Of a stretch of 64,000 nucleotides of DNA, positions 1 through 64,000 are shown piece after piece (within the stretch, counting starts at the first letter, position 1; each line of letters begins with the position of its first letter). Location: IMG/VR virus record IMGVR_UViG_3300042013_000065; one strand, 5' to 3'. Source of the stretch: a virus. The notes beneath the pieces are model-generated. The model saw only the letters and a list, made by a program, of their open reading frames with translations. It was not told the DNA's origin and made no database searches. A program made the position numbers and the translations under genes.

Positions 1-1
1 C

Positions 2-769
2 ACAGCACAGGCTGTCGTGGTAGAACAAGCGTTTTCAACGCAACCACAAGCAACATTAGCAACTGCCGTGCGTGAGGTTTTAACTCCCCAACTTGTGCCA
101 CTCAAAATATATTCGGTAGCACCGAACTTTGCACAGCCGTGGGTTGCAGTTTACAACGCAGCAACGGCTATCCTTGCGCGTGAATATTTCAACCCTGCTG
201 CATTGGATTCGTGGCCCGCTGCCGGGGCAAACGCCACCGGAAACTTCCTGAATTTGAATGCGTATTTACCAATTGATATTGTGGCGAAAACGTTTCTGTA
301 CACAGGCGGGCGTCAATTGAATTTGGGTGGTAACTGCTATCTAAATAACAACCTGCTGAACGCTGGTGCACAAATTGTCAACCCATTAGATTCAGCGTGG
401 GTTACAAACGATGTCGCTGCTGTTATTGGTATGGCGGGTGAAATAAGTGCTGGTGAAAACCCTGCGACATTTCCAACGCCGGTTTACGACCATGACGCGG
501 CACTGAGTTTGAATCCTCTGTATCACGCTACGCCATACAACACGGGCAGCAGTGTGCGGCGTTTAAGTATCGCTTTCAAAAAGATTGTCGGCGGCGGTTT
601 GTACGTAGGCCCATTCGATCCTGTTTCCACACCATATTTCACAAAAGATTTCTACAATCGTGGTGCAATGATTCACAGGATTAATGACACAGCCTTTTGG
701 GTCATTGGCTGTTTCAGAGAGGGCGCGGCGGGCGCAGACAAACTCGGTGTTATCACCGTAAAAGCATGA
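2..769 (+). CDS. Putative virion/tail-associated protein, 5' partial
   Basis: Frame is open from the window edge; Ala/Asn/Gly/Thr-rich; directly upstream of the LamG fibre gene. Confidence 0.5.
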   Translation, partial: TAQAVVVEQAFSTQPQATLATAVREVLTPQLVPLKIYSVAPNFAQPWVAVYNAATAILAREYFNPAALDSWPAAGANATGNFLNLNAYLPIDIVAKTFLYTGGRQLNLGGNCYLNNNLLNAGAQIVNPLDSAWVTNDVAAVIGMAGEISAGENPATFPTPVYDHDAALSLNPLYHATPYNTGSSVRRLSIAFKKIVGGGLYVGPFDPVSTPYFTKDFYNRGAMIHRINDTAFWVIGCFREGAAGADKLGVITVKA

Positions 770-779
770 GTAATCATTT

Positions 780-3359
780 ATGAGCATGGCACTTTTAAAC
801 ACAGTCGCGCTGCCAAACGTTTTGCTTGCTCACGGGAAAAACCACGTCGCTGTCTATCAGAATGGCGTGGTTTCAACCTACGCAAAAGACGAAGCAAACA
901 ATACGCTAACTCTTCAGCCAACCACGTATGCGCTGGCTGACGTTCTCGCATTGAAAATGTCGAATGACGGAACCGTAATCGCTGCACAAACAGTAGATAA
1001 AACGTATCGCCTGACCGGTGGTGTACAAACCCCAATCGACATTGTTGGCGCGTTCGACGTAGCGAGCAATGGCACAATTGTTATCGTCAGCGTGACTGCA
1101 CAACAGATTAGCGTGGTGCAAACACTGACCCGAAATTTCAGTGTGGCTGTCACAGCAAATGACAAGATTGCAGTTGGCTCAAGCACGTTCATCGTCTACA
1201 ACAAATCGCGTTATCTTTCCGGTTCCTTTATCGGATCGACTGTAGCACAAAACGTCTTTGCATATTCAGCAGCATTTGTAATCGCTGCAACGGGTGACAA
1301 ATTCGCATTCTTTTTCGAAAACGGCAGCGTTCAATACAACGGCCTTACGCGTACAGGAATGCCGAAGCTTTACTACCATCGCAACGTTGGCAACTTTATT
1401 GTGGCGAATGACGGTGCATTTGATTGGGCGTACCAGCGGCTGTACCCGCAAAGCAATCCGGTTAAACTGCGTGCAAATGTAATGGAGATTCCAGCCTCTG
1501 AAGACATGACGCCGTATGTTTGGTCGCAATTCAGTTTCCAAAATAACCAAGCGATTGAAGACGTAACCGAAGCAGCAGTGCTGCTGACGAACGCCACCGT
1601 TTCCAGCAACAAATTGGTGAACACTTCTGCAACAGGATATCCATTAGACCGCGCCACACCGGTTTACTTTTCAGCCTCCGAAGATTTCAGTATCGAAGGT
1701 TGGTTGAATATGTCTGCAATTCCTGATGCGGCTGCATTGTTGTCGATGTATGCACCTTCTGGCTCTACAAACTTCGCGTTCTTTGTGGGTGCGCAAATTG
1801 GCAACGTGCTTGTAATCGTCAACGCAGACGGTTCGAATTCTAGCACCGGACGAATCAACGTAAGCGCCGCTGGTTTGACGCTGAACAATGATCACCATAT
1901 CGCGGTGTGTCGTGTTAGTGGTGTATTGAAAATTTACCTCAACGGTGCACAGATTTATTCTGCGGCAAACAACACTGCGACGTTCAAAAGTACGGAATTT
2001 TTGAACATTCGTAACGGTGCAATTGGTCGTCGTTGGGGCATGCGTATTTGTCGCGGTAAATCTGCGTACACGGATGCGTTTGAACCGTTGGCTACATTGC
2101 CTGCGTTGACGCCTCAATACTACGAACCTGCTGTACGTGACGACATTGTTTTCCAAGCTGCATTCCGAAACAATTCGCTGCTAAACGAAATGGATTTTGT
2201 GGGCGGTCGGCAAATCGTTATGGCTGGCCCAACTTCGGTTGCGAATGGTCGTTTGCAAACCACGGCAGCAACAACTTCGCGATTCAGTGCGCCATGTAAG
2301 TATTTCGGTGCTGGCGATTTCACAATTGAATTGTTATTCCGTTTGCCTGCGTATCCCGGCACAGCGGAAAACTGCGTGTTGGGTCAGTACATAGATCCCG
2401 GAAATCCAAACAGTTGGTTGCTCTGGTACAGCAGCGGTGGCGGGATGATTATTTATACCGCATCGCAAGCCAGTGGCGGCACGGCTTTGCAATCTCTGTC
2501 TTTGGGTTCGAATCTGGTTCCATTAAACAGAGACGTTCACCTAGTTGTTGAGAAAGTTAACAATGTTTTGAATGCTTATATGGATGGTGTATTAGTGGGC
2601 ACACAAGCTCACACGTTCCCGCTCATGGACAACACCGATACAGTGCCTATGCGGAACAATTGGAATTACACCGCTAGCACTAACCCGCTGTCGATCAAAT
2701 GGATTCGAATTGCAAAACGGGCGATGTATAACGGCGTGATTAAACCACTCGTTGCACCGCCGAAAGTTAAAGCAATTCCTACATCTTTGATCAAAGAAGG
2801 TGTGGTTGCAAAAGGCATTACAGCAACTGGCGGTTCTGCTTCTGCTGGATCTTGGCGCATGCCATTCAACGCGTATTTGACAATGCCAAACGCGCCTGAA
2901 TTGTGTCCGGGTTCGAAAGACTTTGTGTGTGAAGTTGATTTCAGTGTGCAAACGGCGACAACCGTTTCTGGCAGCGCAATTACTCCAATGGTTTATTGGG
3001 GCACGTGGGCAGCACCGGGAAAACTCGTCAACTACGAAATCCAATACAGCCATACAGCGCAACAGTTCGTGATTTCTGCATCCCATGATGGCACTGCTGG
3101 AACATTCGTTGTTTTCCCGTTTGCATTGGCATTCAATACTCAGTATTTGGTGAAGTTTATCCGAACCGCTGGTGTATTGGCCTGCTTTGTAAACGGAACT
3201 AAAATTGGCGAATCTCCGTACACCGAAAACCTTTTGAACGATGTTTCTTCACCGTTCTATATTGGTCGTCGCATTGGTGGTTCAACCGGAAACGTATTCT
3301 GGTACGGTGATTGGACTGTTAAAAACTTTAGCATAGGTGTTATTGACCAAACGCCGTAG
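780..3359 (+). CDS. Tail fibre/receptor-binding protein with three LamG/concanavalin A-like domains
   Basis: Three repeats of LamG-type motifs: DFSIEGW..HIAVCRVSGVLKIYLNG, DFTIEL..HLVVEKVNNVLNAYMDG, DFVCEVDF..VKFIRTAGVLACFVNG; beta-rich N-terminus. Confidence 0.75.
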   Translation: MSMALLNTVALPNVLLAHGKNHVAVYQNGVVSTYAKDEANNTLTLQPTTYALADVLALKMSNDGTVIAAQTVDKTYRLTGGVQTPIDIVGAFDVASNGTIVIVSVTAQQISVVQTLTRNFSVAVTANDKIAVGSSTFIVYNKSRYLSGSFIGSTVAQNVFAYSAAFVIAATGDKFAFFFENGSVQYNGLTRTGMPKLYYHRNVGNFIVANDGAFDWAYQRLYPQSNPVKLRANVMEIPASEDMTPYVWSQFSFQNNQAIEDVTEAAVLLTNATVSSNKLVNTSATGYPLDRATPVYFSASEDFSIEGWLNMSAIPDAAALLSMYAPSGSTNFAFFVGAQIGNVLVIVNADGSNSSTGRINVSAAGLTLNNDHHIAVCRVSGVLKIYLNGAQIYSAANNTATFKSTEFLNIRNGAIGRRWGMRICRGKSAYTDAFEPLATLPALTPQYYEPAVRDDIVFQAAFRNNSLLNEMDFVGGRQIVMAGPTSVANGRLQTTAATTSRFSAPCKYFGAGDFTIELLFRLPAYPGTAENCVLGQYIDPGNPNSWLLWYSSGGGMIIYTASQASGGTALQSLSLGSNLVPLNRDVHLVVEKVNNVLNAYMDGVLVGTQAHTFPLMDNTDTVPMRNNWNYTASTNPLSIKWIRIAKRAMYNGVIKPLVAPPKVKAIPTSLIKEGVVAKGITATGGSASAGSWRMPFNAYLTMPNAPELCPGSKDFVCEVDFSVQTATTVSGSAITPMVYWGTWAAPGKLVNYEIQYSHTAQQFVISASHDGTAGTFVVFPFALAFNTQYLVKFIRTAGVLACFVNGTKIGESPYTENLLNDVSSPFYIGRRIGGSTGNVFWYGDWTVKNFSIGVIDQTP

Positions 3360-3377
3360 ATAAAAAGGTTTGTAAAA

Positions 3378-4139
3378 ATGCGATTAATCCTAGCCTCGTT
3401 AATTTACTTGTATAGCCTGATAGGCATTGCCAGTGCGGAAACGTTGGTTGTGCAAAGCCATGTGATTACTGATCTTTACGGCACAACATTCGCCGAAGAG
3501 CTTAGTAGTCAAGTGGTAATGTTGGATCGACGCGCACGGCCAAAGGACGTAACCCACATCCTAAATCAATATGCCCAAACAGAGAAATACAAGGAAGTTA
3601 CGGTGCTTGGGCAGCTCTACCCAATTGAATCCAGTAAGCGCTTTTCGATTGTGTCTCAGTTCACGCTGAACAAAGTCATAAAAGATAAAGTGTACGTGCT
3701 TCAGGGCGCGGGAGAATTGGAAACCGAGCGATTGGCAGCGATCAAAGAACAGACGACAGTTACAGAAGTGTTCGAAATGAAAACAGAACACGACTTGCGC
3801 TTAGCACTGATCAAATTGAAACGAAAAGATAAGGGCTTCCTAATCATCAATGTATTTAACTTACGTGATAATTGGAATGCCAAACTCTCTTACCCTGCCA
3901 TCGAAGAAATTGTGGTTGAAGCTAACAGAACGCATGTGGACGTGGGAATCTGCTACAAAGATTTCCGCACAGCATTAGCCATCGGGCCGACGCCGGACGA
4001 TGCAATTATCGTTTTGACTGGTGGAAAATCTACAAGCATCTGCGCCTCGTTAGAGCGACTGAAAAAGTTGGGTAGTATGGATATATATGACCAACTGTCG
4101 GGGACTTTCTACCGTGTCATTACAAACAAAAGGGAGTAG
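3378..4139 (+). CDS. Secreted protein, possible periplasmic substrate-binding-like fold
   Basis: Signal peptide ending ASA; alternating alpha/beta pattern. Confidence 0.5.
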   Translation: MRLILASLIYLYSLIGIASAETLVVQSHVITDLYGTTFAEELSSQVVMLDRRARPKDVTHILNQYAQTEKYKEVTVLGQLYPIESSKRFSIVSQFTLNKVIKDKVYVLQGAGELETERLAAIKEQTTVTEVFEMKTEHDLRLALIKLKRKDKGFLIINVFNLRDNWNAKLSYPAIEEIVVEANRTHVDVGICYKDFRTALAIGPTPDDAIIVLTGGKSTSICASLERLKKLGSMDIYDQLSGTFYRVITNKRE

Positions 4140-4395
4140 GGCACTGCTGCTACTTCTGCTAGCGATTATGTTTGGATCGTGGGCGGTCACGGAATTTGAT
4201 TCTGCTGGGCCTAAACCAGTTGTGACAGAATTCGTAGATTGTGTAGAAGCCGTTTGCAAAAATCTGCCGGGTGCTGGACTTGCGTGCGCAATTCAGAAAC
4301 CCCTGATAACAAAGATCGTCGTTACCAATAACGATGGCGTAAAAACATACCAGTTCACTCCAACAAACGATAGGTGCAAATATGGGGATGATTGA
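4087..4395 (+). CDS. Small secreted Cys-containing protein (start may be GTG 4114)
   Basis: Hydrophobic RALLLLLLAIMFGSWA leader; four Cys in the mature part. Confidence 0.5.
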   Translation: MTNCRGLSTVSLQTKGSRALLLLLLAIMFGSWAVTEFDSAGPKPVVTEFVDCVEAVCKNLPGAGLACAIQKPLITKIVVTNNDGVKTYQFTPTNDRCKYGDD

Positions 4396-4867
4396 CACAA
4401 TATTCTCCAGTCCTATCCCCACGATTATTGCAATGATGCTGGCGCTAGCCTTCGGCGCTGTTATCTGGTGGTTTGCAATTCCACAGGCTGCGCAGCTCAA
4501 GGAAGCGCTGGCAACGATTGTGGATAAGGATGAAGAGATAAAGGAGCTTCGCACAACACATACTGATGACCTTAAAAAAATGAGCCAAATGCTGAGCGAA
4601 ATCTTAGCAATTGTTGAACGCCCCGTCAGTATTCCTGCCCTAGAAGAATTGCGCAGTTTGCTAAATTCAATGTCGGGGGCACTAAACGGTAATCGCCATT
4701 TGGATTCGACGACAGTTCGTGAACTTCAGAACTGTATGAACACCATTGACAGAAACACTGAGCGGCTTTTGCGCACATTGTCAGAAGTCAGTGAGAAACA
4801 AAGCCAAGTGTCGGGTATCATTCTAGGACTCAACATGCACCGTGGTGAAGCGCCGAGAGGCGTTTGA
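4382..4867 (+). CDS. Single-pass membrane protein with coiled coil
   Basis: N-terminal TM (IIAMMLALAFGAVIWWFAI), then heptad-rich helices. Confidence 0.65.
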   Translation: MGMIDTIFSSPIPTIIAMMLALAFGAVIWWFAIPQAAQLKEALATIVDKDEEIKELRTTHTDDLKKMSQMLSEILAIVERPVSIPALEELRSLLNSMSGALNGNRHLDSTTVRELQNCMNTIDRNTERLLRTLSEVSEKQSQVSGIILGLNMHRGEAPRGV

Positions 4868-5664
4868 GGTTACTCATGTCATTCGTTCCGAACAATATTC
4901 GATTCCGTTCCGTCAGTTCAAAAGCCATGTCGCTTTTTTACGGGAACAAGGCATTTATCCTCAATGATTTGTTGATGGAACGCAACCAATTCAGCGAGGT
5001 TGCTAGAGAAACGCTGCTGCTTTTATTCAATAGCTACACGAATTGGGCGCAGCGGGTCGAGTATACCTTCCTCAACAATAGCACCGTGACAGAAGCAACA
5101 ATTGACGCGGTGTTAGCTGATGACGACAAGGTGCAGTCATATCACCTTGAAATATTTGAGCTTTATCCGACTCTGTTTTGTGAGGGTTTTGTTGACCAGT
5201 GGTATACGGTTAACGTGCACACTCGCAATGCTTTCAGAGCCATGATTAAAAGTACAAATGGAATGCACACCCTTGAAGCCTTCCCGATTATCGTCGCCGG
5301 GTTAAGCTCAATGCTTCAAATGTGCTTGTACGAGTTATACGAAATCGACTGCCTGTTAGGAAGCAACTACGTTCCGAATCAGTGCACGACAAATCGTTCC
5401 AATGCTGATCGACTGATTGTCTACATCGACAATTTTACCATTGATTACTATTTCCAGTCGGGGATTTTTATGTGTGAAGAACGCATAAAATATTACCTGA
5501 CAATCGCATGTGGATCTTTCCCCGTGTTGATAAAGAACTATTCGACCAGCAGGCTTAGCTTTGCTGGCGTAATCGAAGGTGACGAACCGCTGGCGTCTCT
5601 TCTGAAACGCTGCACGGAATACGTTGATATTGTTGATGTTATTTCGTGCCCACCAGCACTATGA
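4864..5664 (+). CDS. Hypothetical cytoplasmic protein (ATG at 4876 possible)
   Basis: 266-aa ORF coupled to the upstream gene. Confidence 0.6.
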   Translation: MRLLMSFVPNNIRFRSVSSKAMSLFYGNKAFILNDLLMERNQFSEVARETLLLLFNSYTNWAQRVEYTFLNNSTVTEATIDAVLADDDKVQSYHLEIFELYPTLFCEGFVDQWYTVNVHTRNAFRAMIKSTNGMHTLEAFPIIVAGLSSMLQMCLYELYEIDCLLGSNYVPNQCTTNRSNADRLIVYIDNFTIDYYFQSGIFMCEERIKYYLTIACGSFPVLIKNYSTSRLSFAGVIEGDEPLASLLKRCTEYVDIVDVISCPPAL

Positions 5665-5687
5665 AATAAGCAAAGGATACACATAAC

Positions 5688-6818
5688 ATGGCAGAAATTA
5701 ATGGTTCACTGTTAGTCAAGGGTGACGTTACCCTGACTGGCGAAATCAAAAACTTGCGCATCGAACAATTGGTGGAAGATCCAATTGCCGGTGATCTTAC
5801 TGCGCCGCGTTTGTGGGTAAACACTACCACTGACACGCTGCGCTTCTACAACGGCACCGCCACCGTTAGCCTCGGCGCTGCTGGTGCTGGCGGCGTTACT
5901 CCTGAAGAGCTGGACACAGCACTTGCGGATTACACCACAACCACCGCACTGACTGCCCTTTTGGGCGGTTACACAACCGATGGCGAATTGACAACCGCCC
6001 TCAGTTCGTACGTGCTGACAACTGCTTTGACTGCGGCGCTCGCACCGTATGCGCAAAGCACCGATGTAACTGATGAAATCGCAACTGCTGTTACCGGTTT
6101 GGTAAACACTACCCAACTGAATAACGCAATTGATAACGCACTGGCCGGTTTGGATTTCCAAGCCGACGTTCTCGGTCGCGAAGCTGATTTCGCAGGCGTT
6201 GCAGGTCGTTACATTCTGACTGATGGTTTGAGCGGTATTACTCCAACAGTCGGCAATGCAAATGACATCGTAGAAGTTACAGCAGGCGGTGAAGCAACCG
6301 TACTCGCTTACGACGTTTCTGCACAAGGCCCCGGCGCCCTCGTTTGGGATCGTGCCGATGGTATGTGGCTGCGTTGGAACGGCACTGATTGGGCAGAATT
6401 CGGCGGCATTTCTGGCATCACTCCCGGCGACGGTATTGAAACTGCCGGTGATGTTGTTTCCGTGAAACTGGACGGCGCCACGCTGACCAAATCCGCTGCG
6501 GGTTTGAAAGTTGGCGATCTTTCCGGCACCTACGTTACTCCTGCGGCATTGACTACTGCGCTGGAAGACTACCCAACTGAAACGGAAATGAACACGAAAG
6601 TTGCTGGTCTGTTCTTTCCAATCGACAGTGCTTCTGCAACCACTCACACAATCACTCACAACCTCGGCTATCGCTGGCCGAACGTGATTGTCGTTGATGC
6701 TGCAACCAACAAACAAATCACTCCTGATGACGTTGAATTCACCACCGTGAATGAACTGGTTATCACCCTTGGCGTTGCTGCGGCAATCAAAGGTGGCGTG
6801 AGCTGGCTGAACACGTAG
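5688..6818 (+). CDS. Virion fibre/whisker-like structural protein
   Basis: AAGGA RBS; Thr/Ala/Gly-rich; 13-aa L..Y.T...L repeats; C-terminal THNLG..P.V.V.D module typical of phage fibre proteins; followed by a terminator. Confidence 0.65.
   Translation: MAEINGSLLVKGDVTLTGEIKNLRIEQLVEDPIAGDLTAPRLWVNTTTDTLRFYNGTATVSLGAAGAGGVTPEELDTALADYTTTTALTALLGGYTTDGELTTALSSYVLTTALTAALAPYAQSTDVTDEIATAVTGLVNTTQLNNAIDNALAGLDFQADVLGREADFAGVAGRYILTDGLSGITPTVGNANDIVEVTAGGEATVLAYDVSAQGPGALVWDRADGMWLRWNGTDWAEFGGISGITPGDGIETAGDVVSVKLDGATLTKSAAGLKVGDLSGTYVTPAALTTALEDYPTETEMNTKVAGLFFPIDSASATTHTITHNLGYRWPNVIVVDAATNKQITPDDVEFTTVNELVITLGVAAAIKGGVSWLNT
5922..6077 (+). repeat. Four in-frame 13-aa repeats
   Basis: LADYTTTTALTAL / LGGYTTDGELTTA / LSSYVLTTALTAA / LAPYAQSTDVTDE. 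Confidence 0.7.
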
Positions 6819-6837
6819 GCACATAGTGGTATAGATT

Positions 6838-6869
6838 AAGGGGAGCCATTTGGTTCCCCTTTTTCTTTT
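6838..6869 (+). terminator. Rho-independent terminator
   Basis: aaggggagcc-attt-ggttcccctt hairpin followed by a T tract. Confidence 0.85.
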
Positions 6870-6921
6870 GCGTAATTTAATGCTATGAGGAACACACGTT
6901 CTTTCGCATATGGGGAATGCA

Positions 6922-7086
6922 ATGCTTATTTTGATTGATGCAAAACCCGTGAGAAACAAGAAAGTTATTTCGAAAATGCAGCGATTGAATCGACGCAAAA
7001 TGCTTAACCGTCAAGACACCATCGACGACGAAGGCGAAAAGGTTGGTTCGAATCGCGGTCTGGAACACACTTTCACATCACGGTGA
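6922..7086 (+). CDS. Small basic hypothetical protein (54 aa, not in ORF track)
   Basis: MLILIDAKPVRNKK...HTFTSR*; GGGGA upstream; fills the gap before the lysis genes. Confidence 0.5.
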   Translation: MLILIDAKPVRNKKVISKMQRLNRRKMLNRQDTIDDEGEKVGSNRGLEHTFTSR

Positions 7087-7090
7087 ACAA

Positions 7091-7345
7091 ATGGAAACGC
7101 TAAAGAAATGGGGTTTGTGGATTGTGGGCGCAGCAATCTTTTTGCTGACTCTTTTTGCGGCTGTAGGTCGGACTAAAGAAAAGCCACAACCGCCAGCACC
7201 AGAAGTAGAGTTGCCACCGGATTACACAGAGCAGAACGAGAAAATCGAAGAGGCCCATGTAGCCGTCGTCGAAAAAACAAAACCCGTTCCGAAGTCGGAT
7301 GCGGCTTCAATAAGCGCAGCGATAGAGGAATACAACAAAGAATAG
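7091..7345 (+). CDS. Inner-membrane protein, i-spanin-like
   Basis: N-terminal TM (WGLWIVGAAIFLLTLFAAV), Pro-rich linker, helical C-terminus; lysis context. Confidence 0.5.
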   Translation: METLKKWGLWIVGAAIFLLTLFAAVGRTKEKPQPPAPEVELPPDYTEQNEKIEEAHVAVVEKTKPVPKSDAASISAAIEEYNKE

Positions 7346-7355
7346 TGAGTGCGCG

Positions 7356-7859
7356 ATGATGGAATGGTTTGTAAAAGCGATTGAAAAAGCCATCGAAATT
7401 CCCCTCGATGACGCGTTCGGTTTTTTCTTTTGCACCCTTGCAGGTGTGATCGTAAACTGGATTTGGAAATGCAAGAAAGAGGGAATCAAACTGTCGTCGT
7501 ACTGGCTCGACGATGTTAAATCTACCTTTTGGGTTTTTGCTGGTGCGTTCGCAACGTTTCTGACGACTGTGATCATCGAACCGGGTGTGGGAAAGATTAC
7601 CTATTTCGCAATCGGTATTGCTGCTGATTCCATGATTGGTAAACCACCAATGCCATTGGCAGTACGCACCGCGCTGGAACGCTTACAAGCGAGTACAGAA
7701 AATGCGGCTAATCCTGTTATTGTTGATTCTCATGGTGCCGGGATGTCAAACGTCCCAACAGTGGAATCCACCACCGCCACTGCCATTGCAGAAATTGGAA
7801 AAGCTTACGTTGGAAGCGTCCCTGCCGGACAAACCAGCGATAAGCCAAGCGCAAGTTGA
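7356..7859 (+). CDS. Putative holin (2-3 TM)
   Basis: Hydrophobic segments FGFFFCTLAGVIVNWIW, FWVFAGAFATFLTTVII, ITYFAIGIAA; next to spanin-like and endolysin genes. Confidence 0.5.
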   Translation: MMEWFVKAIEKAIEIPLDDAFGFFFCTLAGVIVNWIWKCKKEGIKLSSYWLDDVKSTFWVFAGAFATFLTTVIIEPGVGKITYFAIGIAADSMIGKPPMPLAVRTALERLQASTENAANPVIVDSHGAGMSNVPTVESTTATAIAEIGKAYVGSVPAGQTSDKPSAS

Positions 7860-8148
7860 CGGAAAAGAAGTTGCCGTACTCGATCTGAATAACACGCGAA
7901 AGCTTACGGATTACGTGCGGCAATCGAAAGCAAATACCGAAGGCTTAAATCTTCTTGTGACAGCGCACAATCAAACGATCCAGCAACACAACACGGTCGT
8001 AGATATTGCGCTGAAACAGGAGGTACGCGCCAACGAAAACTACGCGCTGTATCTGAAGGAACAGCAAGAACACGAACGCGATAAAACGTGGTTCGCAATT
8101 GAAAAAGTATTCTGGCAAGCGATTGCCATTATCGGCCTTGCGTTGTAA
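7702..8148 (+). CDS. Lipoprotein spanin-like protein with C-terminal hydrophobic anchor
   Basis: MRLILLLLILMVPG-C lipoprotein signal, PPPPLP, coiled coil, C-terminal VFWQAIAIIGLAL. Confidence 0.6.
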   Translation: MRLILLLLILMVPGCQTSQQWNPPPPLPLQKLEKLTLEASLPDKPAISQAQVDGKEVAVLDLNNTRKLTDYVRQSKANTEGLNLLVTAHNQTIQQHNTVVDIALKQEVRANENYALYLKEQQEHERDKTWFAIEKVFWQAIAIIGLAL

Positions 8149-8159
8149 AGGAAAACGTT

Positions 8160-8603
8160 ATGAATATCAGTCCAAACTATACCGATCTTGACGTGGGTTT
8201 CGACCTCGTTGCGATTAAAAACAAAATCGACAATACGCCGCCCCGCAATGTGCTGCGCGCTGCCGAGGACATGGCAGAGTTTGTGCTGGAACCATTGCGC
8301 AACGCTTACAACTTTCGGATCGTCAGTTGGTATCGCTCGCCTACACTGGAACGCGAATACAGCAAACCGGGTTTCTTCGATTGGTGCCGTCAAAACAAAT
8401 TGACGTGCAGTGATAAAAACTGGTTTGATTACATACAGCAAAAACAACACGTCACAGGGCATGCAGTTTCTATCGTGTCCAATGACCTCGAAATGATTTA
8501 CGAATATTTGCAGTCGGAAGAATTCGACATTTTGCAGATGCGTGACAATTACATTCACATATCGTTTGTGAAGGGTGCCAATCGGCGCCTGATTCTGAAG
8601 TAA
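8160..8603 (+). CDS. Peptidase M15A-like protein (endolysin candidate)
   Basis: LEPLR..IVSWYRSP..QHVTGHAVSI..YIHISF match the M15A SGYR / H..G.A.D / xHxS motifs. Confidence 0.7.
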   Translation: MNISPNYTDLDVGFDLVAIKNKIDNTPPRNVLRAAEDMAEFVLEPLRNAYNFRIVSWYRSPTLEREYSKPGFFDWCRQNKLTCSDKNWFDYIQQKQHVTGHAVSIVSNDLEMIYEYLQSEEFDILQMRDNYIHISFVKGANRRLILK

Positions 8604-8612
8604 ATTCGAAGC

Positions 8613-8654
8613 AAAAAAAAGCCCCGTTTCCGTGATTGGATTCGGGGCTTTTTT
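8613..8654. terminator. Bidirectional Rho-independent terminator at the convergence point
   Basis: aaaaaaaagccccg...cggggctttttt; A tract on the left and T tract on the right, between convergent gene blocks. Confidence 0.9.
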
Positions 8655-8664
8655 CGTTTCTGCG

Positions 8665-9258
8665 CTACGTGTACAGTGTCCACTTCTTGAAAATGTGTTG
8701 CGCTGCTGATTCCCAAATTCCCAATCCGGTAGAAGGCAATTGCATGCACAACGTTTTGAATTTGTCTGCGTTGGGAATATCGTTTGCGTTCCACGCCATG
8801 CGTACGAATTTCGGATTCAGTTCAATGAACGAAGTGAACACCGCGTGGTACGTCGCCACCTCTTCGTCAGTACAACCCTGTAGGAAGGCCACAGAGAGCG
8901 CCTGAAGGTCGTTAGAACGCGCCACAGGGCGACTCATGGCACGATGTAGGGCGTTGACCACCGTACGCATGTCGTGCGCCACCATCGTGTCGAAATCCGG
9001 GTACACGAACATAGGGTGAAAGTTCGTCGTCTCCGGCATTACGCACGTGTGCACAGCAGTCAACCACGCACCGGCTTCAACAAACGGTTGGTTGTGCACA
9101 ATGAATGGTTCAGGGCAATTCAACTCCGCAATCGCTTCAGGAAACATGCAATTGTGCGAGTAATACGTAATGCCTTTGTCGATGTACGCAGGCAGCAAAT
9201 CAATTCGCCCGGTAGTCAACAAGCGATCAAGTTGCGACAAGGATAAAAACAATCTCAT
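8665..9258 (-). CDS. Hypothetical protein
   Basis: 197-aa ORF, last gene of the - strand block. Confidence 0.65.
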   Translation of the reverse strand: MRLFLSLSQLDRLLTTGRIDLLPAYIDKGITYYSHNCMFPEAIAELNCPEPFIVHNQPFVEAGAWLTAVHTCVMPETTNFHPMFVYPDFDTMVAHDMRTVVNALHRAMSRPVARSNDLQALSVAFLQGCTDEEVATYHAVFTSFIELNPKFVRMAWNANDIPNADKFKTLCMQLPSTGLGIWESAAQHIFKKWTLYT

Positions 9259-9500
9259 GCAGTGATTTCCTGTAGGCGAATCGCGAACCTGTCAAACTTC
9301 AAATAGTCGGCGAGCGCTTTCGCAGTATCCAATTGAGAACACGTCAGGCGGTTCGGTGAATCAATCCGCCACAGCGTGAATATCTTTCCAGACTGGTGAA
9401 GCAATTCGTAACCGTACGTTTTCCCATCAAGTGCAACAACGCTAAGTGAAAGCAGTTCGCCGCGCATTTTAAGCGCTTGTTTTTTATTTAGTGAGAGCAT
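9255..9500 (-). CDS. Hypothetical protein
   Basis: ATGA overlap with the downstream gene. Confidence 0.6.
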   Translation of the reverse strand: MLSLNKKQALKMRGELLSLSVVALDGKTYGYELLHQSGKIFTLWRIDSPNRLTCSQLDTAKALADYLKFDRFAIRLQEITA

Positions 9501-9549
9501 TCATTTCTCGATCTTACGACCGGCCTGTGTAGTGGATGATACCTAGAAA

Positions 9550-9795
9550 TTACTGTGAATCTTTTTGCAGGATTGCCAAGGCCCAATCCGACCGCGACGG
9601 CATTTCGACTTCGACAAACACACAGTCTTTGTATTTGATCGCGAATTTAGGAACGACATCACCTTCGACCAGAATGTATTGATAGCGACCACCGCACGTA
9701 TGCCGAGCGCGACACATTGAAGTCTGCCCTTCGTCAATATCGTGCTTCAGGTAGGCTTTGCCGTCTTCCAATTCATCCCAATTCAGAACGTTCAT
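9550..9795 (-). CDS. Small hypothetical protein, paralog array member
   Basis: WDELEDGKAY...FVEVEMP pattern shared with neighbours. Confidence 0.6.
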   Translation of the reverse strand: MNVLNWDELEDGKAYLKHDIDEGQTSMCRARHTCGGRYQYILVEGDVVPKFAIKYKDCVFVEVEMPSRSDWALAILQKDSQ

Positions 9796-10067
9796 TGCTC
9801 GCCCAATTCGTAATGTTCGTCACAGATGGTCACAGCACCACCGGGGCCAGAACCTGTACCGGGCCGACCGACGTTGTGTTCTGTGATTGGCACGAAGCGC
9901 AACAGAGGCAATTCCACATCGCTGACAGCCACGGTGTTACGGTTGTCGATGAAATGCAAATAATTGCCGAAGTAGCGAACGCGCAAAGCTTGTGCATCTG
10001 GCAAATTCGTTTGCGTCATCCAGTAAAGGCCGTGTTCGATTTCTTCGAACGTTAATGCGCCGCTCAT
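9792..10067 (-). CDS. Small hypothetical protein, paralog array member
   Basis: FEEIEHGLYW...LRFVPITE. Confidence 0.65.
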   Translation of the reverse strand: MSGALTFEEIEHGLYWMTQTNLPDAQALRVRYFGNYLHFIDNRNTVAVSDVELPLLRFVPITEHNVGRPGTGSGPGGAVTICDEHYELGEQ

Positions 10068-10294
10068 AAATCCAGTTCTCCAAACATTGGCTCGACCACC
10101 GGAACGAAACGCAGAATTTCCAGCTTCAGTGCTTTCGCTGGTTCACGCCATGCGCGGCCCATCGCAGCGAAGTAAACAGCGCCATCATTCACGGCCTGAT
10201 ACAGCTCGACCAGATTGGGTCTGTCTTCCGGGCGTTGGATATTGAAACACCAGTAAAAACCCATCGGACATTCTTCGAATTTAAACCCTTTCAA
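10064..10294 (-). CDS. Small hypothetical protein, paralog array member
   Basis: FEECPMGFYW...LRFVPVVEP. Confidence 0.65.
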   Translation of the reverse strand: MKGFKFEECPMGFYWCFNIQRPEDRPNLVELYQAVNDGAVYFAAMGRAWREPAKALKLEILRFVPVVEPMFGELDL

Positions 10295-10539
10295 AATTCC
10301 AACTCCGAGTATTTTGGTGGAACGATGGGAACGAAAACGACTGTATCAACAATGTCGTCAATGTGTGCAATGTCTGAATCGTCGAGGCCAGCATTTGCAC
10401 CGATTACGTAAGTGCAGCCGTCGTTCTCGACAATCGTAACGGATGATGGGTCTTCGTGCTGGTACTCAGGATCTGAATCAAACATCCAGTATTTACCCGG
10501 CCCAACATCTGCGTGACGAATCGCTTTAATCTTTTTCAC
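10291..10539 (-). CDS. Small hypothetical protein, paralog array member
   Basis: DVGPGKYW...VFVPIVPP. Confidence 0.65.
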   Translation of the reverse strand: MKKIKAIRHADVGPGKYWMFDSDPEYQHEDPSSVTIVENDGCTYVIGANAGLDDSDIAHIDDIVDTVVFVPIVPPKYSELEF

Positions 10540-10862
10540 AAACGACCCTCAATTAAATCCTTCACAGTTAGGCCGTGGCACTGCTTCGGAAAGCAATGAC
10601 AAAGTAACCGAATGTTTTGACCGGCGTTGTAAAGTGCCCGTAACTTTTCGATACGCCGGAAATACTTACCACGTTTCGCCATACGCTTGACTGCATAGAC
10701 TTTGTACATCTGGCAGACTTCTTTCCGTGTACCGTTAACGCCTTTCGGATTTGGATTACCGAAAATCGTTTTGCGATCAACACGAACGTCTAGCACACCG
10801 GGCAACGGATCATCACCGACACGGCCAATTATGACTGTGCCGGTAGAAAACATTCCTGCCAT
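10536..10862 (-). CDS. DUF4326 family protein
   Basis: VDR.T.FGNP...R..V...Y...L.CHC.PK.CHG signature. Confidence 0.85.
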   Translation of the reverse strand: MAGMFSTGTVIIGRVGDDPLPGVLDVRVDRKTIFGNPNPKGVNGTRKEVCQMYKVYAVKRMAKRGKYFRRIEKLRALYNAGQNIRLLCHCFPKQCHGLTVKDLIEGRL

Positions 10863-11458
10863 TACCCAAGCGATTTCAGCAGGGATTTCAGGGAGCGCAG
10901 TTTTTCCAGCTCTTCCGAATTCGAGGACAAATCATTTTCGATCTGTGCCGAGATATCAACCAGACGCGAAGCGAAAGCTTTGTGACTTTTTGCAACTTGT
11001 TCGGCGAAGTCACCGAAATCTACAGCCAGTTCAGTCAGCAGCTCGACAGCGCTAACCGTTTTGGCTTCAGATGCAACAACAGCCGGGGCTTTATTGGACA
11101 CGTCTTTATTTCCTTGCGGGGGATTTTTTGGAACAAACTTTTCTTCGCGAATGATCATACCGTTAGGCGTGTAGCCTGCGGGTGTTGCATCACGCAAATA
11201 CGGCTGTTCGACAGTCTTGTGTTTCACGGCTTCACGCTGGAAAAAATCAGGCTTTGGCTCGCGAATCAAACCAGCGTCTTTCATTTCACCCAAGCATGCA
11301 CGCACAACGCGAAAGGCTGTACTTGTGGCGCCACCTTTTGTCATTGCGCGGTGAATGTCTGTGCACGACCACGATTCCTGAATGGGAACAAACGGAAACG
11401 TTTTCTGCGCTAGCGTAGATACGCCATTGAGTAATTGCGTTTGTCTGGATTCTTTCAT
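10862..11458 (-). CDS. Winged-helix-like protein with C-terminal coiled coil
   Basis: VPIQESWS..DIH..CLGEMKDAGLIREP..FQR; resembles a Pseudomonas phage/prophage family (recalled). Confidence 0.55.
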   Translation of the reverse strand: MKESRQTQLLNGVSTLAQKTFPFVPIQESWSCTDIHRAMTKGGATSTAFRVVRACLGEMKDAGLIREPKPDFFQREAVKHKTVEQPYLRDATPAGYTPNGMIIREEKFVPKNPPQGNKDVSNKAPAVVASEAKTVSAVELLTELAVDFGDFAEQVAKSHKAFASRLVDISAQIENDLSSNSEELEKLRSLKSLLKSLG

Positions 11459-11778
11459 TACGCAGACGCCGTGAATTGCTCGGGATAAATCAGTGGCGAC
11501 GACAGCATGTGAAAATCAGTGCCTGTCGCGTCTTCACTATGGTTGAAAAGGTACAGCTTGTTTTCCTCGGTCACGGAAATGACGGCGAGCAATTCAAGCT
11601 GCGTGGTGGCCGGATAATTGCTAGCCCCACGTACAGAATGTTTGCGGTGAACGATCATGACAGGTTTGTCAGGAAACACTTCACTCAAATACGTTTGAAT
11701 CGGGAAACCAATATGTGGTCGCGCCGCTTCAATGCGGTCACAAAGGAACTGACCTTGTTCATGCTTATTCATCTGCAT
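11458..11778 (-). CDS. Hypothetical protein
   Basis: Coupled ORF. Confidence 0.6.
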   Translation of the reverse strand: MQMNKHEQGQFLCDRIEAARPHIGFPIQTYLSEVFPDKPVMIVHRKHSVRGASNYPATTQLELLAVISVTEENKLYLFNHSEDATGTDFHMLSSPLIYPEQFTASA

Positions 11779-11780
11779 TT

Positions 11781-12050
11781 TTAGTCTCGCTGAAGTTTGT
11801 TCGTGTACATGTAGAGCTTCATTCGTGCGATAACTTCAGCACGATAATCGCGATCAAGAATCGTCATGCCAAGCGCGGTTTCCACCAGCTCCAGAATCTG
11901 AAAATCCCACCACTTGTTCAAACGTGCCTGATCAACAAATTCGCCCCAGCTAATGCGAGCGCCGCTATCGACAATTTCCTGAATGGCTACGTCGAGTGGC
12001 ATACCGTGCGTGGCCTTCAGCTCAAACAGCTTCTTACCTGAAAAGATCAT
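11781..12050 (-). CDS. Small protein resembling an alanyl-tRNA synthetase helical-domain fragment
   Basis: SGKKLFELKATHGMPLD...DSGARISWGEF vs AlaRS G..AF.LYDTYGFPLD...E.G..VD..GF. Confidence 0.65.
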   Translation of the reverse strand: MIFSGKKLFELKATHGMPLDVAIQEIVDSGARISWGEFVDQARLNKWWDFQILELVETALGMTILDRDYRAEVIARMKLYMYTNKLQRD

Positions 12051-12062
12051 TTTGATTGCCTG

Positions 12063-12800
12063 TTAGGGTACGGTGTACTCAATAACCTTTACAGTTTCTT
12101 CACTGCACAAACTGTCGTAAAAAGCGTGTGCAGAATGCTCTTCCTGAATGGCTTTCTTCAGCGTGAGTGTACGCGCTGTGACAATGCAACCCGGTGTGAG
12201 GAATGCCCGCAAACCAAACGGTGCGTAACAGTCACGTACACCATTCGGGAACACATGAAAACCGGAAGGAAGTTCACGGCCACGCTCTTCAACGTTGGCG
12301 ACACGCAGGTCAAAGCCATTGTAAGAAGCGTTGCCAATTTCGTCGAACGTGTCGTCTTCGTTGAACTGCGCGAAAATGGTACGGAATTTTGGAATCAGAC
12401 CGAAGAGCGGAACGCCGCCAATTTCAACGCGAACAATAGGACTGATTGTGTCGAACTCTTCAACGAAACGTGCGCCGATGCAATCCAGTTTCTGCATCGT
12501 TGTAACAGCCTCACGCAGCAGCAAAACTTTTGTTTCGAACTTGACCTTGTGTTCGAACATGTTGCGTACAACGAAATCGTAAACGTCTTCGAAAGAATCT
12601 AAAAACTCCATGTTGTCTTGGTAGTTTCCATTACCTTCAAAACGGATGCGGGCCTTGCCGTAAATGGTCACGTTCCCGTTCGGTGTTTTCAGGAAGTGAC
12701 GGCCAACGTCGCAGAAGTAATTGTCTTCTTCTGCTTCACGGAAATAAAACTTGCCGCCCAGCAATGATTCCAATGCAGCCAACAGCTTTTCAAAATCCAT
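12063..12800 (-). CDS. Hypothetical protein
   Basis: 245-aa ORF, phage-like codon usage. Confidence 0.7.
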   Translation of the reverse strand: MDFEKLLAALESLLGGKFYFREAEEDNYFCDVGRHFLKTPNGNVTIYGKARIRFEGNGNYQDNMEFLDSFEDVYDFVVRNMFEHKVKFETKVLLLREAVTTMQKLDCIGARFVEEFDTISPIVRVEIGGVPLFGLIPKFRTIFAQFNEDDTFDEIGNASYNGFDLRVANVEERGRELPSGFHVFPNGVRDCYAPFGLRAFLTPGCIVTARTLTLKKAIQEEHSAHAFYDSLCSEETVKVIEYTVP

Positions 12801-13489
12801 TACAGCACCTCGAAATCAACAAACTTGCGGTAGCGGGGCGTCGTCAATTCACGGTACGTATCGTTGTTGGGCAACGGCTTGTTCGTGATAATCGTAGTGA
12901 TGAATTCATTGATGTTGTAGCGGATATTGCTACCCAACAAACCCTGAATATCGTCACACATTGCGAAGCCGTTTTCGTCTACTTCCATCGAGCCTGTTTC
13001 GCCCGTAGGCCATTTGCGGCGATGAATGTATTCAGGACGAATCGACCAGCCGTCACCAGAACCGTGCGCCTCATGGTGTGCATGCTCGCCGTACATGGTG
13101 AACGCATACAAAGCCACACCAGTGTCATGCAAAAAGAACGTCGCTTTCGGGTGACATTTTTCTACGCTTTCCAACACGCTGATTTGCAGCGCAGGATTGA
13201 TCGCGGCCAAATGTTCTGCAATTTCAGCACGCAAAGCAAGCACGTTTTTATCAAAGTCGATTCGTGCTTCGTCAGCCAGTTTAACCAGCTCTTCGTAGCA
13301 AATCGTCCAGTCTCCATTTTCCGTTTCCAGAAAGTCAGTGCGTTCCGGCGTCTGGATAAACAGGCTGTCTTCGTTGTTTGCCATTTCGATAATTACGTGA
13401 GGGCCGTCGATGCACATTTCATTATCACGCATGCCAACTGCAACGCCGATGTAGGCGCTTGCCTTAACCAGAAATTCTTCGCGATTCAT
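12800..13489 (-). CDS. Hypothetical protein
   Basis: 229-aa coupled ORF. Confidence 0.7.
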   Translation of the reverse strand: MNREEFLVKASAYIGVAVGMRDNEMCIDGPHVIIEMANNEDSLFIQTPERTDFLETENGDWTICYEELVKLADEARIDFDKNVLALRAEIAEHLAAINPALQISVLESVEKCHPKATFFLHDTGVALYAFTMYGEHAHHEAHGSGDGWSIRPEYIHRRKWPTGETGSMEVDENGFAMCDDIQGLLGSNIRYNINEFITTIITNKPLPNNDTYRELTTPRYRKFVDFEVL

Positions 13490-13977
13490 TTACCGTCTCT
13501 CGCTTTGTTGTAGGCCACGCGCATTGGCGTATGCAGGTCTAAATGTGGGCCGAGCATCGTGATACCTATTTCGCATTTCCAATCGTTCACGTAAAGCCGT
13601 GCAATGGCTTCTTTCGTTTCGAAGTCGGCAATGGTGATGGTCAGGCTTTGTCCTTCAGTCCCATGCACTGCAAAAGTTTTGAAACGTTTTGGGAAGTGCG
13701 GACGCATCAGAACATAGCGCTCTTTAATAGCCGTAGCCATCACGCGATAGTCACCGTGAGAATTGATAACACGGCGGCGCAGCTCTTTGAAATCAATTTC
13801 ATCGTCTGCATAAAAACGCAGCTTTTCCGAACCCGTGAACGCGATGTCAACCAAACCATTTCGACCAAATTCCGCACGTAGATACGGCGTACAAATGATC
13901 ACAAAGTTTTCGTTAGATCGGCGCAAGAACTTTGTTGGCAGGAGCTGGCAAAATTGAGTAATCAGGTCTTCGTTCAT
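13486..13977 (-). CDS. Hypothetical protein
   Basis: 163-aa coupled ORF. Confidence 0.65.
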   Translation of the reverse strand: MNEDLITQFCQLLPTKFLRRSNENFVIICTPYLRAEFGRNGLVDIAFTGSEKLRFYADDEIDFKELRRRVINSHGDYRVMATAIKERYVLMRPHFPKRFKTFAVHGTEGQSLTITIADFETKEAIARLYVNDWKCEIGITMLGPHLDLHTPMRVAYNKARDGK

Positions 13978-14290
13978 TTTCGTAGCCTATCTGGATTTCC
14001 AACAGGCGGGCACGCATCCGGTCAGCGATCAATTCGCTTTCCGCGTTATCCCAACCAGTTTCAATTTTGAATTTGTTGTTCGTGAAATAGTGTGCCATAA
14101 CAGCGACACGCCGGGAAATATTTATCACACGAACACTGGCCCACGTTACGTTAGCGATGTTTGGTTCGTTACCGATTCCGTTTGTTGTACTTTCCACATG
14201 AACACTGGTGGCGCCCGACGCTTTTACCGCTTCGTGCAAAGCAACCTGCGCACTGTTCAAATAAATATCGTGGGGCGTCATCCAGTTCAT
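13913..14290 (-). CDS. Hypothetical protein
   Basis: 125-aa ORF with AAGG RBS. Confidence 0.6.
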   Translation of the reverse strand: MNWMTPHDIYLNSAQVALHEAVKASGATSVHVESTTNGIGNEPNIANVTWASVRVINISRRVAVMAHYFTNNKFKIETGWDNAESELIADRMRARLLEIQIGYENERRPDYSILPAPANKVLAPI

Positions 14291-14298
14291 GTTTTACC

Positions 14299-14730
14299 TT
14301 ACGCGAGTTTGCGAATTTCAGTCAGGAAGTTGTGATGCTCACGGCTCAACTTGTCACGAGCTTCTGCAAGGGTGAACCACTTGCGTTTACGTACGGTTTT
14401 TTCATCCCAATGTTCTGCTTCTTCACGGAACTCCATAGCGTACATATCGACGATCTGGAAAGCAGAATCTTTGATGTAGGTGAACTGCCCAAGTTTCTTG
14501 GTCACTTTACCGTACACGCCCGCTTCTTCCATGCACTCTTTTGCCGCGTTTTCTTTCTTGGTGATACCCTTTTCAACACCACCTTTTGTGAAGCCCCACC
14601 ACGCGCCTTTCTTCAGCTTCTTGACCAACAACACTTGGCGCACGCCGTCAACATCACGGTAAGGAATGCAGCCAGATTGAAAACGCGTTTTGGTTGGAAT
14701 GTTACGAGCGATTGCGATTTGAACTTGCAT
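14299..14730 (-). CDS. Nudix hydrolase (Ap6A/DIPP-like)
   Basis: Nudix box KGGVEKGITKKENAAKECMEEAGV; SGCIPYR; W.E...RKRKWF. Confidence 0.9.
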   Translation of the reverse strand: MQVQIAIARNIPTKTRFQSGCIPYRDVDGVRQVLLVKKLKKGAWWGFTKGGVEKGITKKENAAKECMEEAGVYGKVTKKLGQFTYIKDSAFQIVDMYAMEFREEAEHWDEKTVRKRKWFTLAEARDKLSREHHNFLTEIRKLA

Positions 14731-14784
14731 TGTAAACCCTGTGCAAAAGTTGGGAAAACTCTGTGTCTCCCCTTCCCTTTTAAA

Positions 14785-15678
14785 TTACCCTACGCACATA
14801 GGTGCAAGCATGCTGATTTCTGCAAACTCACGTCCATTCGGTTCGAAGTCGTCGGGCAACCGGAAAGCGAAAACTGTTTCTGTAATGTCTTTGGACAAGT
14901 GATAGTCGTACAGACCATTCACAACGCCGAACAAGTCACGTGCAACAACTTGTTGAATCTTCAGCGTGTCGATCATCATTACTTTACAGTTTCTGAAACC
15001 GAGGATTGCCTTGTCAGCTTCGTCACCGGGGTAAACTTCGTACCATTCCGTTCGGGTTTGATGCTCGCCGGTAAGCGTGTGTGGAAAACTGACCGTTGCT
15101 TTGCGCAAACAGCCTTCGTGTCGATGTTCAAACCACGGCATAACTTCGTCGAGGAACCGTTGTGGTTCAGCCACGGGATCGTAAGGCAACCGGAACGAAC
15201 GACGACGGGTAACGCGGCCTTGCTTGGCAATCAAAAACAGTTCGTTGTTATCCAGCAAACGAACGCGGAAACTCAGCACGTCCACGTCGTTCCAGATTTC
15301 AGAATTACGCAGGCTCAATTCCATATCTTTCTGACGAACACTGACAACGACTTTCGTTTCAATACCCTTCTGCTCAATGCGCAGGTCATACGGTGCGTCT
15401 TTGTACTGGTCAACAATGAGGTTTGCCAGCTTGGTGTTAATGCCCACGTATTTTGCAGCGTGTTTGTTTGCCTTGCTAACCAGCAGCGCGAGTGCAGTAG
15501 GGTCGATGTCGATAGGGTGAACATCCGTACGGTGGTAGCCATCAACACGTACAACGACGCCAGCCAGTCTCATTTCGTCAAAGGAAAGTTCTACAAAATC
15601 TTTTTCGTAATACTGATCGTAGGTCTTCTTAGCACCGATGGCATCCATCAATTCTACGAACTTTTCGAATTCAGTCAT
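14785..15678 (-). CDS. Hypothetical protein
   Basis: Start taken as MTEFEKF at 15678. Confidence 0.7.
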   Translation of the reverse strand: MTEFEKFVELMDAIGAKKTYDQYYEKDFVELSFDEMRLAGVVVRVDGYHRTDVHPIDIDPTALALLVSKANKHAAKYVGINTKLANLIVDQYKDAPYDLRIEQKGIETKVVVSVRQKDMELSLRNSEIWNDVDVLSFRVRLLDNNELFLIAKQGRVTRRRSFRLPYDPVAEPQRFLDEVMPWFEHRHEGCLRKATVSFPHTLTGEHQTRTEWYEVYPGDEADKAILGFRNCKVMMIDTLKIQQVVARDLFGVVNGLYDYHLSKDITETVFAFRLPDDFEPNGREFAEISMLAPMCVG

Positions 15679-16468
15679 TGCAATCTTCCTCACGCACACG
15701 GAACACTTTCGGCTCACGTACTACAAGCGGCGTTAAAGTTACATCGTTTGCAAAGCTGATTACGAACATGTCCTGCTTTCGCGAACGACCTTCGAAATTC
15801 AGAATGAGTTGCATGTTTTCATCGTCGCAAACTTCACGAACTACACACGACTTTTTCTCGATACCGATGCACGGATTTTCCAGCATGACTGCGGCGAAAA
15901 CGTGTGGTTGTTCAGTGGTGATAATCTTGGTGCCTTCACTGATCAATTGCCCACGACGATATTTATGTGCGTGCTGGCAAGCCTTGACGATATCTTCTGG
16001 AACTTCCAGTTCTTCGTCGAGGTCAGGGCACCAAATATCCATAACCAATTTTTGGTCACGGCCTTCGTGATCAAAAGAAGCCTGTAGCGCGAAAAGATTG
16101 GTGCCATGCAACGTGAACGAAGCGCGTGCGCGTGACTCGACTTTAAGATCCAGTTCCAACCCGCGCTGACTCAGAATGCTTTGTACATTCAAGCAAAACG
16201 CTTTGAATTTATCCATGCAGTCGTTACGAATTTCGATGCAGGTTTCAACGTGCTTTTGCATGTACCGTAGATTTTCTACGCGTTTCCCGCGCTGTACGTT
16301 GTCGCGAATCATTACGGAAAAACGACGTGATGTATTGCGCAGACCAACAGCAGGTAAGGTCACACGGATATCGCCGAGCGCCAATGTGGTGCCGTTGACT
16401 TTCGAGAAACCTTTTTCAAGCAGATATGCTTCTGCCTGTGCGCACAATTCTTTAATTCCGTTATCCAT
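15671..16468 (-). CDS. Hypothetical protein
   Basis: 265-aa coupled ORF. Confidence 0.7.
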   Translation of the reverse strand: MDNGIKELCAQAEAYLLEKGFSKVNGTTLALGDIRVTLPAVGLRNTSRRFSVMIRDNVQRGKRVENLRYMQKHVETCIEIRNDCMDKFKAFCLNVQSILSQRGLELDLKVESRARASFTLHGTNLFALQASFDHEGRDQKLVMDIWCPDLDEELEVPEDIVKACQHAHKYRRGQLISEGTKIITTEQPHVFAAVMLENPCIGIEKKSCVVREVCDDENMQLILNFEGRSRKQDMFVISFANDVTLTPLVVREPKVFRVREEDCND

Positions 16469-17274
16469 TATTCGTTCCAGTTTTTAGGAGGGTGAATAGA
16501 CGCTTTGAAATCCACGCAGTAATCGGTAATGGTGCCGATTACATCAGGCCGGAAATGCTTTTTGCAATTGGTGATTGGCTTGCGTAGTGCCGTGACGATT
16601 TCAACCGTCTCTTTGCGAACCTTTTTGATGCCGACACGCAGCATATCAGGCAGCGCATTTACAATGTGCCGATAGTGGTACGTCGAAGAATAATCGACAC
16701 GATCAACAGGATTTTCTGGCGAAATGTCGCCCAGCGATTCCACACAGAAAACTTCTTTGATGTTGCGGTCAACGTCTTCACCATCAACGACAATGCTGCT
16801 GTCGCCGAAGAAAAATTCCATACCGAAATCATGACGTACTTGCATACGGAAAAGATCAATAGGCTCAGGGCCGCGTACGAATTCAGGTTCGACACGGAAA
16901 CGAGAGTAGCCGTCGATTTCGTAATACTGAACAGGAACGCCGCACGCGTTGAAATGCTTTGCAACTTTGTCGGCGTATTCCATCTGGAAACACTTACGTT
17001 TTGTTGCGTTGGAGCAAATCAGTTTGAATACAACTTCCGGCGATTTTACTCCCTTTTGACGGTAGTATTTTTCCATCAGGTCACGCGGTTCAAAATTCTC
17101 CCAATCAAGGGAAGCGTAAAGCTCTTCGTACGAATATTCGAAAACCGCGACACGCCCCTGAATTGTGGCAATCACTTCACCGAAATAAAACGAATAGTCG
17201 TCCCCGGTGCCTTCAGTCATACCCAAGGCGAGCAACGCGTCTTTCAACGCGGCATGTTCAAGCAACTGTCCCAT
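16468..17274 (-). CDS. Hypothetical protein
   Basis: Start taken as MGQLL with GGAG RBS. Confidence 0.7.
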   Translation of the reverse strand: MGQLLEHAALKDALLALGMTEGTGDDYSFYFGEVIATIQGRVAVFEYSYEELYASLDWENFEPRDLMEKYYRQKGVKSPEVVFKLICSNATKRKCFQMEYADKVAKHFNACGVPVQYYEIDGYSRFRVEPEFVRGPEPIDLFRMQVRHDFGMEFFFGDSSIVVDGEDVDRNIKEVFCVESLGDISPENPVDRVDYSSTYHYRHIVNALPDMLRVGIKKVRKETVEIVTALRKPITNCKKHFRPDVIGTITDYCVDFKASIHPPKNWNE

Positions 17275-18001
17275 TGAAACTCTCCGACAAAAAGGTGATG
17301 GCAAACGCGTGAACTTCAGGGAATTTTGTTTCGCGAAGAATTTGCATAACGCGTTGTGTATGGTGTGCGTCTTCGACTTGAATCTGCGCCACTTGGTGGC
17401 CGATACTGCCTACGCCATATTTCAGGCATTCCGCCAGTGCGTGGGTCATGTTGGAATACACGACGGTTTTGCCTTCAGCCTTCACACGGTTATGCGTGCG
17501 TACACCTTCTTTGCAGTGAATGTCGTAATTCGTTTCCGTGTGCATCACATCGAAAATTTCAGGCAGTTCAACACTGACCGGATTCTCTTCTGCGTAAACC
17601 ATGCACTCCGGTGTTCTGAACATAATTTCATCAGCGCGATTCATGCCCAGCGAGAACAAGAAGATTGGGTCAGTCAGCCACGTTTGCGTACCGTTGTAGA
17701 AAAACACGGCTTCGTTTTTGTGCACGCGGTAAAGCACAGGGAACGCATTCAGCAGGCAGACGGCCTTCACACCTTCTGCATAATCAATTGTTTTCTGGTG
17801 ACGAACTGCGCTGGCTTCCATGGCGAGGTCGATAGCCGTCTGGATGTCTGCGCTGTCGTCGAGGTGTTCTCTGCGTGGGGAGTACACGTCGTCGCTGTAA
17901 ACGGTCGCGAACATTTCGCACACTTGAACGCTAACGCGATCTTTCCACCAGCGTTGTGTTTCGGCGTCGAACATGAAACCATTTTCGGTTAGGAGTTGCA
18001 T
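17258..18001 (-). CDS. Hypothetical protein
   Basis: 247-aa ORF. Confidence 0.7.
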   Translation of the reverse strand: MQLLTENGFMFDAETQRWWKDRVSVQVCEMFATVYSDDVYSPRREHLDDSADIQTAIDLAMEASAVRHQKTIDYAEGVKAVCLLNAFPVLYRVHKNEAVFFYNGTQTWLTDPIFLFSLGMNRADEIMFRTPECMVYAEENPVSVELPEIFDVMHTETNYDIHCKEGVRTHNRVKAEGKTVVYSNMTHALAECLKYGVGSIGHQVAQIQVEDAHHTQRVMQILRETKFPEVHAFAITFLSESFNGTVA

Positions 18002-18741
18002 GCTTGCTCAACCTCTGTAGGGATTACACCGTCAACAAAACGGATGGAAAAATAATTCTTTTTGCACGGCAGTTCATTGCCCAGCAAAATATTCAAAATC
18101 GTGTCGCCACTGGTTGTCCAGTACGTGCCAATGTGCTGGTTAACGTTTTCCACACCGTGACGAATCATCGCCGGAATCAGATAGGCAATATCGCCGATGT
18201 AGTAAATGTTGTTGTACGGGCCTTTCACCATCCATGGCGCTTCCACGTCTTGCTGCGTGGTCTTGTTCAAACATTCGATAACTTCGTCGAGTGTTTCCAC
18301 GCCGTAAACAGCGATACCTAAGTGCAGTTCGTACGGGCCACCATCGAGCAAGTAATCTGCATCGAGGCTAAACAATTCGCGGTCGCCAAGCAGGAACTTT
18401 GCGTAATCGCCATCGGCACGGCGCACTTCTACCTGAATCTTTTTACTGCGCAAGAATGCTGCGACATCATTAACCAGATGTTGGAAGCGCTCAACCTGAA
18501 CCTTCGCGATTTTATGAACCTCTGTAATCTTGATAAGCGCGAGGTCTGTATCGCCGTGATGAAAAATACTTGGCATTTTACTGCCGTAGATTTCGTTCAC
18601 TTCGACCATACCCGTAGTCGGCCCAATGCAAACGCGCAGACCTTCAATCTTGCATTCCAGCCAATCCAAATCATTCATGGCCCATGTACCGCCGAGCGAT
18701 TCGCAAAGAGCCTTAACGCGATTACAGAGAACAGTGTTCAT
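17989..18741 (-). CDS. Hypothetical protein
   Basis: 250-aa ORF. Confidence 0.7.
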   Translation of the reverse strand: MNTVLCNRVKALCESLGGTWAMNDLDWLECKIEGLRVCIGPTTGMVEVNEIYGSKMPSIFHHGDTDLALIKITEVHKIAKVQVERFQHLVNDVAAFLRSKKIQVEVRRADGDYAKFLLGDRELFSLDADYLLDGGPYELHLGIAVYGVETLDEVIECLNKTTQQDVEAPWMVKGPYNNIYYIGDIAYLIPAMIRHGVENVNQHIGTYWTTSGDTILNILLGNELPCKKNYFSIRFVDGVIPTEVEQACNS

Positions 18742-18744
18742 AGC

Positions 18745-19431
18745 TTAGCCTTTTCTTGGGCAAATAAATTCAACGTAGGTCTGCGACATAGTGTCCGCAA
18801 ATTCCGATGCCAGCAACGGTGGGCACGTCGGGAACGTTGCAACAATTTTGTGAACCTTCACTTCGGACACGTTGCGGAGTTTCCACAAGTCGATATTTCG
18901 CAGGCATTTGATATCTGCAAAAATGTTGATCGTGTCAGCAGTGGATTTAACGAACGGTGTTGTCACAGCAGGTTGCTCTGCCATGTACGCTTCCACAAGC
19001 TCCACGTAAGACATCGAGAAATTCTTCGCCCGCGTCCTGTGCATAAAGCTCATGAATTTGTTGTAGTTCGAAAAATTCGAAGTCAGGTTGGAACGTGGAT
19101 AGCGAACCTGCAACAGAGGCACACCGTTGTTGCCTGTAACGTAACTGAATTCAGCGTTCGGATAATGCGAATTCAATTCGTCGCAAATCTCTGTCAACGT
19201 GGCGACGGCAAAGGTGTACTGCCGTGTTAGGTCAGGGCACACTTTGTATCGCTCAATTGCTTCAATCGCGCTTTCTTCGTCGCGAACGGTACGCGGTTTA
19301 TTCATGAACCCACGAATAGCAGCCGTTTTATCGGTGCGTGTACCGGTGCACGTAATCCATGGAAACTTAGGGTGATACCACATTTCGTTTTCAAGGATAA
19401 AACCCTGCGTTTCCAGAATCTTTTCGAACAT
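18745..19431 (-). CDS. Hypothetical protein
   Basis: 228-aa ORF. Confidence 0.7.
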   Translation of the reverse strand: MFEKILETQGFILENEMWYHPKFPWITCTGTRTDKTAAIRGFMNKPRTVRDEESAIEAIERYKVCPDLTRQYTFAVATLTEICDELNSHYPNAEFSYVTGNNGVPLLQVRYPRSNLTSNFSNYNKFMSFMHRTRAKNFSMSYVELVEAYMAEQPAVTTPFVKSTADTINIFADIKCLRNIDLWKLRNVSEVKVHKIVATFPTCPPLLASEFADTMSQTYVEFICPRKG

Positions 19432-19751
19432 TACTCAATCCTTGTTGAATTCAGATTTGCGCAGCGCATAAAGGCGGCTTCGTCAGCCTTGCCACGCGAT
19501 TTGATTTCGAGCGATTCGCTCTCACCCCAGCAGTTTACAGTTGCGTTGCCCTTGTCATCCACACCGACCGAACAGAAGCCCGCGCCCAATACTTTGTTAA
19601 CGCGGTAATCGCCGCCGTCACCGGTTGCATACGTGGTGATGTCTGCCATGTCTTTGTGCACGATGTTGTGCGGGAACATGATCGGAAATTCGAACTGTTG
19701 CAGACCGGTACGGAAATCGTTTGCACGAACAACGATGTATTTCATTTGCAT
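19431..19751 (-). CDS. Conserved small phage protein (MKY...H..A...GAGF...C.G.S.SL...SR family)
   Basis: Motif shared with 24981..25217 and the N-terminus of 62639..63499. Confidence 0.7.
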   Translation of the reverse strand: MQMKYIVVRANDFRTGLQQFEFPIMFPHNIVHKDMADITTYATGDGGDYRVNKVLGAGFCSVGVDDKGNATVNCWGESESLEIKSRGKADEAAFMRCANLNSTRIE

Positions 19752-19949
19752 TTACAGATGCTCCAAAAGCTCGCCGGTTTCAGCGAAGTGTTTAATGTGA
19801 GGCCACAGAAGGCGGGCCTTGTCTTTGTTCAGCAGCATGCACATTTCTTTCACGCCGAGACGCAGAAAATTATCGGGAGAACCCGCCTGTACGGTTTGCA
19901 AATGACATTCTGCACCCAAGGCATCTTTAAACGATTTGATTTCGCTCAT
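19752..19949 (-). CDS. Hypothetical protein
   Basis: GAGG RBS; coupled. Confidence 0.6.
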   Translation of the reverse strand: MSEIKSFKDALGAECHLQTVQAGSPDNFLRLGVKEMCMLLNKDKARLLWPHIKHFAETGELLEHL

Positions 19950-19950
19950 G

Positions 19951-20193
19951 TCAGCCTCGTTTGTGTAACATGTAGCCGGGAATGTACATGCCGTTTGGAA
20001 AGTTTTCTTTGATGAAATCTTCCATGGTGCGTTGCTTGCGACCGGTCGGTGTACCTTGCCAAGTCGGCGGCTGTTCTACGAATTTCATGCCTGCAATTTC
20101 TTGCGGACTGAAATCGGTTTGGCTGCCACACAACCGGTGTTCCGGCGCGCTGTAGAAATCAGAATCAGGTGCTTCGTACTCCTTCGACATCAA
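19951..20193 (-). CDS. Hypothetical protein
   Basis: GGAGG RBS. Confidence 0.6.
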   Translation of the reverse strand: MMSKEYEAPDSDFYSAPEHRLCGSQTDFSPQEIAGMKFVEQPPTWQGTPTGRKQRTMEDFIKENFPNGMYIPGYMLHKRG

Positions 20194-20456
20194 TCCTCCA
20201 AGATATATACGAATTTTTGATTGGGGAAAAGCGCAGGCAGCGTAAACGTTTGTTGCATCTTGTTGGAAGTATCAACGTCGGTTACGACGGTGTGTTTGTG
20301 ATATTTACGCAGTTTGAATTTTGCACCGTCGCTCGTAATGCAGTCAGGGCGCGCAGCTACACTGCCGTAACAGTCCATCTGCTTTCCGAATGCTTGCGCC
20401 TCTTCTACGGAAGCGAAGCGTTTTTCAACAGTTGTTTCGAGAAACAATCCAGACAT
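20190..20456 (-). CDS. Hypothetical protein
   Basis: Coupled ORF. Confidence 0.6.
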   Translation of the reverse strand: MSGLFLETTVEKRFASVEEAQAFGKQMDCYGSVAARPDCITSDGAKFKLRKYHKHTVVTDVDTSNKMQQTFTLPALFPNQKFVYILED

Positions 20457-20459
20457 AAA

Positions 20460-20606
20460 TCACCGAACAGGAATAGAAACCCAACGCCCGCGAACGATTG
20501 CGAAGCGCACACGATCACGAACTAATTCACCGTTTGCGCGAATCTTCACTGTGCCACTACTCCAGCGGAACAACTCACGCAAATATTTCGTTCGGCGTTT
20601 GTTCAT
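20460..20606 (-). CDS. Small Arg-rich protein (48 aa, not in ORF track)
   Basis: MNKRRTKYLRELFRW...WVSIPVR*; ATGA overlap with the upstream gene; fills the gap. Confidence 0.55.
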   Translation of the reverse strand: MNKRRTKYLRELFRWSSGTVKIRANGELVRDRVRFAIVRGRWVSIPVR

Positions 20607-21208
20607 TCGTCACCCATTTTGCGACCGTCTGCATCGTCCCACGCAGCGGCGTCTTCGCACAGCTCACGGAAACCTTCGCTGAAATCTTGTTCACCGATTT
20701 CAACAACGGCTGGGTTTGGTGCAAGCGCCGGATCGAGGTGCGTAGTACCGGCCAACTGCATTTCACAGCAGTACGGGCAGTGGTACATACCGGACGGCGT
20801 ACCCAACAGCATTTCCGGGTGTTCTTTGCATTTGAAATCTTCGTTGCGGTAGAAACGAACGTACAAAGTCCGAATCATTTTCGTTTCTTCGTTCAGCAGC
20901 GCCCGTTCCGAAACGTGAAACTTGTTGTGGTCGATTTCCACAGTCGCAATGTAATCGCGAATGGCGTCAAGGTTGATGTCCTGATAATCGCCAGCCAGTT
21001 TGAAAACAAAGCACAAAGTGTCGATGCTTTCTTCGGGCAGAACCTTGCAGAAATCTTTACCGGCTTCGTATTTCAACGGCACGCAGTTATGCGGCAGATT
21101 GATTACGTCCATCGAAACGCGAGCGGCTGCTACTGGAACAAACTCAGGAACGTTGATGCCGAAAGCAGTTTGGCGGCAAGTACCGGTATATGCGACTTGA
21201 GTTTCCAT
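20603..21208 (-). CDS. Hypothetical protein with C-terminal Zn-finger-like motif
   Basis: C..H....GMYHCPYCCEM.LAG..H. Confidence 0.65.
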   Translation of the reverse strand: METQVAYTGTCRQTAFGINVPEFVPVAAARVSMDVINLPHNCVPLKYEAGKDFCKVLPEESIDTLCFVFKLAGDYQDINLDAIRDYIATVEIDHNKFHVSERALLNEETKMIRTLYVRFYRNEDFKCKEHPEMLLGTPSGMYHCPYCCEMQLAGTTHLDPALAPNPAVVEIGEQDFSEGFRELCEDAAAWDDADGRKMGDE

Positions 21209-21444
21209 TGGAATTTTGGCCCGTAGTAAATTGGTAGGGAATAATCACCGCTGTATTGCGGCTCTAAATACATTGCATGCGGCGGCTTTCGCCAGCCACG
21301 TTCATTTGCTTCTGTGCGCGGATACACAACGCACAGTGCAGGGTGAACACCGTACAACGAAATCAACGAACGTTCGTCTACGAAATGTTCTTGCCCGTCC
21401 GTGCGACTGGTCACGGTGCCGGGACAAATAACGTACAGCGCCAT
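21130..21444 (-). CDS. Conserved hypothetical phage protein
   Basis: MALYVICPG.V.S..DGQ.H.V....L..LYGV. Confidence 0.6.
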   Translation of the reverse strand: MALYVICPGTVTSRTDGQEHFVDERSLISLYGVHPALCVVYPRTEANERGWRKPPHAMYLEPQYSGDYSLPIYYGPKFQWKLKSHIPVLAAKLLSASTFLSLFQ

Positions 21445-21445
21445 G

Positions 21446-21874
21446 TCACGCACCGAACGGCTCCAAATGTTTATGCAGGCAAGTGATACAACGGCGTCCG
21501 TTATCGTATTCGAATTCCGAATCTGTACGCTCCAAATCCGCCCACACAGCGCCGTCTTCAACGTTGAGTTTTACCACCAGCCAAACGTGGCCTTCAAACA
21601 TTACCGGAATGTTGATTGCGTACGGAACGCGTGGGCCTTGTGCAACCACGATTGCGCCGCCCGGTTCATCCGACAGCAACGCTTCCAACAAACCGAAGTT
21701 TTCCGCCTCTTCCAACTTCAGGCACGCTTCGATATAGGTCAGCAAATGACTGTTCATGCTGCGGTGGTTTACACGCGCAAAAGCTTCAATCTTTTCACGC
21801 CAGCCGTCCGGCAAACGAACAACGAATTTGTCGGCGGTGCGGCTGTTGTACAAGGCTTGTTTAACTGGTTTCAT
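21446..21874 (-). CDS. amrZ: AmrZ (AlgZ)-like Arc/RHH transcriptional regulator
   Basis: MKPVKQALYNSRTADKFVVRLPDGWREKIEAFARVNHRSMNS closely matches the Pseudomonas AmrZ N-terminus (MRPLKQA..SSRTADKFVVRLP.GMRE.IAEVAR.HHRSMNSE). Confidence 0.88.
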   Translation of the reverse strand: MKPVKQALYNSRTADKFVVRLPDGWREKIEAFARVNHRSMNSHLLTYIEACLKLEEAENFGLLEALLSDEPGGAIVVAQGPRVPYAINIPVMFEGHVWLVVKLNVEDGAVWADLERTDSEFEYDNGRRCITCLHKHLEPFGA

Positions 21875-22518
21875 TTCTTTGTCCGTTTGGCGAGTTTTGG
21901 AACGGCCTGCATTGCGTTGGTAACGAGTTCGACTTCTGCATCACTCAGCAATTGGTGCATGGTGGCCGGTGTGCCGCGCTTGAACATGAACTTGATGATT
22001 TCAGCAGCACGAACAGACAAACGTTCCGCAAGAATCGCCACGGTAATATCTGACCTTTCTTCCGGTCGCTCTTCTGTCGCTGCACCTACAACGTGATTTG
22101 CAGCAGCGTCGATTGCAGCCAGTTGGCGCAACAGCATGTCTTTTTCCCAATTGTCGCCGAAAAAGAATTTGTTCAAACCTTTGATGTCGTGGCCGTCCAG
22201 ACTGAATTCACCGTTCACACGATCAACGCTATCGAGCGAGATATGTTCCATTGCGTGGTAAGCGGCTGCAACTTCCATCACGTCGATGCCGTAATACTTT
22301 GCCCAATTGTTGATCGTGACATCACTGAATGGGAAATACCCGTTGCCGGGAACTTTACGTTCTTTGCCAGCCTGCACAGCGCGATCTTTTTCAATGCCTT
22401 CGCGAATGTAGCGCAGCGTCAGTTCATGCAAACCTTTGAATGTGCCGTCGCTGAATTTTTTCAGCTCTTCAAACAGGTCATCCGGCACACGTGGGCGGTA
22501 AGGAGTTGGACGATTCAT
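21871..22518 (-). CDS. RHH domain fused to translation initiation factor IF2 N-terminal (IF2_N) domain
   Basis: N-terminal YRPRVPDDLFEELKK...LHELTLRYIREGI (RHH); C-terminal ITVAILAERLSVRAAEIIKFMFKRGTPATMHQLL (IF2_N). Confidence 0.75.
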   Translation of the reverse strand: MNRPTPYRPRVPDDLFEELKKFSDGTFKGLHELTLRYIREGIEKDRAVQAGKERKVPGNGYFPFSDVTINNWAKYYGIDVMEVAAAYHAMEHISLDSVDRVNGEFSLDGHDIKGLNKFFFGDNWEKDMLLRQLAAIDAAANHVVGAATEERPEERSDITVAILAERLSVRAAEIIKFMFKRGTPATMHQLLSDAEVELVTNAMQAVPKLAKRTKK

Positions 22519-22902
22519 TTAGATAATCCCGTAGTCGATGGCGACAGGCTTGCCGTTAATCATGCCAATGGAACACACTTTGTTTTCCACAATCTTTTTG
22601 ATCGTGTCTTTGTTGAGTCCTTCGACTTGTTCAACAAGCTTCCAGAATTCTTCAACATATGCGAAACGATCTTCGGCGTCGTAGCTTTTCACGTCAGCAC
22701 GCGGCATGACGATAACGATACATCCCCACGAACGCCACAGCACAGGAGCCAGCAGCGGCGTATCCAAATGGCTGAACGAATATTCTGTGTCATTGCACAA
22801 AATACCTTGCAGGAAATTCCGCCAGTGCTTAATCATGGGAAACTTGATCGCGTACTTACCAATCAGCAAAACACTTCTGGTAGAGCCGTGCTTCCATTTC
22901 AT
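22519..22902 (-). CDS. Minimal protein-kinase-like protein
   Basis: GSTRSV (G-loop), YAIK, N..E (helix C), IVMPR, ENK..SIG, AIDYG. Confidence 0.65.
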   Translation of the reverse strand: MKWKHGSTRSVLLIGKYAIKFPMIKHWRNFLQGILCNDTEYSFSHLDTPLLAPVLWRSWGCIVIVMPRADVKSYDAEDRFAYVEEFWKLVEQVEGLNKDTIKKIVENKVCSIGMINGKPVAIDYGII

Positions 22903-23162
22903 TTTCTTTTCCTAAAAGAATTCAACTTTCGCATTTCTTCGACTGTTAAAACGGTGCTGGCTTCGTATGGAACTCTTTTGCCTTTGTAATGGTTGATAAC
23001 AATACCCAAGCCATTATATTTCACACCGTTCAACAAATCGAGAATCAACGTCAGTTTTAATTTGCGTTGCCGAGCATACCAATCAACGGTGGTAATTCCT
23101 CCCGTCGAAAGGTCATGCTGTTGTGGATACCAGTTTGCTCCCGGTGTGGATTTCACCGGCAA
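22899..23162 (-). CDS. Hypothetical basic protein
   Basis: Coupled ORF. Confidence 0.55.
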   Translation of the reverse strand: MPVKSTPGANWYPQQHDLSTGGITTVDWYARQRKLKLTLILDLLNGVKYNGLGIVINHYKGKRVPYEASTVLTVEEMRKLNSFRKRK

Positions 23163-24007
23163 ATGTCGTTGAACGAAAGCTCTGCAAAGTTTTTGCCGTT
23201 GTCCATAAAGAACGAATACTTTTCAGCAGGCGTCAGCAATTGGCGATATTTTTCACCGTCCGAAATTGCTAGCTTTTCAGGCTTGCCGTTCACGTACTGG
23301 ATAACGGTCATACCATTACCGCTAACGTCCAAACGGGTTTCGGTTTCAACTGTGCTTTCATCGTGTGCACGCCAGTCAAGAATCTGATAATAGCGATACG
23401 AAACCGTGCGTGTTCCGGTGACGGTGCGTTCACCCACTTTGAAAATGCAGTTCTTTTGCGCCGACGTGTATTTGTCCCATGCTGGCACAATCGTTTTGAA
23501 ATTGTAGTAGCCCCACACGCCAGCACCGACGATGCACAGGAACACCAGCGACCACACGGCGAACAGGAAGGCCCGTATACGCGTTTTGAGGCGTTGTGTG
23601 AACGCTTGGCGGGCTTCCATGCGTTTCTTTGCCCGCTCTTCAGCAGCAGCGTTTGAGCGGCCATCCTCTAGGGACGTTTGCAGCTTCGCAAAAGTGGCGT
23701 CGAGCTTGGCGCGGTGTTCCGGGTCATCAATGCGCGAATAGTCGCCGAGACGGCCCACGACACCATCGCGCCCCATGTCTTTCAAATCAGCCGGGTCACG
23801 TTGAACGCGATCACCTTGCCACGTGCGATTTATATCGTCGTAATCGGCAATTAAATTGTTCCTTGCCTCTTCGGATACAGGAGGAATAGAACGATCAATT
23901 TGTTCGATAAAAGTTTTACGATTTCTTGCCTGTGTGTCTGCGCGAAGTTCTGCGTCCAGCGCCAAATCCAATTCACGGTCGGCGTCACGGGTGGCTTGAT
24001 CAGTCAT
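23153..24007 (-). CDS. Single-pass membrane protein
   Basis: Start MTDQATRD; central TM FLFAVWSLVFLCIVGAGVWGYY. Confidence 0.7.
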   Translation of the reverse strand: MTDQATRDADRELDLALDAELRADTQARNRKTFIEQIDRSIPPVSEEARNNLIADYDDINRTWQGDRVQRDPADLKDMGRDGVVGRLGDYSRIDDPEHRAKLDATFAKLQTSLEDGRSNAAAEERAKKRMEARQAFTQRLKTRIRAFLFAVWSLVFLCIVGAGVWGYYNFKTIVPAWDKYTSAQKNCIFKVGERTVTGTRTVSYRYYQILDWRAHDESTVETETRLDVSGNGMTVIQYVNGKPEKLAISDGEKYRQLLTPAEKYSFFMDNGKNFAELSFNDICR

Positions 24008-24605
24008 TGGTAAATTCCTTGTACTTGGCGAAGTGAGCGATTTTCTCGGCGTTGTGTTCTGCAATCGCGGCATCGTTGGTTTGCACGATGTCACACGGAT
24101 AAACGACCGTGTTCTCGCAGATGAAACGGCAGCGATTAGGCATGTCTTTCACGAACAGCAATTTGTTGCACAGAATGTCGTAGTTAACGATCAAACTGGT
24201 ATCCGCTACAAGATACACATTCGCATCGGTGCGTGGAATGAAGTTGTACAAAACTGCTTGGCTGGTGCCTTCAATCCAGAACAAATGTGCAGGGCGGTCG
24301 CGGAAAATATATTTCGGCAACCAGCGGCCTTTGTCGTTCAGAATCGAATGCTGAATGCTGCGGGCGTACGTGCGCAAATCGTAATCGCGCTGATATTGCA
24401 CACCGTCGAAATGCTTCTGCAAAACATCCCACGTTAATTTGCAACGTTTGCGGGCCTGCATGATACGATTGGCAACACGCTTTTTCGCAATGTCATCGAC
24501 CGTCAGCCTTTCGCACCGACTTTCTAAAAGCTTGCGAACTTCTGAAACAGGCATCATCTGCATACCGACTTGGTGCATTGTGCTGTGTGTAAATGAATCC
24601 GTCAT
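24000..24605 (-). CDS. Hypothetical protein
   Basis: 201-aa coupled ORF. Confidence 0.65.
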   Translation of the reverse strand: MTDSFTHSTMHQVGMQMMPVSEVRKLLESRCERLTVDDIAKKRVANRIMQARKRCKLTWDVLQKHFDGVQYQRDYDLRTYARSIQHSILNDKGRWLPKYIFRDRPAHLFWIEGTSQAVLYNFIPRTDANVYLVADTSLIVNYDILCNKLLFVKDMPNRCRFICENTVVYPCDIVQTNDAAIAEHNAEKIAHFAKYKEFTND

Positions 24606-24967
24606 ACCTTGCGTCCTAATGTCGTTAAGTCCATATCGTCAGTAATGTACTGCAAGCCGCCTTTGTTGTAGAGCGGCGCAATACGTTTTTTCTTACGTTC
24701 GATTTCCACTTGAGCCAACTTCTCGCGCATTTCGAAATCATCAACTTCGAACGCGAATGTATCGGGTTTGTCTAACACTGTGCCAGCGAGACTTTTGTAC
24801 GGTGACACGTCCGAACGGTAAGCGACAGATAAATCATTGTCCTTTGCCTTTTTTCGTACGGCTTTCCCATCAGGATTGCGGCCTAGCTGCTTGGACAAGC
24901 GTGCGATTTCTGCCGCCTCTTTTTCTCTCGCTTGTTTGCGCTGCTGTTGCTGTCTGCGTGTAAGCAT
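24602..24967 (-). CDS. Conserved hypothetical phage protein
   Basis: C-terminal APLYNKGGLQYITD...GRK motif recalled from large myophages. Confidence 0.65.
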   Translation of the reverse strand: MLTRRQQQQRKQAREKEAAEIARLSKQLGRNPDGKAVRKKAKDNDLSVAYRSDVSPYKSLAGTVLDKPDTFAFEVDDFEMREKLAQVEIERKKKRIAPLYNKGGLQYITDDMDLTTLGRKV

Positions 24968-24980
24968 TTTATGAAACCTT

Positions 24981-25217
24981 TTACTCGATGAAATCCGCGT
25001 GGCGCAGCAGCACTTCGTCTTTCATGCCACGGCTACCAACCTCGTTACCCTTTACAGTTATTGTCCCTTGGCACGTGATGAACATTTGGTGAACAACTGC
25101 ATCGCCACCGCTGACCACTTTGGCGCCGAGTGCATCAACGATCTTGTCAACGTCGATGCCTTTGCCGATGATCATAGACGCTTCTTTACCGTCGATAGAA
25201 ACTACGAGATATTTCAT
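24981..25217 (-). CDS. Divergent paralog of 19431..19751
   Basis: MKYLVV...VVSGG...CQG...SRG.KDE. Confidence 0.55.
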   Translation of the reverse strand: MKYLVVSIDGKEASMIIGKGIDVDKIVDALGAKVVSGGDAVVHQMFITCQGTITVKGNEVGSRGMKDEVLLRHADFIE

Positions 25218-25453
25218 TATTTGCTCCGGGGAATTTGTTGCAGTTGAGGGGAAACTTTGTGACGCTGTTCGCGATCAAGATCAGCCAGCGCTTTTATTGC
25301 AGGGAACGCCGCGTCGAATTCAGCCAGCAGTTTTGAAGCGTTTTCGATTACCTGCGGCGTGAAATCTACCAACGTCTTTTTAGTGGTTGCGTATTTCAGC
25401 GGCCACAAAGCGTTGTCGAGCGCGGAACCTTTTGGAAAACCTGTTTCGTTCAC
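25217..25453 (-). CDS. Hypothetical protein
   Basis: GAGG RBS, GTG start. Confidence 0.55.
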   Translation of the reverse strand: MNETGFPKGSALDNALWPLKYATTKKTLVDFTPQVIENASKLLAEFDAAFPAIKALADLDREQRHKVSPQLQQIPRSK

Positions 25454-25455
25454 GA

Positions 25456-25752
25456 CTACCTCAACAGACGGATAAATTCTTCGTTGATAGGTGCGTCAAC
25501 GCTAACGTCTTCGCCTTCAAGGTCTGGCAACTGAATTTGAAAACCTTCAGGATGAAAAACAATACGGTATTCGTACGTATGATTTTCGTAGAACCAGAAA
25601 GACGCGGTGAATTTGTCGGTTTCCCACTCCACTTGCACGGCGTGTGGGTCGTCAACGATTTCAACGGTCGGTGCGTTCTTCGGCTGCAATGCAATCGTGA
25701 ATTTGATCGCTGCGGAAAACGCTGCGGAAAATACTTCGTGCCATTCTTTCAT
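25456..25752 (-). CDS. Hypothetical protein
   Basis: AAGGA RBS. Confidence 0.6.
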   Translation of the reverse strand: MKEWHEVFSAAFSAAIKFTIALQPKNAPTVEIVDDPHAVQVEWETDKFTASFWFYENHTYEYRIVFHPEGFQIQLPDLEGEDVSVDAPINEEFIRLLR

Positions 25753-25766
25753 GTTTACAGTTCCTT

Positions 25767-26174
25767 TTAGCTGTTGCGTTTAACCGTAGTACCGCCATCA
25801 ACCAGCAGTGTTACGGTGTAATTCTCGTTACCCATTGACCAGCGATACAGGGCACGCCGCCACGCCGCTTTTTTGCGGTTCGTCATACGTTGTTGTTCTG
25901 GTGTAAGCAGATAGTCGAAGGAACATTTTTGCCCGACTTCCAAACGCTGCACAGCTTCGTACAAACGATTAATGTTCAACGCCCAATTGACGCGGAACAT
26001 TTCATCGCGGTCAGTGTCGGTCATCGGTTTAAGCGCCACACAAACCGTACGCTCTACGGGCAGCGCTTTATCCAGTGTTTCAAACACGACTTCTTCAAAC
26101 GTTTTCTTGTTCTTTACTGCGTAGCTTGCAATACGACGTGCGAGATTGTCGTCGTAATCCATAATAATATTCAT
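25767..26174 (-). CDS. RHH-like DNA-binding protein
   Basis: IIMDYDDNLARRIASYAVKNKKTFEEVVFETL (CopG/Arc pattern). Confidence 0.55.
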   Translation of the reverse strand: MNIIMDYDDNLARRIASYAVKNKKTFEEVVFETLDKALPVERTVCVALKPMTDTDRDEMFRVNWALNINRLYEAVQRLEVGQKCSFDYLLTPEQQRMTNRKKAAWRRALYRWSMGNENYTVTLLVDGGTTVKRNS

Positions 26175-26245
26175 ATGTAATCCTTATAGCTTGTCCCACA
26201 TGCCAAAAAGGCGGTCGAGTTCTTTTGACTGCGCAGCGTTTGGAA

Positions 26246-26440
26246 CTATGGGATTCGTTCCCAATGTGCGGGTATGATTTCGCACGCTATCTTTGCTTTG
26301 ATTTTCTCGGCTTCGGGAAGTGTGAACTGCTGCGCCCGGATTCTGCTTTTGCACGACATTACCTTTGTATGTGTTTCGTCAAGTGAGTGAATGTATTCGC
26401 CGCCAGCAAGACGGCATACGTACCATTTACAGTTCGCCAT
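26246..26440 (-). CDS. Hypothetical protein
   Basis: 64-aa ORF. Confidence 0.55.
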   Translation of the reverse strand: MANCKWYVCRLAGGEYIHSLDETHTKVMSCKSRIRAQQFTLPEAEKIKAKIACEIIPAHWERIP

Positions 26441-26445
26441 GGCTG

Positions 26446-27033
26446 TTACTCCCGCGCTGCCATACGCCGTCTGTGACGGGCATCTTCTTCGTCTTTCAAT
26501 TTCTGCCGCTGTGCTTCTTCTGCATCACGTGCAGTGACGTACGAATACGACGTGTGCAGACTGACTAAACAAATCATGGCGATAACGCAGGTAATGATTG
26601 CGAAAAAGATTCGCACCAAATCGAAAAAGACTTTGTAGTTTTCCATGCCTTCCGCATCATGAACACCAGCACGCGAAGCCAGCATGTTGACCTGTACCTG
26701 AATGCCATGACCGCTCTTTTCACGCAGGAATTTTTGATACAAACCGCCGCTCATTTCATACGTGTAAAACTTTCCCGTTTCATTATCGCGAAACGTGCCT
26801 TCCCACTGCTCACGACCGGTTCCGTATTTGCCTGTGTTGTATGGCCATGCGTCAACGATGGTCGCATCACGAACGGACTTGGTATTGACCGTTTCGTAAA
26901 AGCTGACGCGTTCCTGCGCGATGCAGAAAATCGCTAGAGCAAGGCACGCAGCAACGAACCAGTAAAACGGTGCGCCGTAGTAGCCGAAATATTTATAGTT
27001 TTGTGGAACCTTTGGTTCGTCTTCACCGTACAT
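26446..27033 (-). CDS. Two-TM membrane protein
   Basis: Hydrophobic segments flanking a soluble loop. Confidence 0.7.
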   Translation of the reverse strand: MYGEDEPKVPQNYKYFGYYGAPFYWFVAACLALAIFCIAQERVSFYETVNTKSVRDATIVDAWPYNTGKYGTGREQWEGTFRDNETGKFYTYEMSGGLYQKFLREKSGHGIQVQVNMLASRAGVHDAEGMENYKVFFDLVRIFFAIITCVIAMICLVSLHTSYSYVTARDAEEAQRQKLKDEEDARHRRRMAARE

Positions 27034-27841
27034 TTTCGTTTTCCTTCAGAGCTTCTTCGTACCGGGCACCGCACGCATCCAACTGTTTCATTGCTGCTTT
27101 ACGGCGCTTCTTGATCGACTTCAATTCTTGCTTGCAAATCTGCGCGTGGGTTTTGCCATCTTCCCGTGCAAATTTGTAGCGAATGTCTAAGCCCCACGCC
27201 AGCGCAGAACGTACAGGGTTTCTGTCCCACACATGCGCTTCGTCAATGACCATATGCGAGCGCATCATTTCAGAATAGTTATCCTTCATGATTTTTATGC
27301 CACGCGGATTCGTAATCAACGGTCGAAAGTTTTTCAGAGTGTGCGCTTCGATGTCGAAAGCCACATCACCGTGAATGCCAATGCCGAGGTCGAGCGGTTT
27401 GCAGCTATCGAGTTCCATAACAACATATGGCAACGTTTGAACATGACGCAGCGCTTCTTCTTGATGCGGATAAAGACGCGGAACAAAGCGTGGCATGTCT
27501 TTCATTGCCCGCATGCGTGCGACTTCGCCTTCAAAAATGTACGGCAGGTTGTCGTGGCCTACAACAATTGGCAACAGGGCGTGCATACGCTCTTCAGCAG
27601 CCGAATAATCAAACGTCATTTCGTCATGAAAACCCCGGCGAAAATCTGCAAGGTGTTCGTATGGGTTGAACGGTGCACGCACGCGGTCGATTTGTTCACG
27701 CGTGGAGAAAACAAGTTCTGCGTCTGGATACTTTTCGCGGATGGCGATCATTGGATCAATGCCGGTTGCTTTCCTGCTCGCTTCCAGCACTTCGCTATCC
27801 AGCAAAACAGCGTTACCTCTGGTGCGGCTTTTGTAAGTCAT
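27023..27841 (-). CDS. Hypothetical protein carrying isolated PolA/SF2-helicase/exonuclease-like motifs
   Basis: FDYSAAEERMHA, LYPHQEEAL, VAFDIEA, MVIDEAH. Confidence 0.6.
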   Translation of the reverse strand: MTYKSRTRGNAVLLDSEVLEASRKATGIDPMIAIREKYPDAELVFSTREQIDRVRAPFNPYEHLADFRRGFHDEMTFDYSAAEERMHALLPIVVGHDNLPYIFEGEVARMRAMKDMPRFVPRLYPHQEEALRHVQTLPYVVMELDSCKPLDLGIGIHGDVAFDIEAHTLKNFRPLITNPRGIKIMKDNYSEMMRSHMVIDEAHVWDRNPVRSALAWGLDIRYKFAREDGKTHAQICKQELKSIKKRRKAAMKQLDACGARYEEALKENENVR

Positions 27842-28059
27842 TTTGCTGCCTTCGCTTTCAGTTTGGCTTCAGCCGGGGCCACGTTCTTTGCCAGTGCGCG
27901 AGACGCATCAGCGAAAAGCTTTTGGCGTTTGCGAATTTCAACCTTCGCATATTCCATGTTCAATGCGGCCATGATTTGTGCTGCGGTCTTACCGCTCTTC
28001 GCCAACATGACCATGGATTTTTGCACGTCGAGAACCGTAACCTTGATTACGCCTTTCAT
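27838..28059 (-). CDS. Small basic, possible HTH protein
   Basis: SGKTAAQIMAALNMEYAKV. Confidence 0.5.
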   Translation of the reverse strand: MKGVIKVTVLDVQKSMVMLAKSGKTAAQIMAALNMEYAKVEIRKRQKLFADASRALAKNVAPAEAKLKAKAAK

Positions 28060-28439
28060 ACCTTGAATTCCTTACGCAGTTGCGCGACCACACGACGGAA
28101 TGTATCGGCGTACAGTGACACAGAACCGTTTGGATTTTTCCTGAAGTATTTGTCGAACTGCGACTCAGGTAACATGATGTTGATATAAGCCACGCCACGC
28201 GCTTTCCGTTTGACATTGACTTTGGATTCAGTGAGGCGAACGATTTCCTCGGCCAGTTCCACGATGCTGTCAGATTGAAACGTGCCGTCGTCACCCGCGT
28301 TGAACACTACCAGTTTTTCTTTCACTTCGAACGCGTACACTTGGCGAGCCAGTGCGCCTGCGTCGGTCGGCTGCATGGCCGTCATAACCAGTGCGCCAAG
28401 ATCGAGGACTTGCAACGCGAATTCTTTTTCCGGGGCCAT
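28056..28439 (-). CDS. Hypothetical protein
   Basis: Start MAPEK with GGAG RBS. Confidence 0.6.
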   Translation of the reverse strand: MAPEKEFALQVLDLGALVMTAMQPTDAGALARQVYAFEVKEKLVVFNAGDDGTFQSDSIVELAEEIVRLTESKVNVKRKARGVAYINIMLPESQFDKYFRKNPNGSVSLYADTFRRVVAQLRKEFKV

Positions 28440-28485
28440 ACAATTCTCCAAAGTAAATGCGGCTGGAACACCCAACCGCACTATT

Positions 28486-28992
28486 TCACTTTTTCTTCTT
28501 TTTCTTTTCAGTCAGCTTGTGTGCTTTACAAGCTTTCCAAATATCTACGCCAATCATGCTGTCACGAAATTCCGTTGTCAGAATGCCGTACTGATCACCG
28601 CCTTTACCTGCTGCGTTCACGCCCCAAAAATCATCCCACTCAGCAAGGTGCGAAAGTTTTGCTTTTCCCGTATTCATCAGCGCAATCAAACGCCACGGGT
28701 TTTGCATGTACGATTCGCGAATGCCGATACGCATGATGTCGAAACGTTCAACGTCATGTTTGCTTGAAGGTTTGCCACCAGCTTTCTTGCTACCAAAATG
28801 CTTGGCTTTGTACGGATCGAACGCTGCGAGAATTTTCCCGCGCAATTCTGTTTCCGTTTTATCCAGCTTTCGGAATTGATAATACGCTTCGATGCTTTTG
28901 TACACCGTGCCTTTATACATAAAAGGCGCAGGCCACATCGCCGAGAAAATTTCATTCTCGTATGAATTAAACAGAATTACCTGTTTACTCAT
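28486..28992 (-). CDS. NADAR (YbiA-like) family protein
   Basis: FS.M.P.PF...G..Y.SIEAYYQ..K...I.....P..AK..G...L..TG...L....D.FWG. Confidence 0.85.
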   Translation of the reverse strand: MSKQVILFNSYENEIFSAMWPAPFMYKGTVYKSIEAYYQFRKLDKTETELRGKILAAFDPYKAKHFGSKKAGGKPSSKHDVERFDIMRIGIRESYMQNPWRLIALMNTGKAKLSHLAEWDDFWGVNAAGKGGDQYGILTTEFRDSMIGVDIWKACKAHKLTEKKKKKK

Positions 28993-29708
28993 TAGTCACA
29001 ACCACCGCCGCCACCGCCGCCCGAATCACCGCCGTAACTGCCGCTATCCGGGGAACTATAGGACGGCTCCGACCGGGTAGGCTCAGGGGCGCAATATGCA
29101 GGCTCAGAGCGTTGTTCCGGCGTGCTGTACGTCTCACGGTAGGTATGGCAAGCCGCCTCAGAGCGCGTAGGGGCGCTATCAGAAGCCAACACCGTGTGCA
29201 GAACTGCCGCCTGCATCAAAAGGCCGCTACCGCCGTCTTGTGGGGTACTGCCGACTTGCCCGCTAGTGGCATGCGCGCCGCTGTTCGGTGCCACGTAACC
29301 ACGACCACGACCCTGTACGTCACGGCCCAATTGTTGAGCGCGTTCCGGTTTAATCAGAACCGGTTCCGGTGTGAAATGCGCTGCGCGTGCATTACGTCGA
29401 TCCTCACGCGCATTTTCTTGAATGCTGTAAGCAGCCAATTCGCTTTCCAGATCGCGAATACGAACTTTCAACAAACCGATTTCGTCGAGGTGCTTTCCTT
29501 CTTGCTCCAGAACTTTCTCCGGTTGCAAATCATTTACCGCTTGGCGCAGAAGATCCAAATCTTCTTCTTTGCTTTCGAGGTACGCATTGCGGATGTTTAC
29601 TTCTTCGATCCAGTGAGCGCGACCGAACAAACGATCCCAAAAAGAAGCCGTGTAACGTACACCGTGTTTGTGTCCGCTCATGATACTTTCACCGTGGTAT
29701 TCAGACAT
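28992..29708 (-). CDS. Coiled-coil protein with Gly/Ser-rich C-terminal tail
   Basis: SFWDRLFG; ends SYSSPDSGSYGGDSGGGGGGGCD. Confidence 0.65.
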   Translation of the reverse strand: MSEYHGESIMSGHKHGVRYTASFWDRLFGRAHWIEEVNIRNAYLESKEEDLDLLRQAVNDLQPEKVLEQEGKHLDEIGLLKVRIRDLESELAAYSIQENAREDRRNARAAHFTPEPVLIKPERAQQLGRDVQGRGRGYVAPNSGAHATSGQVGSTPQDGGSGLLMQAAVLHTVLASDSAPTRSEAACHTYRETYSTPEQRSEPAYCAPEPTRSEPSYSSPDSGSYGGDSGGGGGGGCD

Positions 29709-29771
29709 GTTTTATTTCCATGTACCCATGTGAGAAAAGGCGCCTACCAAAATTGATAAGCGCCCGCGTTT

Positions 29772-30554
29772 TTACACCACGTGACCGGGCAGGTAACGCA
29801 GCAGATCGTATTTCGGGTTTGGAGCATCAGCATTACACAGATGGAAAGCAAACAGCAGCGACCAGCTTTCGAAAGTCACGTTCGGGTAAGTTGCGCCGAT
29901 GTCTTGAATGCGTACAGGCGGAACGAAGTCGATAACTTCTTCGCCGCTGGAAACGGTCACGCCTTCTTTCAACTTGATGCGCAGGGCCATTGCAAAATGC
30001 AGACGGCCAACCGGATCGCTGTTGTCGAAAATGATACCTTCGAAATGCAGCGTGGCAATATTTGCAAAAATCTGCAAATCAGTCGCCACGTCGCCGCTCA
30101 GGCCGACACGAATGCCATTCACGTAAACGGCGCATTCTTCGAAGAATTCGCGCACCACGTTATGCAGAACGGTTTGGCGCAAATCAATTACGCTTTTGTG
30201 TGCGACGATATCAACGAAGTCGGTGTGCCCACCAACGCCGATGCTGCCACGGCCTTGCAAATCGCTTTCGCCATTGCCTTCGCGAGAACGCATGTAAGGG
30301 TTGATCGTGTCGTCGTAGTTTTCCACAACGAAATAATTCAACCACTGCGAATAGTCGCGGTCGCCTTTGTGGCTTTCGCCCCACGGACGGTATTCGTCGA
30401 GGTGGTTACGCTGGCGAATAACCACACCGCTTTGAACCAGTGTCAGAAACTCTTCGAAATTGAATTGCGGATTGAAGCCTTCGCGAATTCCGATTTGCAG
30501 AAAAGTTTCACGGCTCAGAGCCAAGATGAATTCCGGGTATTTGTATTGAGACAT
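29772..30554 (-). CDS. Nudix-fold phosphoesterase (COG4112/YmaB-like)
   Basis: Y.R...GE..L.G..SIGVGGH...RE..EE...DNS.PVG..H. Confidence 0.8.
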   Translation of the reverse strand: MSQYKYPEFILALSRETFLQIGIREGFNPQFNFEEFLTLVQSGVVIRQRNHLDEYRPWGESHKGDRDYSQWLNYFVVENYDDTINPYMRSREGNGESDLQGRGSIGVGGHTDFVDIVAHKSVIDLRQTVLHNVVREFFEECAVYVNGIRVGLSGDVATDLQIFANIATLHFEGIIFDNSDPVGRLHFAMALRIKLKEGVTVSSGEEVIDFVPPVRIQDIGATYPNVTFESWSLLFAFHLCNADAPNPKYDLLRYLPGHVV

Positions 30555-30569
30555 GTGCGTCAGGTTTCC

Positions 30570-31052
30570 TTATTGGGGCATGATGTAGTTTTGAATGGAT
30601 ACAGCGTGAATGCTGTAGTTCTTTACAGTCTCGCCGAGTGGGTCATTGATGTTCACACCCATACGGAAACGCTTACCGTTATTCCCGGCGCCGAAGGTGT
30701 TCATTTCAACGGCACACATCAGCGGCGCATCCAGAAAGATTGCGATGTTCGTTCCAGCTTCACCGGTAGGGTTCAGCTTTTCCAGCAGCCGTGGCAAAGC
30801 ACGTGGTGTAGTCAGATGCGGGCCAGCACGCAACGCAGCTTCTGCTTTTTCTTTGTCGAGGTTTTCGTCGCTAACGTCGATGCCTTTCGCAATCAAAACA
30901 CGCTGTGCAATTTGCAGCAGATTGTCTTCGTCGTTCACGAAAATTGTTTCGTGTCCGGTCTTCTCTTTGTGCGCCATCGCTGCCGCAAGAATCGAAGCAG
31001 TTTTACCGCTGTGCGTATGCCCGTTAACGATCAATTCTGGATAGCGAATCAT
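30570..31052 (-). CDS. Truncated RecA/DnaB-like P-loop protein
   Basis: LIVNGHTHSGKT (Walker A), IFVNDED (H1a-like), IAQRVL, IFLD (Walker B); only 160 aa. Confidence 0.55.
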   Translation of the reverse strand: MIRYPELIVNGHTHSGKTASILAAAMAHKEKTGHETIFVNDEDNLLQIAQRVLIAKGIDVSDENLDKEKAEAALRAGPHLTTPRALPRLLEKLNPTGEAGTNIAIFLDAPLMCAVEMNTFGAGNNGKRFRMGVNINDPLGETVKNYSIHAVSIQNYIMPQ

Positions 31053-31345
31053 GAAAACTCCAAATCGTGTTTTGTTAGTTGGCCGTCTACGTATTCCGTC
31101 AATTCAGCAAACGCTTCAAGGTAACGTTTACGCAATTGGTGGAAACGTGGATCTACGATTGTCGCGGAACTGCTACCGTCCCAACTTGAGAAATCGACGA
31201 CGGCGTAATGCAGGCTGATTTGACTCGCCATGCGGCGTGCTGAATAGACATCCCAATCAACCGATACAGCAGGTTGCTCAGGCGCTTTTACGTACTCGAC
31301 GCCGTGAATGTACACACCCATGCACGGCTTTTCATTTCCAGACAT
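31049..31345 (-). CDS. Hypothetical protein
   Basis: Coupled ORF. Confidence 0.6.
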   Translation of the reverse strand: MSGNEKPCMGVYIHGVEYVKAPEQPAVSVDWDVYSARRMASQISLHYAVVDFSSWDGSSSATIVDPRFHQLRKRYLEAFAELTEYVDGQLTKHDLEFS

Positions 31346-31357
31346 AACACACTCACT

Positions 31358-31891
31358 TTACAGTTTTTTGTAGTTGTCCCACGCGGCCACGTAAGCCGTA
31401 TGCAACTCAGCGTGAACGAAATGCTCGGCGCCGAAACGTTCTTCTGCCTTGATCACCATGTACGACAAATCGTCGAGTGGTTCCAGCATTTCCTCTTTGG
31501 ACAATCCCGCAAACGCTTTAGGGATTTCAGCAATGACGTGTTCCAACACTTTGCGTTGATCACCCGCTTTATCAGGCCACGCCAAATTGCAGTCCAACAA
31601 TGCGCGACCGTAATACACAACTGTATAGTAGTCGAGTGCACGCATAGCCCCGCCGCCGTATCCAGCTTTGGTAAAAGCGTCTTCAGGACTGGAACCGGTG
31701 CTGATTGTCATGTCACCGGAACCGTTCCAGAAAAACCAGTAGGTGCGCAGTTCGTTGAATTCAGCGCGCCCACTTTCCAACTGTTCCAAAAGCTCTTTGG
31801 CGCGTGCGTGCAATGCAGCACGGTTTGCTGGCTCACCTTCGCCTTCTGCAAAACTCAAATACGTTTCGATGCTTTTCAGGAAATCTTTCAT
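31358..31891 (-). CDS. Hypothetical protein
   Basis: DAFTKAGYGGGAMRALDYY motif. Confidence 0.65.
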   Translation of the reverse strand: MKDFLKSIETYLSFAEGEGEPANRAALHARAKELLEQLESGRAEFNELRTYWFFWNGSGDMTISTGSSPEDAFTKAGYGGGAMRALDYYTVVYYGRALLDCNLAWPDKAGDQRKVLEHVIAEIPKAFAGLSKEEMLEPLDDLSYMVIKAEERFGAEHFVHAELHTAYVAAWDNYKKL

Positions 31892-33285
31892 GACTTCACC
31901 GGAACTCGATCAAGTGGGACGTTGACGGTGTGGTATTCTTTTTCGCGAGTTTCCGCACCGATTTTCAGGCCGAACGAATTCAGCAAATCGCGATTGGTTG
32001 TGTACGAAACCTCTTCACACTCAATCGACATTCTCTTCGTCGGGGTTTTCGGGTTCCAGTAACGACTGTTCCAGATGTCGTTCAATTTGTGGCACGTTAC
32101 GCTGGCGGTCAACTGCTTTTCCGACATGTTCACATTCTTCGGCAGTTTTTGACCTTCCTGCGTAATCAGATCGTTACGACTGTACCGAATGGAACGGACT
32201 TGCTGCATGTCGTCTTTGTCGTGGTTGAAACCTTCCACGCGATAATTGATCGAAATGTAGTGGGTACTCGACCGGTAATGCGGCAACTCTTTTCTGTCGG
32301 TGATGAAATTGCATTCCGAATGAGAGAACGCAATTTCAGGAATGTTGAAACACGCCATCGTACGCAGTCGCGCCACCTCTTTGCAGATTGCCAACACGTC
32401 AGCAATCACGCCGCATTGATCGTGTTCGTATTTGCCGGAAACCCACGTGGCGTAGAATGGAACCGGTTTGTCATCCTTGCCTTGAAGCCATTCAACCAGC
32501 GCCGACACTTTCAACATGGTGCCGCTGAAAGTAATGGTGATGCCTTCGAACGAATACGCCACGCCATGTTTGGTCGGAGTCTTTTCAAAAGCGAGGCCGC
32601 TTTCGATCAACATTTTTTCCATGGTGACTTTGTGTGGGTTTTCACGTTTCGAACGGGCAACACTTTGTTCGTAACTCGGTGGCGTGAAACTCATATCGCC
32701 ACTTTCCAGCAATTCGTTTTCGGTGAATTTAACCACCGGGATTTCTTGCCCTTCGACAACGGCAGTGCCTGCGCTTTCGATCACGGTTTCTTTCAGCTCA
32801 ACCGGTGCGTCTTTCGGGTTGAACTTCTTCCCACGCTTTGGAGCCGCTACACGTTGCACAATGCCGCTAGGGGCCTTTGCCGCACCCGCGCTAACGGTCA
32901 CAGCGACATCGCTGCCCTGTGAGCCTGTCAGGCCGCGTACAGCTTCGGAGAAACGACGGTCGGCGCGGTTGGTTTCGTCAGGCGACAGCGCCGGGGTGAA
33001 GTTGGTCAGGATGTCTTTCACGTGCAGCCAGTCGGCACACTGTTTTTCGTTGATTTCGTGAAGCACTTTCCATTTGCCTGCAAACTCTTCGGCAATCGTA
33101 ATGGATTTGGTGTTGAACGAAACTTTGAAATCGCGGCGTACGACTTTAGTGTCGGGCCAGCGTTCATTGTTGTAGACCAACGAAGTGCCGTAGCGGGTTT
33201 TCACTTCCGACCACATGCCTGCGTATTGAACGATTGCCAGACGTTCTTCGACAAAGATTTTTGCTTTCTGAATATTGAGGTTCAT
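31888..33285 (-). CDS. Hypothetical protein (465 aa)
   Basis: GGAG RBS; long ORF. Confidence 0.75.
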   Translation of the reverse strand: MNLNIQKAKIFVEERLAIVQYAGMWSEVKTRYGTSLVYNNERWPDTKVVRRDFKVSFNTKSITIAEEFAGKWKVLHEINEKQCADWLHVKDILTNFTPALSPDETNRADRRFSEAVRGLTGSQGSDVAVTVSAGAAKAPSGIVQRVAAPKRGKKFNPKDAPVELKETVIESAGTAVVEGQEIPVVKFTENELLESGDMSFTPPSYEQSVARSKRENPHKVTMEKMLIESGLAFEKTPTKHGVAYSFEGITITFSGTMLKVSALVEWLQGKDDKPVPFYATWVSGKYEHDQCGVIADVLAICKEVARLRTMACFNIPEIAFSHSECNFITDRKELPHYRSSTHYISINYRVEGFNHDKDDMQQVRSIRYSRNDLITQEGQKLPKNVNMSEKQLTASVTCHKLNDIWNSRYWNPKTPTKRMSIECEEVSYTTNRDLLNSFGLKIGAETREKEYHTVNVPLDRVPVKS

Positions 33286-33290
33286 GGTTT

Positions 33291-34352
33291 TTACTCCGGC
33301 TTCCAGACAGTGGCTTTGGTTGCGTTAAGCATTTTTTCGATATACACAACGAACGCATCAAAATCACGCACAGCCTGAAGCGTTGCGGTGACAAGTTTGC
33401 CGCCCAAATCAAAGTTGGCAACGACGCTGCGTTCTACGAAGTGCACGCTGATTTTGCTGTCGAGTTTGAAAGCTACAAGTACGTCACCTTCAATTTCGAT
33501 GTCATGCACGGACGAATCAAGTTGCTGTGCAATCGAACGGAACATACGCTCGCCAACAAACGGGCCTTGCACCGGGCGTACGTCGCGCAGCAAATCAATC
33601 ACAAGGTCTTTCGTGCTGTCGAGTTTGGTTCGCCAGTTGCTTTCGCCTTTGCTGTTTCGCACAGTGAGGCGAGTTGCGTTAACCGTGATTTTGGAACCGT
33701 TGTGGAAATCGTACACGGTCGCTTTAGGCCCGTGGATTTCGCTATACGGTCTTTTGCTGAAGTAGTTAATCACTTCGCGCACTTGTTCGTTTGCCTGTTC
33801 ACGGAAACTTTTTACAGGCGGTGGCGGTTCGTCGTTTACGTCCGGCGCAATGTAACCAACCATGGCCGAAGGGAAACGCGTTTTGAAATCGTACAACGCA
33901 CGTTCCGGGTCTTCCATGTTCAGGCCGTTTTCCAGTTCGCCGAGAATTTCGCAATCCCAATCGGAAAGGCTACTCGACGGGAACGGATCACAAACCGTTT
34001 GCGGTTCACCGTCCACGTTGATCGCCAGACCGCCACGAACGCAAAGCATGGAAATTCGTTTTTCGAAGAAAGCGAGCAACGATTGTTCCCGGAATTGCGC
34101 ATCGGGTTTCATGATCACCACAACGTCAACGATTTTGTATTCGTTGCGAACCCCGGCCAGATAATCAGCCAGCATATAAGCCAGCGTATCAGGATCGTAG
34201 GTTTCGACCGAATCAACTTCACGCGGAACGATGGTGCCGTATTCACGCGGGTAAATTCGTGCGTAAGCATCAACGCGGGTGTAAGCGAAAGACGGCAGTT
34301 CGTTTTCAGGAACGTTCAAACGAATGTCGTAAAACTCTTCAAAGGCTTGCAT
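33291..34352 (-). CDS. Hypothetical protein
   Basis: Start MQAFEE with GAGG RBS. Confidence 0.75.
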   Translation of the reverse strand: MQAFEEFYDIRLNVPENELPSFAYTRVDAYARIYPREYGTIVPREVDSVETYDPDTLAYMLADYLAGVRNEYKIVDVVVIMKPDAQFREQSLLAFFEKRISMLCVRGGLAINVDGEPQTVCDPFPSSSLSDWDCEILGELENGLNMEDPERALYDFKTRFPSAMVGYIAPDVNDEPPPPVKSFREQANEQVREVINYFSKRPYSEIHGPKATVYDFHNGSKITVNATRLTVRNSKGESNWRTKLDSTKDLVIDLLRDVRPVQGPFVGERMFRSIAQQLDSSVHDIEIEGDVLVAFKLDSKISVHFVERSVVANFDLGGKLVTATLQAVRDFDAFVVYIEKMLNATKATVWKPE

Positions 34353-34779
34353 CTTTGCTTTCCTCAACCAATTGTTTTTCGGCATCACCGAAATACGATT
34401 CCATGCTGTCAGCGAATTTGTTCGCTTCGGCCCGCGTGGTGTATTTGTTGCCGAGCGCCACACCGTGACCGCGCCCGTGTTCCTGCAAATCAGTAGGCGG
34501 GATAATCCGCACGAACCAATGAACGCCGTTGCTATAAACGTGCGCCCAACGTGGTTCAGTTTTGCGCACGTGCGTGTGAAGCGCGTCAGGATCGGTGTTA
34601 GTGAATCCGCTGATTTTGAGCTTCAACATTTCACTGTCGTTTGCAGGACGCAGCGCATATTCCAGCTCAGAGAAATCACGACACATCACAACCTTTTGAC
34701 AGCAAGGCGAAGCAAACCACGGTTCAACCATAGCAGCCGGTGGAATTTCTTCGTTGCAGTAGGGGCAATTATGCTCCAT
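34339..34779 (-). CDS. Hypothetical protein with N-terminal Zn-ribbon-like motif
   Basis: CPYC...PCC. Confidence 0.6.
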   Translation of the reverse strand: MEHNCPYCNEEIPPAAMVEPWFASPCCQKVVMCRDFSELEYALRPANDSEMLKLKISGFTNTDPDALHTHVRKTEPRWAHVYSNGVHWFVRIIPPTDLQEHGRGHGVALGNKYTTRAEANKFADSMESYFGDAEKQLVEESKDASL

Positions 34780-35116
34780 GAGGTTCTGCCTTCAATTCAG
34801 CTTCCAGATTATTCGCCATCACAGAACCGGCGAACATACCGGAACGAACGACAGCGCGTTTTGCCAGCGTCAAAGCGTATTGGTGTTTTTCCTGAGTCTG
34901 TTTCGACTTCGGCACCAAATCCAGCAGCATCACCACAGCGGTTTCCGCATCGGTGCGCATTTCGTTCACGCTTTCGTAACGGTTCTGCATGCCTCGGGTG
35001 CAACGCTCAATCACACGCGTCTGCATTTCCGGGTACTGCGTCACCAGCACTTCTACCATGTTCAGAATTTGCATCTGTTCATCGTAGGTCATGTGTTTTT
35101 TGATTTCGCGTTGCAT
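34769..35116 (-). CDS. Hypothetical protein
   Basis: AAGGA RBS. Confidence 0.6.
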   Translation of the reverse strand: MQREIKKHMTYDEQMQILNMVEVLVTQYPEMQTRVIERCTRGMQNRYESVNEMRTDAETAVVMLLDLVPKSKQTQEKHQYALTLAKRAVVRSGMFAGSVMANNLEAELKAEPHGA

Positions 35117-35127
35117 TTCCGAATTCC

Positions 35128-35382
35128 TTATTTGCTTTCTTTGACGATGGCAGGAGGGTTGCCTACGTACGGCATTTCGAACACCGGGTTCAGTTGCGGT
35201 TTGCGTGTGTCGGTCGGCTCTACGCTAAACGACATGGAAGCAGAATCGTAAAACGCTTTTGCATTGAAGCTGTGCGTCTTCTCACGGCCTTTTGGAATGT
35301 TCACAGTCATCGGGCGATCCTCGTTAGATTTGGAATGCTGCCACATGAATACAACGTCGGCCATTTCGCGAAAGTCACTCAT
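35128..35382 (-). CDS. Hypothetical protein
   Basis: Start MSDFREM coupled to the upstream small gene. Confidence 0.55.
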   Translation of the reverse strand: MSDFREMADVVFMWQHSKSNEDRPMTVNIPKGREKTHSFNAKAFYDSASMSFSVEPTDTRKPQLNPVFEMPYVGNPPAIVKESK

Positions 35383-35552
35383 GCGACCGGCCCTTGGAAA
35401 AAGTATAGGGCACTTATGATAGCGCCCCAAAAATACCAGCCACACACCACGTGTGCCGAAGCGCCGCGCTTGTTAATGTCGCGATGAATTTGGAACCAGC
35501 GAATAACAGTGATAATTAAGCACACAACAAAAACAATTACGGCGGACATCAT
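35379..35552 (-). CDS. Small two-TM membrane protein (57 aa, not in ORF track)
   Basis: MMSAVIVFVVCLIITVIRW...WYFWGAIISALYFFQGPVA*; ATGA overlaps at both ends. Confidence 0.65.
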   Translation of the reverse strand: MMSAVIVFVVCLIITVIRWFQIHRDINKRGASAHVVCGWYFWGAIISALYFFQGPVA

Positions 35553-35929
35553 GATTCGTTATATTCCTGTAGGAAACGATTTCGTAGTTCTATGGCTTCG
35601 GCTAATTTACGCTCCCAATTGGCTTCATAGGTATTGTCGTTTCCTATGTGAACCATTTGAGGACGGCCAGTGTTTGGATTGCAGACAGCGAAACGGTGCT
35701 TAATCTCTCGCTTGTCTTTCACGGTGTAATGCGTGATGCCTACCGGTGTAGGACTTTGTTTGTTGCTGCGTGGTGCGGTTTCCGTTTTTCTTCGCGGGCG
35801 TTTGTCGGCGTCTTCTTTGATTGCTCGAAAAGCTTTCACAGAGTCGCCGAAATCTTCATCAAGATAAACCGCCTCAACGTCGTAGGTTGCGCACCAGCCG
35901 TTATCGGAGTCGTTACGTTTTATGCTCAT
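35549..35929 (-). CDS. Possible AP2-like DNA-binding protein
   Basis: PVGI....beta strands...AEAIELRN C-terminal helix. Confidence 0.4.
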   Translation of the reverse strand: MSIKRNDSDNGWCATYDVEAVYLDEDFGDSVKAFRAIKEDADKRPRRKTETAPRSNKQSPTPVGITHYTVKDKREIKHRFAVCNPNTGRPQMVHIGNDNTYEANWERKLAEAIELRNRFLQEYNES

Positions 35930-36593
35930 GGTTGTACATATAAATAATCACCTCTGTTGCTGGAATTACAGCGCGTAGGAACTGGCCTTCATTTACAAAT
36001 TGCAGGCCGCTTTCTTTGATGTCGTCTTGCAAGTGAAACCCGATACCGGGGCACGTGCTGTCAAACGTCAGAATGTGCACACCATGCCAAAGCTGTGTCA
36101 GCACGTACGAACGCCCACACAGCACCAGCTTGTTACGGCGGCTGTCGAAGCTCACAAGCTGTTTAGGCGTTTCGACGTACACATAGCGCGCTTCTTCAGG
36201 AACGACGCTGAAATCGAATCCTGCGGCCTTCAGGATAGCGTTGCTCTCCTTATTCGGCATAACCATTTCTTGCGCCCACCGGGCAATCTTGCTCAGCGTG
36301 AAACCGGCTGCGCGCAGTTCTTTCTTGCGGGTGGTGGCGTAGTAGGCAACCAACGCCCGTTTCCATTCGTTGTGCAAATCTTTCTGACCCACGAACGCCA
36401 TCAGCATGACGTTGTAATCAGGAAAATATTTCCCTGTTGCAAAGGCCAACAATTCGGCCTTTGCTTGTTCTTCTGAAATCTTGCGGGTGCTTGCGTAATC
36501 GCGGATCGAAAAATACTGACCCGCTGCCTTGCGCATCGAATGTTTGAATATCATAAAGCTCCTTAAACGAGGGACAATGAAACTGTCCCTCAT
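35913..36593 (-). CDS. Hypothetical protein
   Basis: 226-aa ORF. Confidence 0.65.
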   Translation of the reverse strand: MRDSFIVPRLRSFMIFKHSMRKAAGQYFSIRDYASTRKISEEQAKAELLAFATGKYFPDYNVMLMAFVGQKDLHNEWKRALVAYYATTRKKELRAAGFTLSKIARWAQEMVMPNKESNAILKAAGFDFSVVPEEARYVYVETPKQLVSFDSRRNKLVLCGRSYVLTQLWHGVHILTFDSTCPGIGFHLQDDIKESGLQFVNEGQFLRAVIPATEVIIYMYNHEHKT

Positions 36594-36628
36594 TCTTTAC
36601 AGTTTAAAATTCCGTGTTTGGTTTGGCG

Positions 36629-38107
36629 TCAGCAGTAGACGATAATCTCGCACGGCCTTTCTTGATCGTTGTTGAAGGTTAGAACGGCGCGCTCTTTGTT
36701 CAGGTCGAGTGCAAAACCACGTTCGCGCAATTCGTCGGCGCTGTCATGCCATCCCATGTGGTCGGTGTACTCTTCCATAAAACTTACAGCGTCATCACCA
36801 CGCATTACGTAACGAATTACGCCACCATTGGAAACACGCACGGTTTCGTAAGACACGCCGTTAATGTCCAGAATCATTTCGCCAGATGAATCAGTGTTCA
36901 TCAAGCAACCGCGTACGCCGTCCAGCATATGACACAACGTGCTGTAGATCGTGTATTCGGCACCATCCCACGAACACGGACGCGCTTTGATGTCCATGCA
37001 CAAAATCGCTTGAGGGCCACTTGCAACGGATTTCAAATGCAGCGGTTTGCCCGCTAACATCAGTTCATCTTCGTAGCGGAAACCGATTGATTGCAACACG
37101 GATTTTGCACGGCGAATATCCCACGTCTGGAAAAAGTATTCGGCCTGTTCCATACGGGATGGTTGATCCTCCGACACTGGAATCGTGTAAGCGACTTCGC
37201 CCAAATCCCACTTATCAACGAACGTCATTTCATTGCGGGAAATGATAACGTCGAAGTGACGGCACGACACACGCAAAACATTGTCGTTGCCTTTGTGTTC
37301 GATGCAATCGAATTCGAACGACTGCGACCAGAAGTCGGCCATGATTCCGGCCAGCGGCGATTTGGCGAATTCCTTGAACAGATACGGAACGTTGTCGTTG
37401 TGGTACGCCAGCATTTCGTCGAAGCACTCGGTCAATTTCTTGCCCGTGCGTTTCATCGCGTGTTTGCTGAAATACGATGCAACGTCGGCTTCGTCCAGTG
37501 GCGGCTCTTTCTTTTGATACGGGAGTAAAGAGGTGCCGGTTTCTTCGTCGCCCTCTTCCATTTCTTCGTGCGATAAACCCGGTGGCGCCATTACCGGTGC
37601 GACGTGTTCACGCAGCATCTTCAATTCTTTTGCACCTTGAACCTCTTTCACAACTTCGGCAGCTTTGCGGCCTTTGCCTTTGTTGCGTTGTACAATCCCG
37701 GTCACGGTTGGCAGTTGGCTGTTTTCGAAAATCGAAACGCCGAATTCATCCGCGTACACGTGCTGCATATCGTTGCTGATCAAACTGAATTCAGTCAGCC
37801 AACCTTTCAGCGTGCTTTCTTTGTACATCTTTGCCAGCGTTTCCTGATTACGCTCCGACAAATTGAGCGCAACCAGTTCCAACGCGTAAGTACGGTCGAA
37901 CTGATATTTGTTGTTCGTGTACACGCGCATTTTCGCCAGCAGCGGCGCGGCCAGTGCAGTGATTGCCACGTAGCCATTCAGGTACTCGACCAGCGAATCT
38001 TTTTCAGCTTTGGTCAGATTGATTTTCTTTGCGTACTGCTGCGCGTTGTGATTTGGCAGATCGCCTTTGACGTAGCTGACGAAACTGCGTTTGCGTTTGA
38101 TAGCCAT
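36629..38107 (-). CDS. Hypothetical protein (492 aa)
   Basis: AAGGA RBS; strong codon bias. Confidence 0.8.
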   Translation of the reverse strand: MAIKRKRSFVSYVKGDLPNHNAQQYAKKINLTKAEKDSLVEYLNGYVAITALAAPLLAKMRVYTNNKYQFDRTYALELVALNLSERNQETLAKMYKESTLKGWLTEFSLISNDMQHVYADEFGVSIFENSQLPTVTGIVQRNKGKGRKAAEVVKEVQGAKELKMLREHVAPVMAPPGLSHEEMEEGDEETGTSLLPYQKKEPPLDEADVASYFSKHAMKRTGKKLTECFDEMLAYHNDNVPYLFKEFAKSPLAGIMADFWSQSFEFDCIEHKGNDNVLRVSCRHFDVIISRNEMTFVDKWDLGEVAYTIPVSEDQPSRMEQAEYFFQTWDIRRAKSVLQSIGFRYEDELMLAGKPLHLKSVASGPQAILCMDIKARPCSWDGAEYTIYSTLCHMLDGVRGCLMNTDSSGEMILDINGVSYETVRVSNGGVIRYVMRGDDAVSFMEEYTDHMGWHDSADELRERGFALDLNKERAVLTFNNDQERPCEIIVYC

Positions 38108-38116
38108 GATGATTCC

Positions 38117-38524
38117 TTAACCTAAATGGATTGGTAGAGTTTTGTAAAAAGCTTGTTCGTCGGCAGTCAGTGCCCAACGCCCGTTCGTGATGTTGCGGTA
38201 TTCGGTGAAACAGGCACGCAACCATTCGTGCGTTCGGAACGATACGTAACCCTGTGCTATGTCAGCACGTTCCTTTTCGTCTAGGGCGCTCTCTACGGCA
38301 CCGCCAAGCGATTCTTTCACAACGGCAATGGCATTGATGCGGGAAGCGTTAATAAACGCCTCAGACCACACCGTAATGACCGTCTGCGTCACGTGCGAAA
38401 TGATCCACAGGTGTTCCGCCTCGGGAATCGTTGTGAACGTGTCGCGCAGGCTGCGATTCAATTCGGGAAACGGCAACAGCGAAAGCTTGTCACCGTGCAG
38501 CGCCATCAACGCATTAAAGTCCAT
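38117..38524 (-). CDS. Hypothetical protein
   Basis: Start MDFNAL with GGAGG RBS. Confidence 0.65.
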   Translation of the reverse strand: MDFNALMALHGDKLSLLPFPELNRSLRDTFTTIPEAEHLWIISHVTQTVITVWSEAFINASRINAIAVVKESLGGAVESALDEKERADIAQGYVSFRTHEWLRACFTEYRNITNGRWALTADEQAFYKTLPIHLG

Positions 38525-38711
38525 TTCTTTGATCCTCCAATTCTTGGATTGTGTGGCGGTAGTCAATCACGATTTGAGCGATGGGCAGATCAACCCAATT
38601 CACCGGCCACCACCACACGAAATTTGCTTTGTTGGTAATGTGGTCGCCAAAACGTAACAGGCTGGCACCCTTGTATTTGATCAATGTATTGAAACGACCG
38701 AACCTGTACAT
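38514..38711 (-). CDS. Hypothetical protein
   Basis: Start MYRFG with GAGG RBS. Confidence 0.5.
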   Translation of the reverse strand: MYRFGRFNTLIKYKGASLLRFGDHITNKANFVWWWPVNWVDLPIAQIVIDYRHTIQELEDQRNGL

Positions 38712-38739
38712 TTTACAACCCTCATATTGCGCTGCGCAT

Positions 38740-38961
38740 TTAACGCGGCACAAAACGGCATTTATGTTTTAGGGCGAAGTCTATGGCGACCTTGTAGGCG
38801 TCGTTGTGTTCCATCGAATTCATACCCGGCAACGTTCGCCAGAAAAGGCAACCGTAGTCACCACCTTTAACCTGCACGCAGAAAATGAATGGGCCAGCAA
38901 AGCTAACCTCTTCCTTAATGCGCACGCGGAGTTCTGCTTTACCAAACAAACTCATTTGCAC
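38740..38961 (-). CDS. Hypothetical protein
   Basis: 73-aa ORF. Confidence 0.5.
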   Translation of the reverse strand: MQMSLFGKAELRVRIKEEVSFAGPFIFCVQVKGGDYGCLFWRTLPGMNSMEHNDAYKVAIDFALKHKCRFVPR

Positions 38962-38975
38962 CTCGATTGTTTAGG

Positions 38976-39278
38976 TCAGCACACCCTTACCGATTTAATT
39001 TGTGACTTTGGTTTATACGCACGGCCACCAGTAAGCCAATCGCGGTTCTTCCCCAAACATTCCTGTTCCAGCATGACCCAAAAATCTTTGTGATTGGTTT
39101 TCACCAGATACAAAGCTTCTTCCAAGGTCAGTGCTTTCACGAACACTTCTAATTTCGTGAACGTGCTGTCATTCCGGGTACTGAAAACAAAACGGTAGTC
39201 GTAACGCATTGCAGAATTATTGCCGAGCGTCCTTTCTAACGGTGTGCCTTTGCCGCCATCGCGATACTTGAGTGCCAT
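38976..39278 (-). CDS. Hypothetical protein
   Basis: AAGGG RBS. Confidence 0.6.
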   Translation of the reverse strand: MALKYRDGGKGTPLERTLGNNSAMRYDYRFVFSTRNDSTFTKLEVFVKALTLEEALYLVKTNHKDFWVMLEQECLGKNRDWLTGGRAYKPKSQIKSVRVC

Positions 39279-39297
39279 GCGTATTCCCTTACTTCAA

Positions 39298-39777
39298 TTA
39301 TTGCCAAACTGCGGCGAAAAGGTCGGTGTCCAATTTGTTGTCAGGGCCACCGTCTGTGTTGTCACGCTTCTGTTCGTTCCACGCCGATTCATACGCCGCT
39401 TCGGTTGGGAAACCGTTGGGGAACATCATAACGAAATCGTTCAGCGTGTAGACGGTGCCAAGCGTATCACGGCGTTTTGCATCGTGATAAATGGCGTGCA
39501 CGACTTGCGTACTCTGTGCCGGGTTTTTCAGCAGACCGAAAACCACGAACGCGACCAGATTCAATTCCAGATTCAAACCGACAGACTTTGCACGCGTGGT
39601 GAACACCATCCACAGGAAATTGCGTTTTTCCTGCATGTCTTTATCCAGCGCTTCCAGCTTTTCCGGGTCAGCCATCATGCAACCCAACAGAGTTTCGCTT
39701 TGATGATCGGACATCAGCGAGGTCGCGTATTTGTTCAGAGGCTTGACGGCGATTTGTGGAGCAGCGGCATTAGTCAT
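39298..39777 (-). CDS. Hypothetical protein
   Basis: AAGGA RBS; GFPT...W..QK...DN.LD. Confidence 0.7.
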   Translation of the reverse strand: MTNAAAPQIAVKPLNKYATSLMSDHQSETLLGCMMADPEKLEALDKDMQEKRNFLWMVFTTRAKSVGLNLELNLVAFVVFGLLKNPAQSTQVVHAIYHDAKRRDTLGTVYTLNDFVMMFPNGFPTEAAYESAWNEQKRDNTDGGPDNKLDTDLFAAVWQ

Positions 39778-39819
39778 TTGATGCTTTCCTTTTTAGGAGT
39801 TGGGTTTTACAGCGGGGAA

Positions 39820-40188
39820 TTAAACGGTCAAAGGGCCGGACGGGTCGATGTCGCTTGGCTCTTCAATGAACGTCAGCGATTCGCCTTTCGCCAGTGCTTC
39901 AATCATCACACTGAAAAGCAGGTTGTACGAATGCAGGCGAGGCAACACGCTTTCGTACAGCGTTGGATCTTTCAGCAATTTGGAACGCTTACCGATTTGT
40001 TTGCCGAGGATGATAACGGCGCTGTCCATGTCCTGAATGGTCAGGGTGACTTCGGTAGGTTCGTATTCTTCGCCTTCCTCACGGTCATCAAGGAAATCGT
40101 CAAGCGCACGGAAATTTCCGAGACGCGGCAATTGCGATTGTACGAAACTGATCGCCGATTCCATTTCTTCGTTGTAGATAATTTCCAT
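39820..40188 (-). CDS. Acidic hypothetical protein
   Basis: GGAG RBS. Confidence 0.65.
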   Translation of the reverse strand: MEIIYNEEMESAISFVQSQLPRLGNFRALDDFLDDREEGEEYEPTEVTLTIQDMDSAVIILGKQIGKRSKLLKDPTLYESVLPRLHSYNLLFSVMIEALAKGESLTFIEEPSDIDPSGPLTV

Positions 40189-40436
40189 CAGTATTTCTCC
40201 AGTTCAACAAGGGCTTTAACAAACGTAGCACGACGGCTAACGAAATCGGTTTCTTTCTCGCTAACAACGGTGTAGCTGTTTTTCTTCACAATGACGCTAA
40301 CAGGCTCGATGCCCATAAAGCCAAGGTGAATATAAATTTTCATTGGCCCGTAATTCAACCGACGATCAAAGGCCAGCCGAACACGGTAGCCAATGAGCAT
40401 GAAAAGAAACGCCATCCACAGCGCACGTAAAGTCAT
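40188..40436 (-). CDS. Small hypothetical protein
   Basis: Coupled ORF with hydrophobic N-terminus. Confidence 0.55.
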   Translation of the reverse strand: MTLRALWMAFLFMLIGYRVRLAFDRRLNYGPMKIYIHLGFMGIEPVSVIVKKNSYTVVSEKETDFVSRRATFVKALVELEKY

Positions 40437-40690
40437 TTCAGGATTACCCCTATAAGAAGCAGGATGCACAACCCACAATTCAAAAATTCAATTGTACGTG
40501 TGGCCCTGTCGCAATTCTGTCCCACGCGGGTCAGCATGCTAATGACGAATACCAACGCAATCGCTACACACGCATTACGTAAGGAAGGTTCAAACACGAC
40601 GATACACGCCAGCACAATCAGACCGTACACCACAAACGCATGGGGCCGGGTTAGAAACGTCGTATCAATTTTCATTGTCCCTATGTTCAT
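40433..40690 (-). CDS. Small multi-TM membrane protein
   Basis: Three hydrophobic segments. Confidence 0.6.
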   Translation of the reverse strand: MNIGTMKIDTTFLTRPHAFVVYGLIVLACIVVFEPSLRNACVAIALVFVISMLTRVGQNCDRATRTIEFLNCGLCILLLIGVILK

Positions 40691-40905
40691 TGGAGTACAC
40701 CCCGAACGATTAGAACGACAATGCAAATGGCGCAGGCAATTTTCATCCCGCGATTATCGACGATACGGTAAGCGCAACCCATAAGGATGCAGCCGCCGAT
40801 AGTCAGACGGTAAACGTGTTCACCGCCAAACGATTGCAGAACCAGTACAGCAGTGCCTAGCAAGGTTAGCAGCGCGATCATGTAGTTACGGGTTGTAGCC
40901 GTCAT
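40687..40905 (-). CDS. Small multi-TM membrane protein
   Basis: Start MTATTR with AAGGA RBS; three hydrophobic segments. Confidence 0.6.
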   Translation of the reverse strand: MTATTRNYMIALLTLLGTAVLVLQSFGGEHVYRLTIGGCILMGCAYRIVDNRGMKIACAICIVVLIVRGVLQ

Positions 40906-41004
40906 GGGAAACTTCCTTAGATCCGTGAGGGACTGAATTACAGGCAGCCGAGTGCCGAGGTGATACATAGTGCCAGCATCACCCCAGCGCGTCAAGTCCT
41001 TGGC

Positions 41005-41454
41005 TTACAAGGGGTTAGCCCCTGCGGTGATAGCCTTCTGCGCAGCAATGGCGAGTTCCAAAACGTTACCGCCACGCCCATTAAGCAAGGCTTGTGCTTC
41101 GCTTACCTTGATCCAACCGCGATTGCGCTTTGTGTACTCTTCCCAATCCACGAACGAAAGGAAGTGAGCGAGGAAATACGTATCGCGGGAAATGTATGGG
41201 CCGGGTTCTGCATTGTCGTCGTGGTGGTCGCGTTCGGAATCTTGCGTATCCAGCTTCTGCACAATCGTAACGGCTACGCCTGCTTCTTCGCGGGTTTCCT
41301 TTTGCGCATTTTCTTCAGCGGTCAAACCGGCTTCGATTCCGCCCTTTGGAAAAACCCACTTGGTGCGATCTTTCGAAGACGTGACCAAATAAACTTCGGT
41401 GGCTGCTTCGTTGAGGATTACACAACCACTGCATTCGCGAACTTGGAGAGTCAT
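41005..41454 (-). CDS. Nudix hydrolase (Ap6A/DIPP-like), paralog of 14299..14730
   Basis: WVFPKGGIEAGLTAEENAQKETREEAGV; W.E...R.R.W. Confidence 0.9.
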   Translation of the reverse strand: MTLQVRECSGCVILNEAATEVYLVTSSKDRTKWVFPKGGIEAGLTAEENAQKETREEAGVAVTIVQKLDTQDSERDHHDDNAEPGPYISRDTYFLAHFLSFVDWEEYTKRNRGWIKVSEAQALLNGRGGNVLELAIAAQKAITAGANPL

Positions 41455-41491
41455 ATTTTAGCCCTTACTGAATTTGAATTGTGAACTGCGA

Positions 41492-42202
41492 TCAAGCGTA
41501 AACGAAATCGGCGCCGTAGTTATCCCACACCATTCCGCGTGTGCGTTGATCGTACGTAATGTGCACTTGCAAATATTTGTCCACTTGAATCAGTACGTAC
41601 AGACCGCCAATGGTCAAAGCCATATGGTTGTCTTCGTTGCGTACAAATTCAAACTTGTTGATCACGCCCGTAGGTGAAACCAAATGGTGGCTTTGCAAGA
41701 AATACAGCGCACGGAGCAAAGCATCATCAACGACAGCCACCACCCAATCGTACGGATGCCCATTAAGCATACCGTCACGGAAATGTTGGCTGTCTAAAAT
41801 GCCTACCAAATGTTCCACAACCGTAACCATGGAAACAAGGTTGATCAAATGGATGTCTTCGCGCACAACGTGGCTGCTACACATCGGGCCTAAACCGGGA
41901 TGCAGGCTCACAACATTTACGTTACGTTCGTACAGTTCGTCACGGGCGGCACGGCTCAAACCACGTAGCCAACTAAAGCTACTGCCGAAACCAAAACTGC
42001 CGTGGTGACGATTGTTGCTGATCACCGCTTCGTGCATGCTGGAAATGAAAGCTTTCAGTACACGCTGCTTCGTAACCATCTGGCCCCGGAATTCAGCATT
42101 CACTACATACTGAAGTTTGGAGCTTTCATTGTCGTCGAGTAAATCGTCAGCAGACGTGACCACACGAAACAGCGTGGGGTATTGAATTTTTACGTCAGTC
42201 AT
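41492..42202 (-). CDS. Hypothetical protein
   Basis: 236-aa ORF. Confidence 0.65.
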   Translation of the reverse strand: MTDVKIQYPTLFRVVTSADDLLDDNESSKLQYVVNAEFRGQMVTKQRVLKAFISSMHEAVISNNRHHGSFGFGSSFSWLRGLSRAARDELYERNVNVVSLHPGLGPMCSSHVVREDIHLINLVSMVTVVEHLVGILDSQHFRDGMLNGHPYDWVVAVVDDALLRALYFLQSHHLVSPTGVINKFEFVRNEDNHMALTIGGLYVLIQVDKYLQVHITYDQRTRGMVWDNYGADFVYA

Positions 42203-42585
42203 AAAAGTCCATGTTCCTTTAGGCGAGCGTCGATTTCGTCTTTAGCCAAACTGCGAATTTGTTTTTTGCGCTTCTGTTTCTTTTCGATGCGCTCGCGTTC
42301 TGTGCGTGCACGCATCAAGCGTTCATGAGCAATCATACCCGCAACCCAACCGAGGCCACTGGAAACGCTACCGAACAGCAAAACATAAACGCTTGGATTT
42401 GCGGCAACCATAACGATGATCGAAAGGTCGCACAGGTTCATGGCCGTACCGAAAACGAAGGCTAGGCGTTTGTGCCCGCCTGCAACGTTACGACTTTGAA
42501 ACCCACGCAAAAATGTTGTGGTGAATAGCGCCAGCACAGTGCCGACCACGTACAGCAAATGTGTGTATGGCGCGAATATTTCCAT
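42199..42585 (-). CDS. Three-TM membrane protein, paralog of 47539..47820
   Basis: TFLRGFQSRNV..GH...G...G...GM..H. Confidence 0.7.
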   Translation of the reverse strand: MEIFAPYTHLLYVVGTVLALFTTTFLRGFQSRNVAGGHKRLAFVFGTAMNLCDLSIIVMVAANPSVYVLLFGSVSSGLGWVAGMIAHERLMRARTERERIEKKQKRKKQIRSLAKDEIDARLKEHGLL

Positions 42586-42593
42586 TGAGTCTC

Positions 42594-42998
42594 CTAGAGA
42601 GTTTTCAAGCCCTCAATTTTGTAGCTTGAGCAGATGTCGTTTATTTCGTCTTCCACAAACTGGTTGTACGTACGACGTTTGATTCTGATTTCTTCCAACG
42701 CAATTTCTTGGTTGATGTCAATGATCTTGTTTCGCATATTACGAATGCCGTTCACTGCATGCTGCACAGTGGGGAAGTAATATTCTCCACGTGGGCCACG
42801 GTCGCCGTTACCTTGTAGCTTGTCGAGAACCGAAACACGTTCATCGCAAACCTTTTCCAGTTCCCGATAGATACGGTCGAGTTCTTTCAAACGTGTAGCA
42901 GGATGCACAGCTTCATTTTTGATTGTGTTTTCGAAGTCACCGACAAACGCGTTCAATCGACGTTTGTGGTGTGCGTCGAGTTCTTTATCACGGAACAT
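42594..42998 (-). CDS. Hypothetical helical protein
   Basis: AAGGTG RBS. Confidence 0.6.
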   Translation of the reverse strand: MFRDKELDAHHKRRLNAFVGDFENTIKNEAVHPATRLKELDRIYRELEKVCDERVSVLDKLQGNGDRGPRGEYYFPTVQHAVNGIRNMRNKIIDINQEIALEEIRIKRRTYNQFVEDEINDICSSYKIEGLKTL

Positions 42999-43007
42999 GT
43001 ATCACCT

Positions 43008-43337
43008 TTACAGTTTGATACCGACGACAGCAGCGATCTTGCGATAGTCAGTCATCGAAGGTTGTTTGCAGTCGAGCGCACCGGAAATCAAAACGTTTGT
43101 CGTGGTCAGGTGACAAAGCTTGTCGGTGCTTTTCACGTAGAACGACTGGCCGCGAATCTCGCCAGAAAAGAACGTGGAAAGAACCACGACTTCCGGCACC
43201 GCTTCATTCTGTGCAAGGTTCGTTGCATTCGATGCTGCGTTGAGTCGCCCGATACTGGCGGAAAGGCCCCACAAAGCTAGGGCCGCAAATACAGCCAGCA
43301 CACCACCGCACGCGATTACGTATTTGCTAGGCTTCAT
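43008..43337 (-). CDS. Membrane-anchored/secreted hypothetical protein
   Basis: N-terminal hydrophobic segment. Confidence 0.6.
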   Translation of the reverse strand: MKPSKYVIACGGVLAVFAALALWGLSASIGRLNAASNATNLAQNEAVPEVVVLSTFFSGEIRGQSFYVKSTDKLCHLTTTNVLISGALDCKQPSMTDYRKIAAVVGIKL

Positions 43338-43339
43338 GG

Positions 43340-44323
43340 TTATTTGTCCAGATCAATTACAGGAAGGTTCACACCACCATCGTTTGCAATTTGAATCAGG
43401 CGCGAAATCGACAACGCGTCAGTTGCCCACGATTGTCTGTGCATCACTTCCAGAACCAGCCATTCTTCAGTGGTGATTTTGAAACGCTCACGAAATTGCG
43501 GAACCATGTAACGCTCAGCCACACCAGTTTGATTCATGGCGCGTGCATGTACAACAATTGCCCGTGCCCATTCGTGCGCGATGCGGGCCAGATCGTTTTC
43601 GTCTTCAATCAATTCGTGAGGATGAATCGGCTTCAAACTTTCATCGGTCGGAATGCCCAACAGTTCTGCAATTCTTGTCAGGGTGTCCAGCTCCAATTCG
43701 TCGATGTGTCCTTCGTACAACGCTTGCCAAATAGTTTGCGAAAAACCGAGGGTGTTAGTGAGCCACGTATATTCTTTCTTGCCGTAACGTTCGGTGACTG
43801 CGTTACGGATAACTCGCATGATACGCGAACGCTCTTTCAAGTCTTCACGTTCTGCCGGATCGTCAATCAGCGCATCGAACGCATTTGCGTAGCGCTCCAC
43901 AAACGAACGGACGTTCATACCAACAACCACTTGACCGGGCAACGGCGGGCAGCACTGAATATTCGACGTTGCTAAATCACGCAGTGCAACCAACGTGGTT
44001 TCCGTTGAGCCAAGCGTAATGCCATTCAACAGGGAATTGATACCGTCGCGCAAACGCCAGATTTCGTCGCGGTACTGGCTGCACAAATCGCCAAGGCCAT
44101 CACGTTGACCGCCGAGGAAATCAACGGCCTGTGCGTTGTCACGTTCGTAGTTTTCGCACTCGACATTCTTTGTAGCAATTTCGTTGTGCATTGTGGTGAT
44201 GCAAGTTTCCAGACGCTGCGTCAAAGGACACACGCCTGCATGCTCTGCCCATTCGCGTTCTTCCAGCATCCGCACCATGGATTCAACAGCGTTCAACGAA
44301 TCAGCAGAAGTCACGATTTTCAT
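43340..44323 (-). CDS. Coiled-coil protein with two XRE-like HTH modules
   Basis: LTNTLGFSQTIWQALYEGHIDELELDTLTRIAELLGI, plus a second degenerate copy ending LSISRLIQIA..GG. Confidence 0.55.
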   Translation of the reverse strand: MKIVTSADSLNAVESMVRMLEEREWAEHAGVCPLTQRLETCITTMHNEIATKNVECENYERDNAQAVDFLGGQRDGLGDLCSQYRDEIWRLRDGINSLLNGITLGSTETTLVALRDLATSNIQCCPPLPGQVVVGMNVRSFVERYANAFDALIDDPAEREDLKERSRIMRVIRNAVTERYGKKEYTWLTNTLGFSQTIWQALYEGHIDELELDTLTRIAELLGIPTDESLKPIHPHELIEDENDLARIAHEWARAIVVHARAMNQTGVAERYMVPQFRERFKITTEEWLVLEVMHRQSWATDALSISRLIQIANDGGVNLPVIDLDK

Positions 44324-44324
44324 T

Positions 44325-44588
44325 TCATTCTCCAGAAATTGTTTTGACAGTCACTACAACGACACGATTTTCTAAATCCATGTGCATGTGAACAGCCGCT
44401 GACAAAAGTGCACACGCGATGCACACAGTCACCAACCAACGATTGGCGATAAAAGCAGGTGCCAGAACCAACGTGGCGAGGTAGCAAACTTGCAGGAACA
44501 CGCTTGGGCCAACAATAATCTTCGCAGTGGTGATAGCGAGGCCGGAAATGACGCAGAACAAAAACCAATTACGTTTTACGAAAGCCAT
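44325..44588 (-). CDS. Small membrane protein
   Basis: Three hydrophobic segments. Confidence 0.6.
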   Translation of the reverse strand: MAFVKRNWFLFCVISGLAITTAKIIVGPSVFLQVCYLATLVLAPAFIANRWLVTVCIACALLSAAVHMHMDLENRVVVVTVKTISGE

Positions 44589-44600
44589 GGGATTTCCCTA

Positions 44601-44852
44601 TCAGATATATGCAGAATGAATTGAGCCGACAACCAGCATCAGTAAGAGCCACGCCCACATGAGACACTTGCGCGTTGCAAGGTGCGCCAACAAAGTAGCT
44701 GCCGCGCAGTATGTCACCGTCGTGAAAACGGTAGGCTTATGGAAACACCAAAGCAGATTGTGGCTCAGCAAAACAATGCTCGCAAACAACGTGGAGTTTT
44801 CAGAAACCCATTTCCACGTGATTGCTGGAATTTTCATTGCGGGCGATAGCAT
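44601..44852 (-). CDS. Small membrane protein
   Basis: Start MLSP with AGGAG RBS; hydrophobic. Confidence 0.55.
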   Translation of the reverse strand: MLSPAMKIPAITWKWVSENSTLFASIVLLSHNLLWCFHKPTVFTTVTYCAAATLLAHLATRKCLMWAWLLLMLVVGSIHSAYI

Positions 44853-45199
44853 GGATTCTCCTTGAAACGGCAGTGCTGCGAAATATCGAACCAACCATCA
44901 GCCTTTTGAATTTCCACGTACGCTTCGTGTGAGAAAAACAAAATGAATTCGTCAGTCAGTTCAAACGAAATCGACAGTTCCAACGAGCCGTTGGGATTTT
45001 CGTATTCCATGTAAATGGTTTCAAACGTTTCGTGATGATCCAACTGCCTGTACGTCTGGCCGTAGTAGTCAGTAGACCGGCACACAACGTGCGTGTATTT
45101 CGCAAGCTTGTTGAGGTCGAACGTACCGGCCAAAGTTCCGTGAATATAATCTTCTTTATTCACGCGCAGAATTTGCGGGCGTTGCAATTCCTGTTCCAT
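44834..45199 (-). CDS. Hypothetical protein
   Basis: Start MEQELQ coupled (TAATG). Confidence 0.6.
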   Translation of the reverse strand: MEQELQRPQILRVNKEDYIHGTLAGTFDLNKLAKYTHVVCRSTDYYGQTYRQLDHHETFETIYMEYENPNGSLELSISFELTDEFILFFSHEAYVEIQKADGWFDISQHCRFKENPCYRPQ

Positions 45200-45468
45200 T
45201 AGTAGGGCTTCCAGTAAGTGGTTTCTTTGCAGCCGGGGCAAACGTGGCGGTACAACTTACCACGCGGAATAACTATGATCCCACGAATGTTATGTGCAGG
45301 ATGCGTACACCCATTGGTGTTTGGTACGTAGTCTGGATCTTTGATAAAACCAGATTGTTTTTCCGCTTCAATCTGCATTGCCGTTTCAAGCATTGCACGA
45401 TTCCAATCTGCGTCAGTCCACTCAGACGTATCGGCAGCTTCTATTTTTGGCGGGTCAACACGAATCAT
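45199..45468 (-). CDS. Small Zn-ribbon-like protein
   Basis: CTHP.H...Y.HVCPGC. Confidence 0.6.
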   Translation of the reverse strand: MIRVDPPKIEAADTSEWTDADWNRAMLETAMQIEAEKQSGFIKDPDYVPNTNGCTHPAHNIRGIIVIPRGKLYRHVCPGCKETTYWKPY

Positions 45469-45989
45469 TGGTCAGAATCCTTGTTCGCTTCGCTGCCGGG
45501 AGGAACAAATGGCATTTTTGCACTTGTTCTTCCCGTTCTCGCACTTTTATATCCGTGCGTCATACAGCGAGGCTTTCGCAAAAACATGTCAATGGTATCT
45601 TGAGGCACGCTGTAATGAGTAGCGGTATCGTCCAGTTCATCGGCACGAACAAAACAAACCCATTCAGCAAAATCGTTGCCTGATCCCCACACGTAATAAC
45701 CGTGTGTCATAACGTATGCTTTCACGCGGTCACTGTGATAATGCAGCGGTTCGTTTTCGAAACCCGGCGCACGATACTGAAGACCGGGCACCGTGTGTGA
45801 CAGTTCCAAGATTTGGCTACTGCTGATTTCCAAATGATGGTAGCGGTGTTCGTTTTTCAGAAAGACCAAACACATGTCGTCACACATACCGAGTTTCTGT
45901 ACGATACGCGCCACGCCTTTTTGCCCTTCGTATTTTTCTACGAAATCGCGTAGGCGTTCAAAACTTACCAAACTGTTCAGGATGTCCAT
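45465..45989 (-). CDS. Hypothetical protein
   Basis: 174-aa ORF. Confidence 0.65.
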   Translation of the reverse strand: MDILNSLVSFERLRDFVEKYEGQKGVARIVQKLGMCDDMCLVFLKNEHRYHHLEISSSQILELSHTVPGLQYRAPGFENEPLHYHSDRVKAYVMTHGYYVWGSGNDFAEWVCFVRADELDDTATHYSVPQDTIDMFLRKPRCMTHGYKSARTGRTSAKMPFVPPGSEANKDSDQ

Positions 45990-45993
45990 GGTG

Positions 45994-46230
45994 TTAGTAC
46001 GCCTCTTCCGGCATTTCGTCCGACAGCGTGAAGTGAAACGGTACGGCTGGGTACAAACGTTTCATGGTATTTTCAATGTCCTGTTTTTCTACATCGTTCA
46101 GAACATCAAAACGGATTGGACGGCCACGCGTTGCGTACAACTCCGAGGCTTGCTTACACAGGCTAATGCAATCGTCCGGCCATGTGATTGCGCGCTTCTT
46201 GTCGAAATCTTTCAGTTCATCAGGTGACAT
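45994..46230 (-). CDS. Hypothetical protein
   Basis: Start MSPDE with GGAG RBS. Confidence 0.55.
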   Translation of the reverse strand: MSPDELKDFDKKRAITWPDDCISLCKQASELYATRGRPIRFDVLNDVEKQDIENTMKRLYPAVPFHFTLSDEMPEEAY

Positions 46231-46480
46231 ACGGTTTCTCCAACAGGTTCCACAAAAGGTGAAAGTGTTCATCGGCTTGAGCTGTCTTTACACTTTCCAG
46301 CGCGGCCCTAGTTTCCTCGACACTCACACCCTTTTTCTCAAGGTACTTGATCAACGCGATTTCTAACCGCGTCTTTTCATTCAACGCTTTGACCATTGCA
46401 CGCACGTGGTTGCGATCTTCGTCTACGCGGCGCTGTGTGCGGTTTCTGCGCTTCAACAAACGTGCGTCATATTCAGGCAT
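46220..46480 (-). CDS. Basic hypothetical protein
   Basis: 86-aa ORF. Confidence 0.6.
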   Translation of the reverse strand: MPEYDARLLKRRNRTQRRVDEDRNHVRAMVKALNEKTRLEIALIKYLEKKGVSVEETRAALESVKTAQADEHFHLLWNLLEKPYVT

Positions 46481-46721
46481 CTTTCACTTCCTGCAAATCT
46501 GCTACAGCACGTTTCGAGTGCAGCCAGTATTGCGGATCGTCAATCAGGATTTTCGCAACCTCCTGACTGAAGCCTTCACGGACAACCCAACCGTGCGCAC
46601 CGATTTTAGGTTCAGTGCCGAACGCTTTTACGATTCGATTTTTGTCATGCGCCAGATATTTTGTACCGGGCGGAATCGTGATAATTGCGTTCATGTAAAC
46701 CACACGCTTATGGGTAGTCAT
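46473..46721 (-). CDS. Small phage protein, paralog of the C-terminus of 46708..47229
   Basis: GTKYLAHD....KAFG..P....W....W..SKRAVADL. Confidence 0.65.
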   Translation of the reverse strand: MTTHKRVVYMNAIITIPPGTKYLAHDKNRIVKAFGTEPKIGAHGWVVREGFSQEVAKILIDDPQYWLHSKRAVADLQEVKDA

Positions 46722-47229
46722 GGTGCACAACCTCTTCCAAGTCAGCGACCGCACGCAACGAGCTTGCCCAATCCTCACGCGGCACGGCTTGGATTCGTGT
46801 AAGTTCGTAACTGTCACCGCGACTTTGCCAAATGCCGTCGATGATTTCTGGCTTGATACCAAACGCCCAAATGGTGCCTTCGCTGTCGAACGCTATGTAA
46901 TTGGTGCCAGCGTAAATATTTAAATCTATACCGATGTAGCGATAGCGTTTATGCGGAACGTGAATCGCCTTGAACGTGCTTACCCAATCTTTCGGTACGT
47001 TCCACATCGTTTCCAGTTCTACAGACGTTTTGCGATTGTTGATCACGCAGTCTTTCACGTGAACAGAACGCAGACGATTCAGCGACGGAACCATTTCGGA
47101 AAGCAGGCGATATTGCTTCGGCGTTAAACCGATACCTGCCTGTGCAATTACGGAAAGATTATTTACCAGTGCGTTTGCGTCTTCCAGCGCACGGGAAATG
47201 CTATCGCTATCTTGATAATCGACGTTCAT
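46708..47229 (-). CDS. Hypothetical protein with duplicated C-terminal domain
   Basis: Start MNVDY with GGAGG RBS; GTNYIAFD....WAFG..P....W....W..SLRAVADL. Confidence 0.65.
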   Translation of the reverse strand: MNVDYQDSDSISRALEDANALVNNLSVIAQAGIGLTPKQYRLLSEMVPSLNRLRSVHVKDCVINNRKTSVELETMWNVPKDWVSTFKAIHVPHKRYRYIGIDLNIYAGTNYIAFDSEGTIWAFGIKPEIIDGIWQSRGDSYELTRIQAVPREDWASSLRAVADLEEVVHHDYP

Positions 47230-47558
47230 TTTGTAGCCTCCACAATTGCACGGCCTTTGTAATGATACAGGCGCCACACCGAACGCGGCCAGATAACGCC
47301 TTGCCACAACGAGAAACAAACCACCGTCACCGCAATGACCATGCACACGACAGGCGCAGGCAGATAGTTGCGCTGTACAGTCACCACAAAACGTTTGAAC
47401 ATTTGCACACGGGCTTCTGCGTGCGCTTGCGTCATACCGTACAAAACCACCCGCTTTCCGTGTATGGCGTCACGCATGTTGCAGCATTCGAAATAAATCT
47501 TCAGCAGCGCCCACGAAAAACCTAGAACCACATAAGCTTTAACCAGAAATGACAACAC
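47226..47558 (-). CDS. Membrane protein
   Basis: Two hydrophobic segments. Confidence 0.55.
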   Translation of the reverse strand: MLSFLVKAYVVLGFSWALLKIYFECCNMRDAIHGKRVVLYGMTQAHAEARVQMFKRFVVTVQRNYLPAPVVCMVIAVTVVCFSLWQGVIWPRSVWRLYHYKGRAIVEATK

Positions 47559-47820
47559 TTTTCTTTTTCCTCATGATCCAACGTTTATGGGCGACCACGG
47601 CAGACATCATACCGAAAGCCCCGCCTGCACCACACGCGAAAACCATTGTCCATGTCGTGGTGCCTGCAATGAATTTGATGATTGCAAAGTCCAGTGCCGC
47701 CATGCAAAAGCTTGTGGCGCCGATAGACCAAATCATATCGTGCTGAACATTCTTGTGCTGAATCCCTTTGAGAAACACAGACGTAAATGTCACAGCAAAT
47801 GCAATGGCGTACTGTTCCAT
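47539..47820 (-). CDS. Three-TM membrane protein, paralog of 42199..42585
   Basis: VFLKGIQHKNV...G.GG..GM....H. Confidence 0.7.
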   Translation of the reverse strand: MEQYAIAFAVTFTSVFLKGIQHKNVQHDMIWSIGATSFCMAALDFAIIKFIAGTTTWTMVFACGAGGAFGMMSAVVAHKRWIMRKKKSVVISG

Positions 47821-47821
47821 T

Positions 47822-48325
47822 TTACGCTTCCTGATTGAAAGGAATACCAGCAGCTTTACGGCGACGAACTTCGGAAAGCGACAGGTTGTATTTCGCAGCA
47901 ATTTCTTTCACTGTGCCTTCGGCGTGCGGCTGCGTTTGTGCAACGAATTCTTTGCGGCGCATTTCCATCACGCGGGCCTGTTGATCCGGTGCACCACCTT
48001 TGCCGTTACGGCCCACCATACGACGGTCGTATGCGTCCAGTGCAGCGAACAGGGATTCCGTGCGTTGTTGGTCGTGCGAAATGCCAGCGGCCTTGAGCTT
48101 GAACACGTCCATTTGATTGTCGATCAATGGAGTGCTGCATTCTTCGGCATTGGTGGCATAACGGTCGTGCAATGCGTAGAACAAACCGAGGCGCAATTCT
48201 TTGTCGAAAACACCGTGCGCAATATCGGTTACATATTCGCGTGCGTTCACGATGTCGTGTAGCAGCGACATACCAACGAGGGTACGCTCTTCGATGGTCA
48301 GCAAAGTTTCAGCAGTAATCGACAT
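47822..48325 (-). CDS. Hypothetical protein with C-terminal HTH-like motif
   Basis: GTVKEIAAKYNLSLSEVRRRKAAG. Confidence 0.6.
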   Translation of the reverse strand: MSITAETLLTIEERTLVGMSLLHDIVNAREYVTDIAHGVFDKELRLGLFYALHDRYATNAEECSTPLIDNQMDVFKLKAAGISHDQQRTESLFAALDAYDRRMVGRNGKGGAPDQQARVMEMRRKEFVAQTQPHAEGTVKEIAAKYNLSLSEVRRRKAAGIPFNQEA

Positions 48326-48334
48326 GGTAATTCC

Positions 48335-48736
48335 TTAAATCAAATGGATTGCATAAATGGCGTAGGTAACGTCCTGCTGTGATACAAGACGATCAAGTGC
48401 GTGCAGTAATTCTCTTCGCACACTCATACAACGACAAGCCGGATAAACGTCAACAGCGTAGTAAATGAAATCGCTATCATGTATTTTAACCTGCACAAAA
48501 ACATGACCGAGAGCGGCTTCGTGCTGCGCAACAATTTTTTCCTGTTCCGCGTATTCCGGCTGGTCTTCTTTAACCCAACCGTTATTGAAATTGCGAATCA
48601 GATCATACGTCGTCTGATTCATTGGCGGGCCGAGCTTTACGGATTTCATAATGCTCAGCGGATTCTGGCCTTGGCCCAAAGGAATCATTGTTAAATTCTC
48701 CGAATGTCCCATTGGTCGAGGCGCTGCGGCCCCCAC
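48335..48736 (-). CDS. Hypothetical protein
   Basis: 133-aa ORF. Confidence 0.55.
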   Translation of the reverse strand: MGAAAPRPMGHSENLTMIPLGQGQNPLSIMKSVKLGPPMNQTTYDLIRNFNNGWVKEDQPEYAEQEKIVAQHEAALGHVFVQVKIHDSDFIYYAVDVYPACRCMSVRRELLHALDRLVSQQDVTYAIYAIHLI

Positions 48737-49023
48737 ATTTTTAGTGCTTCCATTGCATCGTCGTCGAGCAACAAAGCTTGATGCGCGGTGCAGTGCAAAT
48801 ACGCCATGCCTTGCAGACGTGTCTTGCCGTCAGTGTACGCCACGTGTGCGTCACGCTGGCCGCATTTCAGCGAATGCAAAACGTATTCGCCAAGCGTTTT
48901 ATTTGCCGTGCGAAGAATCCACGAATATCCGTGCGGTAACGGCTTGCCCGCCAACAAATATTCCAGCGCGTCTTCTGCACTTATGCCAAAGACGTTACCT
49001 TTCAGAATTGGATGCTCAACCAC
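48691..49023 (-). CDS. Hypothetical protein
   Basis: Likely GTG start just after the upstream stop, GGAG RBS. Confidence 0.5.
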   Translation of the reverse strand: MVEHPILKGNVFGISAEDALEYLLAGKPLPHGYSWILRTANKTLGEYVLHSLKCGQRDAHVAYTDGKTRLQGMAYLHCTAHQALLLDDDAMEALKMWGPQRLDQWDIRRI

Positions 49024-49024
49024 T

Positions 49025-49447
49025 TTACAGTCTCCGAAGAACGCCTTTATTTGCAGGCATTTGAATATTCCAGAATTCCCATGGGCGTTCTGCGTTGAAG
49101 GCCGAAGGCGCGTTGTGTCTGTCGTCGATTGTGCTAATGATGAATTCAATCAACGCGGGCAGCATGCAGTCTTTGTGCAGGAACGGCGGCGCCTCTACGA
49201 TGTCGTAAAGACGTTCATCGTTTACATTTTTCATAGTGACGTAGATCGACACACCCGTGATACCGAACGAATCGTTCATTGCAGCGAGCTTGGGCTTGTC
49301 CTCTGCAAACTTTTCGCGATCTTCGTTAGTGAGGCCATAGCCGTGCATGCGACGTTGGTTGAATCGGCCACAGGCCCTACGAAGTTCCCCAAGTTCGGCC
49401 CACTGTTCTTGCGTCAAAGTGTTGATGAATTTCACACTACGAAACAT
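49025..49447 (-). CDS. Hypothetical protein
   Basis: Start MFRSVK with GGAGG RBS. Confidence 0.6.
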   Translation of the reverse strand: MFRSVKFINTLTQEQWAELGELRRACGRFNQRRMHGYGLTNEDREKFAEDKPKLAAMNDSFGITGVSIYVTMKNVNDERLYDIVEAPPFLHKDCMLPALIEFIISTIDDRHNAPSAFNAERPWEFWNIQMPANKGVLRRL

Positions 49448-49601
49448 TGCTTCCTCCAGACCAATACACGGCGCATTTGCATTCTGCGCAGGCCATGTAC
49501 CAGAGTTTGTATTTGCTGTTCCACGTTTCAACAAAACGCCCGGTGTGTCCACGAACGCAGGTCACAATCTGTTTACTTTGTTTTGGTTCTTTCTTGTGCA
49601 T
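49437..49601 (-). CDS. Small Cys/His Zn-finger-like protein (54 aa, not in ORF track)
   Basis: MHKKEPK...CVRGH...CAECKC...SNVS*. Confidence 0.5.
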   Translation of the reverse strand: MHKKEPKQSKQIVTCVRGHTGRFVETWNSKYKLWYMACAECKCAVYWSGGSNVS

Positions 49602-49614
49602 TTTCTGCGTCCAC

Positions 49615-49643
49615 AAAGAGAAATGGCGAACCGAAGTCCGCCA
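49615..49643 (-). terminator. Rho-independent terminator with cUUCGg tetraloop
   Basis: - strand tggcggac-ttcg-gttcgcca-tttctcttt, right after the lyase gene. Confidence 0.8.
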
Positions 49644-49655
49644 CCTTTATTTCTG

Positions 49656-50366
49656 TTAATCGTGTGTTATTTCCAGCTTGTGAATCAGTGCTGCGCTACC
49701 TTCAGTGTCGAGGGTAAATTCGGTTGGATCTTCTTGGTTGTAAACGCCAGCCTTGAAGTACAAACCTTGCGCCTTCCAACTTTCGTCAAAAGGCAGCGTG
49801 ATATTTCCAGTTTGTTTCTGTCCGTTCGCGTCGGTGAAACTCGACGAAAACAAAACAGCTCCAGAGGCAGTCACGTGAATGTTGAACGTGAACCGCGTAC
49901 CGACTGGAATGTCACGCATCAGCACGTAATCGACAGGATTTACCTGATCGAATGTTGTGCGAAAACCAACAGTCAATTGGCCGATGCCGTCAGCAGCTTT
50001 ATCGAACGAAAGTTTTACAGGCGGTCGGGTATTTCCGTGTACGTGGATTTGCCCGATTACTGTTTCACCTTTTTTCGGAACTTGCAGCACGGTCATTGCC
50101 ACACGCAGCCAGTGGTGTGCAAAGACAGGATAGCGCCAGTTGTAGACGATACCGTTTTCGATGCACTCGCGCAGCTCAGTACGCGTACGGCTGGTAGACT
50201 TTGACGACACGCCTTTAGTCGGTGCCCACAATTTCAAATCACCGTTCGGCAACACCGAAAAGAATTCGTTTTGCGGGAAAGAACCGGGCGGGTAAATGAT
50301 GCTTACCGTACTACCCGGATACTTTGGTTCTGGTGTTGTGAGATTCAACAAATCGAGATTAATCAT
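49656..50366 (-). CDS. Polysaccharide lyase family 7 (alginate lyase)
   Basis: All three PL7 motifs: RTELRE, IGQIH, YFKAGVYNQ; start MINLD with GGAG RBS; no signal peptide. Confidence 0.92.
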   Translation of the reverse strand: MINLDLLNLTTPEPKYPGSTVSIIYPPGSFPQNEFFSVLPNGDLKLWAPTKGVSSKSTSRTRTELRECIENGIVYNWRYPVFAHHWLRVAMTVLQVPKKGETVIGQIHVHGNTRPPVKLSFDKAADGIGQLTVGFRTTFDQVNPVDYVLMRDIPVGTRFTFNIHVTASGAVLFSSSFTDANGQKQTGNITLPFDESWKAQGLYFKAGVYNQEDPTEFTLDTEGSAALIHKLEITHD

Positions 50367-50376
50367 TTGTCTCCAG

Positions 50377-50616
50377 TTAGCCGATTTTGAAATCCATTTT
50401 GATATCAAGGTCGGCGGCGAGCATGATCACCCGCGCCAGTGGGACGCTGCCCTTACCCGAAATCAAATTGTACAGGTCGATTTTCGAAATGCCGAATTTC
50501 TTCGTCACGTCTACTTGGGTCAAACCACGGCGCACAATTTCGGCACCAATTTTTTCTTTGAGTGTTGTGCTGATATCGTCGATCAACACTTGCCCTTTTG
50601 TTATGCCCCGGCTCAT
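50377..50616 (-). CDS. XRE-family HTH regulator
   Basis: IVRRGLTQVDVTKKFGISKIDLYNLISGK...L. Confidence 0.75.
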   Translation of the reverse strand: MSRGITKGQVLIDDISTTLKEKIGAEIVRRGLTQVDVTKKFGISKIDLYNLISGKGSVPLARVIMLAADLDIKMDFKIG

Positions 50617-50629
50617 TATTTCTTTCCGT

Positions 50630-51820
50630 TTATTTTACGTTTACCCATTCCTTGTTGTCCTTATCCCACAACAAAGTATTGGAACTTTTCATTTGGATGA
50701 ACTGACTGCTTGGAGCGTCGTAAACGCGCCAGCCGCCTTTGTCGAAGTTGACCACCCACGGCGCGTTGCTGTTTTCACGAACGTACAAACGACGAACGTG
50801 TACAACGGCGTTTTGATCAATGCAAAACATGAACCGGCTGAACTCGACCGTGCCGTCGTGCGAATACGCCATGACTTGCACGAAATAACATCCGTCAACG
50901 AATGCGAGTGGCGGCAAATCCCCCGGTGCATATTTTCGGAAGTCGAAAACCACAACCTTCGATTCGGATGCGCCCGCCTGAATTGATTCTTCGTTGGTGA
51001 TACCTGCGTACAACGGATGGTCGCCGTAGTTCGCACGAATGAAACCAACGTTCACAGGTTGCCGGTCGTAAAGTCCTGTGAAGAACACACCGAATTCTGC
51101 CGCGACCATGTTAGCCGTTCGGTAGAAAGCGGAATAAGAACCGTCAACGGCTTCGTCAATATCGTCGATATCAGGAACGCCGTGGTCAGTGATAATTATT
51201 ACACCGTTGCCAGCTTCACGATACTGCACAAATGCTTGCACAGCTTCTTTCGTAATCAGTGGAACACCCGGATAATTCGAAGACATCAGAACCACACAGC
51301 AGAACTGATCAAGCGTTGCCATGCTTGGATTCAGAACGCCGCCGTAGTCCGTAACCGAAAGGAACGAAGCGTTGAAACCAGCAGCCGCACAAACGCGCTG
51401 CATACTGATTGCGAAGTCTGTACCGCGTGAACCTTTCAGCGTGTAGTTTGCTGCATCGTCCGGCGCATCGCCGAGGAACAAAACGTTTCGAGCTTTACCC
51501 GGCTTCGCGCAGAAATTGAGCGCGTTAAACAGGAACTTGAAACTGCCATTCAGTTGAGCAAAACCTGAACCGGCTGGCGGCGCATACACGTTGTAAAACT
51601 TTGGAAAACCACCATCGAAAACAGCATTGCCGCGACCATCTTGTGTCACTGCCAGAAACGGATTCGGCGGCTGCAACTGATCATAAGCAATGTATTGAGC
51701 GAGCGTCGGCGCCCGCCCGTTGATTGTGTAGGAAACCCACGCAACGCTTGGGTCAACAATCCACTTCGCTTCTGTTTTCTTTTTGTATGTTCCTTGTGCA
51801 ATGTCAAAATTGACTTTCAT
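50630..51820 (-). CDS. Putative virion/tail-associated protein of jumbo phages
   Basis: PNPFLAVTQDGRGN.VFDGGFPKFYN and IITDHG motifs recalled from jumbo-phage structural proteins. Confidence 0.45.
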   Translation of the reverse strand: MKVNFDIAQGTYKKKTEAKWIVDPSVAWVSYTINGRAPTLAQYIAYDQLQPPNPFLAVTQDGRGNAVFDGGFPKFYNVYAPPAGSGFAQLNGSFKFLFNALNFCAKPGKARNVLFLGDAPDDAANYTLKGSRGTDFAISMQRVCAAAGFNASFLSVTDYGGVLNPSMATLDQFCCVVLMSSNYPGVPLITKEAVQAFVQYREAGNGVIIITDHGVPDIDDIDEAVDGSYSAFYRTANMVAAEFGVFFTGLYDRQPVNVGFIRANYGDHPLYAGITNEESIQAGASESKVVVFDFRKYAPGDLPPLAFVDGCYFVQVMAYSHDGTVEFSRFMFCIDQNAVVHVRRLYVRENSNAPWVVNFDKGGWRVYDAPSSQFIQMKSSNTLLWDKDNKEWVNVK

Positions 51821-51834
51821 TTGTTTCTAGCCCT

Positions 51835-52221
51835 TTATGTGTGGGTAGGGCAGTCCAGTGCTTGCCAAACTGCGAACGCGGTTTCCCGTGCTTCCATCGG
51901 GGATTTAACCGCATACTTTAAATTAACAGAAGGGCCTTCGTCAGAATCGCGTTGAATGTGCACTTCGGCTTCGTAAATAAAACGAGGCACGCCGCTATCT
52001 GCAATGAACGTCGGATAAACTGACATATCATAAACGTAAATCCAGATGTCGTACGCAATTTCATCCGGCTTGTCTTCAGTGCGCACACGATAGCGCCACG
52101 AATGAACCAGATTTTTAGGCGGATTGTGAATGGCGATCAAACCGTTCATATCGCGGAAAGCGGAATCGTCGCGAAATTGCGTGTAGGTGAAATCCCGAAA
52201 CAACGCTCTGTCTTCAGTCAT
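51835..52221 (-). CDS. Hypothetical protein
   Basis: AAGGA RBS. Confidence 0.6.
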   Translation of the reverse strand: MTEDRALFRDFTYTQFRDDSAFRDMNGLIAIHNPPKNLVHSWRYRVRTEDKPDEIAYDIWIYVYDMSVYPTFIADSGVPRFIYEAEVHIQRDSDEGPSVNLKYAVKSPMEARETAFAVWQALDCPTHT

Positions 52222-52232
52222 GACCGAATTCC

Positions 52233-52826
52233 TTAAATGTGAACTTTGAAGTTATTCCACTGATCGTGCCCGCGCACCAAACGTTCCATGGAACTACGAA
52301 CACCATGTAGGTGCATGTAATACATTTCACGTTCGTGATTCAGCGGGCCGTTTTCTTCCTCTTCAATCTGCTTTTTGTCCAGCAGGTTGTCGGCGTAGTA
52401 CCCAACCAATTCGAAAATGTCAGAAAGCATCGTGTGACGAATAGACCACTCTGCATCTTTGAGCGGAACCGAAAGATAAACGCTGAAACGGTAATGCACT
52501 AACCCGTTGTCTTGTGCAGTGCGACGCAGATTTTCAAACGCATGCCGCAACAGGATTTGGTGACGCTTGGCGAGAACATATTGCATGCGTGCTTCAGGAT
52601 TGCGCGAATCAATTACACGCATAGGCTTGTCGAATTGCTCGCCCAATTCCAGCAACTGTTTTTCGCATTCTGCTACGCGCACAGTGCAGCGATCCAGCAC
52701 GCCTTTCAGCAGCATGTACAGAATTGCCATGTCTTCGTTTTCGATTACGCTTTTCGTTGTCCAGTGCGCAACGTACATGCTCAGGTCAACTTCGATCCAG
52801 CGTGGTTTCTTTTCGTACTGGCTCAT
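52233..52826 (-). CDS. Hypothetical protein
   Basis: 197-aa coupled ORF. Confidence 0.65.
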   Translation of the reverse strand: MSQYEKKPRWIEVDLSMYVAHWTTKSVIENEDMAILYMLLKGVLDRCTVRVAECEKQLLELGEQFDKPMRVIDSRNPEARMQYVLAKRHQILLRHAFENLRRTAQDNGLVHYRFSVYLSVPLKDAEWSIRHTMLSDIFELVGYYADNLLDKKQIEEEENGPLNHEREMYYMHLHGVRSSMERLVRGHDQWNNFKVHI

Positions 52827-53125
52827 TCGTGTTCACTCATAATGTCACGCTCAACCAGAACGCGCCGCCAATCAAAATTCAGGTTAGGGCCACCGAAACG
52901 CGATTCGTTGACCATGTAGCAAAGCTGATCGAAATTCGACACAACCGTTTTCGTGTCGTAACGCATCGTGACGGTCAGCGAACTATCGTTGCGCACAACT
53001 GCAACCAACGGCCCGCCGCGTGTACCTGCGTTGATGTCGTAGTAGTATTCATCGTCCTTTTTACGTACGGTGAATTCCAAATCGTTTTTCAACATTTCTT
53101 CAAGGATAGGATGGAACATTTTCAT
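52823..53125 (-). CDS. Hypothetical protein
   Basis: AGGGG RBS. Confidence 0.6.
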   Translation of the reverse strand: MKMFHPILEEMLKNDLEFTVRKKDDEYYYDINAGTRGGPLVAVVRNDSSLTVTMRYDTKTVVSNFDQLCYMVNESRFGGPNLNFDWRRVLVERDIMSEHE

Positions 53126-53133
53126 GTACCCCT

Positions 53134-53715
53134 TTACAGTTTTGATTCGGTGGTGGGCAATCCCAAAACCGTAGACGCATGCGCTAACGCGGCGTCAACA
53201 TCGGCACCGGGCGTCATGAGCTGTTCTGCGCATTCAGTTAGGCCCAAGCGTTTACGACACTCCGCGTCTTCAGCCAGAACGGCCTGTAGGATAGGCTCAG
53301 GGATCGTTAGCCCTAAACGCGCCTCCTTCTCTGCCTGCAATCGCTTATCGCGCTCTAAACGCCGTACACGCTGTTTGGCGGCGATTGCGTGCCAGCGGCG
53401 GTGCATGATCATGTCGCTAGGCGTTTCGAAGTGGAAAGGCCCGGTGCCGTCTTCGGTCAGCAGATTGCCGAACGTGTTGAAACGATGGCGCGTGATTTTG
53501 TCCTTGAGGTGCAAAACCAATTCGACGTGTTCAAAACTGATTTTGTCTTCACCAATCAACGTGCGCAAAACGTCGAAGGCGAATTCGTTGGCAATGGTTA
53601 TGTTGCCTTCGGTCTTGCCTTCCAGTTGGTTAAAAATCCGAATGGCCTGCGAATCATTCAGCGCAAGATTACAGCCGAACGTTGACGCTTCAACAATGTA
53701 AGTGACGGTAATCAT
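53134..53715 (-). CDS. Hypothetical protein with a DUF3696-like segment
   Basis: ANEFAFDVLRTLIGEDKISFEHV...RFNTFGNL. Confidence 0.45.
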   Translation of the reverse strand: MITVTYIVEASTFGCNLALNDSQAIRIFNQLEGKTEGNITIANEFAFDVLRTLIGEDKISFEHVELVLHLKDKITRHRFNTFGNLLTEDGTGPFHFETPSDMIMHRRWHAIAAKQRVRRLERDKRLQAEKEARLGLTIPEPILQAVLAEDAECRKRLGLTECAEQLMTPGADVDAALAHASTVLGLPTTESKL

Positions 53716-53724
53716 GGCAACACC

Positions 53725-54051
53725 TTATGCGTGATAAACGACTTGAGGTTCGTTGTGGATTTTGAGAACCATAACAGCGTCTTCAATTTGGCTGTCGTTG
53801 AATTCTTTGCGACTGGCAATGTGGTTGTGCGAAATGACATCGACAACATACGTCCGCGTCTTCAAACCCCAGCGAGGCCCACGTACGTGTTCCGTGACAA
53901 TGCTGGTCATCACATCGCCGTCGAACAATTCGTACATGTGCCCGCGATAGTCTGGCGCGAACGGACGTTTTAGAACTGTGTGCACCACGCGCCGATTCTT
54001 GATATTCAGGCGTAGGAAACCAGCCATGTACGAAGAATAGAAACCAATCAT
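53725..54051 (-). CDS. Hypothetical protein
   Basis: Coupled ORF. Confidence 0.55.
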   Translation of the reverse strand: MIGFYSSYMAGFLRLNIKNRRVVHTVLKRPFAPDYRGHMYELFDGDVMTSIVTEHVRGPRWGLKTRTYVVDVISHNHIASRKEFNDSQIEDAVMVLKIHNEPQVVYHA

Positions 54052-54356
54052 TTTATGCCCATCCTATCTTTCTTTTCTTGAAGGACAACCAAATGACACA
54101 CCAGTTTTTCTAGTGTGCTGAAATGGCGCGTGTGCAGCGTGTTGTTGCTTTTGCATTCGTAGCGGGTATTGCGAGGAAAGAAGAAACCGCGTTCCTGTCT
54201 TTCCTTTACAGTTACATGGATTGGTAACTGTTTTCCTTTGGCGAGGAACGTGTACGTGTGCACGACTTCACTAGGGTTTCTTTCAACCGTGTGGCGGACT
54301 TCGTAGCGATGCAGGAAACGTTCGATAGCAAGTTTGGCTTTTGGTTTGTGGAACAT
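54048..54356 (-). CDS. Hypothetical protein
   Basis: 102-aa ORF. Confidence 0.5.
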   Translation of the reverse strand: MFHKPKAKLAIERFLHRYEVRHTVERNPSEVVHTYTFLAKGKQLPIHVTVKERQERGFFFPRNTRYECKSNNTLHTRHFSTLEKLVCHLVVLQEKKDRMGIK

Positions 54357-54793
54357 TTTTCCAATTCCCTTTGGTCTATTTCAATGTCGGTCAGAGTGGT
54401 TTCCCAATCTGCATGATCCTGATCGGTGAAACACGTAACGTTGTTGGCTCGCCAGAAATCTAGTGAACCGGAAACGCCGCTGCCTGCTTTGCATTTACGA
54501 ATGTCGTCGCCCAAAAGGGCCAGCAGTTTTGTGCCTATGCCTTTGCGACGATAAGTAAGGTCTACAAAAACGGCAACGGTGTACTTGTTCGATTTGCGCG
54601 TGGGACTGCTGCGCACCTTAACGGCCATCGCCGCTACGTAGCGTCCATTTTCTTCGTGCAATTCAATTCTGTACATTTGTGGAAACCGAATTGCATGCCT
54701 GTACATGACGTACATGGCCCATCCAGATTTATACAAATAATTGTCTAAAGCGATTTCAGCTTTTTGCACCGTTGATAGATTCATGCGCTGCAT
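54212..54793 (-). CDS. GNAT-family acetyltransferase
   Basis: VFVDLTYRRKGIGTKLL (motif A, R..G.G), S..FW. Confidence 0.75.
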   Translation of the reverse strand: MQRMNLSTVQKAEIALDNYLYKSGWAMYVMYRHAIRFPQMYRIELHEENGRYVAAMAVKVRSSPTRKSNKYTVAVFVDLTYRRKGIGTKLLALLGDDIRKCKAGSGVSGSLDFWRANNVTCFTDQDHADWETTLTDIEIDQRELEKCSTNQKPNLLSNVSCIATKSATRLKETLVKSCTRTRSSPKENSYQSM

Positions 54794-55436
54794 GCAACTT
54801 CCCCAAACGAAGGTTTACACGATCCAACGCCCGCACAATTCTTTGTGTGCCGAAAGGCGTATCAATCTGATTGTAGTATTTCATCATCGCGTTCAAATAC
54901 AATTCTTCGACGGGCGCACCGATTGGATTGCTGCCCAGCACTTCAGTTTTGAAATTAATTGCGTCGTCGAGAACCCACAATGACTTTGCACTCTTCAGCA
55001 GCATTTCTTCAACGCTGCATTCTACGATGTCATCAATCATCGCGTCATACGAATAGCGGTAGCAGGTGCCGAACGCTTTCATCATCAAAAGCGCTTGAAT
55101 TGCATTCGTGCGAATCTCTGCCCAACTGCCCCGCGTGGTCAGCGGAAAATCATCGTGCCAGCGACCGTACGCAAACAGCGCGTGTGCATAAGGCCGTTTG
55201 AATTCTAACGCTTCGTACTGAAGGCGCGTCGGCTTGCCTGTCAGCTCGAAATCAATGCAGTGCGCCAGTTCGTGCAGGCCCGCTTCCAAAAGACTGTCAG
55301 ACGGCCCCACACGCGTTCCAAACGTGCCGTTCTGATATGCCTTGGCGTTGAATGCGAAACGGATGTTCGGACGACTGAACCAAAGCGGTGTGCTAAACAG
55401 ATCGCGTTCCCTTTCTTCAATTTTGCTGACGGTCAT
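54756..55436 (-). CDS. HExxH (zincin-like) protein
   Basis: GLHELAHC with downstream AEIRTNA. Confidence 0.5.
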   Translation of the reverse strand: MTVSKIEERERDLFSTPLWFSRPNIRFAFNAKAYQNGTFGTRVGPSDSLLEAGLHELAHCIDFELTGKPTRLQYEALEFKRPYAHALFAYGRWHDDFPLTTRGSWAEIRTNAIQALLMMKAFGTCYRYSYDAMIDDIVECSVEEMLLKSAKSLWVLDDAINFKTEVLGSNPIGAPVEELYLNAMMKYYNQIDTPFGTQRIVRALDRVNLRLGKLHAAHESINGAKS

Positions 55437-55650
55437 TTCTGCGTTCCTTTTTGATGTACACGCGGGCCGTGCGCAGACTGCGAAATGTCATGTACAGATA
55501 TTCAGATTTTGGCGAGTTGATAACTACGCCACGATAGAAACACAACAGGTTCCAATCGAACAACATAGGCACACCCGGCACACGTTGAAAACGTTTTACC
55601 AGATTACCAGTTCTTCGCGGCACAATCTCGGAATTGGTTCGAACCGACAT
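55417..55650 (-). CDS. Basic hypothetical protein
   Basis: AAGGA RBS. Confidence 0.5.
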   Translation of the reverse strand: MSVRTNSEIVPRRTGNLVKRFQRVPGVPMLFDWNLLCFYRGVVINSPKSEYLYMTFRSLRTARVYIKKERRNDRQQN

Positions 55651-56174
55651 GGTTTTCCTTTCCTCATGGCTTTGATCAATGCGTGTCGCTCTTTAGGATA
55701 AAGCAGACCCGCGTGCAGACGTTTCATGCGTGTTTGTTGGGCAACCATTCTTGCGATTTGTTCCCGTGCCCACCGTCGGCCAAGTTCCCCCCATGTAATC
55801 CCCGCCGACGATAATAATCCTCTCATGCGCGGGTTTTTGCGTATGCACGTGTACTTTCCTTTTCGCATGGCTTTAATTGAATTGTGACGTTCTACACCAA
55901 GCAAACCATTATCGGCGCGTTTGATGGTAGTGCACATACGGTCGCCGATTTGTTTTTGCAAACCACCAATCCAGTCTTTGAACTTTTGGTTTTCTTCGTA
56001 CAGTTTATCGGCGTACGCAGCGTAATGAACATCGCCAGTCAGGAATTCAACAGACAGGCCCAATTTCTCGCAAAGCTGTTTGCTGATTTCATCCAGCTTT
56101 ACGCCAGTGCCATCGACGAAATCACCCGTGTACAGAATTTGAATTTTTTCTTCGGATTCAGGAACCGACTGCAT
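55596..56174 (-). CDS. Hypothetical protein
   Basis: 192-aa ORF; IKAMRKGK appears twice. Confidence 0.6.
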   Translation of the reverse strand: MQSVPESEEKIQILYTGDFVDGTGVKLDEISKQLCEKLGLSVEFLTGDVHYAAYADKLYEENQKFKDWIGGLQKQIGDRMCTTIKRADNGLLGVERHNSIKAMRKGKYTCIRKNPRMRGLLSSAGITWGELGRRWAREQIARMVAQQTRMKRLHAGLLYPKERHALIKAMRKGKPCRFEPIPRLCREELVIW

Positions 56175-56511
56175 AATTCACCCCGTGTACAGCAATGTGT
56201 TTTTCGGAACTGGTCAGCGAAGTCTGCAACGCTTCATGATCGTCGCAAATTTCGTCGAGCTGTTTTAACACGGACAACACTTCTTCCCGGCACGCTTTAA
56301 TGCCGGGATTGCCGCCCGCTGCTTCCCACACGTCTTTGATGGAAATGTAATCGGCGTGCAAAACTTTCTGGAACGCAACCCACTCAACCTGCACACTCGG
56401 GTTAGTGAATTTGTCGTCGGCATACGCAAAGATGTTTGCGACTTTGGTTTCGGTGTTGGCGTACTTTGCTTTGTACACCGCCATAAACATTTCACGAACT
56501 GTCTTATACAT
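56158..56511 (-). CDS. Hypothetical protein
   Basis: GGAG RBS; WEAAGGNPGIK. Confidence 0.65.
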   Translation of the reverse strand: MYKTVREMFMAVYKAKYANTETKVANIFAYADDKFTNPSVQVEWVAFQKVLHADYISIKDVWEAAGGNPGIKACREEVLSVLKQLDEICDDHEALQTSLTSSEKHIAVHGVNYAVGS

Positions 56512-57106
56512 TTTGAAGCTCCACGAAATCTTTGTGGTAGATAGTGAGACGGGTCAGCTCATGTTGCAGCTCGCCGTCTTCGTAATCGAAATGCGTTTTG
56601 ACGTGGAAACCATCGGACAATTGTTTGTACGTATTTTTCGCACGCGCCTTGTCTTCAGGTTCAGCAGTGTGCAGCACTTGAAACAGAATCACGTCCACGT
56701 ATTCAACTGCGCAGCCATCATTCAGCGTGTAGGTCACGCCGGGAATCATTTTAACGCTTTCAGGCCACTGCCTCGACGTAACGAAATTCACACCCCATGA
56801 GAAACCGGTTGGCGCAGGAATGTATTCACCGGTTTGCGTACGAATTTCTTTGTACGTCTGCACAACAGGATTTTTATCAGCTTTCACGATCAACGAAGCG
56901 GCGTATTCTTCGTGGCGTTTGTTGTCTGCATCTTTCGCCAGACACCAACCATCGTACGTAGCGGCCAACCGGACATCGCTGTACGAATTGAGGTCGTAGT
57001 CGTCAGAACGGAAATGCAGCAAATCGTTTTTGCTGTAGGACAACGTATTTTCGTGCACGTACAAGAAATCTTTTTCGAACTCTTCACGACGATCAAGCTT
57101 TTTCAT
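56504..57106 (-). CDS. Hypothetical protein
   Basis: GAGG RBS. Confidence 0.65.
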   Translation of the reverse strand: MKKLDRREEFEKDFLYVHENTLSYSKNDLLHFRSDDYDLNSYSDVRLAATYDGWCLAKDADNKRHEEYAASLIVKADKNPVVQTYKEIRTQTGEYIPAPTGFSWGVNFVTSRQWPESVKMIPGVTYTLNDGCAVEYVDVILFQVLHTAEPEDKARAKNTYKQLSDGFHVKTHFDYEDGELQHELTRLTIYHKDFVELQNV

Positions 57107-57774
57107 TTCACCACCTCGGCAGTACGGCTGATAATGAATGCGAAAGGCATCCGGTAGGTTTTGTAATCCTTGATGCTCAGCGTGTCTTCCAGAATCGAAG
57201 TTACCACACCTTCTTTCAGGCCCATCTTTTTCACGCTGGAAAGACTTTTGCCATTCAGCACGGTCGCCAATCCAACGCGGTCGCGAATCTTCAATTCCTT
57301 ATCAATCGTTTTCGTGTACTCCACGTCACGGCTCAATACGGAATAAAGCAGTTGGGCAAACGTTTCGTTCGGCGTGAAGAAAATATCGTTTTCGATATCG
57401 TGCCAGCCTGCGAAGTCAGCGTCGAACATCGGCGCCATTTTGCAACCGCCTGCATTCATGACGCGCCTGATACCGTCTGTGAGGCTCTGTGCGCCTTTCT
57501 CCAGCGATTTAACGTAGGACGGCGCCACCAGTGCATAAAGTTTGTCGTCTCCCTGCTTCCAGCCACCACGGGGCGCCACGTCCAGTTCCCAAATGACCAT
57601 GATGTCTTCGGCACAGGTACGGCGCATGCGCGCAAGGCTGGTAGGCACGCTACCGAATTCGTATTCAGCCGCGCCCATGTAATCGTAATAGCAGACTTCA
57701 CTAATGCCGCTAAGATTTCCTGCCCAGCGCACGGCGATACGAGAAAGGAGATACGGCGAATATTTGGTTTTCAT
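57103..57774 (-). CDS. Conserved hypothetical phage protein
   Basis: DYMG.AE.EFG..P.SL motif. Confidence 0.65.
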   Translation of the reverse strand: MKTKYSPYLLSRIAVRWAGNLSGISEVCYYDYMGAAEYEFGSVPTSLARMRRTCAEDIMVIWELDVAPRGGWKQGDDKLYALVAPSYVKSLEKGAQSLTDGIRRVMNAGGCKMAPMFDADFAGWHDIENDIFFTPNETFAQLLYSVLSRDVEYTKTIDKELKIRDRVGLATVLNGKSLSSVKKMGLKEGVVTSILEDTLSIKDYKTYRMPFAFIISRTAEVVK

Positions 57775-57783
57775 GGTGACGCC

Positions 57784-58275
57784 TTACTTTTTGTCGTGTT
57801 CGATTTGAACAGGGGTTTGGACTTCGGAATATTCAGCGTCGATAACTTTGTCGTTTTCGTCGGTGAACGCCAAATCGTCGTCTTCGTCGTCGGGATCATT
57901 CGGATCGTAATCGTTCGGGTCAGGAACGGCGTCGGTCGGAACGAATTGTGAATCCTTACGCACGGTGAACGTCCAGCCGTAGAAATACGAATTGCCACGG
58001 CGGATAGGATCTTTGCTGTAATCGGAACCGAGCAAGAAGAACCACATTTCCCGGTAGGACTCCCAAAAGAGATTCCATTTCAACGGACGCCCGTTGATCT
58101 TGGCTTTCTTGTAGGAAAACAGTTGATAGATGAAAGCCTGAATGGTGGCCTTCACGAACGCCCACACGATTTGCAAAACGTAGTAGGCAACTGTGCACAC
58201 AACAACCAGACCGACCAAAGACAGAATGATTATGTGCCACGGGTAGGGTAAAAGATTGGTATCGAGCATTTTCAT
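57784..58275 (-). CDS. Membrane protein with acidic tail
   Basis: N-terminal TM; DPNDYDPNDPDDEDDD. Confidence 0.65.
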   Translation of the reverse strand: MKMLDTNLLPYPWHIIILSLVGLVVVCTVAYYVLQIVWAFVKATIQAFIYQLFSYKKAKINGRPLKWNLFWESYREMWFFLLGSDYSKDPIRRGNSYFYGWTFTVRKDSQFVPTDAVPDPNDYDPNDPDDEDDDLAFTDENDKVIDAEYSEVQTPVQIEHDKK

Positions 58276-58562
58276 TGTTCCTCTGAATCAAGGTAGGAAG
58301 ATAATTCCCACGTTAAACTTTCGGCGCTGACAAAATCGTTGTAGATCATTGCGTCAGCGATTGCGTTAACTTTCGGTTTCAGTTCTTCCACTTTGCGGGC
58401 CACTGCCATTTCAACATAGGGCCGCGCAAGTTCTTTCACGCGCTCTTCAGTCAGGCGCTTTTCGAAACCGCCCAGCAGGGCAAGGGCAATCAATGCGAAA
58501 GCAATCACCCCGGCAATCGTGCACAGGATGATTTTTTGGTCTGGTGCGAATTTGGTTCCCAT
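58272..58562 (-). CDS. Single-TM membrane protein
   Basis: IILCTIAGVIAFALIALALLGG. Confidence 0.65.
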   Translation of the reverse strand: MGTKFAPDQKIILCTIAGVIAFALIALALLGGFEKRLTEERVKELARPYVEMAVARKVEELKPKVNAIADAMIYNDFVSAESLTWELSSYLDSEEQ

Positions 58563-58565
58563 ACG

Positions 58566-59027
58566 TCACCAGAAAATGTCTGGCTGATTGATGCCTTCGA
58601 CAATCGCATCCTTCACGCGCTGGATACGTGCCATTTCATTGGAGAATGCCGCGATCATGCCGACACCGTACGAATCCGCTTTGCTGTAGGTCAGGGCCAA
58701 ACGGTTTTCATGCGATTCCACGTAGCCCATCAGATTCGATACCGCGTAAACGCCGATATGATCGTGGCCGATGAATTCTGCGTAATCCAGCACGCGAGAA
58801 ATAATTGTGGTAACGAGAAACGCGTCTTGGGTTTCTGCTTTGTCTGCGTCCAGCTTGTGACCGAGAATGGTCATGTCGAAATGTTGTGCGCCGCCCTTCA
58901 CCATCAAATGCAAACGACGGATAGGGCCAATGAGCGCCAACGTCAAATCGGCAATGATTACTTTATCCATCGGGATAATTGCCAATGCAGCTTGATGGCC
59001 TACTTTGAGGACGATATGGGTGTTCAT
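58566..59027 (-). CDS. Hypothetical protein
   Basis: AGGAG RBS. Confidence 0.7.
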   Translation of the reverse strand: MNTHIVLKVGHQAALAIIPMDKVIIADLTLALIGPIRRLHLMVKGGAQHFDMTILGHKLDADKAETQDAFLVTTIISRVLDYAEFIGHDHIGVYAVSNLMGYVESHENRLALTYSKADSYGVGMIAAFSNEMARIQRVKDAIVEGINQPDIFW

Positions 59028-59046
59028 GCGGGTGTTGCTCCTGATT

Positions 59047-59088
59047 AAAAAGTGAAAGCGGCCCGTTCTATTTGAGGCCGCTTTTCAT
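59047..59088 (-). terminator. Rho-independent terminator
   Basis: - strand tgaaaagcggcc...ggccgctttcac followed by ttttt. Confidence 0.75.
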
Positions 59089-59109
59089 TGTCCTGTACAA
59101 ACAGCGGAT

Positions 59110-59385
59110 TTAGAACCGCTGATAGGTACGAACGAGATTTTGTAGCGTGCGATCTTTTGCGTGCACGGTATTGGCGGTGCCATCCACAATAACGAACGGC
59201 ATTTTGGTACTCAGGCCCACGCGATACATCAGGTGTTCAACCTTCGCTTGCGTGTTCAGGCCGTATTCGTGTTTGTATTCTTTGCACTCCATTGTCGGCG
59301 GTGCGCGGAAAACAATACGAATACCTTCCTGCTTGAAAACGGCTTCTTCGACTTCGCCGAGTGTGGACATTTTTTCTTCGGACAT
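59110..59385 (-). CDS. Conserved hypothetical protein
   Basis: E..VF..EGIRIVFRAP...IVDG...TL..L..TY. Confidence 0.65.
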   Translation of the reverse strand: MSEEKMSTLGEVEEAVFKQEGIRIVFRAPPTMECKEYKHEYGLNTQAKVEHLMYRVGLSTKMPFVIVDGTANTVHAKDRTLQNLVRTYQRF

Positions 59386-59397
59386 TTGAAACCCTTA

Positions 59398-59988
59398 TTA
59401 CGCGAGGCAAATAACGTAAGCGGAGGACGATGCAGTCAGACGGATTGCACCGGGAAGAATTTTGCCGCGTACCGATTCGCGAACAATTACACGCGCACCG
59501 GCCTTTTTGGAAAGCAGGGTTGCCAGCTCTTCAACGCATTGGCACTTGCGCATTTTCTTCTTCAGCTTTTTAACGCTGTAATCGACGTGCATGATTTCAG
59601 CCAGCGCCATGTTCACGCTGAAATGCAAACCAGTCCAGTGTTGCATGCGAATCAGGAAATCTTTCACCGACTCGCTGATACGTTTTTCTTCAGCCGGAAA
59701 GTGGTCAACGTACGAACTGCAACGACGGCAGCATTCATTAATGACGCAATCGCATTCGTCGTTGTCTTCGCGTTCGTCGCGTTCGGCACCTTTACGGGCC
59801 TTGATAACTTTCGCAATGCCATCACGGAATTGCTTTTCGCGTTTGGCACTAACGTCGTCCAAACCGTCTTCCAACGAACCGTTATCGTCAACGGCTTCAG
59901 CGAACAGCTCGGCCACCTTTACGATACCGATTTCGTCCAATGCAGAAACGAGCGCTGCGTAAACGATACGGTTAGCTTTTGTACCCAT
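59398..59988 (-). CDS. Hypothetical protein
   Basis: AAGGA RBS, start MGTKAN. Confidence 0.65.
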   Translation of the reverse strand: MGTKANRIVYAALVSALDEIGIVKVAELFAEAVDDNGSLEDGLDDVSAKREKQFRDGIAKVIKARKGAERDEREDNDECDCVINECCRRCSSYVDHFPAEEKRISESVKDFLIRMQHWTGLHFSVNMALAEIMHVDYSVKKLKKKMRKCQCVEELATLLSKKAGARVIVRESVRGKILPGAIRLTASSSAYVICLA

Positions 59989-60034
59989 GGTCAAACTTCC
60001 TTAGATGCGTGATGGTCTAAATAGCGGGCACAGT

Positions 60035-60066
60035 AAAGCCCGGACTCCAAGGCTACAGAACCGGGC
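60035..60066 (-). terminator. Possible terminator hairpin
   Basis: gcccgg...ccgggc stem with a short T run on the - strand; large loop. Confidence 0.4.
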
Positions 60067-60074
60067 ATACCGTG

Positions 60075-60350
60075 TCAAGCCGTGTAGGCCCAGCCTAGAA
60101 GGTCTACGGCGCTATCCGGCCCGCCCGTCAGGGTACGGGTGATTGTGTCGCCGTCGTGCATACGGCTAAAGCAGGAACCATCCTTTTGAAGTTCGCACGA
60201 CAGAACAAGCGAACCACGATTCCAAACGTGTAAGGTCATTGAGTTGCCCGCGTCGATAACGGATGCAATGAAACCCCGTTGCGTTGCCAGCAATTCAGCT
60301 TTCCGCATTACGTTGAAAACCAGATTGCGTTCAAGTTTGTTCTGTCGCAT
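60075..60350 (-). CDS. Hypothetical protein
   Basis: GAGG RBS. Confidence 0.6.
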   Translation of the reverse strand: MRQNKLERNLVFNVMRKAELLATQRGFIASVIDAGNSMTLHVWNRGSLVLSCELQKDGSCFSRMHDGDTITRTLTGGPDSAVDLLGWAYTA

Positions 60351-60363
60351 ACGAACCTCGTTT

Positions 60364-60624
60364 TTACAATTGCGTCAGTGTGACATCAGCCACCAGCAAA
60401 AAGGTGGTGCCGTATTGTTTCACGTTAGACCAACCCAACGTCAGCATGAATTCAGCAATATGCTTCGCGACGATTTCGTCTACACGCGATTTGTAAGACA
60501 GCACATCAACGCCTGCCGTGTCGTTGTAAATCGAAACGGCTTCTTCTGCGCTCAAAATGATTGCAGGGGTATTCGGGGTTTGATCTTTTGGATCGGGGAG
60601 ATTGCTTGCGGAAAATTTACGCAT
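60364..60624 (-). CDS. Hypothetical protein
   Basis: Start MRKFS with AGGA RBS. Confidence 0.55.
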   Translation of the reverse strand: MRKFSASNLPDPKDQTPNTPAIILSAEEAVSIYNDTAGVDVLSYKSRVDEIVAKHIAEFMLTLGWSNVKQYGTTFLLVADVTLTQL

Positions 60625-60625
60625 G

Positions 60626-61192
60626 TCAGGATTCCTGAAGAGATTGAATGAGACGGCGTTCCACTTCGGAGAAACGAGTGTCGCCAATGTTGAACCAGCC
60701 TACAGCATTTGGGTAATCAGCAAGTTTGCCGCCATTCTGCTGAAAACCGCCCATGAAAACCGTGCGCAGATTCACACCGTGTTGTTCTTCACGTTGAACA
60801 GCCAGTTCACGTGGTGCAGCGGTGATAACACCGACAGCATTCAGGATCAACGCAAATGCTTCACCGGCAGTTTCGTGTTCTTCTGCTTTGGTGCCGGGGA
60901 AGAACAATTGCCCTTCACGTTCCTGCGCCATGATGAAACGTTTGTCATGCGAGATAATCAGGCCGATAACGAAGGTCTGTACGAATTCATCGCGACGTTC
61001 GGCGAGCTTTGCTTCCAGCTTCACAACGTGTGCACGGGTTTTTGCCATACGGCGATTGTGCAAAGCGTTTTGCGCCAACCGACGGTCATTGAAACGTTCC
61101 CACACTTCAATCGCCGCTGGTGGAATTTCGGCGTCGAGCGGAATGTCGAGGAGCATACGCAGCGCGTAGTTTCTGTATTTGTACGAAAACAT
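60626..61192 (-). CDS. Degenerate Nudix-fold protein
   Basis: VIGLIISHDKRFIMAQE....FFPGTKAEEHETAGEAFALILNAVGV: Nudix frame lacking RExxEE. Confidence 0.55.
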   Translation of the reverse strand: MFSYKYRNYALRMLLDIPLDAEIPPAAIEVWERFNDRRLAQNALHNRRMAKTRAHVVKLEAKLAERRDEFVQTFVIGLIISHDKRFIMAQEREGQLFFPGTKAEEHETAGEAFALILNAVGVITAAPRELAVQREEQHGVNLRTVFMGGFQQNGGKLADYPNAVGWFNIGDTRFSEVERRLIQSLQES

Positions 61193-61987
61193 TTAGAGAG
61201 CCGCCATGAATTTTGCGAGGGTTTCGTTTGCGAAGTCGGAGAAACCCGGCTTGTTCTTTTGCAGCGGATGTACATTCGCTACCGGGTTTGCAGTGCGCAG
61301 CGCTTCGAACGTCAGTTCAGGACACAGTTCAGTTTCGAATCTGCCGTCGATGATTGCCCATTCGTAAACACTACGAACTTTTTCATGCGAAGGCGCATCG
61401 AGGCGATTGCCCATGTAATCCGCCATGGAAAATGTCGTTGGCAACATGCCGTCTTCCAGCATTGCGCGAATCATGTACAGGCGTGCAATGTGAACTGCGC
61501 GTGGTGCCAAGATGTCTGCCATTTCACCACCGCGACGATGGGTCATGCTCAGGATCGTACCGGTTACGGATTCCCACATCAGCGAAGGGTTGAAATAGTG
61601 CGCAACCGCTTCCTGCAAATACTTGCCATATTCGCTAACGGAAAACTGCTTTGGACTCGAAACGATTTCCAGTGCACCGACCGCGCTGTTCATTGCCATA
61701 CGCAGGAATTTTTCTGGCGAATAAAAACGAGTGTGAATGTGTTTGCCGTCGATCAGCACAGTATCCACGTGCGAATTGCGCGGGAACTTGTACACGTCTG
61801 GCTTCAGGTCGAAACCGACAACGGCGTACGCAGGTTTTTCTTCGCCGAGGGTGCCGAATGCAGTTGGGCCAGTGTCCGACACAAACAGAGTACGTACATT
61901 CAGTTGCTGACTGATTGCTTCAAAGATTTCGCGACGTTGTTCCATGATCAATTTCCTTCGTGGTAAGTGAATTTGCGGGTGTACCAA
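61193..61987 (-). CDS. Degenerate Pol-beta-superfamily nucleotidyltransferase (YcgL/COG3541-like)
   Basis: TGPTAFGT..E.PAYAVVG vs GS.AYG...PDSD.D.RG; EKFLRMA.....ALE...SP. Confidence 0.6.
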   Translation of the reverse strand: MVHPQIHLPRRKLIMEQRREIFEAISQQLNVRTLFVSDTGPTAFGTLGEEKPAYAVVGFDLKPDVYKFPRNSHVDTVLIDGKHIHTRFYSPEKFLRMAMNSAVGALEIVSSPKQFSVSEYGKYLQEAVAHYFNPSLMWESVTGTILSMTHRRGGEMADILAPRAVHIARLYMIRAMLEDGMLPTTFSMADYMGNRLDAPSHEKVRSVYEWAIIDGRFETELCPELTFEALRTANPVANVHPLQKNKPGFSDFANETLAKFMAAL

Positions 61988-62295
61988 GGCACGTCAGAAA
62001 TCGAAACGATTTGCGCGTCGGCAGCAGTCACCAAAACAGCTTCGCGATCTTTCGTTTTGTGCATGGTGCCATCTTCGTGTTGTTCGTAAACCACGTCAGC
62101 AAATTCACGAATGAAACGCGGCAAACTTGGTACGTCGAATTTCATCCAACGCAGTTCCGCCTGCTGCATGCTGCACGACAGGAATTCGTCAGCACGATTG
62201 TATGCGGCTGCATCGCTGCCACGGTTCTCGGCGTTCACACTGGCTTTTGCCATTGTGGAAATCATGTTGCCGGTTGCGCCTACCAAATATTTCAT
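61948..62295 (-). CDS. Hypothetical protein
   Basis: 115-aa ORF. Confidence 0.6.
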   Translation of the reverse strand: MKYLVGATGNMISTMAKASVNAENRGSDAAAYNRADEFLSCSMQQAELRWMKFDVPSLPRFIREFADVVYEQHEDGTMHKTKDREAVLVTAADAQIVSISDVPWYTRKFTYHEGN

Positions 62296-62642
62296 TTCTT
62301 CAAAGCCTCTTTCCGGTACATGACCAGATAATCGTAGATTGGCATTTGTGCTTCGACCGCGATTGCGCGATAGATTGCGTTTGGTTCTTCGATTGCAACC
62401 AGTTCAGGCAGTTCGTCACGATATATTGCGACGGCGCTGGTCTTGACGGAAGCAGGTACGCTTTCACATTGCAGCTTCAGCACGAACACGCCTTGAATGC
62501 GGTAAGTGTGGTTCGCCAGAATTTGCGAAAGCTGTGTGATTTTTTCTTGCGTCACAATCGCTTTACCGCTGGCCTTGTTGGCGAAGTCGGTAGCGATGTA
62601 AGCGAGCGCACGCGGGTTGGTGAAAATTGCAATTACGTTCAT
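62292..62642 (-). CDS. Hypothetical protein
   Basis: Start MNVIA, ATGA overlap. Confidence 0.6.
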   Translation of the reverse strand: MNVIAIFTNPRALAYIATDFANKASGKAIVTQEKITQLSQILANHTYRIQGVFVLKLQCESVPASVKTSAVAIYRDELPELVAIEEPNAIYRAIAVEAQMPIYDYLVMYRKEALKK

Positions 62643-63499
62643 TCTTCTTCCTGTCCTGTGTGGATCATGTGGCACAAGTCGATCAGCTTCATTTCGATTG
62701 TGCGCTCTTCGTCATTTACAGTTAATTTCACTGTGCCTATAGCGGCGCTCACGAAGTCAGGATCGTGGAATTCTTCGAACACGATTTCACGTACAAAACA
62801 GAACGCGCCTTTCGGGATGTCGTAATCTGGAACGTTGCAGGTGAACGTGATGCCGTTGAACTTTGCAATGTCGTACGGATCGTCATTGCGTACCAGAGTG
62901 GCGGTCATCTGGTCATGCTTGATCAGCGTAGACAGCACACCATATTTGAACAGATAGTCGTCGCCGTTCACGTCGAAAACAAAATACGTCTGGCCTTCAA
63001 CTTGTGCGATGTTGCGGAATTTCAAAACGTTGAAAGGCTTGATCACGTTCGCACACGAATCTATTTCAATACTATGTGACTGACTAATCACACTGGCGCG
63101 TCTGGTCAGCACAAATTCTTTGCCTTGCAGTGCATTCAAAACGTCTTCGTTGGCGCGTCGGCATTGATCGAACTGCCCAAACAATTCATCCAGCTTGTTC
63201 GGGTTGAGCGTGTCCAGTTGCAGCATGCTCGCACGGATGATTTCGCTGTCGAGTTTGCCCCGGCTGTGAATGTTCAGGCTGTCGGAATAACCGTAGCAAA
63301 CTGGCTGACCAATCGCGTCGAATTCGATAAAACCTGCGCCGATAACTTCGACATTGTTTGGCGTGGAACCGAACGCGGTCGCCATCACTTGTTTGTTGCC
63401 TTCGGCCACGTCGATATGACACAGATGGTCGTGAAAGCTCATGTGCGAATGAACATACAGATCACCGCCAGTCAGGATACGAAAGACTAAATATTTCAT
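62639..63499 (-). CDS. Hypothetical protein; N-terminal domain paralogous to 19431..19751
   Basis: MKYLVFR...H..VA...VIGAGF...CYG.SDSL.I.SRG..D. Confidence 0.7.
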   Translation of the reverse strand: MKYLVFRILTGGDLYVHSHMSFHDHLCHIDVAEGNKQVMATAFGSTPNNVEVIGAGFIEFDAIGQPVCYGYSDSLNIHSRGKLDSEIIRASMLQLDTLNPNKLDELFGQFDQCRRANEDVLNALQGKEFVLTRRASVISQSHSIEIDSCANVIKPFNVLKFRNIAQVEGQTYFVFDVNGDDYLFKYGVLSTLIKHDQMTATLVRNDDPYDIAKFNGITFTCNVPDYDIPKGAFCFVREIVFEEFHDPDFVSAAIGTVKLTVNDEERTIEMKLIDLCHMIHTGQEEE

Positions 63500-63699
63500 G
63501 ACGCAATTCCTTGTGGAAACCAAATTGGATAGAAGGCCGCGTAAAGCAGGGTGATGATTGCGTGCATGAAAGCGCCTGCGTATACCGCGTCGTTACGGTT
63601 TTTGCACAGACGGCACACTCCTGCAATCCCGGCGTGAATCAGCAACACCACAAAGAAGCTGACCCACACTAAAAATTCTTGCGTGAATGTAACGCTCAT
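63496..63699 (-). CDS. Small two-TM membrane protein
   Basis: Two hydrophobic segments. Confidence 0.6.
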   Translation of the reverse strand: MSVTFTQEFLVWVSFFVVLLIHAGIAGVCRLCKNRNDAVYAGAFMHAIITLLYAAFYPIWFPQGIAS

Positions 63700-63998
63700 T
63701 CTTCACCACGCCGTTTGAAACATTGAATCAAATCGTACAGACCTTTGTTATGCACACCGGCAGTCACGATGCCCGCACGCAAGCACGCATTCCACGTTTC
63801 AATGGTGGCGTACAAATCTGTACCGGCACGCATGTATTCGTTTTCTTCGTTACACCACAGCAGATAGTGGCCCGCGTTATCAGGGTCAGGAAACGGCATG
63901 TAATAATTGTCGTCGAACAGAACCAAATCGAAGCGACCAAATACGTCAGGCAGTTCACGCTTGTTCAAATCAATGATAACGACTTCGGGTTTTATATG
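63696..63998 (-). CDS. Hypothetical protein, 5' partial
   Basis: Frame is open to the window edge. Confidence 0.55.
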   Translation of the reverse strand, partial: HIKPEVVIIDLNKRELPDVFGRFDLVLFDDNYYMPFPDPDNAGHYLLWCNEENEYMRAGTDLYATIETWNACLRAGIVTAGVHNKGLYDLIQCFKRRGEE

Positions 63999-64000
63999 CG

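Follow-up and report, generated by a model that had tools for sequence, protein, structure and literature searches.

Do eight small genes dispersed through a block of phage DNA, each resembling a piece or a dead version of a familiar enzyme, form a single decoy library, or are they unrelated genes that happen to share a neighbourhood? The first-pass annotation of the window (the whole 64,000-nt stretch of DNA analysed) had singled out these genes and read them as one dominant-negative or decoy arsenal rather than as decaying pseudogenes. The eight genes, with the evidence used for each in parentheses, are as follows.

11781..12050, minus strand: g11781, 89-aa jumbo-phage family protein with an AlaRS-like hairpin (homologues, PF01411, hhalign)
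21871..22518, minus strand: g21871, 215-aa protein with a C-terminal IF2_N module (Pfam, IF2 alignment)
22519..22902, minus strand: g22519, 127-aa protein-kinase-like 'half kinase' (phrog_4301, AlphaFold, Foldseek/VIA)
27023..27841, minus strand: g27023, 272-aa ORFan with short motif-like strings (codon usage, motif patterns)
30570..31052, minus strand: g30570, 160-aa candidate RecA/DnaB-superfamily P-loop ATPase core (orthologues, Atlas model, hhalign)
53134..53715, minus strand: g53134, 193-aa protein, N-terminal part homologous to an HRDY3 protein (tblastn, BLASTP)
60626..61192, minus strand: g60626, 188-aa conserved protein with helical N-terminal 70 residues (orthologues, sub-threshold Nudix alignments)
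61193..61945, minus strand: g61193, 250-aa RlaP-family (Pol-beta type) nucleotidyltransferase homologue (homologue alignment, lost residues)

All eight open reading frames were found on the minus strand at the positions first annotated, with one start revised: for g61193 the ATG at 61945 is a better start than the TTG at position 61987. Gaps to neighbouring genes ranged from -4 to +15 nt, and ATGA or TAAATG junctions were present at five of the eight. Using a leave-one-out codon-usage score, the minus frames of the eight genes scored +0.10 to +0.28 per codon, and the long antisense ORFs opposite them all scored negative. Full-length orthologues of constant length were collected for 5/8, and dN/dS was 0.19 for g61193 and 0.23–0.28 for g60626, so the part of the earlier interpretation that excluded decaying pseudogenes holds. 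All eight are genuine small genes under selection, carried by a soil jumbo phage. The enzyme resemblances noted for them fared unevenly, some holding up and three of the eight named folds not being recovered.

As a set, the genes have little in common. All-against-all BLASTP, run on a single non-overlapping set of window ORFs chosen by length, longest first, detected no sequence similarity among them, and they are dispersed among about 106 other minus-strand genes of the window, in an orphan-rich block that also contains a virion protein gene, a NADAR gene and an Arc-like gene. Their spread in other phages differs strongly: the kinase-like family has 1,541 clusters plus 77 phage records (T4-like phages included), the AlaRS-like family was found in 31 jumbo-phage records, and the remaining genes with collected orthologues occur only in close relatives, leaving no neighbourhood and no phylogenetic distribution common to all eight. 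Since the genes are unrelated and of differing kinds, nothing shows a coordinated 'decoy library'.

Two members do not look like dead copies. g22519 matched phrog_4301 at 4.8e-18, a family whose cluster representatives are nearly all 110–140 aa, shorter than the smallest kinases that matched by fold, whose chains have 169–173 residues. No Pfam kinase model matched the sequence. For its AlphaFold model (pLDDT 94.8), kinases made up all of the top 50 Foldseek PDB hits (best E=6.4e-4), and VIA aligned 110–122 of 127 residues with kinases at Z 5.8–7.8, from the N-lobe through the DFG; Shigella OspG, Rio/Bud32, the archaeal tRNA kinase ArkI and phage T7 gp0.7 have the same fold over the N-lobe to DFG region. 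The protein consists of an N-lobe, hinge, catalytic loop and DYG, and stops directly after the DFG equivalent, so that it has neither an activation segment nor C-lobe helices. Across 137 family sequences K20, E40, K108 and D123 are invariant, and, as in minimal kinases, the beta-3 Lys, helix-C Glu and DFG-type Asp are kept with kinase-like spacing. The catalytic loop reads E-x-K-x-x-S where kinases have D-x-K-x-x-N, the Asp position being Glu106 (>=90% conserved) and the Asn position Ser111. Calling g22519 a minimal kinase was therefore correct for fold and motifs, whereas the invariant catalytic motifs speak against its reading as a dead copy, and the protein is likely a working, ATP-binding, protein-kinase-like mini-enzyme.

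The other such gene, g30570, had been described as the N-terminal half of a DnaB-like helicase. Its orthologues (49–91% identity) are all 160–162 aa with invariant motifs, and it retains both Walker motifs, A and B, intact, together with the acidic residue that follows strand 2 and two Arg. Structural neighbours of its Atlas model (pLDDT 0.68) were stand-alone ResIII/DEAD, DnaB_C and RecA domains at TM 0.53–0.60 (DnaB_C 0.58), and hhalign placed the family on RecA residues 65–210 over 127 columns (E=8.4e-4). All Pfam matches fell below their cut-offs, with DnaB_C (PF03796) at E=0.2, and the PDB DnaB match was at E=0.18. Like RecA/DnaB/KaiC cores and stand-alone SF2 helicase domain-1 proteins, g30570 has Walker A/B, the post-strand-2 acid and a distal Arg-containing segment; unlike the RecA/DnaB/KaiC superfamily, it is only 160 aa long and carries no N- or C-terminal accessory domain. 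A P-loop and a probable RecA-like core were recovered, and the labels 'half' and 'dead' do not stand, the Walker motifs being intact. The evidence is weak but consistent that g30570 is a compact RecA/DnaB-type ATPase core. Because the catalytic motifs of g22519 and g30570 are invariant, both look like working enzymes rather than dead copies, and g30570 too is likely a functional mini-enzyme.

The dead nucleotidyltransferase assigned to g61193 was confirmed. The protein itself scored 14.7 bits against PF10127, under the gathering cut-off of 23; it aligns end to end with Lu11 gp337 (34.2 bits) and HRDY3 XDJ15400 (30.4 bits), which pass that cut-off and keep GS...SDxD. In g61193 and its 70%-identical orthologue L008 Pro stands in place of the GS Ser, and Pro and Tyr occupy the positions of the Asp-x-Asp pair, leaving a single invariant Asp. 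RlaP enzymes depend on three catalytic Asp that are strictly conserved (PMC12776372); their substrates are damaged RNA 3' ends, and jumbo phages commonly encode them (PMC12776372, PMC7824862). g61193 matches RlaP (PF10127; Lu11 gp337, T4 NrdC.11, PfRlaP) in size and in its helical C-terminal half, and differs in having lost the GS serine along with two of three catalytic Asp. These losses make it a pseudoenzyme, and at the sequence level it is confirmed as an RlaP-like one under purifying selection, the only clearly dead enzyme copy of the eight. No RNA ligase gene was seen adjoining it.

Directly downstream of g61193 and co-translated with it lies g60626; L008 has the same gene pair with the same zero-gap junction. 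Five orthologues (58–99% identity) are all 188 aa. Residues ~71–134 aligned repeatedly on the Nudix-box region, always sub-threshold and always in the same register (YtkD E=0.07, NUDT18 E=1.9, PDC-S07 E=0.005; by hhalign, MutT E=0.009 and RppH E=0.065), and in the best registers every catalytic Glu and Arg of the Nudix box is replaced. Pfam Nudix (PF00293; box GX5EX7REUXEEXGU) matched none of six family members even at E<=10, and the AlphaFold model was unusable (pLDDT 47), Foldseek on it returning noise. The dead Nudix named in the first-pass annotation is not supported by sub-threshold alignments and such a model. The agreement of five independent sub-threshold alignments on one register suggests that g60626 may perhaps be a second pseudoenzyme.

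Two further genes carry short modules known from translation proteins. Residues 156–203 of g21871 passed the gathering score of IF2_N (PF04760; 36.2 bits, cut-off 25.3), the module is 48% identical to Pseudomonas IF2 residues 267–312 (N2 subdomain), and P. aeruginosa IF2 (PDB 7uiu_x) residues 266–314 matched at E=7.8e-7, by which the earlier IF2_N call is upheld. By sequence comparison, residues 156–205 are a confirmed IF2_N module, with the N2 subdomain of Pseudomonas IF2 as its closest match. g21871 shares this ~50-residue module with IF2 (P. aeruginosa, PDB 7uiu) and, unlike IF2, has it at the C-terminus with no G domain or other IF2 parts. A putative RHH-like pattern was observed in its N-terminal part.

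For g11781, 31 phage records matched over the full length at 44–49% identity. Against PF01411 it gave E=0.032 (13.2 bits, cut-off 30.3) over ~37 residues at profile positions 382–418; all five of the five family members examined weakly matched the same part (best E 1.1e-4), and hhalign placed residues 4–40 on E. coli AlaRS 391–427 (E=4.7e-4). A resemblance of these residues to the helical hairpin of the AlaRS tRNA-recognition domain, as first proposed, is weakly confirmed, the Pfam score being below threshold yet the family members and hhalign agreeing. Among the homologues, Serratia phage Moabite gp181 is annotated 'alanyl-tRNA synthetase, IPR018162, HHpred 88-89', and it and its relatives ('alanyl-tRNA synthetase'/'alanine-tRNA ligase') carry the same hairpin. 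Neither they nor g11781 are synthetases, the overlap with AlaRS being a sub-threshold helix-loop-helix of only ~37 residues. A full synthetase (PF01411 / TIGR00344; class II core) was rejected for g11781, ~37 residues of an 89-aa protein being matched. In phage FBKp24 a member of this family is found two genes away from RtcB.

The last two genes yielded none of the folds named for them. Over its N-terminal ~100 residues g53134 has a homologue in Pseudomonas jumbo phage HRDY3, a hypothetical protein (tblastn E=0.02; pairwise BLASTP E=2e-9). At E<=1 none of Pfam, NCBIfam, PHROGs and PADLOC gave a match, so its DUF3696-like label is dropped. g27023 has coding-type codon usage and does contain strings resembling PolA motif A, an SF2 Q-type motif, ExoI and DEAH, as had been noted; no domain, family, fold or homologue accompanies them. 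Searches gave no Pfam, PHROG or NCBIfam family at E<=1, no PADLOC match, no phage or viral relative and no GK[ST] Walker A, and the Atlas model (pLDDT 0.43) had no feature or structure neighbour. PolA, SF2 helicase and DEDD exonuclease identities were not supported, as no domain-level profile or fold matched and Walker A is absent. Among window genes the four patterns co-occur in g27023 alone, and in 0 of 2,000 shuffles; because they were picked post hoc, this excess remains unexplained. The strings could instead mark a motor domain 1 of SF2-helicase type that has degenerated, its P-loop destroyed, rather than a concatemer of unrelated motifs. The Q-type motif, a stretch where Walker A would be expected and DEAH follow helicase order, two of these strings (Q-type and DEAH) run collinear with those of E. 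coli RadD, the patterns co-occur solely here, and phages commonly carry stand-alone helicase domain-1 proteins of 130–200 aa. We nevertheless consider this origin doubtful, since Pfam ResIII and DEAD did not match even at E<=1, the low-confidence model had no neighbours, hhalign against the g30570 family gave nothing, and the motif spacing is ~35 residues shorter than in RadD.

On this evidence the reading we regard as probable is that of an ordinary accessory-gene block in which the eight genes are independent, individually selected single-domain proteins with no joint system. Phage mimics and sponges (Ocr, Tad1/Tad2, Acb2-type) are small proteins that work through binding rather than catalysis, and an arsenal of that kind would comprise coordinated dominant-negative fragments and dead enzymes titrating essential host complexes or baiting immune sensors. 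One clear pseudoenzyme under purifying selection (g61193), two isolated binding modules from translation proteins (g21871, g11781) and a bona fide counter-defence-type gene, NADAR, in the same block all favour it. The idea is nonetheless very improbable: g22519 and g30570 retain full catalytic motif sets and look catalytically competent, unlike sponges and mimics; three named folds were not recovered; sequence, scattered neighbourhood and distribution are not shared; the grouping was picked by eye out of ~106 genes; none of the eight has sequence or fold similarity to the known sponges and mimics; and comparison with defence-system proteins (PADLOC) gave no significant match, only the sub-threshold Nudix-like one of g60626. 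The single arsenal originally proposed is thus without support.

A narrower form limits competition to the non-catalytic binders g21871, g11781, g61193 and perhaps g60626, which would redirect translation, or block RNA-targeting immunity or repair, by occupying ribosomes, tRNA or broken RNA ends. It draws on the close match of the g21871 module to Pseudomonas IF2, the conservation of the AlaRS-like family across jumbo phages and its proximity to RtcB in FBKp24, the RNA 3'-end substrate of RlaP and its frequency in jumbo phages, the loss of the catalytic Asp pair in g61193 despite its low dN/dS, and the conserved g61193–g60626 junction. Modules of 37–50 residues may, however, be re-used for unrelated partners, and the AlaRS similarity of g11781 is sub-threshold. 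Judged from the sequences, competitive binding is plausible only for the IF2, AlaRS and dead-RlaP proteins, and the narrower form as a whole seems to us possible and rather unlikely.

Returning to the accessory-gene block, the span would belong to a roughly 312-kb soil jumbo phage that probably infects Pseudomonas, and would hold some hundred small genes on the minus strand, packed tightly and mostly orphans. Within it the eight genes would fall into four classes with no joint system, their biochemical roles being ones that we infer from observed gene reality, conservation and fold or motif status. g22519 (kinase-like) and g30570 (RecA/DnaB-type ATPase) would be working mini-enzymes. g27023, g53134 and g60626 would form a class whose named folds were not recovered. 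g21871 (IF2 N2) and g11781 (AlaRS hairpin) would be borrowed binding modules that may bind the host targets of those modules, the ribosome or tRNA. g61193, as a true pseudoenzyme, may have kept the ability to bind RNA 3' ends, or a partner, while no longer adding nucleotides, and if g60626 also proves to be a pseudoenzyme, the reading of the two as a 'dead enzyme pair' would be strengthened.

All eight ORFs that the first-pass annotation had grouped as a dispersed 'decoy library' of enzyme fragments and dead copies were found on the minus strand at the positions claimed (g11781, g21871, g22519, g27023, g30570, g53134, g60626 and g61193, named by position), with gaps of −4 to +15 nt to neighbouring genes and ATGA or TAAATG junctions at five of the eight. 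The claim that they are not pseudogenes was correct. A leave-one-out codon-usage score was positive in all flagged minus frames (0.10–0.28 per codon) and negative in every long antisense (plus-strand) ORF, the longest being 454 aa, which ruled out the plus strand as the true coding strand and marked the following 325–454-aa ORFs, opposite real minus-strand genes, as shadow ORFs, which gene calling by length would pick in error:

29781–31124 (+), shadow ORF
52724–53701 (+), shadow ORF
60602–61966 (+), shadow ORF

The start of g61193 should be set at ATG 61945, two bases past the stop of the upstream gene, rather than at TTG 61987.

The flagged genes lie in a minus-strand array of small genes that spans the window from ~9 kb to its end (~106 ORFs of at least 50 aa, ~17,000 codons altogether; window GC 48–51%, steady skew), and orphans make up the majority of its products. 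A search for tRNA genes in the window found none. Pfam thresholds were passed by only four of ~40 window proteins tested, and PHROGs contributed two further proteins, both virion structural, one of which is listed last:

Window, Laminin_G_3 tail-type protein, above Pfam threshold
Window, IF2_N module in g21871, above Pfam threshold
21446–21874 (−), Arc-like (AmrZ-type) ribbon-helix-helix protein, 142 aa, Pfam Arc 1.8e-14
28486–28992 (−), NADAR-domain protein, 168 aa, Pfam 3.5e-13, above cut-off
50630–51820 (−), virion structural protein, beta-propeller, 396 aa, phrog_11065, 3.7e-98

Since the 396-aa virion structural protein sits mid-array, amid the claimed 'library', the block cannot consist of early or accessory genes alone. 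Protein look-ups put the contig from which the window comes at ~312 kb. Among isolated phages, two that belong to the Pseudomonas jumbo phages come closest, HRDY3 (314 kb) and Lu11 (281 kb), both distant relatives; megablast of 12 kb of the window and tblastn of a 492-aa neighbour protein gave no match among phage records, and viral-contig scans using g27023 and g61193 as queries returned no relatives. The NADAR gene is located within the same block as the flagged genes. NADAR enzymes strip ADP-ribose from guanine in DNA, and a genuine counter-defence function against DarT-type toxins is therefore plausible for this predicted gene.

A coordinated library of dead-enzyme decoys in a phage would, if true, be a new counter-defence strategy, and the evidence does not show one. 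All-against-all BLASTP of window ORFs, picked longest-first, produced no links between the eight genes, so paralogy or a common module was rejected, and the genes have neither a common neighbourhood nor a common distribution. Two of them (g22519 and g30570) look catalytically competent from their conserved residues, and for three the named folds were not recovered. The grouping is thus a reader's collection from an orphan-rich block. A putative competitive-binding role is plausible for g21871, g11781 and g61193, and perhaps for g60626.

The only one of the eight that fits the decoy idea well is g61193, a homologue of RlaP-type (PF10127, Pol-beta) nucleotidyltransferases. RlaP enzymes extend damaged RNA 3' ends by one or two nucleotides and need three strictly conserved Asp (PMC12776372); they are common among jumbo phages (PMC7824862). 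Its homologues in Lu11 (gp337) and HRDY3 (XDJ15400) score above the cut-off of the RlaP model and retain the canonical GS...SDxD motif; in g61193 the GS serine and two catalytic Asp are gone, with Ser replaced by Pro and the two Asp by Pro and Tyr. The same replacements are present in an orthologue 70% identical to it (dN/dS 0.19), carried by a single 2.1-kb JGI contig (L008) on which both the synteny and the dN/dS are based. The proposed dead nucleotidyltransferase was thereby borne out, and g61193 is, judged from its sequence, a selected pseudoenzyme. A PDB sequence search using the RlaP-like alignment gave nothing beyond a spurious match to a DHX58 helix. Such a selected, catalytically dead RlaP-type protein is of use, the family's role in repairing RNA 3' ends having been worked out only recently.

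The zero-gap junction of g61193 with its candidate partner gene g60626 is kept in L008. Five orthologues of g60626 are each exactly 188 aa, and dN/dS for the gene is 0.23–0.28. For the description of g60626 as a dead Nudix enzyme, all signals stayed weak: five separate sub-threshold alignments (to YtkD, NUDT18, PADLOC PDC-S07, MutT and RppH) put the same region on the Nudix-box register, with every catalytic residue replaced, but Pfam gave no Nudix signal in any family member, and Foldseek on an AlphaFold model built from six sequences (pLDDT 47) returned only noise. On balance these alignments tip slightly towards a Nudix-like fold. It is improbable, in our estimate, that the two genes form a conserved, co-translated RlaP/Nudix-like pseudoenzyme pair joined with the IF2-N2 and AlaRS-hairpin proteins described below as non-catalytic binders. 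Such a pair would hold on to both the 3' and the 5' ends of RNA but leave them unprocessed, either protecting cleaved tRNA or phage RNA or blinding RNA-sensing immunity; together, all these proteins would target the host translation apparatus.

Two flagged genes carry borrowed modules. The IF2_N assignment of g21871 was confirmed, the module passing the Pfam threshold, sharing 48% identity with IF2 residues 267–312, the N2 subdomain directly before the G domain, and matching P. aeruginosa IF2 in ribosome structures (E=7.8e-7); capture of this module by a phage is a useful smaller-scale result. The start of the Arc-like gene overlaps the g21871 stop by 4 nt, and the two form a tightly coupled trio with the kinase-like g22519. 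The sole 'phage' match of g21871 was rejected as a phage relative: it is a full-length bacterial IF2 with all domains (703–3138) in an unannotated 42.6-kb record (OQ572408.1, 'UNVERIFIED Pseudomonas phage Y6'), where it is probably host DNA. The family of g11781, conserved across 31 jumbo-phage records, includes a Serratia phage Moabite member already annotated as AlaRS-like. The AlaRS helical motif proposed for g11781 was reproducible as a ~37-residue hairpin but scored below threshold; PDB matches of the family were to designed helical repeats only, and were discarded as spurious. In Klebsiella phage FBKp24 (1489–3261), a member lies two genes upstream of an RtcB tRNA-splicing ligase, which hints at a tRNA-related role of the family.

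For g27023 and g53134, the searches run gave no family, fold or named-domain support. The DUF3696-like piece proposed for g53134 was not recovered, and its N-terminal part is homologous to an HRDY3 protein. The four motif patterns behind the PolA/SF2/exonuclease reading of g27023 do co-occur there and in no other of 106 genes, but the domain was not recovered; the shuffle test (0/2,000) used patterns written after seeing the match, and is not a fair probability. Its Q-type and DEAH strings follow the order seen in helicase RadD, which makes a degenerate helicase domain possible. An hhalign comparison of g27023 with the g30570 family gave no match.

For g30570, annotated as a DnaB-like N-half, a RecA/DnaB-type core stayed the likely reading, but the 'half' and dead readings were dropped: every orthologue is 160–162 aa (49–91% identity), and all of them share Walker A, Walker B, two distal arginines and an acidic residue that follows strand 2, each of these invariant. 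By hhalign, RecA residues 65–210 matched over 127 columns (E=8.4e-4), RadD matched at the P-loop alone, and DnaB in a weak C-terminal stretch only; DnaB was also the best, insignificant, PDB sequence match. Atlas neighbours of the predicted model (pLDDT 0.68) were stand-alone ResIII/DEAD domain-1 proteins, DnaB_C and RecA (TM 0.53–0.60). These predictions make g30570 a full RecA-superfamily core in compact form rather than a half or a dead protein. Immediately downstream lies a gene whose product could be a putative partner of the ATPase:

29772–30554 (−), 260-aa protein, full-length phrog_8902 match, 3.4e-44, unknown function

The kinase-like g22519 was assigned to phrog_4301 (4.8e-18, PHROGs), with homologues in 77 phage records, T4-like phages among them. 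In the T4-like Escherichia phage JS10, the homologue (2483–2851) lies directly upstream of rnlB (RNA ligase 2). A full HMMER search recovered 1,541 cluster representatives, nearly all of them 110–140 aa, and the domain runs to the C-terminus. Among 137 aligned sequences, K20, G33, N37, E40, K108 and D123 are invariant, and conservation reaches 90% or more at E106, S111 and a terminal tyrosine-glycine; these residues are spaced like the protein-kinase beta-3 Lys, helix-C Glu, catalytic loop and DFG. A PDB sequence search using the family gave no match. With the AlphaFold model (pLDDT 94.8), the top Foldseek PDB matches were all protein-kinase-like (Lpg2603, TTK, CDC7, Rio2, PknB, Bud32, Ark1; best E=6.4e-4), an independent VIA search aligned 110–122 of 127 residues from N-lobe to DFG (Z 5.8–7.8), including to the small kinases OspG and ArkI, and viral models annotated as kinases matched at up to 1e-10. 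These matches and the motif spacing uphold the minimal kinase fold. Because its key motif residues are conserved, g22519 looks like a working ATP-dependent enzyme rather than a dead decoy. ArkI, among the fold matches, is an archaeal tRNA kinase. A predicted role of the family in RNA-end phosphorylation is a candidate worth testing.

A very large ~120-aa phage family of 'unknown function', phrog_4301, can thus be described as a protein-kinase fold truncated at DFG with its key residues invariant. A bolder and, in our estimate, improbable reading is that this 110–140-aa half-kinase family represents the smallest active protein-kinase-like enzyme class.
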